Source: Macrostomum hystrix
Taxonomy: Eukaryota; Animalia; Platyhelminthes
DNA: 64,000 nt
Reading direction: 5' to 3'
Assembly: GCA_950097015.1 (NCBI GenBank)
Contig: CATNEN010000007.1
Span: 9,672,001 to 9,736,000 of the forward strand
Shown here: piece by piece, positions 1-64,000 of the stretch
Numbering within the stretch: position 1 is the first letter of the stretch
Layout: every line of letters starts with the position of its first letter
Notes under the pieces: model-generated
The model's database searches: none
What the model was told of the DNA's origin: nothing
What the model saw: the letters and a program-made list of their open reading frames with translations, nothing else
Made by a program: the position numbers and the translations under genes

Positions 1-464
1 AAAATGTGAATCAAGAAAGCTCCAACTGGAGTTTAAGATAAGAAAGACATAATAAGTCTGACGGTGGCACAATGACCTCACATAAGCTGCTGCAAGACTC
101 TGCATGACTCCTGCATGACTCAGTAGAAACCAATGGCCACTGTAGTATAACTACGCTATACAACTGCTATAGTAAAGTGGTCCTTGATAGAAACTCGAAT
201 TTCATGAGCGCGGTGAGGCCACACTAAAATGGCCTCACTAAAATGAGAGCTCACTAAAATCCCGACCTTAAGGCAAAGCCATTCCGAGAGGCACAAGTGA
301 TGTCTTGCATATTCGTGTACCTTTGTGTACTCAGGGGCTTGTGTACACAGGTGCGGTTCAACTGTCGCAGTTCCTGCTACCATTTTGTTTTAGTCAACAC
401 GACCAGTGATGTTTATTTTTACAGTAAAACACGATTGTTTTTAGTTAGTTGGCAAATGTTGTAG

Positions 465-682
465 GACTCTCGATTCAACACTTGGCCCTTTCCTGATTGG
501 CCTGAGGAGAAATTCCACCAACCAATGGGAGTGGAGCGATGGCAGCGAGCCCGAGGCGGGCACTTTCTACATGGGCCGGCCGCCTCCGAACTGCGCAGCC
601 CTGGATGCCAACTTGGCGCTGGTGATCGACGTTGACTGCTCGCAGCAGCTGCAGTTCGTGTGCCAGCTGACCAAGTACTCCG
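465..682 (+). CDS. PKD1-like exon: second half of C-type lectin domain 1
   Basis: tag|G..G|gt exon translates FLIGLRRNSTNQWEWSDGS...NCAALD...DVDCSQQLQFVCQ (CTL WIGL/WxDG/C...C..F.C motifs). The first half is missing, so the gene starts before the window. Confidence 0.85.
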
Positions 683-3600
683 GTAATGCACTGGCTTTCT
701 CACTGACCATTCGTGCTTTGAAGTGCTGTCGCACCAGCACTAATCGCACTTTCGTTTGAGCATTCTTCCTGAATTTATCTTCGTGTTCATGTGCATTTTC
801 TTCCTCCAGGGTACTCAGGCTCGTCAGACAAGCTGATGCTGGTGCAGAGGAAATACTGCGTTCTTGCTGCTTACAGGACAGGCCCATTGATCCCATACCA
901 AAGAGCATTGCGGCTGTTAGATATGGATAATTCCTCAACAAACCAGTTTACAACCACTGACAGCCGCTCGGGAGCCTACATAATGTATTATTCAGCAGGA
1001 TCCTGCAACTCTTTGAGTCCGCTTGGTCAAGCTGTTGTCTACCTGTTCTCATTTAGCAAGTGTAAGTAGGCAGCCTATAGGCCTTGTTCTTTCCTAATTC
1101 AAGCTTTTCTGACACTGACATTGTACCATGAGACAGCAAAGCCAAAGCCTATAGGCCTTGTTCTTTCCTAATTCAACAAGCTTTTCTGACACTGACACAG
1201 TGTACCATGAGACAGCAAAGCCAAAGCCTATAGGCCTTGTTCTTTCCTAATTCAACAAGCTTTTCTGACACTGACAGTGTACCATGAGACAGCAAAGCCA
1301 AAGCCTATAGGCCTTGTTCTTTCCTAATTCAACAAGCTTTTCTGACACTGACACAGTGTACCATGAGACAGCAAAGCCAAAGCCTATAGGCCTTGTTCTT
1401 TCCTAATTCAACAAGCTTTTCTGACACTGACACAGTGTACCATGAGACAGCAAAGCCAAAGCCTATAGGCCTTGTTCTTTCCTAATTCAACAAGCTTTTC
1501 TGACACTGACACAGTGTACCATGAGACAGCAAAGCCAAAGCCTATAGGCCTTGTTCTTTCCTAATTCAACAAGCTTTTCTGACACTGACACAGTGTACCA
1601 TGAGACAGCAAAGCCAAAGCAAATGACGTCTCTTTCACTGCAGCCTGCATGAAGCCGCTGCTGAAAGGCATACCTGGAGAGGTGAGCGTCAACCTGCAGG
1701 CGTCCAGCAGCCACTACAGGCGACATGTGAATTATTCTGCGGCCGGCTCTGTCGGCAGCTATGCGGGTGAGCCAATCTCCTGGGCTGACTCAGGCTGGCT
1801 CCATGAGAAATTAGCACCTGAATTATCGCATTTCAGATCACAACAAGTGCGTAGTGGTCCCTGGCGACTATCAGTACTACGACTACGAAATCGGAATGGC
1901 AGAAAATGGTCGACTTTGCGAAGCACAGAGCGTTTGTGGCGGCTACATTCCAGCAGGGTACCAGCCGAACAGCCAGTGCGCCTCCAGTAGGTCACAGTTT
2001 GCTGACTGCTGGCGATGGGAAACAAATGAATTTGAAACCTCGCTGCTGAGTGATTTTCAAAGCGAAGCAAACAGACTTTATATTACGCTTGATTGCATTT
2101 TACTGCATGGCTGAATTATGTTTGTGCGCAAACCTCATTAGTGTATTAGCGGGTTATAAGTAGCCATCAATCATTAAACGTTTCAGTAAGGGTTGCGGCT
2201 CAATTCGCCTGCTGTACTAGAGAATCGAGCTGGACCACCGTAAAGCGTTGCTTCGACATCAACAGTGCGAACTTCAGATGCGGTGAGTTAACCAAGTCCA
2301 ATTTTGAGTGCGTTCTCTGAAAAAGAAAATAGTGAACGAATCTTAAAACCTTTTAGTGCCGAACTATCTACCATTCAATGACCAGCAGGCGAAGGCATTG
2401 TACTCGGCAAGTTTTCAGAAAGCTTTCTTCTTTAATGACAAGCGGCTGCCAACCACAAGTTACAGTGAAAGCGAAAGTATTGTCACTCTGAGCACGAACT
2501 CAATTTCTTCCGGGATACCAAAGCATTTTTGGAGCCTGCTGGTTGATCTGAAATCCGTCCACTGCCTAGGATTAGCAGTCCTGAATTTTAGTAAGTTTAT
2601 ATATGTGGATTTCGCATAATCATTCCCGATTGAGAGCTGATTTGCAACCACGCATGACATGTGATAGGTGGCAAGCTTAATAACTTCACGGTTCGAGTGG
2701 GCGACATCTGGAACCTGAGCCTCGCTGATCTGGCGTTTCAACCGTGGCCCGTCTGTTACCGCTTTAATCTTCCGGAGGACGCGGCCTCGCCGCTGACTGT
2801 GAAATGCAGCAGCTCCATGTGCGGACGCTACGTGGCATTCCTGCAGGGTGTTGGCGTTGGACGGCTGTCAATCACCGGCCTGCAGATTGTTGCCGAGGAA
2901 GGTGAGTGGGGTTTGGCATGGTCTCTGGAAAATCCTCAGCATGCTGCACTTGGTCTGCACACCGAACATTTGTATTGGATTGGTTGGAGTCTAAACTGAC
3001 GACCCTCGTCTACTTGTCCGCTTTGGTTTCGTGCCAAATCAACAGACTGATCGGTATTTAAGATTGCCTTCGTGATCAACACACACGAGATCGAGATTCG
3101 AGTAGATTAGCATTACTGCAAACTCGACCCCACAATCAGAAAATCAGACAGTGTATTAAAACACGCAATTGTGACCGCTCACACAATTAACTTGATGATT
3201 GAATACAATTGACAGTTCTGAGTCAACATTTGCGCGCCAGCTGGACTCTGTGCTTGGGCTTTTACCCTGTACTCGTATGAGAGGCCCATTTGCCCTCCTG
3301 CCCACCAGGAGACGGAAACTGCTACGTTGACAATGAAACCATTGGTTTCGTCTCAGCTTCTTCAATGAATGAGGAGCTACGCATTGTTTAGCTGCCCACT
3401 GCGACCATTTCAGTGAACCTGGAGGACCGGACTGCGCATCCGATCATTATTCGCCGAGTGCCTCGCGACATCATGCAGCCGGCGAGCCAGACGAAGAACC
3501 TGACGATTCATGTCAGGCTAAGACTGAGTGGTGTGAAACTCTGGTTTACCAGCTTCTATAGTCACCAGGACATCCTCCGAGGGGTAGGTTTTGGGCCCCG

Positions 3601-6600
3601 AGTTTCGATGACGCTGAAAGATGTTTCATGTTGATCGCAGGTATTTCTAAACACTTCTCCAACATCAAAAAACGCCTTTCAAACTTCAGATTCGTTGGGA
3701 AATAGCCATTAAGGGCAATGGATCTCACGCTTTCATTGATGACTGTGCTGTGAGAACAGGCGACTCTGGAAATCTTATAAATCTGGCTGCCTTGATTCTC
3801 GCCTCTGGTACTTGTGTGGCGGCAGACACAGATGATTTCCAGCCACTGGGCCTGTCATGGACTCAAATGGAGGTCAATGTAACTGTACGCGGCATGCTCC
3901 TGGCGACTTTGCGAGTCGGAAATGCAATACACGCGATAGATGTGCAAAACATCGGGTACACCGTAACGGGGGCAGATACAGACAGCGAGAGGCCTCACAT
4001 TTTGTTCAACATGCCGAGTAAGTTGCGGCTTTATGACCGGCTTAAAGGACAAAAACGCGGGTCCTGGTTTGACTTGAAGGAAATTCGTTTAAACTCATTG
4101 CCTGTAGCACAAACCAGATTCATGAAAGTGCTTGAATCGAATTCAAACCTGCGAAATATTCTAAAATGTACAAAACTCTAATTGTAAGACTGCAATAAAC
4201 TCTCTCACAGATGACAGGCAGCTGGGATTCTGGGCTCCAGCTCTGAGCTATTCCACGTGTAACTTCATCGAATACCAACAGGTGAGAAACGTTTTGGGCT
4301 GTTTTAAAGTACAAGAAGCAGACGAACTACTAAAAACTGGCATTTCCTTGTAGGCCACATTTTCCAGCTACGTCACGGTATTCGTGGTCGCATTGCAAGG
4401 CGGATCCGACCGAGTTATCATCAACTCCGCGACGGCTCTCTCAATGCAGCAATATCTGTTCTCACACTCTGTGGACAAGGTGGCATTTTCCAACTATCCA
4501 CTAGTACGGGAAAACTTTATAATCATTTTTATTTAGAAAAGTAGAAAGTTTAATACAAAATGAAGGATAATTTTTCAACCCTGTCACAGGTATTCGATGG
4601 ACCGATGCGTGCCACAGCTGCGAGTTTTGTAGGCCTGGATCCGGAGGTGACCGGACTGGCGTTCCGCTTGTACGCTGCCCACTATGGCAATCCTGATAGA
4701 TGGGAGTCCCGCTGGATGCTTTACGGCTGCAAGTCTGGTGAGAAAACGAAGTCTGGTGAATGATTGCAGTTCTTGATGCTAGATTTGTACTTGCTTCGGC
4801 AGTACATACGAGTACACTAAGATTGCAACGATACAGAGATTTGCATTTGCCTGCGCAAGACACGCGAATTCGTGAAGCGTTTCATATTTTTTCAATGCAG
4901 GTGAGTGGCAGAGCGGTCTAATGCGCTTGCCTCTCGTACCAAGGTCCCTGAGCTCGATTCCGCAGCGAGGCCACAATCATTTGGGGCGCAGCCCCGGAGA
5001 GAAGGCTTGGGAGGCTTGTCGTGCAATTTACGCTCTTGAGAGCCAACTTCCAAGGCACAGTGAATTGTAAACTGCATGACGATGAGAAAGTCAGGGCTGA
5101 TGTACACACCTGTGTGAGCGTGTCTGTGTACAGTATCTGTGTGCGTTGCGTGCTCAGGAGTCAGCGACATGGGCAGAATCGCCTCCTGGCTGGCTGCGGG
5201 TCTAGTGTCACCAAATGATGTGCCATTGGCCGCAATAAATTTGTACACAATTTTTTTCTGGTAAGAGCCTTGGCACCTCATTCCCCTGTTGCAGATCGAA
5301 CGTTGCACAGACCACCTCCCGTTCCGATACACACTCGCCAGCTTGTGGTTGGCAGCTCGATATTAAACGCTCAGCGTCTTACTGATGGCATGAGAGCCAG
5401 TTTTTACGACACATTCGAGCTCTGCACCAGCACATCGGTAACGCCCTGGGTGGCCATCGACTTCGTATCTCTCAGACACGTCGAAATTGTTCTGGTCTGG
5501 GGCACGTTCATCCCTAGTGAGTGCCAGCGCAAGAGATCATGTGGACATGCAATCGAATCAAGGCTTCTCATTATAACCATCCCCTTTGCAGCAAACGTGG
5601 GTCAGGAATCGAATGTATACACGGCGATTTTTGCATCCAATCAGTCACGATACGATTCCACTACGTCAACTCAGCTAGCTCAAAACTGGTACTCAGTTTT
5701 GCCGAATCCCTGGCGAGCGACTGTTGATCTCGTACGGTTCACCGTATTCCAATTTTATACAGAGCATATGAATGCATTGTGATTCACTGCCTGATTGAAT
5801 TTCAGGTAGCCCGGCTGGTTGGCATTGCCAGCATCAAAGGGGACGCAATTTCGAAGACAATAAAGTTTGCTGAGCTTGAAGTCTACGGAAATCCTCTCGG
5901 TAAGTTTGGCTTTTGCTGTAAATCACTTGTCTGCATTCAGTAAGGTGACAGAACACACAAGCTGGCGTATGCGTACAGCGAGAATACAGTACGGGGCACA
6001 CCTCTTTCTAATCCCTGGCCTAAGTCCCAGGACTCCCAGCTAGTCGGCGTCAGGACACACGGACTGTCCGCCCAGTTATGGCACGAAAAAACCAAGACAA
6101 GGCCGCGACTTAATTTAGGCGTCTCGGGTTCGGCTGGCGTGCCTCGCTGGCAATATACTTGTAGTGTAGTGTAGCTGACAGGTGGCAAGGGTCTTCGACT
6201 CTTCGCATTAAGATAATATCTTTAACTGGGTGATCCACATTGTCGGAGAGAGAGAAAGCGAGGACGATGAACCGCGCATTTTATAATTCCATGGCTCTCC
6301 CCGGGCTGGGGGGGTGCCCAAAGCCACACGCACGGCCCCCGCCCCGCGCCCCACCACCCAAACTCAGAGCCGGCGCCAATCACAGCCGGCGCAGCAGGGG
6401 AGAGAGCCCGGGGTGAGAGCCAGACAGGGCGGTCCAAATGAGCCGACAGCCAACCAGCGCGCGATAAACACGCGATTAGGCAAATAACTAATGACACTTA
6501 AGAGGCAGGTAAACAGGCCGACGCAAACAATAACACGATGATGAGACACGATGAGACACGGGGGTTTGCATTCAACAGGCAATACTATAAGCACAGTTCG

Positions 6601-9600
6601 AGCGTCAATAAGTGAATGCTTGCATGTCCTGATGAACACATACCTTAGTGTGAGTCTATGCTTGATTAGAGAAGGCAAATCCCTCAGATCTCAGTATTTA
6701 AAGGTCGTCATTGCTTCCACATTCCTCTTTCCGCATTCACCCAAATGGCAGAAATCACGGACACCGAGTTCCCTCGCGCATTCGAATCGCATGTTGAGCT
6801 CGGCACTCGATTTCCCCCGACGGGAGTTCAGCCCACGGGAATCGATAGCAGCGGCGACTACTCAGGCAACATGTACTCGCTGCCGCTGCACTTTCCCGGT
6901 GATGAGAGCTTTCACCACGCTATGCTGCTCACGCCGAGCAGCTCTCTGCTGCTATTCCTGCCACAGGTGTTTATTCTGTCGGGCCTGCTGATGCGCGGCG
7001 GCTACCAGCACTACGGCAGCGGCCTCTACGGGGTAGTCAGGACGTTCAACATTCTCTATACAGCCAGCAGTGACAGCAGTCAGCTGCAGTACATCACGAA
7101 CCCAATCAGCGGAGCAGTGGTGTGTGGCTGATGCGTATTTGCTGTTCAAAAGTAAATCTTCAGACGAAGGAGCTCATTGAACTGTCTCGAGAGACAGAAG
7201 TAAAAAATCGTTAAGACAGCCAGGCCAGATCTCCCGCTCAGTTAAGTTGCTTTACTGAAATACTCAGAAGGATACAACCTTCTCTTTTTAAGGCTTTACT
7301 TAACGGGCCAAGCAACGAGATCGAGATCAGTAGGATCAGCTTCAACGGATCATTCTCAGTGCAGCTACTCAAGCTGGAGATCAAATCTCATTGTCAGAGG
7401 CCTCAAGTCAAGCTGGACCTACTGGGCTACCCTCGCGATCCAGGTAAGTTCACGTAGTTCAAATATTTCTACTCATTGAATGCGAGCGGCATTTTTAAGA
7501 GGCATTGGAAATTTCAGCTGCAATTGAAATTCCTGACGCAAGCATTACTGAAACTGCTCCTGGAGTTCTCAAAGTAGACTTCCAAGGCCACTACCATCTG
7601 AATGGAATTCTCATAAATAGAAGCAGCGTTGAGTACGCTAGTTTTCTGATCTCCTTCACTGAAATAGAAGGAGAGCCGCCCCGGAGAGTTGAGGTTCATG
7701 ACAGTGATTGGCTGGTAAGCATCGATGTTTTTGTAGAGCCATGCTGAGCTTCCGTTTCACTCATAAATTCAAAGTCTCTGTCGCATCACAGTTCGAGAGC
7801 AGCCGGTCACAGCATCGCCTGGAGCTGCCGATCCTGATGTCTCCGATCTCTCTCACCGTACAGCTCGTCAATGGGTCCCTGAGCTCAAAAGACTTCACTT
7901 TCATGGGAAAGCGGCTCACACCCTGCCCGCCAGGCTTCGTGCCGCATGGAGACTTGTGCTATCACCTGTCACCTGTAAAGGCTCTCTGGGACTCGGCCAG
8001 GGCAATGTGCCAGTCGTACTACTGGGCAGGAAAGAGAGGTGATCTTCTCATGGTGAAAGATCCCACAATGCTGAGCCTACTCTCCAGATGGTGAGTACTA
8101 TCGGGTATTGGGCAAGCATTGGATTTGAAAAATAGAAGCAATTTTGCAATGCTTTCTCAGGAATGATTTCGAGCTGCACATTGGAATGACAAGAAGCGGG
8201 TCAGGCTGGCTCTGGCTGGACGGGACATCCGTCGCTGAGACTCTGTGGAAGTTCCATCAGCCTTCCGAGATCCATGGCTTGTGGAGCATGAGGCAAGCGG
8301 CTCTAGTAGCTGCTGCGACAGGCGAGAAGCAGATGTTCGCCTGTCAGCTGCCCCAGGTTCCAGGTAAGACGAGAGAGTTCCCAGTTCACTATCGAAACAC
8401 GCCTAATGATAACGGCAATGATGCTCGCGATAAATGCTGCTTTTATAGACGCGGACCAGAGGCTGCTGGTGGGTCACGCAGCCTTTGCTGACTACAGGAG
8501 CAGCATTGGGGGCCAGACTGAGCTGGCTTGTGTGGCCCAGCCTGACCCCGGCGCAAGTCGAACTCTGCAGCTGCTCTACACTCGGCTGCACCTAATGGAC
8601 GAAAGGCTGGGCAAGTTCTCCGCAGGGCATCTGCAGACGTCGGAGAGCAGCATATTTGCTTCCAGCGTCACGGCAGGCCTGCTCGACGGGCTACCGGATG
8701 CCGACTACCACGTGGTGGACATCGAAGCCGCAGACAAAGGTGAAAAAGTTTCAACGTCAGTGCTCACTTTAAAACACGGTTATAATAAAGCTGTAAATAT
8801 GTTTTAAAGTGCAAAAAGTATAAAAGGAGTTGAGGCCTAGTGTTTAGAGTTTTTGACTCATGACTTGAAGGTCGGGGGTTCGATTCCCGACTCCACTGGG
8901 AAAATTTTTATCTTTTAGCAAGGCACTTAACTCTGCATTGCTTCAGTTCACCCAGCTATTAACTGGGTACCAGCTTCAGCTGGGGTAATTGAGGGTGTCT
9001 GGCGCCCCCCTCCCCAGTCCATGGACTGAACAGCCGTACACAGCCTTCAGATGCGCCACGCAATAACCGCGGCTGTGCTGTCGGCTGCATATCTGGCCCA
9101 ATCGGGGCAGGTGTAATCAATTGTTTTTTTAATTAAAAATTGCACAGCGACTCTTCTATTTCAGAATCTCTTAACGGTCTTCTGTCGAACCAGAGCCTCG
9201 CGCAAGTGACGGGCCACCCATTCTCGGCCTCTTACTTTGACGCATCGGGGGGCATTATCGGTCGCAAAATCCGTATGAGACGTAAGTATTTTGCACCTAT
9301 TTTACAAAGTTAATTGTGCTTGGAAGCCTAAGAACCTATGTAGCCTACGTATACACATGAGTGCATTTTAAGTCTACTTTAAAACTTTAAAACACCCCAG
9401 AAAACTGTTTGCTCGTCCTCGGAGATCCAGATAACTTCGTGTATCCGTTGAATGTGACCGCAAGGGGAAAAGCATGTCTGCAGACTCCGTGGAATGCGAC
9501 ACTGACATCGAAGAGGGACCTCAGAAACTACTGCATCACCAGTAAGCATGATTCTATAAGAACATTTTTTACAGAGAGGATTTCCGCGTTTACTCACCTG

Positions 9601-12600
9601 ACTGAAAACTTCCAGAAAATATCTCGAACAACCCCAGTTGCTTTGTGGACAACTCAACCACAGAAGAATGCATTCGACACAGCTGTTGTAAGAATGGGAC
9701 CTCATGTTCAAGCCGTCACTCACGCGGATCACAAGCCCTTTCTATTGCATGCTATTCTATTTCAGTGCACGACTATTCGCCATGGAGCTATCAGCTGTTT
9801 TCGCACAACCTGGCCTACTTCAAGACCGTGTACTTCAACGGTCTGAAGCTGAGCCCCAGTCGCAATGAGCTCGGCTTCCTCCTAGTCTCTACAAGTTACC
9901 TGGGCTCTGCAGCTACTGAGATGCACAGCCTGCTGGTGGACCTCAAAAGTCCTCACGTGCTGAATGGGATCGACATGGTTGGATGTAAGTGACTGCTGCT
10001 GTAAGTGATCCTCCAGTATTTGTCCACCGAACTGACCGCGCGGCTTCTTCCTTCCAGCCAGCGGCCAGTTCGGAATTCGATTGCTCACCGGGGCAGCCTG
10101 GAACCGGTCTCTCGGTGAGTCAGCGTTCAAGGAGTGGCTGCAGTGCGGAGCCATCGAGGTGCCGCGGTCTGGACCAAACTACTCCATTCCGTGCATAGAC
10201 AGCCCTCCCGCTCGGTTTGTGGCGATTGTGAGGAGAGCCGAGCTGGGGTTTCTCGATGTCTCCAGCTTCATTGTGTACGGCAAGGAGTGTGAGTTCGACA
10301 GGGTTAACACTTAGGCCTTTATGGCGCATGTGAATGCAATATTCAGTGAGAATTGATTCGCGAATTTGAATTCCAGATTATTCCCTTGACGAGCATGTTC
10401 AAGTGAGATTGGAATGGATGCCGGATGCAGTGCTCTCAGCGGCGCTGCCTCGTCAGCTCGTCAGCTTCCACGCGAGACTTCAGCGGCAGGGACTCAAGAT
10501 TTGGCTGACGGACCAGTTTGGCTACGATGCTGCTGTGACGAATGTGAGACAAGGGCCTCATGCTATGTACCATATTTGCTGCTTTGTAGGATTTCAAATC
10601 AATTTCCAGTGATTTTTTGTTTCAGAGACGCTACATAATCACGCTGCATGGCAACGGCAGTCATCTGAGATTCTCGGGCTGCAGCGTGGAGCACAAAGAT
10701 TACGGACATACGGACTTTCTGCTCGCTTACATCCCATCCAACGGGACAGCCGCTATTACCTTCGAGTCCGACGACTTTGCAAGCATCAGCGTCTCCTGGC
10801 AGCAGGCTGCAGGACTCACTGTGCTGACTGTGTCAGCCGAGGGTCAGGAACTGGCCAAGTGCCGGGACGCAGTGTTCGGCATCGCAGTGAGGAAAATCGG
10901 CTACTCCGGGGTTTTCCAGATGTTCAAACGAAGAAAGCGCAGCGTCACTGTGGAGACTGATCCGTTCACAGCAGCGAGCTTGGGGCCACACGTGTACTTT
11001 GATGCTCCAGACGAGAGCAGTATGGCTGCCTTCTCACCAGGCATTCTAGCAAGTACCCTTAACAATCCACTGTCCAGTGGTGTCTACGTACAGGTGTGTT
11101 TTAGACAGCTTGATTATCCGAACAAGCTTGAATTTTTTCCGTACAAACTAACTGACGAACACAAGCGCCAAAAACTGCAGGCAATATTTTCCGGGCAGTA
11201 CCGAATATTCGCAGTGGCCCTGGGTGGCGGGGCCGACGTCGCTCAAGTTGCTGGCTCCTCTACTTGCGTGATAAGTTTCAAAGTTGCTGTGAGTGCTGAT
11301 GGCTGGTCCTGGATGATGCACCGAAGCGGCAGGGTGAGTTTGTGACTTGATCCATTGCTTTATGCGAAAAAACTTACGGCTAAAGAAATACTTCTCACAG
11401 GAGTTCAGTGGCGTCTTCATGTCGAAGCACGTGACTCGCCATCGCTTGCTGCCACAGCCCGTAGTCAAAGGAATTCGTCTTCTGCCAATAAACTGGGTGC
11501 TCAAGCTGGAGCTAAAATGGGAGGTCTACGGGCGTCTGGAGGCTTCTTGTGAGTTGATTCTTTGAATATAATTTCTTGTTTGCTCTTGACAATTTATGGC
11601 TCAAAAATTATTTCAGTCATTCGGAGTCCTAGTCTACTGTCGAGGAACCAACCAACGAACTCGAACTCTGGATCCAGCACTGAATTTGCGGTTGACGGTA
11701 GCTATGTAAACCACGCTCTGTCAGGCTTGTGCTTTCAGTCCACAGGCAGTGCGGACTCCTACGTGTACTGGCTGGTCGACCTGCAGAACCTGCACCGCAT
11801 CGCCTTCATTTTCATAGTTGACATGGTTGAAACCATCGGTATGCAGGTCCATAAATTTTGCTGCAGAATAAATATATAAGTACCTTTCACATCTACCTGA
11901 AATTTCAGATAAAGTACAAAATATTTTTGAGGACATGCAGTCAGTCAGTGTTTTCATTAGCAACAGCACCAATGTATCTCTGGGCACTACCACCATCGCC
12001 GCTTGGTCGAGCGGGTACATGAAGAATCACACGTGGATGGTCAACGTGAATTCGGTACTTTCCCTAAAAACAAAAAATAACACTATAATACTAAAACTTA
12101 GGTACATGGACTAGATGAACAGAAACTTCTCTTTGTTCTCAGGTAGCAACGGTGGCTGGCTTACAAAGGCCATCTTCCTCTGGGAATCTGTCTGTGTGCG
12201 AATTCGAGGTCTACGGTTTTCCGCTGATAGGTGAGTTGGACAATTTTGAGCTGGCTCGTCATCAGAATCTTATCCGCTGCTCCATTTCACCGGCAGATTC
12301 GGAGTACTACATGAACTCTGCCATCGGACTTGCTGACGGGCGAGTGCAGATGACCCAGCTCACAGTGAGTCCGGTGCCCACGCCCCACCCTGAAAGCGGC
12401 TTCTACCACCCTTCGCCTTGGATGTCAGGACTGAACAGGTCCCAGACCAGTGGCCTCCCACCAGCAGCTTTTCTTTCAACCGGTAAGATTTGGCGATGCA
12501 ACTGACAGAAATGCATTCAGAAATGCATGGCTGCAAAAACTTTTGCATTTTCGCAGCAGATTCGTCGAGTTTCCTGGACATCTGGCTGGATGTCCAGCAC

Positions 12601-15600
12601 GTGGTAACGGGAGTTGTGTGGCAGGGCAGTGGGATCCTCGATGCCAGCCTTGGTGGTTTCGACGGCTACGTTACAGCGGTGGAAATTCATTTTGGCAACG
12701 CAACCAGTGAAATGAAGAGCTACTGCAGGACTGTTAATGCTCTGCAAAACTCGGTAACTACGAGCTTTATCAGGAACAGCAAGTTGTTTACCAACGTCGG
12801 TTAATCTACGAGCGTAAACACCCGAAACTAATTTCCAGACAATCTCCACTGGGCTGCAAGACAGCAGCAGCGCTTTAAAAATGCCGATAGAAATCCCGTT
12901 TAAAGCTAAAGTTGTCCGCATCTATCCAAGAGTTTGCGTCCGAAAATGTTTACTTAGAGTTGAACTCCTTGGATACCCAGACGGTAAATTGTAGAATGCT
13001 TTGCCCTTGAAAATGTGCATTTCTAGCACTCATGGCTTACCATTGTTATTCTCCAGATTGCGGCTGGTTAGGTTCATCAGAGATGTCAGTCAATGTGACT
13101 TCGCCGTCAACTGTACAGATTAAGCTTCGCAGGCCCTACTTGCTCACCGGATGGTCGCTTCCGGATGCGCAGTCGAATGTCTCGTTCACTGCAGCGTTTC
13201 TCAGAATGCTCGATGGCGCGATGGACTCTGTGAAAGTTTTTGGAGAAAATAAGCTGGTCGGTGTTATTTACTGTGCCCTAAAAATTGAAAGTGAAATGAG
13301 TCTTGAAGTGGCACCTTCTCCCCGTTTTTAGGTTTTCTACACCAGTTTGGGACGCACTCAGAACCTTCCAACCATTGTTCGCACTTCCCTATTCGAACTT
13401 AAATTTACTGACGCTACGCAGCAAACAACTGGATTACGATTGCGTGGCTGTCCTATGCAGGGTAGGGCAATAAAAAAATTGAGTGCTGTTAAAGTGCCAA
13501 ATAAAACAAACCAACAAGCTTCACCATCCCGCAGAGTGTCCGGTAAACACCTTCCGCCATGGAAACCTCTGCTACTGGGCTCCGTTTACCGCGGGCTCGC
13601 AGCCGCACACTGTTGCTAACAGGCGCGTGGCGCAGCGTTTGTGCCAGTCAGCAGTCTGGAACGGGCCCGGCCGACTAGCCCGGATGAGGACTGAGATGGA
13701 GCTGCAGATTATCAGGAGCCTCTTAAAACCTATTTGGAACAGGTAGGTCAGTGTGAGTCTGGAACGAAAGAAATAAAAAAGAAAAGTTCGCGCACAGAAT
13801 TTCCTTGCAGTACCAATCCAGCCTACAAATTCGTTCACATCGATGGCGAGTTCAACAGCAGCAGCGGCAGATTCGAGACATCTGATGGACAGCCGCTTGA
13901 GCTGTTCCTGAACAGCTGGCACGCCTATCCGCCCGGGAACGGCTGTGTCGTGGCTGAAGTCGGCGAGCGAATGCTGTGGCGCAGCGTGGCCTGCGACAGC
14001 GAAGCAACCACCTTTCCTTTCGTGTGCGAAATTCCCACTGTTCCGGACTATAGTGAGTTGTTCATGATGTGTTCTCACAATCATTACGCAAAAGATATAA
14101 TTTTATAAATGTGGTATCAAATCGAATGCCTCACACACCTCGCTATCGTAGATGGGAGCTGCAGCAAGAGATTGTACCTGCCTGTGGTCAGCCAGGAAGC
14201 TGTGATGCCGATTGATCTGTACGCCTGGACGAATTCAACTTTCATTCCTCTCAAAGACTGTCAGAACAACGCCACAGGAAACTGCTCTGCTGTGTCGCTG
14301 ACAGATCCAATGATGACAGCTGCCATCAAGGTAGAAAGCTGGAATTCATCAACCAGGGCTTTCCAATGGATGTGTCACGGTATTGTCTGATGAATTAATT
14401 GATTTCAATAGTTTTTTACCTTTGGATATACATTTGAAATACTAGGAAATTGGAAATACTGTATAAAGTGTCCGAATCATTTTAGATTCAGCTTGCGACA
14501 GCCCTCTCATTGGCTCTAAAAATAAGTTCAGCATTTCCTCGAAATCTTGTCTGGAAGGGTATACAGCGGAAATGGCTGCGTTTAATTACATTTCAACAGG
14601 TCAGTCTTCAAGTGCTGCGGATTAAACATCAAATTGTGTTTTTCACACTTCTTACTCAATCAATTTCCTCCCAAACCAGATTCCAGAGTGGCCACTTTTA
14701 GCTTCTTTCGTGCCTCGTCGAATGGCTCGGACGAGTGGCTTCAAGTCAGCTTTGAAGCCAGCGTCCAAGTCAACGCAGTTGCAGTTTCAGGTGTATTTTG
14801 TCTTTCCGGACTTCCAAGGGAAGCCGTTTTAAAGTACATACTACTGTACTCATTTCGCGCCGGACCGTGGTTTGTTTACCCATCAGTAAGCTTGTAATAT
14901 TTTGGATGAATAGACGAATCACAACCGAATCTTAACTGAGTTAAAAATACCACCGTGCTCCGTCCAGGTCCTGCAGGGCCCAGGCTCAGACCAATGCATG
15001 TCAGTGATCGAACGACTCAAATTTTCAATGGTTGGTCGTCTGTTCAGATTCCAACCAGTGCAAGTCCAGGGCCGTCTGGCTGGCAAGTTTGAACTGTTCG
15101 GCTGCAATATATCGTCACCAGACATCTCTGAGATCCCAGTCGCAACACTCAGGCCACATCAGCTGATGGTTCGGAGAGCTGCAAACCTGAGTTCTTGGCC
15201 TCCCGGTCCGTCCTCTCTGCTGTGGGGTCCCGAGCTGCTGTCGCTGCCAGTCGATGCTACCGTGCGATTCACTTTCACTGTGCCACATCTGTTGTACGGC
15301 TTTGTAACACAGGGCAACGCTGACTCATATGTAGATAGGTTTGAGCTGCAGTATGGCGCAAGCGATACGGATGTGGCAGTAGATGTGACCCGGTCATTCT
15401 TACCAGACCGTAGCGAGCTCGGCGTTGTAGCTGGGTTCCTCGAGATCAGAGAGGACCTGCCAAAGCCGGTAACCGCGAAATTCGTTCTGCTAAGATCCCT
15501 TCGCGTCTTCGGAGACGGCCAGCTGCGCATCGGCCTTCTCGCTCTGCCGATAGGTGAGTTCATGGAGGCCATTGCAGGATCTGATTCTGTTACCACATTG

Positions 15601-18600
15601 TTGCATATGCTGCATGCTATGCTGCATTATTCATAGATTTATTTTCTTCTAAAGGTAGTCTATGTGCCATCGGGGCAAGATGTTACCATACACCTTGTTT
15701 GCTAGAAACTTCAATGCCCTTAAGGGTAAAGAAATATAAGAGCGAGCTTCGTGCTCATGCCAATTTGGAGCTGCTCAAATAACGCCCTTCTTCAATTCAT
15801 AAACCCAAGTACCTTCGTGTCCTTCAAACGTAACACGCATTTTGACTGCTGAATACCGGAAACTCCAGAATGTCCTCCGGTTCCATTCGCTGCGGTTTCT
15901 CAGCTCACTCAGCAGGAGCAGCTGGTGTTGAACTTCGCGCTGGATCGTCCATACTACTTGACCAATCTAAGCATCAGTGCACTGCTTGTGGGCGCCTCAG
16001 CTACTATTCGGCTGACAGTTGGGAACTCCTTGGAAGAACAGGTATTCTGGGATGAAGATTTATTTGCTCCTGGGTCATAGTCAACAGTACAGATTCGCGA
16101 TTTTAGATTATCAGCCTGAGGAGTGGTGCGAATTCCATCTGGCTGAATCGAACCCCGGTCGCTAAGGTTGGCCAGCTGATTGCGAACAAGTCCGAGCTAG
16201 CGGGTCTGAATGTTTCATTCTTCGGTTGCGCTACTGGAGGTGAGACATGGAGCTGTCAATGTTGCTTTGGTCGCAACATGTGTACAGTCTTAATTTAGCT
16301 AAAATTATTTGTTCGATTGTTTTGGCTTGAGTTGTAAAAAAGGATTCTCAATCCAGGCTGTCCGGTGAATTTCTACTACTTCGAGGGTCGCTGTCGCTTC
16401 CATCTGGTCGAAGGAGCCCCGGGTCTGTCACGTCCGGTGGCCGAAAAGCTTTGCGCAAACCTAAGCTGGCACAAACCGGGCGGCCTGTTCCAGCCCAGGA
16501 GCTTCTATGAGTATCCGGTCCTTAAACTGGCCTTTATTGACTGGGATCTGTGAGCGAATAATACTGTATATTCCAAAATCTTCTCGAGTATAATAGTAGA
16601 AAGTATCTGAGATGATTATAGAGCTGGCTCTCTCTTTCATTTGACTCTCCACAATGACTGAAAAGCCTCCCCTCTCCGGTCTTCGAAGTCAATCCTCACA
16701 GCTCCTGACGCCGGCTGACGCCGTGTTTCACATAGCTGCTCGCCTGCAGTCCGGACAATGGGTCTCGGCCGCCAACGAGTCCCTCGACTGGACCCACTGG
16801 AGCATCGGCCAACCAAATTCGTCGGACGAATGCGCCGCGACACGCCTGACGGAGGAGGCCTGGCTGCCGGTGTCCTGCGACAACTTCAAGGCTCAGGTCG
16901 CTTGCCAGACTGATCCCGGTGAGTTGGGACCCCGGGTTCAATTATTCAACTTCCCGAGCAGAAATTCAACCGAAAGTTTTTTAAAACTAAAACAGATGAA
17001 AACCTGCGGCTAAGCTGCCAAAACCCGTACTACAACGTGCTTTACAACACATCAGCAGCTCCTAGGGCGATCAGAAATGTTTCTGACCTTCTTTCTGGTC
17101 TGGCCAGTTGTCAAGCGACTGCATGTGACGGACTGCAGACAGCAATGGGCCGAGTCGCAACCGTCAGCAACGACTCTGCGGGATTAGAGTTGATCTCCGA
17201 TGGCTGCTCCCATTTTATTCAGAAGGTGTGCCGCGGTGAGTGGGGAGAATCTTCATCTCGATGATTAGTACACGAATCGTGCAAATGCTATTTAAACCAA
17301 CAAAGAGTCTGTACACTACCTGAAAATAGGCATGTGTGTGCTCGGAGTCTGTGAAACGAAGCTCTCATTGCTTGTCGCAGAACTGTGATTATAATGAAAT
17401 TCCAGAAACTTGCTGGTCGAGGCTTTTCGATCTGCAGCCGAATGTGTCAGCATCAGTCTCATCTAACGGGACGAGCGGATCAGCACAAGGTGCTGAAATG
17501 CGTTTTAGCACAACGAGCGGCAGTTACGGTTTCTTCAATGGTTATTATATCCAGGTAAAATCCAGCACTGTGATCCTCAGTCGAAATGAATCTGTTATCC
17601 ACCGGGTGCACCATAGCTGCTCATTGCTAAATAATTTTGCAGTTGTCATTCAACCAGCTAATTCGCTTGACGGCTCTAGCTTTCTGTGGTGCGGGAATCA
17701 ATCTGAAAAGTGGAAATGTCGAAGTACTGGCTTACGATATGGTACTGGTGCATTTCTTCGATGGAAAAACAATGGAATGGGCTGTTGCGACTACGGACAA
17801 CGATATTGTACGTTTGCGATACACAAACATGAGTTACATGAGTTTGCGTATCTTTTAAAAATAAGCTAAAAATTATATGCTATCTAACAATAGGCCCTCC
17901 ATGTGGCTGCACAGCGGAAAAGTCTACTCAATCAGCCTGTGATTCTGAAAATTGCCACCGAAATTGTGACGATGAACTTTCGAGTGTCTCCCAGCAAGTA
18001 CAGCCCAGATTACGCCTTTAAGTATGAGCTTTTTGGATGCGTTGTCACCGGTATAGTTTATGCTTTTGTCATTTTCTTTCAATGTGCAGTACAGTCGCTT
18101 TTCTTCGCCTGCATAACTCTAAATTCATTTTCAGCACCGAATTGCGTTGGCCGCAACAGCACAGAGATCGGATTGGTCAGTGCAGACTGTTTCAACGACT
18201 GGATCGTGGTGTACAAAAACTTTGGCAGCGATTCCGCTATGAACCGCTCCATGGCTGAGTATTTCTACGGCTTCCAATCAGACGGCCTCAGCTGGCTCGG
18301 GCTGAACCCAGTCAGCGAGGCCACCGCCACACAGGACTTCTCTGTTCGCTTCGACGTGTGGCTCTCGGACGGTAGCTTCCGCTACGTGGAGTGCAGCTGG
18401 ATGCGACTCACGCCACCGTTTGATGGTTTCCGGCTGCTTATCGAAGGCTGCTTCAGTGATTTTCGCGAGCAGCGCCTGATTGAGACGCTCAACGGTACCA
18501 GATTTTCCACGTTTGACCACGGTGACTCTCGATCGTGTGCGGCTACCACGGGCAGTGGTTGGTGGTTCAAAGACTGTCTTGGAACCAAGCTCACGGGCTC

Positions 18601-21600
18601 CGCACTTGCTAATCGCTCAGACTCTCTGCGTTGGTTCAACTCATCTGGTGGGCAGGTCTTCGTGCGGATCATTCAGAAATCCTATAAACCACCGCGTAAG
18701 TTTAAGCACGTCGAGTTTCAAAAATTTTACGATAATTTTCTATCCAAAGTTAGAAAGTTAAAAAGTTAGAAAGAATCGATCAAATTTTAGCAAGAGCAAT
18801 CGATGAGCAATGCTATTCTGACGTAGCGTGCTCTCTGACTATGAATACGGCCTGCTTGTCACCTGGACCTGTGCTCAACACGAGTTGTCTCTGCCGCTCT
18901 AGTTTTGTTCGTTTGGGCAATCAGTGCGTTCCCGGTAAGGCCAAGTTCAAATCTCTAATAGTTTCGATCGGCACTGATCGCATTCCTAAAATTTTCACAG
19001 GAAACTCATAACGCACAATATCGTGAGAAACTATTTTTCCTATTTCAGTCGTGGACTTAATGGCAATCAACGTATCCATTGTTCAGCCTCTGAGGCCCGT
19101 CATCAGAGCCCAGCCGACTAACTTGACGCTTCGCATGAGCATCGGCTTATCGTCTAAAGCTTTCAGCGGCTCTGTTCGAACGGACTATTCATTCGCCGCT
19201 TTTCTCACTGGAAATGGGGTTAATATGTCGATCAAGCCGTTGCTCACTCCAACAGAAAGCACAAACTCAAGCCAAGAAGTTGGAGAGCTGCGTCAGTTCG
19301 AGATCGTGGTTCCCGTGACTGTTCCAGCTGGAGGAGCCTGCAGGCTGTTCACTCAGGTGTGCGTGGCAGCTGCAGTCGGACCTTCAGCTGGATTCGTTGA
19401 GGAAGACCAGACAAACAATGCTGTGTGCAATGCGATCACTTGCATGTGCCAGCCTGAGCTCAGCGTCTCAGCATCCTTGTCAATAGAAGGGCTGCGAACT
19501 CGCTCAGTTTCGTCTCCCATTTTACTGAACGTTACCCTGCTGTTAAATGCAAACAGTTTTGCACCTGTGGCCTCCGTGCCAGCACCCGATGCAAACTTTG
19601 AGCTCTCGGTACTCTACTCTCCGGTTGATTGCAGTCATAACTCAACCTGCTTGGCTGAGGCAAGAAGTTTTCGATCCAACAAAGAGCAGGTTAGAGATGC
19701 CATACCTCCTGGCGAGCAACTGCATGTGACTGTGTCCAACTCACAGACACTGGGCCTTTTAGACTGCGAGTACTATAGTTTTCTGTGCGTGCATGCCACC
19801 ACAGGTAGCAACGCCAGCCTAACCTTGGCTTTCCCGGACTTGGCAATTGCATGCTCACCCCTTCCGAGAAACTGTACTCCAGGCGCAGACATTGAGCTTG
19901 AGTCCATCGACTTTGCGGTTCTCAACTCGACATGGATTCGAAGATATCCAGCAACTCTGGCGGTTTCTTGTGCTCTGCGCCTCAGAGGTGGCATCCCTGT
20001 AGAAGCCGTGCCTTCTCCGAGAATCAATTTCCAACCTCGAGTGTTTCTGCGTGGATCTGAAAGCTTCTATCCTCAAGTGAGCGACTGTGCCCAAGATGAG
20101 CAGCGCATGGAGCTGGCCTTCAATGTCACTCTAAACTGCCGACTCACATTCAATGTTAGCTTGGAGATGTGTGAGAACCTCACTGATCTGTGCACGGAAG
20201 TCAACGCCAGTCCTAACGCATCTTACACAGAGATGGACATGACCAATAACCTGCGATGTTTGCCATTACAGGGCAATCTATCGTGCTCAGAAGTACCTAT
20301 ACTTAACATTAGCTCTAGTTTATCTAATTCGGTACTAAGACTTGGAGAGAGTTCTACGCTGTCCATCTCCTGGGAGCAGGGCTCCGCAGTAGATGTCGCT
20401 GTGAACGTTAGCAATGGTGCTCACATGACTTGGAACTGGCGGACAGCCGGTCACGTGACCAGTTTCAAGCAACATTCAGTCAGCTGGAACATCAGCTTCG
20501 GAGACGACGTCGGACTTTTCTCACTTAATATCCTAGTAACAAATGGATTTTCATCATGGACAAGAGAATTGAGGGTGGAGGTCATTCCTTACCTACCCGA
20601 CTTCTTGGATTTCAATTTCGATTGCGTAGCGGCACCAACTCCGCTGAACGGCAGCCTCAGGCTTTCAATGCTCCGGGGAGGTCCTAACTCCCACCTAACA
20701 GCCGCATGCAGTGCTCAGCTTCTACAGGAGAGCGAGCTGTATAATTTCACTGCGGATCTTCGACCTGGAAGCACTCAGCAGGAAATCCTGATCTTTGACT
20801 TGACAAGCCAGCCCTTTACTTTAGCGAACATATCATGTTGGAACTCACTGAGCACTGCAAGCAGGACTTTTTACGTAATTTTGCAACAGAACATCAGCGG
20901 TCTCCAAGCAAATGCAAGTCACGTGGTGGCAACCAACCAAACTCTTTGGCTCACCCTCACCATTGAGCAGGGGAGCCATGTGGACTACCACATTGATTTC
21001 GGCAACGGGACTTCAGCGAAGTTTCCAGATGCACAGCTGCTTGCATGGCAGATGCCTGATACTTTGGCACTGGCTTTCAATCCGCCCGGCAGATACGACC
21101 TCACTGTCGTGGCCACAAACTTTCATACGCATTCAAAAGTTCAATCTTTCAGTGTAATAGTCCAAAATCCAGTCGCCCATCTTGGTATTAAGGTTCCTGA
21201 GTACATTGAGCTTAGTTCTCATGGATATTTGGTGATCAGTCAGGTGGACCCGAGGCCAACGAACGCTACTTGTTCTGTCCGCTTTGGAAATCGGTCTGAG
21301 AATCTCTGCTTCTCTGGTTTTGCTAACACGTCCGTCTCCTGTTCGAGAGCTCTGCTCTACGGCCCAGAACCAGTCAAAGTAACTTGTTGGAATCTCGTTT
21401 CATCTGCAGAGGTCTTGAATGAGAGCTCTCAGTGCCAAGAAGCAATTTCTGGCTTGTCATGGTCAGGCCCTATGACAGTTCTGACAGGAGAGATACTGAA
21501 CTTCAAGGTGAATCTCGATTCTGGAACAAGCGTCCAGTTCAATGTGAACAGCAGTGACGGGCAGTGGATGTCTTTAGAGTACAACAAAACATCCGCCCTT

Positions 21601-24600
21601 GCCTTCAACATCAGCGGAAACTACAGTGTGAAGCTGCTCGGCTGGAATGGTGTCAGCAGTCAGTCTGTTCTGGTCGGACCGATAGTGGTGCAGGATGCCG
21701 TCAGGAGCTTGCAGATCGTCCACAATGACAGTGTGCTCTACACTCCAGCGCAGGTGCACTTCACTCTCCGTTGCATGGTGAGCCTTGTCAACCTTCACTG
21801 CGTCTTCAACTGGACAGGACTAGGCACTCGCTATTTGTACGTGCCCGAGATTGGTCCCGACGCGGACTTCTTCATGGTCAATCAGTTTGAAAGAGATGCC
21901 TTGGGGCTCCGCAACTTCACCGTAAACTGCTCAAACCTTGTCTCGTGGCAGCTCCTTCCAATGACAATTGAAATCATTCTTGATGCGGTAAGAATTTCAG
22001 ATTTCCGAACGAACGGCTCCGTGTTGGTTTATAATGCGACAACATTCTTTCTGGAAATCGGGAGATACGGAACCAACGGCTGCTTTATAGTTGACTATGG
22101 TGACTCAAGCTATGAATGCTTTGGAATTGGCGAAGCTTGCAGGCAGTATGCCAGCAACAGGAGCATCCAGTTCAACGAGCTGCCTTACACAAACCTGTCC
22201 ATCTCGTTCACTCATTCGTATCCGGACGTTGGAATTTTCCTAGCAAATGTCTTCGCCTTTAATCACGTCAGCAACGATACGGTCGGAACGCGGGCGGTGG
22301 TGCTGGAACGAATTTGCGGGCCTCCCCACCTGAATTTTTCCTATAAAGGAGAAGTCATATCTCAGGGAGACTCGAAATACCCAATTCTGCTGATGCGCTC
22401 TGAGCAGCTTAGCGTGGAGTCTCAGGTGGAGCTGAACTGCACCAAGACCAGCATCACTGTTCAGCGGTGGCGCATCGAGGACAAGAACGGGCCTCTGTCT
22501 CTGGCCCTAGGAAACTCGTTCACCCTCAGCCTGCCCAATCGAACCCTGTGGTACGGCATGTACAATGTGCTGCTCAACGTGTCCATGTTCGATGTCAACC
22601 CACCTGTGTCCGCTGAATTCAGCTTCTTCCTCAACGTGAGCAAGACTCCACTCACCCTGGAGTTCGCTTCCACCAATGCGTCAGTAGACTACAACGTGAC
22701 TGAGGCTGTCTCTGTCAGCGCTCGCGACTGGGATGTGGAGAAGGACAACCTGACTGGGATGCTGTTCAGATGGCACTGCAGACAGGAGGCAGAAACCAGC
22801 GGCTTTCCCCTTGGACCCACCGAACGAGTCAGCATCCCGAACAGCCAGAGCGCCGCTGTGTTCACGGGATGCTTCGGAAATGGCGCTGGAGTCTTTCTTG
22901 AAGGCCCCAAGCTGAACGAGACGGCCATTAACTCCTGGCACTTCCTGCCGAACAGGTCTTACGTGATTCGGGTGGCTGTCTTCAAGGACACTCGACTCGC
23001 CACTGCAGACCTGCGAGTATTTGTCAGACCACAGAAGGCGGCGCAGATTAGATTGAGGTAAAGATGCGAGCTAGATACGAAAAATAAGAATTACACATTT
23101 TTATTTGCTTTGCATATCTACGAACTATTTTATTCTTCAGATGTGTTCTAAATTGCGGTTACAAAGTGACACCGAATTCGCCTTGGTCCATCAACTCCCA
23201 GTGCTTAGAGAATTGTGGCAATAAGTTTAGCAGTGTCTCATATAAATGGACAATGCACCCTTTTCTCAGTGCTGCTCCAGATGACTTATCGGCCGTGGCT
23301 CACTTCAGTAAGTACGAAAATCAACATTTTACTCTCATGGAATTACTGACACAGTTTCTAACCAATCATTTGTTTTAGGCCCATCAGGTGACACAATCAC
23401 AAGAAGGCCAGACACTCTCCAGATAGGAATCGAGTACCTGGTCAGCGTTTCTGTATCCGGCTTCGCCCAAGAAGGACCCAGCTCGCTGTCAGACCTGCGC
23501 GTCATAAACAGGCCTGCGAGCGGAGGCAGCTGCGACGTTGAGCCAAAACTCGGCACGGCCATGCTCACAAACTTCCGGATTTCCTGCTGGGACTGGCTGG
23601 AGTTCAACGTCACGGAGTCTCGGCTCATTTACGAATATCGAATCCGACCTAAGGGCGAGCAGAGAAGTTTGCTCTTGTTCTACGGGCCTGCTGCCGTCAC
23701 ACCCTGGGTCATCCTGCCCGTCGGGGCCTATCTTCACGGCTACGAGTCGGAGGTAATTCTCAACATTATCGACAGACTGAATGACAGGGCCACCGTTGTC
23801 GTTAACATCACGGTAAGTCGCATATACGAGATACGAGATACTCGTAGATACTTTGGCTCATTTGGGACTCCTTCACTGCTTTTCTTTATCATAAGCACCT
23901 CTGAAAACTAACCAATGGCAGGTGAACCCGCCACCAATCCCAGCCAATACCCTAATCTCAAATATAACGGCGGTGTTGGATGGCACTGACGACGAGCTGA
24001 CTCAGCACCTGCTGAGCGGCAACCAGCAGGGAGCCTTCACATGCGTGATGTCGCTCTTGTCGGTCATGAATGCAAAAAATGAGGATGCCGAGGGCGCCAA
24101 TTCAACGGCTGCAAAGACTGCAGCTTTCCAGCGAGCAATGTCTGGGGTAGGAGGCAGTGAAAAGTATATTTGTAGCCGCCAGTTAAACTAGAAATTATAA
24201 TATCTTGCTCACTTTTCAGCTTCGAGAAAAGTTAATCGACATTGTGGCAAACTTTTCCGTCAGTTCTCGAGAGGACTTGGAGCAGGTGAACGATGCTCTC
24301 AGAAACTCTGTTCCGGCAGAAAGAGCCAACCAAGTGAACCTGGAGTCACTGGTATGTGCTTTTCACGATTTCGGCCTTTGGTTTTGTAGTTGCTGATTTT
24401 GGTTTTGCGAAGAAACTATTGCATAACTCATCACTTTCAGCTAATGTGCACCTCCAAACTGCATGAGATTTCGGGCAGTTACAGCCAAAATGCCGAGACG
24501 CTGAGTGGGGACCTGCCGCAACTCATCGGAAAAGGTTAAACAAATCATAAGTTCTGCATTTTCCGTGCTTTGTATTCGATGGTTTAGGTCACATAGATGA

Positions 24601-27600
24601 TGGTATGCTTAACAATTTCAGACATTGTCCTGACTGGCTCGAACATTTGGCAAGCCATGGATGCTATCCAGAAGAAGGACAGCACTGCTCACAAGAACTG
24701 CTCAAATGCGTCTGCGTCTAGTTGCACAGAGAATATGAATGCTCACATTGTGATTAATTCTGTACTCAAATCGATTAGCTTCGTCACGGACATCCTATTG
24801 AACAGCACGGGAACATACTCGATATCGGACCAATTCATGTCTGCGCAAGGCGTCGCTGTGTTGAACGAAAGTGCCGCAGAATTGTCGTTTAAATCCGATT
24901 TCGGTGACGTCACAGTCCATCAGTCGAACAGCACCTGCCGATACGCGAAGTCTCTATTCTCAAGCAGGGATCCGTACATCTGGCAGAACAGCTCGGTCGA
25001 ATCCGCTGTTCTCATGTTTGAGGCTCGAAATTGCAAGGCCGAAAGTTTGCAGTTCTCACTGGCCACTGGGAAGAATCGCGGTGCTCTCGTGAATGTAACG
25101 CCAACTGACCGCTGGCTGACAGTCTATCACGAAGTCAATGTAACAAAGGCCATGATGCAGGTTACAGTTGAGCCCGTCAAAGCCAGCGAGCCACTCGTCC
25201 TTACCGTGAAGGTAGGCTCGCTGCCAAAACCTACCGACTTTTTCGTGCCCACTGAAAGAGGTTCGTATAGCCTGCCCCAGACCGAAGGCCCCTACTTCAT
25301 CGGAGTGCGCCGCGAGGGCTGTTATCGCGATCCGACCGGAGCAGTGGCGTCGGAGTGCCCTGATCCCAGACTAGTTTACCAGCTTAGCCTAACCGAGTTC
25401 TCGTGTCGCTGGTGGAATTCCAGCCTCGAGCTTTGGCAATCTCTGCCCGCAGAGTTGTGCAGTCTTAACAGCAACCTTACCGCTCCTGACAGGCCATTCT
25501 TCACCAGTCGACTACTAGGCAGTCTCGGAGTTGGTGTGAACATTGTGCCGAACACGATAGATTTTGGCCACCTGTTTGAGAATTGGCAAGGCAAGCTTGC
25601 CGACGCGCGTGCTGTGCTGGCCACTTTAGTTGTGCTTTGGGTCACCTTCATTCCCATTGCTTTGTGGCTACGGCGCCTCGATGGCGAGGACAACGTGCGG
25701 GTGAGTTTGAGTTTGACTTGGATTTCGAGCAATGGAGCTAAGATAATAGATTTTCTAGCTCTAATATGCACACTTCCCACTTCAGTTCTCATACCTGCGA
25801 CTAAAAGACGACCGGTTTAAACCGTTTGCTTATCTCCTGGACGTCTTCACGGATGGAGGAACCGGCGGTGGCACCGCAGGCTTGCCGCTGATAAGTCTTT
25901 GCGGAGAGTGGGGCTGGGAGATCTGCCGTCAATTGTGCGATGGGCTTCGAGAGGTTAGAAAACGTCTTTAATAAGTGCTATCAAAGAGCTACATTATTCC
26001 TTTCCGATGCGATTCCTAACAATTTTTTAGAACTTTCGCAGTGGAGACGTCAATCACTTCCTACTGACAGCTGGTCAGCATTTGGGAGATCTTCTAAGCA
26101 TTCGACTGGCGTTGTATGGCGACAATCAAACTCAGCCGTGGAAACCCCGCAGGATTGTCGTCACGGATCTGCACTTTGGATCCAGGTGGGAATTGAAAGA
26201 CTGATTTGTTTTTTGGAGCCACTTAAATAAGCCGGGGATAATTTCGCCGAATTTCACCTGCCGCACTGCAGATACGTTTTCATTCCGGCCGACCTAGTCG
26301 AGCCCAACAGAGACTCGGTGGGCGTCAGCCTGGCCACAGCTGAGCAGCTTGAGCTGCAGCCAGGCTTCATCAGGACCAACCTGATGCGCAAGTTTCAAGA
26401 CGATCACCTGTGGATGTCAGTCGTAGAGCGCAAGACGAATACGAATTTCAACCGGCTGCAACGGTTCAGCGCGTGCTTCAGCCTGCTGTTCCTGACCATG
26501 CTGGCGAACGCCATGTTCTACGGCTTGGGAACGGCTGCACCCACAGCTAGCGACTCCATCATGGTCGGTCCGGTCAGCTTCTCGGCCAATGCGGTTATTA
26601 TATCGGTCCTTGGCGCCCTTATTGTTTTTCCACCTTCCATTTTGATCACATTCTTGTTCATGAAGTCGAAGCTAAGGTTGCCACAACCCTCAAGCCTGAC
26701 TTACTGGTGGAAACTGTACAGAGCTGAAAAGGACGACGTGGTAAAAAATGCAGACCCTCCAGATCCCGTAAGTTGCACATTTCACGGAAAAAATTCACAT
26801 CTAATTGATTTCAGCCTTTCGCATACAAAACTGAACATTTTAAGCTGGACATTGTGATCCGGTCGAGAAACCTGTCCGACAACCCAGCGTCAACACCAAT
26901 CGTTGTTAAGCAAATTGAGCAGCGCGAGTTTCCTCTGCCTTTCTGGTGCCAGTGGATCGCCTGGGTGCTCATCGTACTCACAATGCTGGGCTCGACAATG
27001 TTCATCGTGTTCTACTCGATGCAGTGGGGCAAAGACAAGTCGCAGGACTGGCTGCTGTCGTTTCTGCTCTCATTTGGCCAGACAGCTTTGCTCATTCAGC
27101 CTCTGAAGGTACGCTGCCAATTGAGGTACCTTACTAATGTAATTCTGGGAGCGAGCAAGTTCTATTCGAAACGGTAAAATTGCAGGTGTTCGTCGTTGCG
27201 ATTGTACTTATTATAATCTTTAGAAGGGACCACGATGTCCCTCAGGAGTCTCTCATGCGACTTCGATATTATAACGATGGTTATAATAGAGGTAAGAGTT
27301 CTTTTTCACATCCAAGTACACACTAGTTTATACTAATGAGATATCTGCTCCGATTCCTAGCGTGCTTCGCGAAATAGTAAGGCACAGCGGATAGACACAC
27401 GTTGCAGCTGCAACAAGCAAGCAATGAAAGGCTATTTCGCTCTTTGAACAGTTTGTTCTGATAGTTAGTTGGAAGGTCTCATCAATAGTCATTTATTCAA
27501 ACTTTTATTTGCTACGTTAAAACACAGACTAATTACATAGGGCATTCCGTTTCAGAGGCTGTTGCGTATCTGGACGAGCTGAATGAAGTGCTGAAGAAGG

Positions 27601-29341
27601 ATCCGATACGCAAAGCTGCCAGGTCGAGCTGCACGGAGGCTGGCGTGACGCTCCTTCTGCTTGCGCTTCTCTACTGCATCGCGTACAGCAGTACGGACTC
27701 TGCCACGTTTCTCCTGCACGAGAATATCCGCAATAGATTGCGTTTCGCGAGCCTAGACAATGGGATCGGCAAAGCGGATGAGCTATTCTCCAGGTGGGAA
27801 TCCAGCCTGCTGCCCGCTGTCTTCCCGGATAGCTCTCGCTTCGTTTCCGACCAGGCTGGCTTCCGTCTCAGCCGTCTGTCCGTTCGGCAGCTTCGGATTG
27901 ACCGCAGCACCCACTCGGGAACCAAGGAGGAGCAGAACTGCTTCAGCCCTAGGTGGACTCACACAGTCGGCTGCAACCTTTCAGCCGATCCGCTGTCCGC
28001 CGCCTTCATGAACCGCCCAGACGGAGTGCCGTACTCCGGTCGCTCTCGAGACTACCGGGGCGGGGGCTTCGCAGTTCTGCTGCCTGACGGACTCCAAGCG
28101 AGCAGCGCCATTCTGGGAAAACTGCAGAGCCTCAACTGGCTGGACGCTTCCACCGCTGTGGTTATTGTCGAACTGGACTTATTCTACCCGAATGTGAACC
28201 TCTTTACATCAGTTGCTATGGCAACCGAGTTCTGGCCGTTTGGGGGTGTGAGCAGCAGTTCCAGCTTGCTCTCGGTGAGCCTCTACCGGTACGTTGGTGC
28301 AGCTGGAGTCCTTAGGCTGTTGTCTGAGATCGCGGCTGCTCTGCTCACCATCGTCATGCTGGGACTCCTAGTTCTCAAAATGCGCAGAGAGAGGGTCAAA
28401 TTCTTGCATGAAATCAGAAACATGCTGGACAGCTGTGCAGTGGCGGCCATGCTGATGGCCTGCATTCTGTACGCCACAAGAGCGGCTGCCACTGGACCCA
28501 CGCTCGAGGCTGCAGTGAATGGCGGCTGGCCAGGACTCCGTCGGCTGCTGCTGCACAACCAGCAGTTCCTCTGCTGCATCGGCGTCGCCACAGCCTGCCT
28601 GCAGCTCTCGCTGCTCCACCTCACTCGCTTCAGCGCCAGCCTTGGCCACCTGCTCACCACTCTGCGCATGGCAGTGGCTCCGCTCGCCTCCTTTTCTCTT
28701 GTGTTCATCATCGTGTTCCTGGCCTTCAGCCTGCTCCACACCCTGCTCCTGGGACCGGCCAGTCTGGCGTTCTGCACCCTTCCAGGCACAATGTCCACCC
28801 TGTTCTCCGCCATGCTCGGCAAGTTCGACTTCGAGGCCATGAACCAGAGTAGCTCGTTGGCAAAGCTGGTGTTCTGCCTGTACCTGGTGTTCATCATTTT
28901 CCTCATGGCCAACTTATTTGCCGGAGTCATTCTGCAGAGCTTCAACAAGTCGAGAGAGATTCACTCGCAGGACAGCACGAGCTTCTTTGTGGTGCAGTAC
29001 ATTGTGGACAGGATTCGGGAGACTTTCCGATTCGGGAGCACCAGTGTGTCCTACCGAGAGGGCGAAGGTATTTCGCAGGGCATTTGACGAACTTGCTGAT
29101 TTTCCCATTCTGGACACAATCTACTCTGTGACGTATTCCCCGATCAATCAATCCATCAGCAGATTTCGCCAGCCTGGCGTACCGGCTGCACTGCGGCCTC
29201 TCAGCCATCGCTGGTGCGGCCGACAAGCACAGCGAGGGGGCCCGCGACGATGACACCCGGCTGATTCGGCTCCGGTTTGCCGGGCAGGATGGCGTCGCAG
29301 GTTTGAAATTGGGCCCCGAGCAGGTCGGCTCTAAAATATGA
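465..29341 (+). CDS. Giant polycystin-1-like (PKD1L/REJ family) 11-TM receptor, multi-exon, 5' end upstream of window
   Basis: Chain of GT-AG exons with compatible phases at the junctions I checked. Domain order: CTL/kringle/FTP/F5-8C array, fibrinogen-C, EB, PKD repeats (YHIDFGNG, IVDYGDS), REJ (LFRWHC, VNRPASGGSCDVEP-like), GAIN/GPS (CRWWN..W), TM1, PLAT, 'DDHLWMSV..R....FNRLQRFSACFSLLFLTMLANAMFYG', TOP domain and channel-like TMs; stop TGA at 29339-29341. Confidence 0.93.
1073..1620. repeat. ~79-bp tandem repeat, ~7 copies, filling a PKD1-like intron
   Basis: Unit gcctataggccttgttctttcctaattcaacaagcttttctgacactgacacagtgtaccatgagacagcaaagccaaa, between donor 1062 and acceptor 1643. Confidence 0.95.
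2357..7444 (+). CDS. PKD1-like exons: FTP(fucolectin)-like and F5/8 type C (discoidin)-like domains, block A
   Basis: SLLVDLKS...LNNFTVRVG...C...C..GRYVAF; WVAIDF...FAELEVYG; F5/8C-type endings RWMLYGC and KLDLLGY. Confidence 0.7.
4900..5235 (+). mobile_element. tRNA-derived SINE, family A copy 1 (intronic)
   Basis: A-box TGGCAGAGCGG and B-box-like GCTCGATTCC; colinear with 56640-57006. Confidence 0.88.
5928..6577 (-). mobile_element. Probable TE remnant (solo-LTR-like) in a PKD1-like intron
   Basis: Unusually long GC-rich intron insert with TG..CA ends and TGCATTCA near both ends; on the minus strand the order is CCAAT, GC box, TATAAAA. No clear TSD. Confidence 0.35.
7920..8363 (+). CDS. 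PKD1-like exons: C-type lectin domain 2
   Basis: CPPGFVPHGDLCYHLS...WDSARAMCQ...HIGM...WLWLDGT...W...QPS...FACQ. Confidence 0.88.
8826..9120 (+). mobile_element. tRNA-derived CORE-type SINE (intronic)
   Basis: tRNA-like head 8826-8895 (GGAGTTG/CGACTCC acceptor stem, GGTTCGATTCCC B-box), then GCAAGGCACTTAACTCTGCATTGCTTCAGTTCACCCAGCTATTAACTGGGTACC, which resembles the CORE domain. Confidence 0.75.
9401..9687 (+). CDS. PKD1-like exons 9401-9541 and 9616-9687: kringle-like domain
   Basis: ENC...YPLNVTARGKACLQTPW...LRNYCIT / NPSCFVDNSTTEECIRHSC matches the kringle Cys spacing and the NYC and PxC motifs. Confidence 0.65.
9766..13461 (+). CDS. PKD1-like exons: FTP-like and F5/8C-like domains, block B
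   Basis: SLLVDLKSPH...C..PPARFVAIVR; FAVDG...CFQS...YWLVDLQ...LSVCEFEVYG; FLDIWLD...VTGVVWQG...LRVELLGY; IRLLPINW..LKWEVYG. Confidence 0.75.
13535..14052 (+). CDS. PKD1-like exons: C-type lectin domain 3
   Basis: CPVNTFRHGNLCY...AQRLCQ...GRLARM...GCVV...WRSVACD...PFVCEI. Confidence 0.85.
16358..16918 (+). CDS. PKD1-like exons: C-type lectin domain 4
   Basis: CPVNFYYFEGRC...AEKLC...WTHWSIGQPNSSDECAA...WLPVSCD...VACQ. Confidence 0.85.
18135..18695 (+). CDS. PKD1-like exon: fibrinogen C-terminal (FReD) domain
   Basis: WIVVYK...NRSMAEYFYGF...WLGL...FRLLI...LNGTRFSTFD...CA...SGWWFKDC..TKLTG matches the FReD consensus (W.V.QR, F.R.W..Y..GFG, WLGL, FST.D, GGWW...C). Confidence 0.9.
18791..18934 (+). 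CDS. PKD1-like exon: EB/EGF-like six-cysteine module
   Basis: QCYSDVACSLTMNTACLSPG...SCLCRSSFVRLGNQCVP; phase-1 exon, not in the ORF track. Confidence 0.7.
19049..23057 (+). CDS. PKD1-like 4.0-kb exon: three Cys-capped Ig-like repeats, PKD repeats, start of REJ
   Basis: 1336-aa ORF bounded by tttcag| and |gtaaag; PKD motifs (GSHVDYHIDFGNG...Y.L.V.A.N; IVDYGDS...HSY...F.ANV.AFNHVS); many NxS/T sequons. Confidence 0.9.
24622..25700 (+). CDS. PKD1-like exon: GAIN/GPS region and TM1
   Basis: FSCRWWNSSLELWQS...C...IVPNTIDF...VLATLVVLWVTFIPIALWLRRLD. Confidence 0.88.
25786..27108 (+). CDS. PKD1-like exons: PLAT/LH2 domain and TM2-TM5
   Basis: YLLDVFTDG..GGGT...ISLCG / FRSGDVNHFLL...LGDLLSIRL...W....VVTDL; DDHLWMSV; YSMQWGKDKSQDWLLSF. 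Confidence 0.88.
27556..29067 (+). CDS. PKD1-like exon: TOP/polycystin domain and channel-like TM6-TM11
   Basis: RQLRI, YRGGGF, LNWLDASTAVVIVELDLFYPNVNLF, LGKFDFEAM, FLMANLFAGVILQSF. Confidence 0.93.
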
Positions 29342-29513
29342 GCTCCGCTGCACAGTGCTCACTGTGGAGTCATTTGACTTGGATTCGTGTTAGCAAATAG
29401 TAAGATATAAAGTTACTTCAATGTTGTGAGCTTGCGGTGAAAACCTTCTAGTTTCTGTCTCAATATCCACATACTGAATTTCTTTAGTCTGGACTTTGTT
29501 ATAAACTATGTAT

Positions 29514-29820
29514 CTTGCCTCTCGCCTTTTGCCTTTTGCCTTTGCCTAGACGTGATCTGCTCCATACTAGACCCACAGCCAGCGATGAGGCATGGCGCCC
29601 ATTCCACTTGACTCCTGAGCACACACCCACACATACGTAGACAGGCACAGACACAGTTGTGCTCATGTGCATCGTACAGTCTCACAGTGCCTTGGGAGTT
29701 GGCCCTCAGGTGCGTAAATTGCAAAGCAAGCACCCAAGCCTTCTCATTGCGGCTGCAAGTTAACTTAATGTGGCCACAATGTGCGGATTCGAACTCAGGA
29801 ACCATTGGTGCGAGGAGACC
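29514..29820 (-). mobile_element. tRNA-derived SINE related to family A, diverged, different tail
   Basis: Reverse complement has GTTCGAATCC, gagaaggcttggg, tgcaatttacgc, tcccaaggcac, gctcaggagtca and gctggctgtgggtctag; tail is (GGCAAAA)n. Confidence 0.8.
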
Positions 29821-31454
29821 ATGTTGTGGGAAATTCTTATTCGCAATCTAATATTTATCCTTAATTTATAAAGACACATGTCAACCTACGGAGTTTCTTT
29901 AAGTTTAAGTCTGATATGAAACTAATAAAACTTAACTGTGCTCATGCGCATTGCTATGAGTTTCCAATCCACGCAATTGATTTCGTGCACAATTTTGTTA
30001 GCATTAATTCCATCATTTTTTGAGAGAATGGATTCTGAGTTCGTCTTGAGTATCCGCTAGATCAGGCTTTGTGAGCTCTAAAATTGAGGTCGCTACGGGA
30101 AGATGCCACGAGCCTTGACGAGGAGCTGCAATAATGAGCACCTGAACTGTCTCAACTAAATGCGGCCCCAATGCTTCGCCACTCGACTACTCTCAGTAGT
30201 ACTGCTAGGCTCGCCTCAAAGACTTGAGAATTATCGTGGCTGAGCACAACCCGCCAGACTCATGGATTAAGAAGCGTGCCACTTCTGCCCCCCCCTCAAT
30301 TTTCAGATTTAAATATTCATAAGGCTGGGTGCTGCTGCTTATCCGGGGCCAATTTGGCAGCTCAGGCCAAAAGGTGCAGCCGCCCCCCCCGGCCTCCCGC
30401 GGGACCGCGCACTCGAGAATCTCCAAGATCCCCCGTGGCCTCCTTCGCCGGACTGAAGTTTATTTAAATAATGAATTTGTGGGGCGGCATTTAGCCGTGG
30501 CCAAAGAGCAGCAAGTCGTGGCGGCGGGCTCGGGTTTCCAGTGCATTTCCTGAGCCTTCTGCAGTTATTCAATGCAGGCTCGAGTTTCACAAAAAACTGA
30601 GCACAGCCAGCCTCATCCGCCAATGCGCTTAGCCGTCCGTGCGGGATGTGTTGCGCGGCCTGAGTTGTCAGCGGGTTTCGATCTCGCTCGTCTCCAGGCG
30701 GGGCAAAATTTATGCCAGCAGATCCTCGCCAGCTCGTGGCGGCAAGGGATATTTTTCTTGCCGTAGCAGCCGAGCAGAAAGGTGAATTGTGCTTTTTGAG
30801 CGGGAGAGGATAGTAAAAGGCGCTCTTGCCAGAGTGGGACGGAACCGATCGGGTGAGCCGCAGCGAGCACCCTCATGACAGCCAGGAGGGAGCGGCCACT
30901 CGAATCACTGCAGCGCACTCTCAGGCCGTGCCGCGGGATCCCCGCTCACTCGGCTGCTCAATCGGGCGGCTGGAGGAGGGTGAAGAAGAGGCGGAGCAGC
31001 CGACTGTGATTGAGGGCCGTTCGACGTGAGTGTTGCGAGTGCGGGCAGCCACTCACTGCGGGTTGCTGGGCCAAACTGACAGCTCCGGCCTGCCCTGCCC
31101 TATGCGCACTTCACTCGCATTTCCTCTCACTGGCCTTACTAAACCCCCCAGCAATGTCCCTATCTGCCGACTCCCGCATTCGCTCGGCCCGCTGCCAGCT
31201 GTCCGATGGCTGAATGAAATCAATGGAGGGGCAATGGAGCACTTTGACGCCTCAGATCCATTGTTGTTTCTGTGCCTCAGCTGAGAGGGCCTCTGTCAGT
31301 GATCATTAGTGATTGGACTTTGCAGGGCGAAGTGGCCTCTCAGCACCACTCAGCTGATTGGGCGCTCAATAGCCCGCAGGAGTGCAAGACTGGCCGGCTC
31401 GCTGCGGCAATTTGTTGATTGCGACGGCTTGAGTGAAGCACATGGAGCTACAGT

Positions 31455-31790
31455 CGATCCCAGCTGATCCCACCTGATCCCACCTGATCCCAGTGGATCC
31501 CAGTAGATCCCAGCTGATCCCAGTAGATCCCAGCTGATCCCAGTGGATCCCAGCTGATCCCAGTGGATCCCAGCTGATCCCATAGATCCCAGCTGATCCC
31601 AGTGGATCCCAGCTGATCCCAGTAGATCCCAGCTGATCCCAGTAGATCCCAGCTGATCCCAGTAGATCCCAGCTGATCCCAGTAGATCCCAGCTGATCCC
31701 AGTGGATCCCAGCTGATCCCAGTGGATCCCAGCTGATCCCATAGATCCCAGCTGATCCCAGTAGATCCCAGCGGATCCCAGCGGATCCCT
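31455..31790. repeat. 10/20-bp minisatellite (gatcccagct/gatcccagta)
   Basis: Direct tandem repetition; explains the spurious ORFs at 31350-32029. Confidence 0.95.
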
Positions 31791-33684
31791 GTTTCAATAA
31801 AGAAGCTGCCAGCAATTTTGCGAGTGACCTTCATTGGGACAAAGAATGGGAGAACGCCCACGCAGATGACATGCGATGCTTTTTTAGAAATCCCAATACT
31901 TTTATTGGCCCTGAGAGATGAATGCGAGCGGGCGGCAAGCGGGGGACCAGACAGAAGGAACTCAAGGCCTGGAAGGATGGCAACTGAAGGCGGTTTTTTA
32001 TTTGGCTGCGGCGCGCAGACGGCCTGCAAGCGCTGGCTGAGGGCTTGGCCCGGGCCTCAGGCATGTCTTGCGATGGGGACAGTTTTCCTGGGATCTGAAA
32101 GAACAGAACCTGCGGAATGGGGAGGTGGGGCCAGGAAGGGTCCACAAACAGCACTTTGTATTAGGCATACCTGCCTCGGGATTTATAAAAAGCGCAGAGC
32201 CATTAATCCTCGCTAATCTTCCTGGCCTCCCAAACCCATTGGAGCATGCTTGCCTGAGATGAGAACTTGATTACTGGGAATTGAGCCAGCCATGGTGACT
32301 ATTTCATCCGAGGCTGACTCAGGGGCAGTGATTGTGATGCTGCAGGAGACGTGTTTCAGTGGAGTACTGATTCGGTCAAACTTGAAGCTTCTCCTCTTTC
32401 TGCTCCCAGGGGAGAACCCAGCGCGAGGGGAAATTGAAGAGCCCGAGCTGCGATTCGATAAAATCAATCCCGGCCTGGATCCCCTCCAGCCGGACAGGGG
32501 GAATTAATTGCCCGGCCACCTGCCCTCCGCATTCGAATCCCAACTACTACTTGCTCTTCTCCTCACATTCGGGATAAAATGCTGTGGGAACCGGGAGCTC
32601 TCTAGATAATAGGGAGCGGAGCGGGGCTGCAGCTGCAGATTCCCAACCCCATCAGGTGCATTGGGGCGGGGAGTATCGCGGGATGGGGATAAATAATGCG
32701 GCTCGGCTAGGGATTATCGGATCCCACCCCGCCCTGGTGATGAGCGGCCCTGAGACTCGGCAGCCAGCGCGCACTGGCCAGCGGCCCCCTCGAGCTACGC
32801 TGACCAATTTGGCTAACTGAATAATGCATAGCAAATGCGCTTGATGCAAACACAAAACACCCCCCCTGAATGCAGAGTGCGCGCTTGCACTCAAGGCTGC
32901 CGCCGAGATGCGCCCGACACCACTCTCTCCTCACTATCTGTCCTTCCCAGCCTGCCCGCTCTTGATTGGCCCTCCCGGGCCTGTCTTGAGCTGACCTCGC
33001 GGGCCGGAGTTGGGGTGGGTGCGCACAGAAAGTCCGCCCCAGTCCCGGCCCGGCCTCAAAGGGTCTCTCCCGGCTGGGGGCTGCGGTGTCACTGGGGCGG
33101 GAGCCGCGGAGCCAGGCGGAGACCAGGAAAGCGGCATGCCGCAGCTTACAGTCTAAATCAGCCAAAGAATGCCGGCGCCGATGTCAAATAATGGTCACGT
33201 GACCCTGCGAGGTGACAAAACTCCGCGGCAGCAGCAGCAGCAGCAGCGTCAGTCAATTCTGCGTCGACTGCCTCGGCTCAGTCTGTTCAAGGTGAGAGGC
33301 AGTTGAATTGTAGGACTGATTCGCAGCGCTGATACGGCTCCATGGCTTCGGGCTCGAAGCTTGCAGCCTGCAGCGGCCACTCCCCGGAAAAGTGCACGGA
33401 AAGGTTCGGGCTTCCACCCGCTTCCTCTTTTTCCTGTCCCGCACCCGCTCCGTCTCTTCTACACTGTGCCGCTCGCCTCCCAATCCAATGAGTCGAGTGA
33501 GGCGATTGAGTGGAGACAAAAAACTTCTCGCTGCTGGACGAGTCGCAACTTAGAGACCCACGAAGCCGCTCCCGGCCCCTCTAACCCTGCTGAGCTTCCG
33601 AGATTTCCAATTTAAAAGGAAATTGCTTTGAAGTGGGATTCTTGACTGAGCCGAGACAGTGAATGATCACGATGGGATGTGTGA

Positions 33685-33840
33685 CAGTTGGACTGTGGGA
33701 CCTGGGGACAGTTGGACTGAGTGACTGTGGAACTGTGGGACTGTGGGACTGAGGGACCTGGGGACTGAGGGACTGTGGGACTGAGGGACCTGGGGACTGA
33801 GGGACTGAGGGACTGTGGGACTGTGGGACTGTAGGACTGG
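33685..33840. repeat. Degenerate (gggactgt/gggactga) short tandem repeat
   Basis: Direct inspection. Confidence 0.85.
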
Positions 33841-34767
33841 CTGGAAAGGAGTCATTGTGTCCATTTGAGTTGTCTAAGTGGCTCTCAGATAATCATTAAG
33901 TCACTCAGGATGTGGGATCTGGGCACCTGTTGTGCGGCTGTCCCGGAGTCGGAAGTCCGCAGTTGCCCAGGCCCTGCTGGCCAGGTGAAGTCGAGTCGAA
34001 ATTCCCGCCTATGTGCGACCTCCCTCATCAATCTAGGATTTCAGCTGCATCAAAGGTCCCTAACCCTGTCACTCTAACACTGCGGCCTTCAATATCCCCA
34101 CTTTTCACTTCCAGCTTCCATTTTCTATCCCACCTGCCTGCCACTCGCTGCTCCACCGCTTGAACATTTGGGGATTTATCCCAACTGCAGACTCCCATTT
34201 CTGCCCCGATGCAGCATTGTTTGCGCTCCCCCTCACCCCAGGTGCACTATGGATCCCAGTTGCTGCTCCCCAATTCTCGGCCAAATCCCACTGGCGGGAT
34301 GTGGCCCAGGCTCATCCCGGCAACTCTTGCTCACGGCCCCTTGCCCTCCGGCTCTCTAGAATTTGCCTGACGAATTTGCTCCACACCCGTGCTGCTGCTT
34401 TCCTATCTCCCCACCTGGCTGGCCGCCGTGCCCAGGTGCCTAATCAGCCGCGAGTTTCCCACTAGTCGAGCTTCTCCTGAGCTGCCCGCAGCAGCTGCTG
34501 ATCTATTTATAGGCCGGCTGACGGATTCTCGCCAACGCCTTGCGCTCGCCTGATTGCACTTTGAGCAGTGTTTATGGCTTTGCTCCAACATTTTAGATCT
34601 ACTCTGGGAGATTTATGTGGGATTTGATCTCCATGAGATTAGTGCCGCGATTGACTAATCCTTAGCGCGGTGAGCATAGTAAGCATGGGATTCTACTGTG
34701 CTTTCCTCATAAATTAGTCTGGCTGTCTGATTTCCTGTATTACTGAACATTTCGCCATTTTCACCAT

Positions 34768-35250
34768 TGATCTCACTCATTTCCCTTCAATGATCTCACT
34801 CATTTCCCTTCAATGATCTCACTCATTTCCCTTCAATGATCTCACTCATTTCCCTTCAATGGTCTCACTCATTTCCCTTCAATGATCTCACTCATTTCCC
34901 TTCAATGATCTCACTCATTTCCCATCAATGATCTCACTCATTTCCCTTCAATGATCTCACTCATTTCCCTTCAATGATCTCACTCATTTCCCTTCAATGA
35001 TCTCACTCATTTCCCATCAATGATCTCACTCATTTCCCTTCAATGATCTCACTCATTTCCCATCAATGATCTCACTCATTTCCCTTCAATGATCTCACTC
35101 ATTTCCCTTCAATGATCTCACTCATTTCCCTTCAATGATCTCACTCATTTCCCTTCAATGATCTCACTCATTTCCCATCAATGATCTCACTCATTTCCCT
35201 TCAATGATCTCACTCATTTCCCATCAATGATCTCACTCATTTGCCATCAA
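34768..35250. repeat. 23-bp minisatellite tgatctcactcatttcccttcaa, ~21 copies
   Basis: Direct tandem repetition. Confidence 0.95.
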
Positions 35251-36189
35251 TTTCTCTAATCTTCCTCTCTGACGGGAAGTCACATTCACACTAGCAGCTT
35301 GCCAGCAGAAGCAGCTCATTTCTCAGCCTCCCCTCAAATAAATCCGCATGAAATCCCCTCTCGCCGAGTCCCCAGTCGGTCAAGTGTTGGCCCTCTTGCT
35401 CTCCTCTCCGTCACTTTCTTTGTCAATCTTCTCTCTCGCATTATCTGCTTCTTCTGCAGGCCTGGGACGCCCAGGCTGATCCACCACCGCCGGATTAACG
35501 CCACCCCTCCCTCCCCGGATTCCCAAGCAGCTGCGGCAGCAGTGATGAAGCGACCGGCCTGAGTCTGGGAGGGGGGCGGGGCGGGGCAAGGAAATAATAA
35601 GTTAATAAGCATGAAGCGGGCGGGCCCCGACCCGGCCATCGCCTGACTTTTAATCGCCTGAGCGGCGTCTGCGAGTTCTTCGCCCGCCAGCCCGAGTGTC
35701 CGAGGCCGGAGGGCCGACTTCCTGTCTCTGCAGCTCTTCATATGGGGAATCGATTCCCGGGCCTTGGACCAGCTGCCCGCACGAGAGGAGTTTGAGCAGT
35801 TCCCCTCTGCCCCAATCCGCCACTGCCGCTTTCCCCGGCCTGCTAGAAGAAATCTAGTTTTTGAGAAATCTCAAAAATAAGAGGCAGGCGGCGGGTCAGG
35901 GACGGGGTGAAAGTCGGCCTTGCTTTACAGACAGTCCGGGCCTTCTGTGCAAATATTTAACCTCGCCTCGCTCAAATATTGCCAAGACTCCTGCCTATTG
36001 GACACTTCTATTCCTCATTCTGGCGAATGCGCAATGCTCCACTGCCAGTAGTCACTTGCCGATAAAAGGCGAGAGACAGATAAGCTAGGACAAAGAAGAC
36101 CTGGATTTGACATTTTTAAATGAACATTTTCTTTTTTCTCTGTTTAACACTGCCGGTAAACTGTTGCCTAAAACTGTTCCAATTTTGAG

Positions 36190-36750
36190 GGGTAGGGTTG
36201 CAGGTGTGGTCATTGGTAGGGTCGCAGGTATGCTCATTGGTAAGGTTGCAGGTATGGTCATTGGTAGGGTTGCAGGTATGCTTATTGGTAGGGTTGCTGG
36301 TATGGTCATTGGTAGGGTTGCAGGTATGGTCATTGGTAGGGTTGCAGGTATGGTAATTGGTAGGGTTGCTGGTATGCTTATTGGTAAGGTTGCAGGTGTG
36401 GTCATTGGTAGGGTTGCAGGTATGGTCATTGGTAGGGTTGCAGGTATGCTCATTGGTAGGGTTGCAGGTATGGTCATTGGTAGGGTTGCAGGTATGCTCA
36501 TTGGTAGGGTTGCAGGTATGGTCATTAGTAGGGTTGCAGGTGTGGTCATTGGTAGGGTTGCAGGTATGGTCATTGGTAGGGTTGCAGGTATGCTCATTGG
36601 TAGGGTTGCAGGTATGCTCATTGGTAGGGTTGCAGGTATGGTCATTGGTAGGGTTGCAGGTATGCTTATTGGTAAGGTTGCAGGTATGGTCATTGGTAGG
36701 GTTGCAGGTATGCTCATTGGTAGGGTTGCAGGTATGCTCATTGGTCATTG
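36190..36750. repeat. 24-bp minisatellite ggtagggttgcaggtatggtcatt, ~23 copies
   Basis: Direct tandem repetition; the 24-bp period opens ORFs in several frames. Confidence 0.95.
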
Positions 36751-37254
36751 GTAGAGATGCTGCTCACAGCTATGGTAGCTTAAATGGCTAATTTGGTACT
36801 GACATGTTCTACAGAAGTTTATGGCTCAAGTAGCAGATAATTCCATGCTCAGTCTGTGATTGAGTTCTGACTGTGCAACCGCAGAATGTCTGCAGGGCCT
36901 CAAGCAGCTTTTTGTTCCGCATTGCTGGCCCAGTGTAGCAGAATCAATAGCAGCAGTGTCAGACTCGCAATATGCACAGCAGGCCTCGGCATCGATTCAC
37001 CAAATCGAGCTCGATTTGGAGGCTGATCCAGTTTCACATTACCGAGTCACGGCTCGGTGGGGTGGGGCGGCTGGGGGCAGCCCGGTCAGTTGGGAATTCG
37101 AATCGAGCTGCTAAGGTCGCCCAGCCAATGGCGGCTCGGCCCATTGGACCGGGAAAACAAGAAGACGGGCTTCCGTTGGGGTGAACTGGAAAGCCGCGTC
37201 TCCCACTGGAAGAACTCCTCGGCAGCTCCAGTCCTTCTGCCACGCCGATCGCCG

Positions 37255-39247
37255 ATGTCCCTGCCGTCTCCGGCCCTCAGCCGCAGGAGCGGCGGCAGCT
37301 CCAGTCACGTGACCTACAGCCCGCTCAGCTCGCCCGGACTCCATAGGCGCAAGCCGCTGCCCACCAGGCTGCTGCCGCAGAAGAAGCGGGTTTTCCCCAT
37401 AGACAGCGAGCTGGACAGGCCGGATTCACCGACTGGGAGCGAGATTAGCGCCCGGCCGAGCATCAGAGACAAGCGGATTAGGGACCTCTTCAGGGCCAGC
37501 GTGAGTTTGGCTTTTGGGATTAGAATCCCATGGTCAGTGCATTCCTCAGAATCCCATGGCCAGTGCATTCCTCAGAATCCCATGGCCTGCACATTCAAAT
37601 GGGATTAGTGAATCTTCCTGTGTTGCAGAATCAGTATTACACAAATTTGTTAATTAGAATCTGTGCTGGGATAACACGTTGGTTAGCCAGCAACCCCTCC
37701 CAGTCCCTTGACAATCATCGTGGTAGCCTAGTGAGAAGGCATTGTAGCGGATCTGCCATATGCGGGCGCCCGCTCTCTCGTCCTGCGATTCCAAGGAGAA
37801 AACAGAACGGTAACAAATAGGCACAAGCTGTTTCTTGTGAACTGCTGCTGCTGCTGCTGTGAATTGTCGACCTCGAGTGTTGGAGTGAGTGAGAGGAGGC
37901 AGGCAGCCTGACGAAGCAACTGCAGCTGCGAGTGTCGGGGCAGGTAATTGCCCCAGCCCGCCAGCGGGAGCCGCAGCTGCGCAGCCAAGGAGGAAATGTC
38001 TCGCGTGTCTCCCGCCCCGGTCACCCAACACCGCCGGGTCACTTGAAACTTTTCTATCGGACGCATCGCTCGGGGAGGGCGCATAGCGAGGGCTGCAGTC
38101 CCGATGGCATGATCCAGGATCAGGATGGGTGTCCAACTCGATGCAGAAGAATTAGATGCGTTTCTGGCAAGAAGGGGCAAATAAATATTAGCTGAACACA
38201 CACACACTCACACACACACACACACTCACACGAGTGAATCCCGGCGCTCTGTCCCGTGGGAAACTGGCGCGGCACTTCCAGTCCGCAGCCCGCATAGTCG
38301 GCCTGGCCAGCTGTGAATGTCCAATTAGGTGCCGAGGCCTCCGCCGCGCCAGGAGCCCCTGCCGCCGGCACAGTTCGCTGCCAGCTGTCTCGCACACTGC
38401 GGCGGCCACCGACCCCATCGCTCTTTCTCCGCCCCGCCTCCCCGCCGCCATCTCTGGGAGCGGAAATCTGTCGCCAGCCGTGAGTTTCCCTTCGCCTTAA
38501 TCAATTCGACACAGTCAAGACGCAGCGAAGCCCACCCGATTCCTCCCACTTCCCCAGTGCGGCTGCACCTCTTTGCCTCCGCATTCCTGCCTTGGCAGCC
38601 GAGCCTCTGCAGCTGACCGCATGACGCTGCATCTGCTTATCTCGAATCCGGCCCGCCTGCACTTTCCCTCTGCTCCAGCCTCCCTCTGTTCTTCTACCAG
38701 GCGCAAAGCAAGTAGCAAGAAAGCCGTTGTTGAATTGCCGGACCGAAAGTGGCTGGCGGCTGCGGCTCCGTGATGGAGAGTGCCGATGCGGCCGCGGGAA
38801 GCTCGGCACTTGCTTCTTGGCTTCTTTTCTGCCTTTTTTCTCCCATTCTTTCCCACTCCCTCCCGCTCGCTTAGTCGTCGATCTGCTATTTCGCTTTTCA
38901 GCCAGGTCATTCAGCCCCCCCATTTTGGAAGGCCCGCCCGCCCGCCCGCCCCGGCATCGGGGATTCATCCGCGCGGATCCGGTGCAACTTGCCAACCCGC
39001 AGCGCAGCGGGGGGCCTGGGGCTGCCGGCCCTGACAGAGCCGATTGTCGGCAGGCTGCTCGCCCGATCTCTCAAAGCCTAATTAGCGGTGCCAGGCACTG
39101 CTTAATAGCACAATCGGCCTTTCAGGGAGCTGGCTTAACTGATGGCCGGACTGACGCGAGCCTCTCCCATTCCTAAAACAGGATATCCGCTGCCACTCGG
39201 CGCCCAACTCTCCGCGGGTGTCCTACTGTTCCGCCGGCACCGCGGCC

Positions 39248-39292
<45 letters not shown>

Positions 39293-41249
39293 TGCACGCA
39301 CTCCCAGCAGCAGGTGGCCGCCAGCATCCGTAGGCAGCGCAACGCCTCGATGTGCTCCGCCGGCGCGCTTCAGCAGCTGCAGCCGCCGCCGCCGCCATAC
39401 CCAGGCAGCTGCCGATCTCTGCTAGCTAGCGGTGGAGCCGCAGCCGTTGCTGGCAGCCAGAGCTCCCTGCTGAGCTCCCAGACCACCGTGTCCTACGCCT
39501 GCCGAGTGCAGGAGGTGCGCGAGCTCAGCCTGGGCCGGCACAACTCAGAGCCCTTCGGCATGAAGGTCGAATGCGTCGGCAGGGTGAGCGAATCACGCCA
39601 TTGTCGGCTGCTAGACAAAGCTGAACAAAACAAGCGATAAGAAATTCGAATATTGAGTCCTTCCTATCCGAGTTGACGAGTTCGGCCTCTGCTTCCCTCT
39701 CCTTCCCTGTGGGATCGGGAGCAGCAGTCGATTTCCCATCGCGTGCAGCAGCGCGACTTCGAGAAGAGCAGGAAGGACGGGTGGCGCCCTGAGAGATCTG
39801 GAAATTGCTTCTTTCCTCATCACGCGAGTCCAGCTGGAGGTGCGAAATTTCATCCCGGCCCTTTGATTTGATCCCCGCGAAAAATTGCATTTCAAAAAGC
39901 CATGGAAGGGAAGGGAAAGGGGCGCAACTCTGAGCCACTGGGAGGTAATTAGTGCCCAGTCGATTGGGAAGTCGCGGACTTTGGGGCAAGGAAACACTGG
40001 CCGAAGTGCATCCCGTCTGTTCTTTCCTCACCTCGTGTGTCTACTCTAAGTAGAACGAAAGTTAGCTGCAGTTTTCTATATCGCCAGTTAAAAGCTCGCC
40101 CAATCTGCCAACCGGTCCGCAGTCGTTCTTCATCACCCACGTGGTGGCAGGCTCAGTGGCCGCCTACGCCGGGCTGAAGTCTGGCGACGAGATCGTCGGC
40201 ATCAACGGGCGGCAGCTGGAGGGCCTGGGGACCCGGGAGGTGCTACAAATTATTCGGCGGTGTGAGGTGTCAGTGCGGCTGTCCTACCGCCCCAGGTGAG
40301 CACACTGAGCACACTGAGCACACTGAGGGCATCCCCAGTGCCTTATCTCAGTGCTAAATACTCCTCGTTTAAAATTCCCCAGTACCAGATCCCCAGTGTA
40401 AGATGCATATTGCCATATCGCTTTTGCTAGATTTAAATTTTTTAATCCCATTGGCTAGATCCCCCCTGGTAAAACCACAATGCTATATCCCATTGCTATA
40501 TCCTCATTGCAATATACCCAGTACCAGACCCACAAAAGTGTCTAGATGTTCAAAACCTTTACATTGGAATTCGCAGAGCGGTCGTAGCCCGCATCCGGGA
40601 AGTGTGCCTGATGAAGGACAACGGTGTAGTCGGCTTGCGCCTGCAGAAGAAGCCGGATGTGAGTGCAGGCCGCCTCATTGGTCTTGAGATCATGAGCTCA
40701 AAGTAGTTTCAGTCGCATAATCCTAGGTGTTACTGTAAGAAACGCCACATGCTACTCATCAGTAGTTTGTTAGAAACCCAGCAGTCAGGATTCGAGCCCG
40801 TCAAGTCGGACCCGCCTCCTCCGCAGGGACTGTACATCGACTTCGTCAAGCTCGGCACTCCGGCGCACTTGGCCGGCCTGAAAGAGGGCGACCAGGTGCT
40901 GAAGATTAACGGCCACTTCGTCACCGAGTGGTCGATGGAGGGCGCCATGGCGCTGCTGAAGTCGCTGAATGAGCAGCTGGTGCTGCTGGTGCGCGAGACT
41001 CTGCCGCTAGTGGCGCCGGCCCTGGCCGCGCGGCAGCCGACCAGCCGTCTGGCCAGTCTGCGCTCCTCGCGGCTAACTCTCGCATCAGCGCCCGCCTGCG
41101 GTTGGCGAACTCCCGACGGCTGCTCCGTCGCCGCCAAGGAGGTCGACGGCTGTTGCTCGGCTGTAGACCATAGCGTCGCCTCCAGCGCGGGCACGCAGCT
41201 GCCGCTGAAGCTGCCGCTGGAGCTGACGCCACGCAGCTCTGCTTCGTGA
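37255..41249 (+). CDS. Tandem two-PDZ protein, syntenin-like; exons 37255-37500, 39182-39583, 40123-40295, 40577-40658, 40827-41249
   Basis: Phases join. PDZ-a: FGMKV..FFITHVVAGSVAAYAGLKSGDEIVGING. PDZ-b: IREVCLMKDNGVVGLRL...GLYIDFVKLGTPAHLAGLKEGDQVLKING...WS, close to syntenin PDZ1. PolyQ/PPPY N-terminus. Start codon uncertain. Confidence 0.85.
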
Positions 41250-41504
41250 AGGCTGACAGCACTGGCAATCCTTCCCTGACCGCTTCAAATGCGCTGATTA
41301 CCGACTGCACCCGGCCAGTGTCAGTGTTCCGCTATTTTCGCTATTCTATTTCGCGCCCCCAATGTGCCGAGCCAAGCGTTGGTGAATAAAGTGCATGTAA
41401 AACATATCGCATTAGGTGATGGGACACGGAAAATACAACAGATTTCCGTACACCTATTGTTGTACATTTCTGCTTTTTGTGTGCTTTCAGAGGAGGTGTG
41501 AATT

Positions 41505-41810
41505 GTGTGTGAGTCCACAGTGCTCAGAGTGCAGGAGTTGTGAACAGTCTGTGAGTCCACAGTGCTCAGAGTGCAGGAGTTGTGAACAGTCTGTGAGATC
41601 ACAGTGCTCAGAATGCAGGAGTTGTGAACAGTCTGTGAGTCCACAATGCTCAGAGTGCAGGAGTTGTGAACAGTCTGTGAGTCCACAGTGCTCAGAGTGC
41701 AGGAGTTGTGAACAGTCTGTGAGTCCACAGTGCTCAGAATGCAGGAGTTGTGAACAGTCTGTGAGTCCACAGTGCTCAGAATGCAGGAGTTGTGAACAGT
41801 CTGTGAGTCC
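41505..41810. repeat. 42-bp minisatellite, ~7 copies
   Basis: Unit gtgagtccacagtgctcagagtgcaggagttgtgaacagtct. Confidence 0.95.
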
Positions 41811-43107
41811 TATGAGTGCAACCAGATAAGCAGAGTCCGAATTTCAGTTAAAAAGAGCACTAAATGCAATCAAGCAAGCTGATCAGCTGCACTGCTCAGT
41901 GAAGAGGTGACTGCTCAGCTGTCAAGTTGTCTACCCAGCCTGAGTAGCAAGATGGCAGGTGCAATTATCGTACCTGCAGTTGTAGTCCTGGCAACGCAGC
42001 TAATGAGTGTCTGCAGGATGCGGGTCTTGAATGGCTCACGGAATTATTTAGCTAATTATTTTTAATCACCATCTCCTGCAGTGTCTATCAGTATGTCTTG
42101 ATGTTTGATAATAAAATCTGAAAGCCTGAGTCAGATGGGGTTAAGCCAGTATATTACTCGTAGAATATTTTTTTAAACCAAGGAGGAAGGTTGATATGTC
42201 GAAGGCTGGTTACTAAGTGCACCTGTCACAAAGGATCGCAAAAATGGGCAGAATTAGTTTCAAGCAGTACAAAGGAGGAAAATCGTGAGCACAGGAGAAC
42301 TCTCGATGTAAAAAGTCTTGCAACATGCTGCATATCACCTTGCCATTGCCAAGAGAACAATGGGGAGTGCAGACACTACTGTCCTCCTTAGTCCAGGCCG
42401 TTGCACTCTTAGCTTAGGTGCTTCAAGGTAGAAAAAGTTGGGAGCCAGGCAAGGACTCGAAGGGCAATTCAGCTGCACAGGCTGCGCCATTGTACCGAAG
42501 CCGCACTGATGGCTCCTTTGAGCGAGTTGGGGAGGCCTTGTTCCTCAAAGCGACCCCCTGGAAAGGAAGCTGCTGAGAGCAGCCTGGATATGCGAGGCAA
42601 ATGCGAGCTAAATCATAGAGAGGCTCAGCTCTGAGCAGCTGTGAGCACTTTGCAAATGGCCTGTCTGGGATAATTGAGGATCATAGGGATCCATCATGGG
42701 GATATCTGTGTCGGGCGCATTGTTTGGCGATGGTCGAGCCGGTCAGATCTACCCACTCCACTGAGCTCTGAGCTCATTCTCAGGTACGACTCATTCTTCT
42801 GCTCGCGCTTTGGCCTCCTTGATAGCCATTTTTGGACTATTTGGGCAAACACGAATGCCGGGTCGCGTGCGCACCTGCGCTGTTTGAGGGCTGCGGGATC
42901 GAGCAGCCACAGGCCGTGCTGCTCTCATCAAATGATAAAGCGGCAGTGCAGGCTACAGTGCTTTCCTGAGCCAGCGCATCTGATTGGCCATGGCCAGGAG
43001 GGGCGGCTAGCATAAGGCTTTGCCACAGAAAAGCGGGCTTCAGACGGTGGCCAAGCCACAGCCGGCTTCCCAGCAACCTCAGGCCGCCGCGCACCGCTGT
43101 CAGATCA

Positions 43108-46100
43108 ATGCGCCTTCTCCGTCCATGGCTTCTGGCTGCCGCTGCAGGTGAGCGGGCGGGCAGGCGGGCGGGCTGGCGGACGGGCTGGTTTCGGGGACAG
43201 AAATCCCTTGAAAAAAATGAGCCTAAAATTAAACAGGCCGCTACGGATCCCCGCCTGATCGATGCGGCAAACTTGGAGAAATTTTAGCCCAGGGGCGGGG
43301 TGCCACTTGAAGCTGGAAAAGGCAGTGCTCAAGCTGCGGTGGGCCGCGGAAAGTGCAAGTCATCGGGAAACGGCAGCGACGGCCCTGTCTGCAGGAGGGT
43401 TGGAACGCGAAAAGCTTGGTCGCTAATTTCCAATAGAAAACTTTCACCGAAGCCGCGATAGTTGCAGGTGAATGGCAGGAAATTTTAATGGGCCAATATT
43501 AAAATGTGAAGAAGTGAGTTCTGCGCAGTGCCGGGGTTAATTTTAGCCACAATGGCAGCAGGGAGTCAATAGGGTTGCCTACTCAACCAGGGGCTTGAGT
43601 TAATGCTCAATTTTCAGCTTTCTCACTATCCGTTGCTGAACAATGGCATCAAGATAGAATTAGCCTTGAGCTGCAGTTGCAGGCTCCCATGAGACTGAGC
43701 CGGCTCTTGTCAGTGCTCAAATCTGCTGCTGCTGCTCCTGCTGCTCTTGGTTGCAGTCTCTGATTTTTCAGCCTGTTGAAGTAAAAAAAATCTGGAATGC
43801 GCATTTTAGCTTTTTGACAGACTACCATTCGAAGATCAGAACTGGTTGTAGAAATCAGTAGGTATCCTTTTTGTGTCAGTAGGTTTCCTTTTTGTGTCAG
43901 TAGGTATCCTTTTTGTGTCAGTAGGATCGTCTTGCGTCAGTGGAGATCCTCTTGTGTCAGAAGGGATACTATCGTGTCAGTAGGGATACTCTCGTGTGAG
44001 TAGGGATACTCTCGTGTCAGTAGGGATACTCTTGTGTCAGTGGAGATCCTCTTGTGTCAGTGGAGATCCTCTTGTGTCAGTAGAGATCCTCTCGTGTCAG
44101 TAGGGATACTCTCGTGTCAGTAGGGATCCTCTCGTGTCAGTAGGGATACTCTCGTGTCAGTAGGTTTCCTTTTTGTGTCAGTAGGATCGTCTTGCGTCAG
44201 TGGAGATCCTCTTGTGTCAGTAGGAATACTCTTGGGTCAGTAGGGATACTCTCGTGTGAGTAGGGATACTCTCGTGTCAGTAGGGATCCTCTTGTGTCAG
44301 TGGAGATCCTCTTGTGTCAGTGGAGATCCTCTTGTGTCAGTAGAGATCCTCTCGTGTCAGTAGGGATACTCTCGTGTCAGTAGGGATCCTCTTGTGTCAG
44401 TAGGGCTCCTGTTTTGTCAGTCTTATGGGACAATGTATGTCATTAGGGGCAGTCTAGTGTCAGTAGGGGCAGTCAACTGTCAGTAGAGGCAGTCGAGTGT
44501 CAGTAGGGGCAGTCAACTGTCAGTAGAGGCAGTCAACTGTCAGTAGAGGCAGTCAAGTGTCAGTAGGGGGGAGTCTAGTGTCAGTAGAGGCAGTCTAGTG
44601 TCAGTAGAGGCAGTCTAGTGTCAGTAGAGGCAGTCAAGTGTCAGTAGGTGGAGTCAAGTGTCAGTAGAGGCAGTCAATTGTCAGTAAAGTCTTAGTCAGC
44701 AATGACTGCAGCTCCCATGAAGTTTGCCACCCAGCCAGATGGTTGAGCAGTCTGTAGCGGGCGCCTGAGTACGCAGTGAATGATAAATAGTTATCTGCTA
44801 TGCAGTTAAGTTTTATGGCTCCGGCTTTATGGCTGCGGCAGATGGTTGCAGACCCCAGGCGAGAGTTTTTTGTATAAGAGAACTATCTCAAATGAGCAGT
44901 GCTCAGTGTATGGCTAATTTTTTGAAAACCTATTTGAATTCATCTACTGCTGAATTTGGCCCACTCGGAGGGAATATCAAGCAGGGGGGTTGATTGTCCC
45001 CGTCTGTATGAGCACTGCCAAACATTCCGCAGCCCAGGCGCTGCCTTCCTGCTTGTTTTTTTCTTTCATTTTTTGAGCGCTCGACTGAAGTCTTGTTTTG
45101 AAATTGCCAGCCCTGCGTCCTCTGAGTCTCCACTTGCTCTGAGGCGAGGGCGACTAAATTAATCCCAGCACTGTGACTGAGCACATGCTCAAAATGGAAA
45201 TCAGCCGTTTCCAGAGCTGGCGGGAAGTTTAGGAAGGTCGGTTGGGATCTGAGCATTGCCTGCTCAGCTGCGGAGCTGGGTCCGATGGGGCACTGAAATG
45301 AATCTGACAGAACAAAAAAGTAGAGAGAGATGAGATGCGAGAGTCTCGGGGAGAGAGATGAGATGCAAGAGTCTCAGGGAGAGATGAGATACGAGAGTCT
45401 CAGGGAGAGATGAGATACGAGAGTCTCAAGGGAGAGATGAGATGCGAGAGTCTCGGGGAGAGAGGAGATATGAGAGTCTCAGGGGGAGATTAGATGCGAG
45501 AGTCTCAGGGAGAGATGAGATGCGAGAGTCTCAGGGAGAGAGATGAGATGCGAGAGTCTCAGAGAGAGATGAGATGCAAGAGTCTCAGGGAGAGAGGAGA
45601 TATGAGAGTCTCAGGGGGAGATTAGATGCGAGAGTCTCAGGGAGAGATGAGATGCGAGAGTCTCGGAGAGAGAGATGAGATGCGAGAGTCTCGGGGAGAG
45701 AGATGAGATGCGAGAGTCTCAGGGAGAGATGAGATGCGAGAGTCTCAGGGAGAGATGAGATGCGAGAGTCTCAACGGAGAGATGAGATGCGAGAGTCTCA
45801 GGGAGAGATGAGATGCAAGAGTCTCAGGGAGAGATGAGATGCGAGAGTCTCAGGGAGAGATGAGATGCGAGAGTCTCAGGGAGAGAGGAGATAGGAGAGT
45901 GTCAGGCAGACACTCAGGGAGAGAATAGATTGAAGAGGGATGCAGCCAGCAGAGCACACATAGAGCACACGCGGAGAAAACTTTTGTGCTCGAATCCGGA
46001 GGCAGAAAGTGGAGCGAATTCTGCGGAAAGCCTGTGCTCGGCTAGTCGGCATTCGCACAGGCGGAAGCCGCCGCATCCGCAGTGACTCACGCAGCTGTAG

Positions 46101-49100
46101 AGGCCGCTGGGAGGGACCCGGCCAGCCAGAGTAGAATTACTCTAATGAAATTGAGGCTGAGCTGATGGAGAAGTAAGCTGAGCCAGAGTGGAGAGTAGAT
46201 TAAATGGCTTCTGCTGACAAGTTAAATGAGTTAATGACATTTTGTTTTGACCTCACCACTGACCCATCGCCCACCGCTTTCACCTGTTTTTTTCGGTTCG
46301 CGAAGCCATCCTGGCGTCCCGTCGGCACGGAGTCCAAGCTGCGACCGAAGTGACCGCCGAGGCTGGCGACTTTGCCCTGCTCCCCTGCCTTGTCACCAGG
46401 CCAAGCAAAGCCGACGTGAGTCTTTTGGAAGGCCTTCTTCGCTTCTGGGTTCAGAGTTCTGTAAATGTGTGCTTGTGTGAGTGAATGTGTGCAGCTGTTA
46501 GTCCCATGTCTGTTAGTCCCGTGTCTGTTAGTCTCGTGTCTGTTAGTCCCGTGTCTGTTAGTCCCGTGTCTGTTAGTCCCGAGTCTGTTAGTCCCGTGTC
46601 TGGTAGTCCCGTGTCTGGTAGTCCCGTGTCTGTTAGTCCCATGTCTGTTAGTCCCGTGTCTCTGAGTCCCGTGTCTCTGAGTCCCGTGTCTCTGAATCCC
46701 GTGTCTCTGAATCCCGTGTCCCTGAGTCCCGTGTCTCTGAATCCCGTGTCCCAGAGTCGAATGAGCTTCCGATGCTTTGGGAGCTAGTGGGACAAATAGA
46801 AGCAGAAAAAAATAAAAGTAGAGACAAAGATGCTGCCTCTGCTTGCTCTTAGCAGTTCTGCTTGCCCTGCGTGACGGGCTGGTGCTTCTGTTTCCTGCCA
46901 ATGCCAGATTTCTACCACAGAAATTCATTTCTACTCATCTTTTCCCAGCCGCCCGTGCGGTGCCAAAAAAACTTCACAGCAATGCCGATTGGCACATTGT
47001 TGAGACAGGCTGACTGAGAAATTCTCTTTGACGGAGCAGCTGGACCTGGGAGCAGCCGGCTGAGCCAAACTTCTTTAGAAGGAAAATTCACAGATTTGGA
47101 TAAATTCTATGTATGGGATAAAAAAGTTGTCTTTAGGACAGAAATGAATATTTTAATTGCTCTGCTTAATCTGAATCTCACATCAAAGAGTGGCGCAAGT
47201 TGAAATTGACGCAAAACAGTCAAGTCACGTGTCCAGCTGGATGTGAGCTGGATGCGGCGTCTGTGGACATATTAACCCAGTTGAATGTGAGTCTGTAGAG
47301 TCTGTGGGTGCTTGAGCACAGTTGAATGTGAGTCTGTAGTGTCTGTGGGTGCTTGAGCACAGTTGAATGTGAGTCTGTAGTGTCTGTGGGTGCTTGACCA
47401 CAGTCGAATGTGAGTCTGCGGTCTCGGTAGCAGCCCTAGCTCGATACATTATGTTTGCCGTGTGGTGGGAGCCAGACAGCTCTAGACTGCAGCGGCAAGT
47501 GACACTGCCGGAATATTTGGCAGGCTAAATTGTAATGGGAAAATGAAACCCAATCCTCAGAAGCGGCAGGGCCCGCGCCACGCATGCCGGTCGGCCGTGG
47601 AGGCTCAGGCCGCAAACCCCCAGCCACGCTGAGATCCGGTTTCAAGTGGGGAAGCTTTCCAAGGGGAAAAGTTGGGGCCTGGCCTTTCATCTGGCGGGCT
47701 GAGCGGTGATCTCCCGTTTGTCCTTTTAGCACTCCTTTGATGTCGAATGTAGTTATTTAGTTTTGTTCTCACAGACGGGCGGCAGGCAGAGGCGAGTAGA
47801 CATGATAGACGAGCTCAGACTGTGAGCAGTGTAGGGGTTGGCGCAGTCAGTCAGGAAATATCACTCGGCCCGCCAATGTCACTTGACAGCGTGTCCGCGG
47901 GGTCAGTGCCAGGCGCAGATTGCCGGGGGAACAAATGAAGCCGCACAATCAGCCCGCATCCCAATAGGATGTGAATTAGATTGACAAGGCTGACGCCTGT
48001 GATTGATTGCCAAGTCCTGGCCGCGCTGACCGCGCCAGATCCAGCTGCGAACTCAGAGGAGTAAGTCGAGAACGAGTAGTCGGGTGGATGCGAGAATGGC
48101 GAATAGCGGAAATGAAAGAGAAGTGGGGTGGCTGCAGCAGTGAAGAGGGCGGTGAAGGGAGTGAGGTGGCTGCAGCAGTGAAGAGGGCGGTGAAGGGAGT
48201 GAGGTGGCTGCAGCAGTGAAGAGGGCAGTGAAGGGAGTGAGGTGGCTGCAGGAGTGAAGTGAGCGGTAAAGGGAGTGATGTGGCTGCAGGAGGGAAGAGA
48301 GCGGTGAAGGCAGTGAGGTAGGTGCAGCTGTGAGAATTGGTGGCTGAAGGGCACTTGGGTGGGTGGCAGTGGTTCGCTATTCGCCGGTTTACGCAAGACT
48401 TGTTCTCAACCAGGAGGACACCCTGGCCTGGTTCGGCCCGAGCTCACCCGACTTCCCGCTGACAGTCGGCGGTCGAGCGTTCACGGCAGATCCGCGATTC
48501 GGCGTTGAGACGCGCCAGCTGGGCCACGTCCAGGAGTTCAGCCTGAGCGTCAGCTTCGTCAGGAAGAGCGACTCAGGACTTTACCGGTGTCAATTCGGCA
48601 GCCCTCCGAAAAGGCAGGAGGTCCGTCTGTCCGTGAGAGGTGAGTGGCGGTATTGATGGTATTGAATAAAGGCTTAATTAACGATAAAAATAGGGAGCTG
48701 ACTGTCTGTTGTGTGTCTGTAGTGCAGGTAGGCTGGAGTGAGGTGGGTGTCTGGATTAGGGTGCAAGGAAGCTGGAGTGAGGTGGGTGTTTGGAGTCTGG
48801 GTGCAGAGAGGCTGGAGTGAGGTGGTTGTCTGGATTATGGTGCAAGGAAGCTGGAGTGAGGTGGGTGTCTGGAGTCACGGGTGCAGAGAGGCTGGAGTGA
48901 GGTGGGTGTCTGGAGTCACGGGTGCAGGCAAAGTTCGAAGTGCATAATGAAAACGTCATTCATATGGTTTCTATATATTCGTACTTTTAGATTATCCAGT
49001 AGAGTGGGTCGAACTCTGCTGCACCAGTAGCAACTGAATGTATTTCAGTTTTTTATTGCAATCATAATGAGTCAGCCCAGAAAAGTAATTATGAATCAGG

Positions 49101-52100
49101 GTGATTTCCTGTAAAGATAAATTTCGCTTCGAGTCAGGAGAAGAATATGGGCGTGTTGAACAATGCTCAGCCTGAGCTGAATGCACTGCTTTACCTGCAT
49201 GAATGAACTCAGTTTGAGGGGCGGGGGCTCGCACAGGCCTTGCTAATGACACTGGGCCGGGGATCATTAGTTAGGGCGACTCGGGCCGGCTGATGGAGAT
49301 GGGCAGCCCAGGGCTGGGCGTGATGAATCCCAGCTCGAGCCCCCAGCCCCAGGTTGTAGATCCCCCCGGGGGAGCACAACTGCTCACTCTCAGACAGGGC
49401 GCGGCAGCTGTGAGATAGCAGCAGCAGCAAGTTTCTAATAAGTACAGTTGTAACGCATTGAGCACTGCAGACTCAGACTCCAAGGCCACTCTTTGCATTC
49501 CAGGCGATCCGGCCCTGGTGGAGCACGACTCAGGAAGTGAGCACCGCCCCGCTGTTTGCCCTGGCTGGGCCATTATTGGAAAAGTGCTTTTACTCAGCCA
49601 GGCGCTGCTGTTGGCACCTGGCAAAGTGACAAGTTCAAGTCTTTTGTGCATTTTGGAGGCCATCGGATTCGCATTGTCCAATTGGAGTGCCTCCTTCTGC
49701 TACAAGCAGCGCACTGTAGTTCTCAGCTCAAACACAGATTTCTTGTCTTTTAGCACCCTTCAGTTGAGGGATATTTCATTTCAGATCCTAATTTAGGATT
49801 GACAATTGAAAATGCCGATTGGCGGCTCGCTGCGTCTTTTATCCCCCCCCCCCAGGTGGAGCTGACTGGCTCTGGCCGAGGAGGCAAAGCATTCCATCAC
49901 CACCAGCTTCACGCCAAGCTGCTGCCAGCGGCCCTCACTCTCAATTTCCGGAATGTCCCCCCTTCGGTCTCTCCTGCTGATGAGGGGCTTGAGAGCCTGA
50001 AAATTCGTGTGTGTGTGTGTTGCACCTGTCCCCACTCTGTCAGTTGCCGCCCAGCAACCAAGACGGACAAACGGAACGGAGGTGTCGAACAGAGAGAGGC
50101 GGCTGGCTCACTTCATTATCTGGCGGAAGGGGAAATGTGCGCCTGTGCAGCTGCTGCGAGTATGGGCGAGCCGTCCAGCGAAAAATCCCCATAAAACGAA
50201 TTGCGGAATCCCTATTCTCAAGTCCCCATCGCCCAATCCCTACTAGCCCAATCCCACATCCCAATGTCCATCGCTGAATTCCTATCATCGAATTCCAAAT
50301 CTCCGAATCCAGATTTCCGAATCCCAAAAATGCCAGAATTCCCCTTGAAGCCCTCGAATTGAAATTCCCGCCGATATTTCTTGGGAAGACTTAGGAAAGT
50401 TCCTCAGCCAGTCCTCTTCCGTCTCTTCCTCGAATGTCCCAGTAAAATAATACAAGGAAATTAACCGGAGAACAGCTCAAGCCGGTAAGCAAGCAATCTA
50501 TTTTTATCTCGGCAATGCATAAAAGTGCATTGCGTCTAGTGCAGCAACCCTGCCGCTTGGCGGCCCCAAACAGCGGAGAGTCGCCAGACATCTCAAGGAC
50601 GTTTGCAGCGCGGCGACTCCGCGTCCCCGAGGTCGCTCAAGGGAGCTGTAAAACTGCTGGAGCCTCGACTTCAGAGCGCGTCTTCGACTTTTCCTCATCA
50701 GTTATTAATGAGGCCGGATTTGCTCAGCAACTCTGATGCTGCTCCGCGACTCTATAGGAAAAAATGAAATTCCTTCCCGGTCGCCGAATAAACCGTTCGA
50801 ACCATGGACCTCAGAGAGGTGCAGTTCTGAAGGGAACTGATGCGACGAACGGAGACCCTGAAGCGGGGACTGGAAACTCGAATGGGTGAATATTATCTTC
50901 AAACACATCTCTGGTCTCACGCGGGCTATTTCGCTTCGGTTTTCAGTCAGCACGGCTCTGCCGGAGCTGGTTCGCCTCGGCGACACGGCCAGCCTTCAGT
51001 GCAGCACCCCGTTGGGCCTGCGCGAGGACGCCGACCTCAACTGGGAGCGGACAGGCCGGCTGTGGACCGTCGGAGAGGCCGACCGGATCAGCCGGTCGAA
51101 GCAGATCAGCACTGAGGGCCAGCGGGTGCGCCTCACCACCTGGCTGACCATCCGTTATGCCACACTCGGCGATGCCGGCGAGTTCAAATGCGTGCGAAGC
51201 GTGCTGGGGCCCGGCGGATACGAGCGGCGAGAGACGGCGACCGTGCAGCTGAAGGGTGAGGGGCTACGCTGAAGGGTGAGGGGCTGAGCTGAAGGGTGAG
51301 GGGCTAAGCTGCTGAAGGGTAAGGGGCTGAGCTGATGGATGAGGGGCTGAGCTGAAGGCTGAGGGGCTAAGCTGCTGAAGGGTAAGGGGCTGAGCTGAAG
51401 GGTAAGGGGCTGAGCTGAAGGGTGAGGGGCTGAGCTGCTGGAGGGTGAGGGGCTGAGCTGAAGGGTGAGGGGCTGAGCTGCTGGAGGGTGAGGGGCTGAG
51501 CTGAAGGGTGAGGGGCTAAGCTGAAGGCTGAGGGGCTAAGCTGCTGAAGGGTAAGGGGCTGAGCTGAAGGGTGAGGGGCTGAGCTGCTGGAGGGTGAGGG
51601 GCTGAGCTGAAGGGTGAGGGGCTGAGCTGCTGGAGGGTGAGGGGCTGAGCTGAAGGGTGAGGGGCTAAGCTGAAGGCTGAGGGGCTGAGCTGAAGGGTGA
51701 GGGGCTGAGCTGCTGGAGGGTGAGGGGCTGAGCTGAAGGGTGAGGGGCTGAGCTGCTGGAGGGTGAGGGGCTGAGCTGAAGGGTGAGGGGCTGAGCTGCT
51801 GGAGGGTGAGTGGCTGAGCTGAAGGGTGAGGGGCTGAGCTGCTGGAGGGTGAGGGGCTGAGCTGAAGGGTGAGGGGCTAAGCTGAAGGCTGAGGGGCTGA
51901 GCTGAAGGGTGAGGGGCTGAGCTGCTGGAGGGTGAGGGGCTGAGCTGAAGGGTGAGGGGCTGAGCTGCTGGAGGGTGAGGGGCTGAGCTGAAGGCTGAGG
52001 GGCTAAGCTGAAGGCTGAGGGGCTAAGCTGCTGAAGGGTAAGGGGCTGAGCTGAAGGATGAGGGGCTGAGCTGAAGGGTGAGGGGCTGAGCGGAAGGGTG

Positions 52101-52575
52101 AGGGGCTGAGCGGAAGGGTGAAGTGGCTGAACTCCTTTGGCAGAGTTACAAAGCACCTAGGCTGCACTCCACAGTTCGCCTGAGCCGCAGCCAGTACCTG
52201 AGGCTCCAGGTTACAACTCGCGCCCCAGCCGCTGCGGTACCGGCGACGCTGGCGCCTCCCCCTGAGCTGCCGGCCAAGGGCAAGTATCGCTCGCAGGCGC
52301 CAGGACTTCAAAGCGACGGTGAGTCATTTGAAGATTCGAAATAGTTTTGACATGCTTTATTTAGCTTGGACTGCGCCCATCATCCGGCAGGGGCGACAGG
52401 CCAGACGGTGGAGAAGTATCGGCTTCATCGCGGCCAGGACGACCAGACGAGGCAGCAGCAGCAGCACCAGCAGCAGCTGGTGAGGCCCGGCGCGAACTCC
52501 AGGGCTTCCGCAGTCCGACCCGGGGCGGCGGTGTTGGCTTTGGCTTTGGCAGCTCGATGGCTGAGGACTCTCTGA
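43108..52575 (+). CDS. GPI-anchored two-Ig cell-surface protein (Dpr/DIP/IgLON-like); exons 43108-43147, 46306-46415, 48414-48639, 50947-51255, 52175-52318, 52391-52575
   Basis: Signal peptide MRLLRPWLLAAAAAILASRRHGVQA. Ig1: EVTAEAGDFALLPCLV..LAW..LTVG...ADPRF...FSLSV...DSGLYRCQ. Ig2: GDTASLQC...LNW...WLTI..ATLGDAGEFKC. Pro/Ala stalk and C-terminal ANS..AAVLALALAARWLRTL GPI signal. All phases join. Confidence 0.85.
43855..44690. repeat. Two adjacent ~20-bp minisatellites sharing gtgtcagtag
   Basis: Array gtgtcagtagggatcctctc, then array gtgtcagtagaggcagtcaa. Confidence 0.9.
45325..45900. repeat. ~25-bp purine-rich minisatellite gagatgagatgcgagagtctcaggga
   Basis: Direct tandem repetition. 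Confidence 0.92.
46495..46750. repeat. 15-bp minisatellite gtcccgtgtctgtta
   Basis: Direct tandem repetition. Confidence 0.92.
47278..47420. repeat. 41-bp tandem repeat, ~3.5 copies
   Basis: cagttgaatgtgagtctgtagtgtctgtgggtgcttgagca. Confidence 0.85.
48125..48325. repeat. ~39-bp tandem repeat upstream of an Ig exon
   Basis: ggtggctgcagcagtgaagagggcggtgaagggagtga, ~5 copies. Confidence 0.8.
48730..48928. repeat. ~40-bp tandem repeat downstream of an Ig exon
   Basis: gctggagtgaggtgggtgtctgga...ggtgca, ~5 copies. Confidence 0.8.
51248..52122. repeat. 20/23-bp minisatellite built from the exon/5' splice-site junction
   Basis: Unit gctgaagg|gtgaggggctga, ~40 copies, starting at the Ig2 exon donor (51255/51256). 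Confidence 0.95.
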
Positions 52576-53371
52576 CTGACTCGGAGCTGTTGAAGTGCTG
52601 TTGTTGCGCTCCTGGACTGAAAATAGCGCTCTTTTCTGTTTCATTTCTGGCGCGAATTCAAACCTGAAGCTCGGGACTGCGGACTAAAAAGAGCGGAGCA
52701 TAAATAATTAGTCTAATTGTTAAGTCTTTGAAGTGCGGCTCAGGTGGCAAAAGTACATCCCTGGGGCCATCGTGTGCCTCCAAATGCTGCTGCAGCCACT
52801 CCCAAAGTTAATTAAAAATTTGACCATGGAGCAGCCGAGTTCAAAAGACAAAGATCCAATGAGGCTGGAATGGGGGGCGACCTGCTTGCATGGCTTCTCT
52901 TTGCTTTTTCTCATAGTGTTGTTTTTCGCTGTCGGATATTTCGCCTGAGTTTCTGACTTGTGTCTGCCACTTTTATAACCTCTCGCATACTCGCTATGGC
53001 CTGCTTATCCATGTCTCATTCGTTGTTTGTTGTACAACGAATGGACAAAATGTGTTGTTCATTTATTCTCAACTAGCCTTTACAGTACAAAGACCGCATG
53101 GCTATTTCAAATGCCCACATTTTTTCTGTATCTCCCAAAATAATGATGAAATAGCTAATTATTCAATTATTGAACCAATATGGATTCGCCAAATAGGTTT
53201 ATTCAGAGCAATGTTACTCAGAGCAAGAGTCCTTGTCACCGGGGTCTTCTACAAGAATCGCAGAATATTTCGTCGATGCTGATGTCGGACGGCTTTAAAA
53301 GCTGGTTCATCGTAAATGGCAGAAAACTTTGGTGGACTTTCACGAAAGCTGGTCATTCGGTTTGGGAGCTA

Positions 53372-53484
53372 TCGTGAAGTAGGCAGCGGGTATTCGTGAA
53401 GTAGGCAGCGGGTATTCGTGAAGTAGGCAGCGGGTATTCGTGAAGTAGGCAGCGGGTATTCGTGAAGTAGGCAGCGGGTATTCG
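53372..53484. repeat. 22-bp tandem repeat tcgtgaagtaggcagcgggtat, ~5 copies
   Basis: Direct inspection. Confidence 0.9.
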
Positions 53485-53779
53485 ATTCACCCCGTGACAT
53501 TTCCCCAAGGGTAAAAATGGCATGGTCTTTCTGCTGTTCATGAGCAGTGATTTACTGAGCGACCTGTTGAACGGACATTGTTCAATGACGCTTTAATTTG
53601 CTGCCATTCGCTCGCTTCAATCATTCTCAATCGCGATCAGCTGATCAAGGCCAACTCTGCGCTCATTTTGCACAAGATTCGCAAAGTTTTGAGCACGACC
53701 TCATAAAGAATGTGGGTCAATTGTGCTTTGAGCTGTGTGAACAAGAACGTTTAAGCAGACCATTACGAATGCGTTCAAG

Positions 53780-54762
53780 CTACTTATTGCTTAGCGTCTG
53801 TTTGGCGTTTTCAATGAACTTATGAATTTCAACTTGAGAAAGTTTGACAAGTTTTGAGTCTATCAAAAATGAAGTCATTATGCTGCTTCGAGTTTTCCCA
53901 CTGTCGACTGTCATGGAGTCACCATGGAGACGCCATTTTATTTGTACAAATACATGGCCGTAGGATGCTTGCGTTGCACTAGCCCTAGAGATCTCCATTG
54001 AATGCTTTTGCATTTCCCATGCTTATACTGAACAGGGCTTAACAATCTTGCCAAAAAATGTCAGGAGATCGGAGGTCAGGCCGGCTGACTGGCAGGTGAC
54101 AAGCATCTTGTCTACTAATTAAGAAATGCTTGGAATAGCTTCCATTTCTCACAGCTAATAATGCAGTACGCAAATACAAATATCTGCAATGTAGATAAAA
54201 CATAATAATTCAGATGTGCTGGCTTATGCGCCAAAGAAAACTTATGTCAGAACTAATTAAAAAGCAGTGTTCGGCAGGCCGGGTGGCAGCACTGGCAGGC
54301 CTACTTGCCTGCGTAGGAGGGCACGTCCCGAACCAGGACGGAATCTAACAGGATCAGCGCCCGCTGAATTAGCCGACTCTCGCGCGGGTAAAAGAACTGC
54401 GCTCCCAGAATCTCATTCTGCAGCTGGCCGTAGGACGCGTCGGCATCAGCAAACCGCAGGCAGGCCTTCCAGAACCGCTGACCTACCCCGCCGGCACCGA
54501 TGTCGAGTACAGCCGTCCGCAGGCAGCACAGAAGAGCTCCGGGCTCCGGACCGGCGCACTGCCGACTCAGGCGGTGCAGAAGCCGGATGCCGCGCAGGGA
54601 GTCGGCGCTGCAAGCGCCCCCCGTGTCTTGACTGTCCCGTACGGCCAGCATGAGATTGGCGAGCTGCTTGGACTGCTCAGTCTCCTGGCTGGAAGCTGGA
54701 CTGTCCGAACTGAACATTGCGAGTAGATTGGAAATCCCATTTGCACTAAATTTGATGTACAA
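53780..54762 (-). pseudogene. Possible degenerate orphan gene (helical-protein-like exons)
   Basis: 153-aa protein-like ORF at 54301-54762 with a possible GC donor; the putative next exon has an in-frame TAA before the 53780-54013 ORF. No recognisable motif. Confidence 0.25.
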
Positions 54763-55376
54763 AAAAGTAAAACACTTCTTGAATCATATTCGTTGGAAAC
54801 CTTAATTACCTGAGATCGTCGCGTAGCTGAGCACTGGAATTCAAAACTCGGCAGATTCTTCTTAGCAACAACCGCCCCTGGACATAGAGAAGGCTTTGTC
54901 CATTATCTAGATCGTCCACAAAGCCCAGCGGTATGCTGTCATCGTTCATACTACTCGACATCGCAATGTGGTGAATCGCGATTGCAGTGCGCTGCCTAAT
55001 AATAGAAACTCATTTGACTATTTTATTTTTTCAATGACGTGTTGCGCCTTCTATATAGGCCCATAGAATGTTAAAATGCACGAGCAAAATTATTAGAATT
55101 TCAGCTGAATGTGCACTTGCGATGTACATTTAAACCACTTTCTTGAAGGTTATTGACATATATATTTATTTTTGCGGGATTTAAGAAACCACTTTCCCGG
55201 ATATATTCCGGGCTTGTTGCAAGTTTAACTGGCAAACAGCTTTTGCCATAGACAACAATCAAACAATCAAACAGACATGTTAAAGAGCGCTGAAACAGTT
55301 TTAACAAAGTACATAGCATACTTCAAGTAAAGACTTTCTTCATAGAGTTAATGCCAGTGTAATAAATTTACCCCAA

Positions 55377-55969
55377 TTAATTGTTGATGGTTACATTACA
55401 GTCCTTGAAGTTGAAATTGATCACCTGGCCTCGGCCCGTACGCTGAACGACAGTCTCTAGACTTTTTCCATCCAAAATAGCACTGCATTTTTCGATTTGG
55501 ACATAGACGTTCGTTTGTAGCATCGCAGTGCAGTTAGACTTGGATGTCCTGTTCTCTCCATGATGAGCTGTTCATCCACGTTTGCCTGGTACAAACGGGT
55601 GGCACATGTTGCACGCAGGCTGTGATTAGTCACTCGTCCAATGATTCCTGCCTCGGTGCACATTTCGTTCATGAATCCGCATAGCTTGTTTTTGCCAATA
55701 GGCTTATTTGCGAACCACTAAACACCGGGCTTGGCCAACGGTTGCAAATAGAAACGGATCGCTCCTGCTGGACGCTTGAGTAAAAACTCTTCAAATAGTC
55801 TCACATGGCACCTAGTTGAATTGGTAGACTCAAAGTGGACAACCACCTTTGGTTTAATTCTTGTGTGACTGGCCAACCCACCAGCGTTGGTCTTTGAAAC
55901 GGTTTCATGGTATACCAAGCAACGTTTCTCGTTTCTAATCTCAATTGACAGTTGGTCAAAGTGGAACAA
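55377..55969 (-). mobile_element. Decayed Crypton-type tyrosine recombinase (DUF3504/ZMYM-related) fragment
   Basis: VSKTNAGG...RCHVRLFEEFLLKRP...FYLQP..*WFANKPIGKNKL..M..MC..AG...TNHSLRATCATRLY...IMERTGH.S...YKR. In-frame TAG at 55718; frameshift before the typical ...FNFKDCNVTINN tail. Confidence 0.88.
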
Positions 55970-56449
55970 AATTTTTGTTCCACTCGGAATATTTTAAGCG
56001 CAAGGTGAGAAGGCACGTCAATTGAAACAGAAAGCGGAGCCTAAAAGTGACAGCTAGCTAAAACTGTCGGAATCTTTTTATGGTCGACGACTTGTGTCTT
56101 GACTCTCGAGACAAATCTCTTAATACGGCTGAGTCAGAAAAATTTTGAGATTAAAATAAGCGAAACAAAATAAGACAAGAAGCAAATACAGACTTTATTT
56201 GTTTTAAAGACTTGAATTTGACAATTTTGTTTACATCGAATCTAAATTTAAAATTGTTTTGCAATTAGTGAGTGGTCACTAGCGGCACAGTCCTGAACTG
56301 CGCGAATCCCCCATTAGCAAATCTTCAGCTTAAACTGATTAACTGAGCTACAGGGAAAAGCCGAATTGACTGAGCTAAATAGTGAAAACGGCAAAATGCT
56401 CCCAACTTACTGCACTTTTTTTTAAATTGAGTGAACTCAACACGTATAT

Positions 56450-57210
56450 TACCTTTGCCGATCGGTTTTTCTCGACGCTAAGGCCGATGTTAGATGTACA
56501 TCCTTCGGAGTGGGTGGGTGCAAGGCGGGTGGGGATGGAGGGTGGTGTGGTTGATGGAAAATTCTATATAAGTGATGGAATCACTTATAGCAAAATAAGA
56601 GACGCACGCATTTGAAAGGATCGCCTCAAGGTCAAACCTTAGGGGGGTCGGTGGCAGAGCGGTTAACGCGTTTGCCTCTCGCACCACGGTCCTTAAGTTC
56701 GATTCCACGGCGAGGCCACATTTATTTGGGGCGCAGCCGCGGAGAGAAGGCTTGGGGGCTTGTCGTGCAATTTACGCCCTTGAGGGCCAACCTCCAAGGC
56801 ACAGTGAGAGTGTACACTGCCTGACGATGAGAAAGTCAGGGCAGATGTACACACCTGTGTGAACGTATGCCTGCGTACGGTATCTGTGTGCGTGTGTGCT
56901 CAGGAGTCAGCGAAATGGGCAGAATTGCCTCCTCGCTGGCTGCGGGTCTAGTGTCACCAAATTATGTGTCATTGCCCGCAGCCCTCCTGCAATTATTATT
57001 ATTATTAAGGTCAAACCTCCCTATGACTATGACAAATGAAACACTGGCCACGATCATTCCCGATGCTATTCCCGACGTTAGGCTTATTCCTGACGTTTTT
57101 CGTCCGTGGAATTTTCCATCAACCACCCCACCGCCTTGCACCCACCCCACTCCGAAGTATGTACATTTAAAGTCGGCCTTAGCGTCGGGAAAAGCCGATC
57201 GGCAAAAGTA
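56450..57210. mobile_element. Non-autonomous DNA transposon (MITE) with ~100-bp TIRs, probable TA target
   Basis: Left tacctttgccgatcggtttttctcgacgctaaggccga...ggttgatggaaaattc is mirrored by gaattttccatcaacc...tcggccttagcgtcgggaaaagccgatcggcaaaagta. Confidence 0.88.
56640..57006 (+). mobile_element. Full-length tRNA-derived SINE, family A, nested in the MITE
   Basis: A-box TGGCAGAGCGG, B-box GTTCGATTCC, 3' stem-loop, (ATT)n tail, 12-bp TSD aaggtcaaacct at 56628-56639 and 57007-57018. Confidence 0.93.
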
Positions 57211-58064
57211 TTAAACGTAACTCAACAGTTTTCATGTCATCATCTTGTCAGTACTCGTAAGTGCCAAGTGTCCCGATAACATATTTCGATTTTGTTAATT
57301 ATATCAAATAATCTGACGGTGCATGCGTGTACTTTAGCAAGTGTCATTCTAACATTGTAACGAAGATTTGGGCCAGTTATAACATTTGAGACTCAGACAG
57401 GGCTGCATCAGCTGCCAAAACTATGAATCACGGCTGATGTTTGCCACTGTTTGCCACAGGATGGATCACTGGATTGACACTGTAGCGGCAGACAGCTGAA
57501 ATCACGCTCGGTTGACGCCTGAGGTGACGTGGATGGCGTCACAAGTGAGTGGCGAGTAAATTAGTTAATTGTCACTGAGCTCTTCGGCTTAATTCCTAAT
57601 GTCATCATGATGAAATTTCTTCCTCTTCCGTCAAACTCTGGGTAGCAGTCAGTTAATTCGGATTACTAAAGCAGAGGGACGCAAGACGCAATTCGTGAAA
57701 AAATAGTTTGAGGCTGATTTTAAGCGAAAATGCTTTGCGAAGACTGCCACTGTCAGTTTATTTTTAACCAAATCTACCCCCCATTGTGAGGCTGGTGAGA
57801 CAGCTTTGCAAGAATTTGAGTATGTTTTTTCCGACTTGTTCAGATACAGTGAAGTTACATTGATGCTTTCAAATCAGGAGAAGAAAGCTTGTTTCAGGAT
57901 AGGTCATGTCAGGAATGCCATGTCAGGGTCGATCGGGTCCGGAAAGGTCAGATCAGAATGGGTCAGGATGGTCATGTCAGAATGGGTCAGGGTAGGTCAG
58001 GTCAGAATGGGTCAGGATAATTAAGGCCAAGTTAAGCAGGGATGCTTGGCTTATTGAGTTGAGC

Positions 58065-58788
58065 TCAGGTGAGTCCGGAGGATGCTGCGGTCGCGTGGCT
58101 TCCGAGCACTGCGCCGACGATGACGGCTACAATGAGCAGGAAGGCGATGGCGACGCCAGCGAGGACGAAGAGCCGCCGCCTACGGCTCATTCGCTGGCAG
58201 CATCGGCAGTGGGAGGTGGCGGATAATGAAGTCAGCGTCGTTGGCTGCGAAGGCGGAGCATTCGATGGCGGTGGTTGCAGATGCGGGTCCGGCTGCTGCG
58301 GCGGTGCAAACAGTTCACTCCGACCGCTAATCAGCAGGCGATTGTCAAAGTAATAGTGAACTTGAGCTATGCCTCCTTGTTGGGCTTGCAGTACATCTGG
58401 CTGTGGCGGCGGCGGTGGCCTGTCGAACGGATCGCCAATGACGTCGAATTTAGCGCTCTGGATGCCGTCAGCCGTCGCGGACGTCAATAGCGGCCTCGGC
58501 GGCCCGATGGCCGGCCGGAAGCGAAAGCCGAAATCATCATCATCGTCCAGATTGTCTGCGGGCGGCTTCACGGGCGGCGACTGAGCTGGCAGCGGCTTCT
58601 TCGAGCGAAACGTTTTCTTTGGTTTCTTCCGCTTTTTCTCATTCTTAACGCCGTCGCCATCGAAGCCGAGATTGACAACTCCGGCTAACGATGGCGGCGG
58701 TGACGGCGACGGGCTCTCAGCGGCTGTGCGGTAGCTGAAGCGGCTGCTGCTGGCTTGTGTCAGCTGCTCCGCGGCGTCATGGAAGCTG
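58065..58788 (-). CDS. Terminal exon of an orphan Pro-rich protein with a C-terminal TM helix
   Basis: The reading frame stays open upstream of the listed ORF to a CAG acceptor at the satellite edge; ends RRRRLFVLAGVAIAFLLIVAVIVGAVLGSHATAASSGLT*. Confidence 0.6.
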
Positions 58789-58790
58789 CT

Positions 58791-60203
58791 GGATCACTGT
58801 CTAACAGGATGGATCACTGTTTTACAAAATGGGTCACTGTCTAACAGGATGGGTCACTGTCTAACAGGATGGGTCACTGTCTAACAGGATGGATCACTGT
58901 CTAACAGGATGGATTACTGTTTTACAAAATGGGTCACTGTCTAACAGGATGGGTCACTGTTTTACAAAATGGGTCACTGTCTAACAGGATGGGTCACTGT
59001 CTAACAGGATGGGTCACTGTCTAACAGGATGGATCACTGTCTAACAGGATGGATTACTGTTTTACAAAATGGGTCACTGTCTAACAGGATGGGTCACTGT
59101 CTAACAGGATGGGTCACTGTCTAACAGGATGGATCACTGTCTAAGAGGATGGGTCACTGTCTAACAGGATGGGTCACTGTCTAACAGGATGGATCACTGT
59201 CTAACAGGATGGATTACTGTTTTACAAAATGGGTCACTGTCTAACAGGATGGGTCACTGTCTAACAGGATGGGTCACTGTCTAACAGGATGGATCACTGT
59301 CTAAGAGGATGGGTCACTGTCTAACAGGATGGGTCACTGTCTAACAGGATGGATCACTGTCTAACAGGATGGATTACTGTTTTACAAAATGGGTCACTGT
59401 CTAACAGAATGGATCACTGTCTAACAGGATGGGTCACTGTCTAACAGAATGGATCACTGTCTAACAGGATGGGTCACTGTCTAACAGGATGGATCACTGT
59501 CTAACAGAATGGATCACTGTCTAACAGAATGGATCACTGTCTAACAGAATGGATCACTGTCTAACAGGATGGATCACTGTCTAACAGGATGGATCACTGT
59601 CTAACAGAATGGATCACTGTTTTACAAAATGGGTCACTGTCTAACAGGATGGATCACTGTCTAACAGGATGGATCACTGTCTAACAGGATGGGTCACTGT
59701 CTAACAGGATGGGTCACTGTCTAACAGAATGGATCACTGTCTAACAGGATGGGTCACTGTCTAACAGGATGGATCACTGTCTAACAGGATGGATCACTGT
59801 CTAACAGGATGGATCACTGTTTTACAACATGGGTCACTGTCTAACAGGATGGGTCACTGTCTAACAGGATGGGTCACTGTCTAACAGTATGGGTCACTGT
59901 CTAACAGGATGGGTCACTGTCTAACAGGATGGGTCACTGTCTAACAGGATGGGTCACTGTCTAACAGGATGGGTCACTGTCTAACAGGATGGGTCACTGT
60001 CTAACAGGATGGATCACTGTCTAACAGGATGGATCACTGTTTTACAAAATGGGTCACTGTCTAACAGGATGGGTCACTGTCTAACAGGATGGGTCACTGT
60101 CTAACAGGATGGGTCACTGTCTAACAGGAGGGGTCACTGTCTAACGGGATGGGTCACTGTCTAACAGGATGGATCACTGTCTAACAGGATGGATCACTGT
60201 CTA
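58791..60203. repeat. 20-bp satellite ggatcactgtctaacaggat, ~70 copies
   Basis: Direct tandem repetition with a 160-bp higher-order pattern. Confidence 0.97.
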
Positions 60204-61289
60204 TCCGGTTTATCCCAGCATCTCAGTTCAGTAGCAGGTCCTTCTCGTTGGTAAACCTGATTGACGAAGACCTAATCAAGATTATTGAAGATCTGTTGCA
60301 GTAGAACATTGCTTAGTGATAGTTTTCTAGTACTCAGATAAGATGCCGGAAGCACTAACTTCTGATTCGATTTTTAAATAAAATGTTGCCACCCGCGGGC
60401 AAAATTTTTGTGAGGCCGTCATCAATCATCTAATTGATGCCATTTCGCTTATCATTGTCAAGCAACACTGTCTGGCTGACTCTTCACTAAAGAGTGCTGC
60501 ATTTTGCATGTCAGAGTGTCAATTTGCAAAGTCTTCAACTGATACTATTTTCAGACCTGACTTGAAGACTGTTAAGATTGATTTAATTTCCTTAGATCAG
60601 TTAGACTTGATTTCCTTAGATCAGTTAGACTTGATTTCCTTAGATCAGTGAGACGTCATTTCTGAAGATTTCCAAGAAATAGCCGAAAGGTTTAGAATGA
60701 AATAACCAGATATCCGCGGGATGTTTTGTCTGGCATTCGCTGTCACAAGGCAGTCTGTTTTGAGCCATCGGGCACCGGTCAGTGGCCGCAACTCGAGCTC
60801 GGGACAGCCCTGGAATCTGGGCTGGGGTGGTGCCACCGGCTCAGCCAAGGACTCTTGCGGCTCGAGTATCAGAATATTCGCTGCGCCTTCGGGACCCCAA
60901 CCCGAACCAGCGCGCCCGCCTTTGACAATATTGTCTCTTTGAGGATTAGCCTAATGACTAATCCGATGTTTTGACAGGTTTGACGGGATTTTAGGAGCCG
61001 CTAAATCCCCAGCCCGGGCCTGCTTGACCAAGAACTCTCGAATTTCACTGACGGCGACGATTTCGTTGCGGCTTAGGACTCAGCACCTGCCCGGATTAGC
61101 GCCGCACCACCCCACCTCGACCCACCGTCTCCCCACCTTTGGCGCGCCTCTATTCTCGGATTTATCTGCCATTCCTTGCAACTTATTTCAATTTATCCCA
61201 CTGCGGTTGTGCTTAGTGCATCTGTCTCCCTCATCTCCCACAATGTACCCCCTCCACTATCCCTCTCCTGTCTTGTTTAGTTCGCTAGT

Positions 61290-61486
61290 ACACTGTGAAT
61301 ACTGTGGGTACATTGTGGGTACATTGTGGGTACACTGTGGATACATTATGGAGACATTGTGGGTACACTGTGAATACATTGTGGGTTCATTTTGGGTACA
61401 CTGTGGGTACATTGTGGGTACACTGTGGATACATTGTGGGTATATTGTGGGTACACTGTGGGTACATTGTGGGTACATTGTGGGTA
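61290..61486. repeat. 11-bp minisatellite tgtgggtacat/cac
   Basis: Direct inspection. Confidence 0.9.
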
Positions 61487-62060
61487 TGCTCAGGGCCCCT
61501 TTCGAGCTAATAGTCCCGCGTTTCTCAACTGAGTGCAGAACGAACTCTGCGGGTTCGAACTCGGGGCACTCGTTGCCAGAGCGGGACCAGCCGCTTCACC
61601 TCTTCACCAGTTCGTCTGCGCCAATCCGACCTGTTTAGTCTGTGTGACTGAGCCCACAATATTTGGATATAAGCGGACTCTGGGATATGCTTAACAAGCA
61701 GCAGCATTCCACACCCAGCCAGCCAGCGCGGCCGAGACACTCCCGGGTCCCGTAATTGCCTCGCGGACACTGGGATTGTGGGAATTTTAATTTGCCGAGA
61801 AGCCCCAGCCTTGCGCGCTCGGCACTGGCTGAGCTGCGGCCGGGGGGTGGGTGAGTGCTGCCTCGAGCACTCCAAAGTGCTCGACCGCCTCGCACCGAAT
61901 CTCGAGCCGGCAGCGTGGGTGGAGCCCGGACCCGCCAATGGCGTCCAGCTGAGCCTTCAGCATAAAGCAAGCGACCCTCGGACCCGGCTGCGGCCGCGCG
62001 GGCTCCCAGCAGCTCATCCTCGCCGCAGCTTCTCGCTCTGCCAGTGCGCAAGTTTTCACA

Positions 62061-62561
62061 ATGCCAAGCTCGATAACAATGTCGGCCTTCGTCCTCCTGG
62101 CCGTGGCGCTGGGCGTCTCCCTGCAGAGCGGCGCTGAGGCCCGCTCTGACATCACTGTGGTAGGTGGTCAGGAATGAAGCTCAGGCCAGTTTTTGTCATA
62201 GAACTCCTGCCCCAAAGCCCAAGCTCTTGCCCATGAAAACGCATTGCAGGACAGGTCAATCAAGAAGTGCGGCATCGACCTAATCCGCACCCTGTGGCAG
62301 GTGTGCGGCCTACGGGGCCGACGAGTTAAGCGTCGAACTCTCGACACGGCAGGTGAGTCGGACGCCGCGTGTGCCAGCAGCCACTGACGTGTCTTTAAAA
62401 AGTCCTTCAGCGCCCCCTTTCAAAACATTTCAGTCGAGGGACTGTCGAAGCGCAACAACGACCTGACGAGGCTGCGCTGTATGATTAAGTCAGATGACAT
62501 CGTGTACAACTGCTGTTGCAACTCGTGCCGCCTGTCCTTCCTCGAGCTCTACTGTGAGTAG
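62061..62561 (+). CDS. Insulin-like peptide precursor, 109 aa; exons 62061-62159, 62250-62352, 62434-62561
   Basis: Signal peptide MPSSITMSAFVLLAVALGVSLQSGAEA; B chain KCGIDLIRTLWQVCG (C-G-x10-C); RRVKRR / C-peptide / KR; A chain NNDLTRLRCMIKSDDIVYNCCCNSCRLSFLELYCE* (CC-x3-C-x8-C); phase-1 intron in the C-peptide. Confidence 0.93.
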
Positions 62562-63279
62562 CGCGCACACGGATGACTCAAACTGACAGGCAACACCTGA
62601 ACTGACTTGGCCCCAGACTCGCGAACCACCCACCTCCCCCAGTCAGCTGAGCTCGCTAGGAAAGTGCACTCGAAATACACTCAGAGTCACCGCATCCCGC
62701 GCTAGCAGCGGCGCAGACGGAAACGAAAACTCGGGCTGTGGATTTTCCACCGATTAGATTTTCGCTTCCTTAGCAACCGTTTTTTCCTTTGATCCGGATA
62801 TAAACCTGAAGCCCGTTTGAGTTTTGCTCGATTCTTTTGAAAAAATTAACAAAAAATGCATAGCCTTAATCCTTGCCTTAAACAATGGGATCGTGCTGGA
62901 ACAATGGCCAGACCGTGAACTCTAACAATAGACAAACACTGTCCATTCTGGGTGGTAAATTTTGAAAATTTTCTCATTGAAGGAAATCTTGTCTAAATTA
63001 AATTCAATGAAAACTGCCTTGTGTGGGTTTACTTTATCATTGATGAATCGGTATTGCGTAGTGAGGTTTGAAATCAGAAGTAATTTTACCTCTATTTAAT
63101 TTGGAGTCCAACAGGAACGCTGCAGAATGTCCTGTACAACCAGAACTCACCAGCTTGGTGGATTCAAGGCTTCTAAGACATTCTTTAACTCTTAGTTCTG
63201 TACAAAGTAATGACAAAAGCAACAACGACAGCAAAAAAACAAAACAAAAAAGCTATTTTAACAAAGCAACAGCAACAAA

Positions 63280-63500
63280 AAACAATAGCAAACAACAATA
63301 GCAAACAGCAATAGCAAACAACAATAGCAAACAACAATAGCAAACAACAATAGCAAACAACAATAGCAAACAGCAATAGCAAACAACAATAGCAAACAAC
63401 AATAGCAAACAACAATAGCAAACAACAATAGCAAACAGCAATAGCAAACAACAATAGCAAACAACAATAGCAAACAACAATAGCAAACAACAATAACAAA
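63280..63500. repeat. 13-bp minisatellite aacaatagcaaac
   Basis: Direct inspection. Confidence 0.93.
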
Positions 63501-63657
63501 CAAAAATGGGTCCTGAGCTCGAATCCGCGGCCAGGCCACATAGAGAATCAGTTGTGTCGCTCAAGCCAGTTAGGAAGGCCGAGTTGCGAAGAAACCCTCG
63601 TGGGCTGAGCTAAAATAATTGCACGGCTGAAGTATATGTGCTCAGCGCCGGGGAGGG

Positions 63658-64000
63658 TGTCAGTCAGTCAGTCAGTCAGTCAGTCAGTCAGTCAGTCAGT
63701 CAGTCAGTCAGTCAGTCAGTCAGTCAGTCAGTCAGTCAGTCAGTCAGTCAGTCAGTCAGTCAGTCAGTCAGTCAGTCAGTCAGTCAGTCAGTCAGTCAGT
63801 CAGTCAGTCAGTCAGTCAGTCAGTCAGTCAGTCAGTCAGTCAGTCAGTCAGTCAGTCAGTCAGTCAGTCAGTCAGTCAGTCAGTCAGTCAGTCAGTCAGT
63901 CAGTCAGTCAGTCAGTCAGTCAGTCAGTCAGTCAGTCAGTCAGTCAGTCAGTCAGTCAGTCAGTCAGTCAGTCAGTCAGTCAGTCAGTCAGTCAGTCAGT
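63658..64000. repeat. (CAGT)n microsatellite running off the window end
   Basis: Perfect tetranucleotide repeat. Confidence 0.99.

Follow-up and report, generated by a model that had tools for sequence, protein, structure and literature searches.

Proteins of the polycystin-1 type play central parts in kidney disease, left-right patterning, fertilisation and flow sensing; to our knowledge, the ligands of their huge ectodomains are in general largely unknown. The human members of the family (PKD1, PKD1L1-3 and PKDREJ) share PKD repeats, a REJ module, a first transmembrane segment (TM1), a PLAT domain and eleven transmembrane segments with a polycystin (TOP) domain, the last six being channel-like. 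One or more C-type lectin domains (CTLDs) are found in PKD1, PKD1L2 and PKD1L3, and the PKD repeats of human PKD1 are encoded by a giant exon, as they are in the gene described here. In sea urchins, the PKD1-family proteins suREJ1-3, for which sperm expression and ligand are established, carry a CTLD ahead of REJ in the ectodomain and provide a precedent for glycan recognition. In spiralians, planarian pkd1L-1/-2/-3 and Platynereis PKD1-1 are expressed in ciliated sensory neurons and, together with PKD2 partners, serve rheosensation or mechanosensation (bioRxiv 10.1101/2024.07.17.603829; PMC6294549). The planarian proteins are shorter than human PC1 and lack its extra N-terminal modules (bioRxiv 10.1101/2024.07.17.603829), and the words "lectin" and "fibrinogen" are absent from the text of both papers.

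The window analysed here, a stretch of 64,000 nucleotides from the flatworm Macrostomum hystrix, includes all but the 5' end of a + strand gene spanning about 31.7 kb (window -2595 to 29087; negative positions lie upstream of the window). The gene model comprises 66 coding exons and 20,199 nt, for a predicted product of 6,732 aa. Every intron is of the GT..AG type (median length 85 nt), the phases are consistent throughout and the whole coding sequence is free of in-frame stops. The single co-oriented exon chain proposed in the preliminary description was confirmed. Splice junctions, 5' and 3' ends and expression of the gene are all inferred from genomic sequence. The features of the gene are listed in Table 1.

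Table 1. Predicted features of the M. hystrix gene in order along the coding strand (window coordinates unless stated; E-values for profile matches).
Feature	Position	Strand	Evidence or remark
Exons 1-5	G000:C7:9669406-9671703, upstream of window	+	includes signal-peptide exon
CTLD1, N-terminal half	exon at -466..-298	+	annelid-CTLD HMM 4.2e-4
CTLD1, C-terminal half (coding exon 6)	465..682	+	Pfam Lectin_C 3.1e-5 on 445-756; annelid-CTLD HMM 1.7e-6
Beta-sandwich-type modules, family uncertain (coding exons 7-21)	1644..7714	+	conserved in C39 paralogue (colinear tblastx blocks, 34-85% aa identity); FTP-like motif pair 2357-2901; repeated module A 3414-4017; weak discoidin-HMM matches 4554-4760 and 7215-7454 (0.005-0.04)
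CTLD2	7792-8090 + 8161-8363	+	annelid-CTLD HMM 5.1e-7 (N half), 6.2e-3 (C half)
Three small Cys-rich exons, first read as kringle-like	9431..9984	+	kringle-like Cys pattern by eye
Repeated module B, then discoidin-like module ending in exon 11401-11548	10377..11548	+	module B is an internal repeat of 3414-4017; discoidin HMM (iteration 2) 2.2e-7 on 11338-11562
FTP (F-type lectin / F5_F8_type_C_2)-like module	11617..12054	+	Dimorphilus-FTP HMM
Discoidin (F5/8C)-like module	12143..12983	+	F5/8C HMM 3.9e-4 before inclusion on 12487-12801; exon-43 HMM 7e-4 on 12818-12991
CTLD3	13535-13742 + 13811-14052	+	annelid-CTLD HMM 2e-8 (N half), 0.1 (C half; 1.9e-3 post-iteration)
Two discoidin (F5/8C) modules	14680..15553	+	F5/8C HMM 1.1e-4 on 14586-14894; second (~15145-15553) within one exon
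CTLD4	16357-16549 + 16689-16918	+	annelid-CTLD HMM 3.6e-5 (N half), 0.08 (C half; 2.2e-3 post-iteration)
Cys-rich stretch and discoidin-like module ending ...YELFGC (exons 49-52)	16996..18050	+	paralogue-conserved blocks; exon-43 HMM 2.7e-3 on C-terminal strands of the discoidin-like module
Fibrinogen-related domain (FReD)	18135..18695	+	Pfam Fibrinogen_C 3.9e-11 (17894-18766), model positions 41-208 of 221
Small Cys-rich (EB/EGF-like) exon, FReD-to-PKD linker	18791..18934	+	weak Pfam EB, 0.0083
Giant exon, 4,009 nt: PKD (Ig-like) repeats and first REJ half	19049..23057	+	Pfam PKD 1.9e-15 (two stretches), REJ 2.1e-12, on 19027-23058
Four exons, remainder of REJ module	23141..24351	+	Pfam REJ 7.4e-16 on 23312-23908
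Juxtamembrane (GAIN-position) region, degenerate GPS, TM1 (25614-25670)	24597..25700	+	colinear with Dimorphilus and M. lignano proteins
PLAT domain, two exons	25786..26185	+	Pfam PLAT 0.0034 on 26031-26201
TM2-TM5 region	26272..27315	+	hydropathy 26465-26521, 26591-26647, 26956-27012; weaker in 26953-27173
Last exon: TM6, polycystin (TOP) domain, channel-type TM7-TM11, stop 29085-29087	27556..29087	+	

Judged from its sequence, the gene product is a member of the polycystin-1/REJ (PKD1) family. The giant exon has 204 database relatives, and the two REJ matches together span model positions 2-414 of 452. The last exon is matched by Polycystin_dom (3.5e-22), PKD_channel (1.5e-20) and Ion_trans (6e-12; Pfam on 27489-29084) and, among PDB entries, by PKD2L1 (1e-29), PKD2 (3e-23) and PKD1L3 (2e-22). 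Hydropathy over the core gives ten clear transmembrane segments and a weak one. Of the PKD-REJ-GAIN-PLAT-11TM core first proposed, the PKD, REJ, membrane and channel parts were thus recovered but not GAIN/GPS, and PLAT only weakly: its match, confined to one exon (model positions 44-95), scores 18.5 bits against a Pfam cut-off of 23, and its placement after TM1 fits the family. The Pfam GPS model found no match on 24597-25817. At the GPS position the protein reads ...C..WW...W......C...FF|TSRLLGSLG in place of CxCxHL|T, with neither CxC nor HL. Because the motif is degenerate, GPS autoproteolysis may not occur; this does not exclude membership in the PKD1 family, since many PKD1-like proteins are devoid of a canonical site. 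Compared with human PKD1, the gene lacks the HL|T cleavage motif, encodes four CTLDs instead of one and specifies a product about 1.5 times the length of PC1. The suREJ proteins are much smaller than this product and have neither a FReD nor discoidin domains.

The four CTLDs first reported were confirmed with an HMM built from annelid CTLDs, which found exactly four, each encoded by two exons; CTLD2 was also matched by a Dimorphilus CTLD query (tblastn, 2e-6). Discoidin domains were likewise upheld, by local HMMs that link them to Dimorphilus F5/8C units and by predicted fold, the Pfam discoidin model staying below significance on single exons. About eight or nine discoidin-type modules can be counted, some five of them backed at E 1e-3 or better. 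An AlphaFold2 model of 14989-15561, built with 11 paralogue rows, reached a pLDDT of 63; the top 50 structural matches of the modelled module were all discoidin domains, the best Foldseek matches being FVIII C2, retinoschisin and lactadherin C2, and superposition on the CASPR2 discoidin domain gave a VIA Z of 10.7 (rmsd 2.6 A, 105 residues). Where several fucolectin-like domains had been proposed, a single putative FTP-like half-domain is supported: an HMM from Dimorphilus FTP units matched 11553-11876 at E 2.4e-4 before inclusion (5.8e-3 in the paralogue), and Pfam FTP (F5_F8_type_C_2) had no match on the window exons. The proposed kringles were not supported. Of the 32 places in the genome that Pfam PF00051 matched, none lies inside the window, and with two locally built kringle HMMs the outcome was E 0.95-1.6 or no match. 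Six paralogous loci, more distant from this gene, do have bona fide kringles ahead of their FReD. Pfam had no match on single exons of 1644-7714, and a Pfam scan of exon pieces found no LRR, WSC or LDL-A modules, a further difference from the human proteins. The PDB entries matched by the FReD include, with E between 2e-8 and 4e-7, MFAP4, angiopoietin-1, ficolin-1 and tenascin; 36 PDB FReDs match at E up to 1e-3, and the Cys pair of the P domain is present.

The preliminary description knew of no polycystin with a fibrinogen domain or as many lectin modules. The architecture is not unique: at least 12 FReD-PKD loci occur in the same genome, co-oriented and with the domain order kept. The succession of exon 2, module B, discoidin exon, FReD and channel exon is found at 10-12 loci, with identities of no more than 26-55%, and 93 colinear conserved blocks, from the second exon to the last, link the gene to the C39 paralogue. 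The architecture is also predicted in an annelid: four Dimorphilus gyrociliatus proteins (DgyrCDS14438, 6354, 14890 and 14777; CAD5126282, CAD5126713 and relatives) are of comparable size (5,543-6,071 aa) and share Lectin_C, F5_F8_type_C, F5_F8_type_C_2, Fibrinogen_C, PKD, REJ, PLAT and Polycystin_dom, with PKD_channel in three of the four. They are colinear with the window gene from the FReD through the channel, at 23-47% identity in the aligned parts, and their GPS is equally degenerate (..F|TSNLFGSLG). They differ in having an FTP domain between FReD and EB as well as PAN/apple modules, neither of which was detected in the window gene, and the N-terminal module orders are not alignable by BLAST. 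Several Macrostomum lignano UniProt models also join a FReD to PKD/REJ/TM; these, like the uncharacterised Dimorphilus proteins, are gene predictions. In the literature, we found no paper reporting discoidin, FTP-like or FReD modules in any polycystin, and none describing this FReD/lectin polycystin family. The architecture is thus visible in predicted proteomes, in the annelid and in M. lignano, yet we found it described in no paper. Its presence in databases partly fulfils a refuting condition that the preliminary description had set.

We consider it likely that this is one + strand PKD1-family gene whose product, by analogy with other PKD1-family proteins, would pair with a PKD2-type subunit as a receptor-channel at a sensory or gamete surface. 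The predicted protein begins with a signal peptide; next comes the ectodomain, some 5,500 residues long and built of discoidin-, C-type-lectin-, F-type-lectin- and fibrinogen-type modules, PKD repeats and REJ; TM1, an intracellular PLAT domain and ten further membrane segments follow, the last six forming the polycystin channel-type domain. The huge ectodomain may be the ligand- or force-receiving part of the complex. Coupling to a TRPP2 subunit is plausible because the genome (G000) encodes a clear PKD2/PKD2L1 homologue (E 1e-173). As for the ligand, it could be a protein, matrix or a non-canonical glycan.

The ectodomain was first read as a multivalent carbohydrate sensor. Taken literally, the channel would be gated by carbohydrates, for example those of egg coats, mucus, prey or microbes, that attach to the CTLD, FTP, discoidin and FReD modules. 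The number of modules that often bind glycans (four CTLDs, some eight or nine discoidin-type modules, one FTP-like module, one FReD), the expansion to at least 12 paralogues, a pattern of recognition-receptor families, and the binding of sea-urchin REJ proteins to the fucose sulfate polymer of egg jelly all speak for such a receptor. However, the alignment shows no CTLD with the sugar/Ca2+ motifs EPN/QPD plus WND: at the first motif the four read PPPN, QPS, PPGN and QPN, WND is found in none, and CTLD2 also misses one conserved Cys. The fucose-binding His/Arg/Arg (CSHT ... NR.DCC..R) is absent from the FTP-like module, where His is replaced by Gln and there is no NR.DCC, whereas bona fide FTP domains elsewhere in the genome retain the His and NR.DCC..R. 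In the FReD, the ficolin-type pocket His (after the second Cys) is a Leu by alignment to MFAP4, the other pocket residues not being placeable. Moreover, lipids and proteins are as frequent as sugars among the ligands of discoidin domains. As the lectin-like modules are devoid of canonical sugar-binding residues, the carbohydrate-sensor reading is unproven and seems to us rather unlikely. It is more doubtful still that the 12-14 or more FReD/lectin-type PKD1-like genes form a diversified, channel-wired recognition repertoire with one ligand per paralogue (mate, gamete, prey or microbe). If true, flatworms and annelids would share a channel-coupled equivalent of the recognition families that other invertebrates build on lectins and FReDs.

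Two neighbouring genes might have been taken for one: the first would encode a secreted multi-lectin protein, whether or not it includes the FReD, and the second would be a separate PKD-REJ-11TM gene. Predictors often fuse neighbours, and the joined Dimorphilus and M. lignano proteins are predictions. However, short phase-matched introns span every candidate break. The junctions 18695/18791, 18934/19049 and 23057/23141, which the preliminary description had singled out for checking, correspond in the genomic sequence to introns of the form GTAAG...YAG, 95, 114 and 83 nt long, whose phases agree, and an in-frame intron of 84 nt (18051-18134) precedes the FReD exon. The FReD is thereby joined phase-consistently to the PKD region, in the chain where it had been placed. 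Neither a stop nor an ATG with a signal peptide stands where the FReD, EB and giant exons begin; in particular, the giant exon does not open with an ATG and a hydrophobic leader. The linker exon is 59% identical to that of the paralogue and colinear with the Dimorphilus proteins, and order, orientation and spacing are alike at 10-12 old paralogous loci and in another phylum. We hold two genes to be very improbable. One gene is far likelier, because the FReD-PKD junction is phase-consistent, the order recurs at 12 loci and the Dimorphilus and M. lignano predictions join FReD to PKD/REJ.

That this copy is an untranscribed or decaying paralogue, a young pseudogene still intact-looking, is highly improbable. 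Stops do occur in some matches to paralogues of this large family, but the 66 exons of this copy, with 20.2 kb of coding sequence, show no stop, frameshift or broken splice site. Protein-level divergence from the nearest paralogue is about 50% and conservation is confined to exons, which indicates long-term purifying selection on this copy.

A whole polycystin family would thus carry a different recognition set, with FReD, discoidin, F-type-lectin-like and multiple C-type lectin domains, kept in two spiralian phyla and expanded to a dozen copies in a flatworm genus that regenerates and is ready for transgenesis. The family can serve as a natural experiment for relating the composition of the ectodomain to what polycystins do. 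The value of the finding is limited for now by the visibility of the architecture in predicted proteomes; for annotation, it lies in a complete 66-exon model of a gene type often fragmented by automatic pipelines.

Both gene boundaries differ from the limits first given, 465 and 29341. Coding exon 6 has its acceptor at position 465, halfway through CTLD1; the signal-peptide exon, with the start codon, lies at -2595..-2517, the gene starting at G000:C7:9669406, about 2.6 kb upstream of the window. This exon has a phase-1 GTGAGT donor and an ...AQSIG junction, a layout also seen in the C39 paralogue. At the other end, the gene most likely stops at 29085-29087 and not at 29341. An extra exon reaching 29341 is unneeded by the model and not conserved in the paralogue; the last exon has its own stop, and paralogue reading frames stop at roughly the same place.

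A search of the whole Macrostomum hystrix assembly (GCA_950097015.1, 220 Mb in 42 contigs) revealed a paralogue on the minus strand of contig C39, at approximately 8.328-8.366 Mb. The two genes share 93 colinear conserved blocks (tblastx, 34-85% protein identity), which span positions -1958 to 29027 of the window (negative positions lie upstream of it), with conservation only in exon-sized pieces. These blocks served as anchors for an exon model in which frame-keeping GT..AG introns were sought between them; a few boundaries were set by eye. The model contains 66 coding exons, with GT..AG at every intron, consistent phases in an exon-by-exon check and a median intron length of 85 nt. Its coding length is 20,199 nt, corresponding to 6,732 amino acids and a stop, and the frame, checked exon by exon and not on the joined protein, is free of in-frame stops. 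The junctions 18695/18791, 18934/19049 and 23057/23141, which the preliminary description had singled out, are all canonical (GTAAG...YAG; introns of 95, 114 and 83 nt, with matching phases). Boundaries 13256/13332, 16918/16996 and 18050/18135 were chosen among alternatives and represent our best choice. From the sequence, we conclude that the gene is real and intact and belongs to the polycystin-1/REJ family, its mosaic ectodomain being unusual.

Two introns have peculiar features. The 84-nt intron 18051-18134 is open and in frame by chance; if retained, it would add a hydrophobic insert of 28 residues directly before the fibrinogen-related domain (FReD), and the corresponding interval of the paralogue has stops. 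Coding exons 6 and 7 are separated by a 961-nt intron that holds a 79 bp x 7 tandem repeat (97% matches) at 1072-1620.

Both ends of the gene had to be moved. Position 465, the start initially proposed, falls midway through the first C-type lectin domain (CTLD1), as the acceptor of coding exon 6; the first coding exon is found 5' of the window, and in the paralogue exon 1 is built alike, with a hydrophobic leader followed by ...K-A-Q-S-I-(G) and GTGAGT. At the other end, the last exon terminates at a stop at 29085-29087, and in the three nearest paralogues the frames stop within a few codons of this point or continue in the same exon, so that an extra exon reaching 29341 is both unnecessary and unsupported. 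A similarity further upstream (-4750..-4590) was considered as an exon and rejected, being a dispersed SINE-like repeat. This repeat lies upstream of both paralogues, recurs at several places in C39:8370001-8400000 with copies approximately 72% identical, and by eye partly resembles a tRNA T-arm. Downstream of the gene, approximately 30 kb (31456-63507) are poor in long reading frames and dense in minisatellites with periods of 8-169 bp (for example 20 bp x 71 copies at 58790-60203), with strong swings of GC content and GC skew.

The chain could in principle be two neighbouring genes misread as one. When the genome was searched with the FReD and the last exons, a FReD exon was found approximately 10 kb upstream of a co-oriented PKD1-type channel exon at 12 loci. 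At 11 of these the discoidin exon recurs, 3-5 kb before the FReD; at 10 a homologue of coding exon 2 lies 20-38 kb upstream; and the large exon of a repeated ectodomain module (module B, within 10377-11548) was found at the paralogous loci between the exon 2 homologue and the discoidin exon or FReD. With identities to the query of only 26-55%, the copies must be old; they have nevertheless retained order, orientation and spacing. Predicted Macrostomum lignano proteins (UniProt models P0153, P0007 and P0152 in our numbering) also join the FReD to the PKD, REJ and transmembrane regions, a fourth (P0057) reaches from the last part of the FReD into the beginning of the giant exon (19049-23057), and the reading frames at the start of that exon have no ATG followed by a hydrophobic leader. 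On this comparative evidence, two adjacent genes are very improbable, and the phase-consistent exons, the paralogous loci and the M. lignano models together support the single co-oriented exon chain originally described. Orthologues of these models occupy two additional loci on contig C41, at one of which P0007 matches at 61-85% identity; it has no 100% match anywhere, and the assembly is therefore of a Macrostomum species distinct from M. lignano. The four tandem members at C29:3548000-3738000 are co-oriented and approximately 50 kb apart, each with an exon 2 homologue, a Pfam-significant kringle, a FReD and a channel exon in the same order.

Kringle-like modules had also been proposed for the gene itself. 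Pfam Kringle matches 32 places in the assembly and none in the window, and two local kringle HMMs gave E-values of about 1 or nothing on the pieces of the gene; the kringle identity was rejected on these grounds. Genuine kringles are present at six more distant paralogous loci, co-oriented and 10-18 kb upstream of the FReD exon, and thus a degenerate kringle in this gene is possible.

Pfam scans were run on + strand stop-to-stop frames, approximately 45 single-exon pieces in all. The majority of the N-terminal pieces gave no Pfam match because introns split the domains. Genome-wide scans with F5_F8_type_C and F5_F8_type_C_2 did not place the window among the scored candidates, the lists being filled by hundreds of other genes. 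Well over 100 single-exon F-type-lectin (F5_F8_type_C_2) domains, with intact CTHT and NR.DCC motifs, occur in tandem clusters on many contigs (for example C1:8455000-8498300 and C3:4452900-4463100). For the ectodomain we give matches to local HMMs, built via Dimorphilus units and run with filters off on 1,456 exon pieces.

Features of the gene and FReD-channel loci of the assembly. HMM E-values are those before the piece entered the model; loci are given by contig.
Feature	Position	Strand	Evidence
Coding exon 1	-2595..-2517	+	upstream of window; encodes M-S-T-G-L-W-T-A-L-C-L-I-H-A-M-..-S-A-Q-S-I-(G); phase-1 GTGAGT donor
CTLD1, N-half	-491..-297	+	HMM E 4e-4
CTLD1, C-half	445-756	+	HMM E 2e-6
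Lectin_C	445-756	+	Pfam E 3e-5
CTLD2, N-half	7708-8091	+	HMM E 5e-7
CTLD2, C-half	8129-8488	+	HMM E 6e-3
FTP-like	11553-11876	+	HMM E 2.4e-4; paralogue 5.8e-3
F5/8C	12487-12801	+	HMM E 3.9e-4
CTLD3, N-half	13483-13743	+	HMM E 2e-8
CTLD3, C-half	13695-14105	+	HMM E 0.1
F5/8C	14586-14894	+	HMM E 1.1e-4
CTLD4, N-half	16338-16550	+	HMM E 4e-5
CTLD4, C-half	16645-17010	+	HMM E 0.08
Fibrinogen_C	17894-18766	+	Pfam E 3.9e-11
EB (weak)	18754-19008	+	Pfam E 0.0083
PKD	19027-23058 (1,344-codon frame)	+	Pfam E 1.9e-15
REJ	19027-23058	+	Pfam E 2e-12
REJ	23312-23908	+	Pfam E 7e-16
PLAT (weak)	26031-26201	+	Pfam E 0.0034
Polycystin_dom	27489-29084	+	Pfam E 3.5e-22
PKD_channel	27489-29084	+	Pfam E 1.5e-20
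FReD-channel locus	C7:9.69 Mb		gene studied
FReD-channel loci	C39:8.34, 16.65, 20.47, 8.53 Mb		
FReD-channel loci	C29:3.55-3.71 Mb		four tandem copies
FReD-channel loci	C7:11.80 Mb; C1:25.72 Mb; C12:1.19 Mb		

The expected four CTLDs were recovered: the HMM matches exactly four N-halves and four C-halves, and in the paralogue it picks out the counterparts of all eight. A first AlphaFold2 model, from two alignment rows, was too poor for use (pLDDT 44). For the discoidin (F5/8C) modules, the region 14989-15561, a discoidin-like module inside one exon, was folded with AlphaFold2 from ten paralogue rows, at pLDDT 63 (75-85 in the core). Foldseek matched this model best to factor VIII C2, retinoschisin, lactadherin C2, neuropilin b1 and CASPR2 (E ~5e-3), and all of the top 50 hits in VIA-align were discoidin domains (best Z 10.7, rmsd 2.6 A over 105 residues). 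An HMM of the exon within this region matches Dimorphilus F5/8C units (E 3e-5) and, in the window, 12818-12991 (7e-4) and 11338-11562 (2e-7, round 2); weaker matches are at -1104..-745, 17894-18766 (first 50 codons), 4554-4760, 7215-7454 and -1979..-1605. Together, the HMM matches and the folded module suggest about eight or nine discoidin-type modules, approximately five of them supported at E <=1e-3. An ESM Atlas search with exon 10590-11342 was uninformative (score 0.81).

The FReD assignment was borne out by PDB matches to the FReDs of MFAP4, angiopoietin, ficolin and tenascin (E 2e-8 to 4e-7). We next considered the proposal that the ectodomain is a carbohydrate sensor. At the EPN/QPD position, CTLD1-4 read PPPN, QPS, PPGN and QPN; aligned by motif position, none of the four has a WND motif, and CTLD2 also lacks one conserved Cys. 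The F-type lectin (FTP)-like module has Gln in place of the fucose-binding His and lacks the NR.DCC..R motif; other FTP domains of the assembly retain both, and the Dimorphilus relatives retain NR.DCC..R. At the pocket-His position of the FReD there is a Leu. The modules appear to be lectin-type folds, but their canonical binding sites are gone; a carbohydrate sensor is therefore possible but not indicated.

For the PKD-REJ-GAIN-PLAT-11TM core, the PKD, REJ and 11-TM parts stood, PLAT was weak and the GPS proved degenerate. Hydropathy places TM1 at 25614-25670, followed by the PLAT exons and by nine clear segments and one weak segment, a pattern that fits an 11-TM layout. The GPS position reads ...FSCRWWNSSLELWQSLPAELCSLNS...RPFF|TSRLLGSLG (...KF|TSNLFGSLG in the Dimorphilus relatives), and cleavage is doubtful because CxC and HL|T are absent. 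By analogy to the behaviour of the family and to the PC1-PC2 and PKD1L3-PKD2L1 structures, the protein would assemble with a PKD2-type subunit. A clear PKD2/PKD2L1 homologue exists at C7:4.23 Mb (E 1e-173), together with two similar loci. Three long reading frames first taken for PKD2 candidates turned out to be further PKD1-like genes, with PLAT present.

Among long database proteins, the nearest come from the annelid Dimorphilus gyrociliatus: four predicted sequences of 5,543-6,071 amino acids. By precomputed Pfam, they carry F5_F8_type_C, PKD, Lectin_C, Polycystin_dom, F5_F8_type_C_2, Fibrinogen_C, PLAT and REJ, with PKD_channel and PAN_1 each in three of the four. Their alignment to the window is colinear: it begins at the FReD (18011), runs over the EB-like exon, the PKD repeats and REJ, and continues in the TM region up to 29057. 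A protein search with their FReD/FTP region returned Dimorphilus only. A search with the giant exon at E 1e-10 returned nothing, which says little, as its query words were taken from the first 500 residues, which are poorly conserved, and matches were length-limited. The preliminary description knew of no polycystin with a fibrinogen domain: such proteins are in fact predicted in the proteomes of two phyla, but full-text literature searches found no paper on a fibrinogen-related or F-type lectin domain in a polycystin, nor on this gene family in Macrostomum or Dimorphilus.

Planarian pkd1-like genes are described as shorter than human PC1, with none of its additional N-terminal modules; ciliated sensory neurons and the copulatory apparatus express them, and their RNAi gives mechanosensory phenotypes (bioRxiv 10.1101/2024.07.17.603829). 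In Platynereis, PKD1-1 and PKD2-1 mediate the hydrodynamic startle response (PMC6294549). By analogy, these findings would offer the most likely functional frame for the present gene. Finally, the giant PKD exon has MEE4247216.1 and MEE4247217.1 (P0002 and P0023 in our numbering) among its nearest database matches; they match successive, non-overlapping parts of the exon at 29-36% identity. The two proteins adjoin on a contig of 4.9 kb that was assigned by binning to a Kangiellaceae bacterium MAG and may be a misbinned animal contig.
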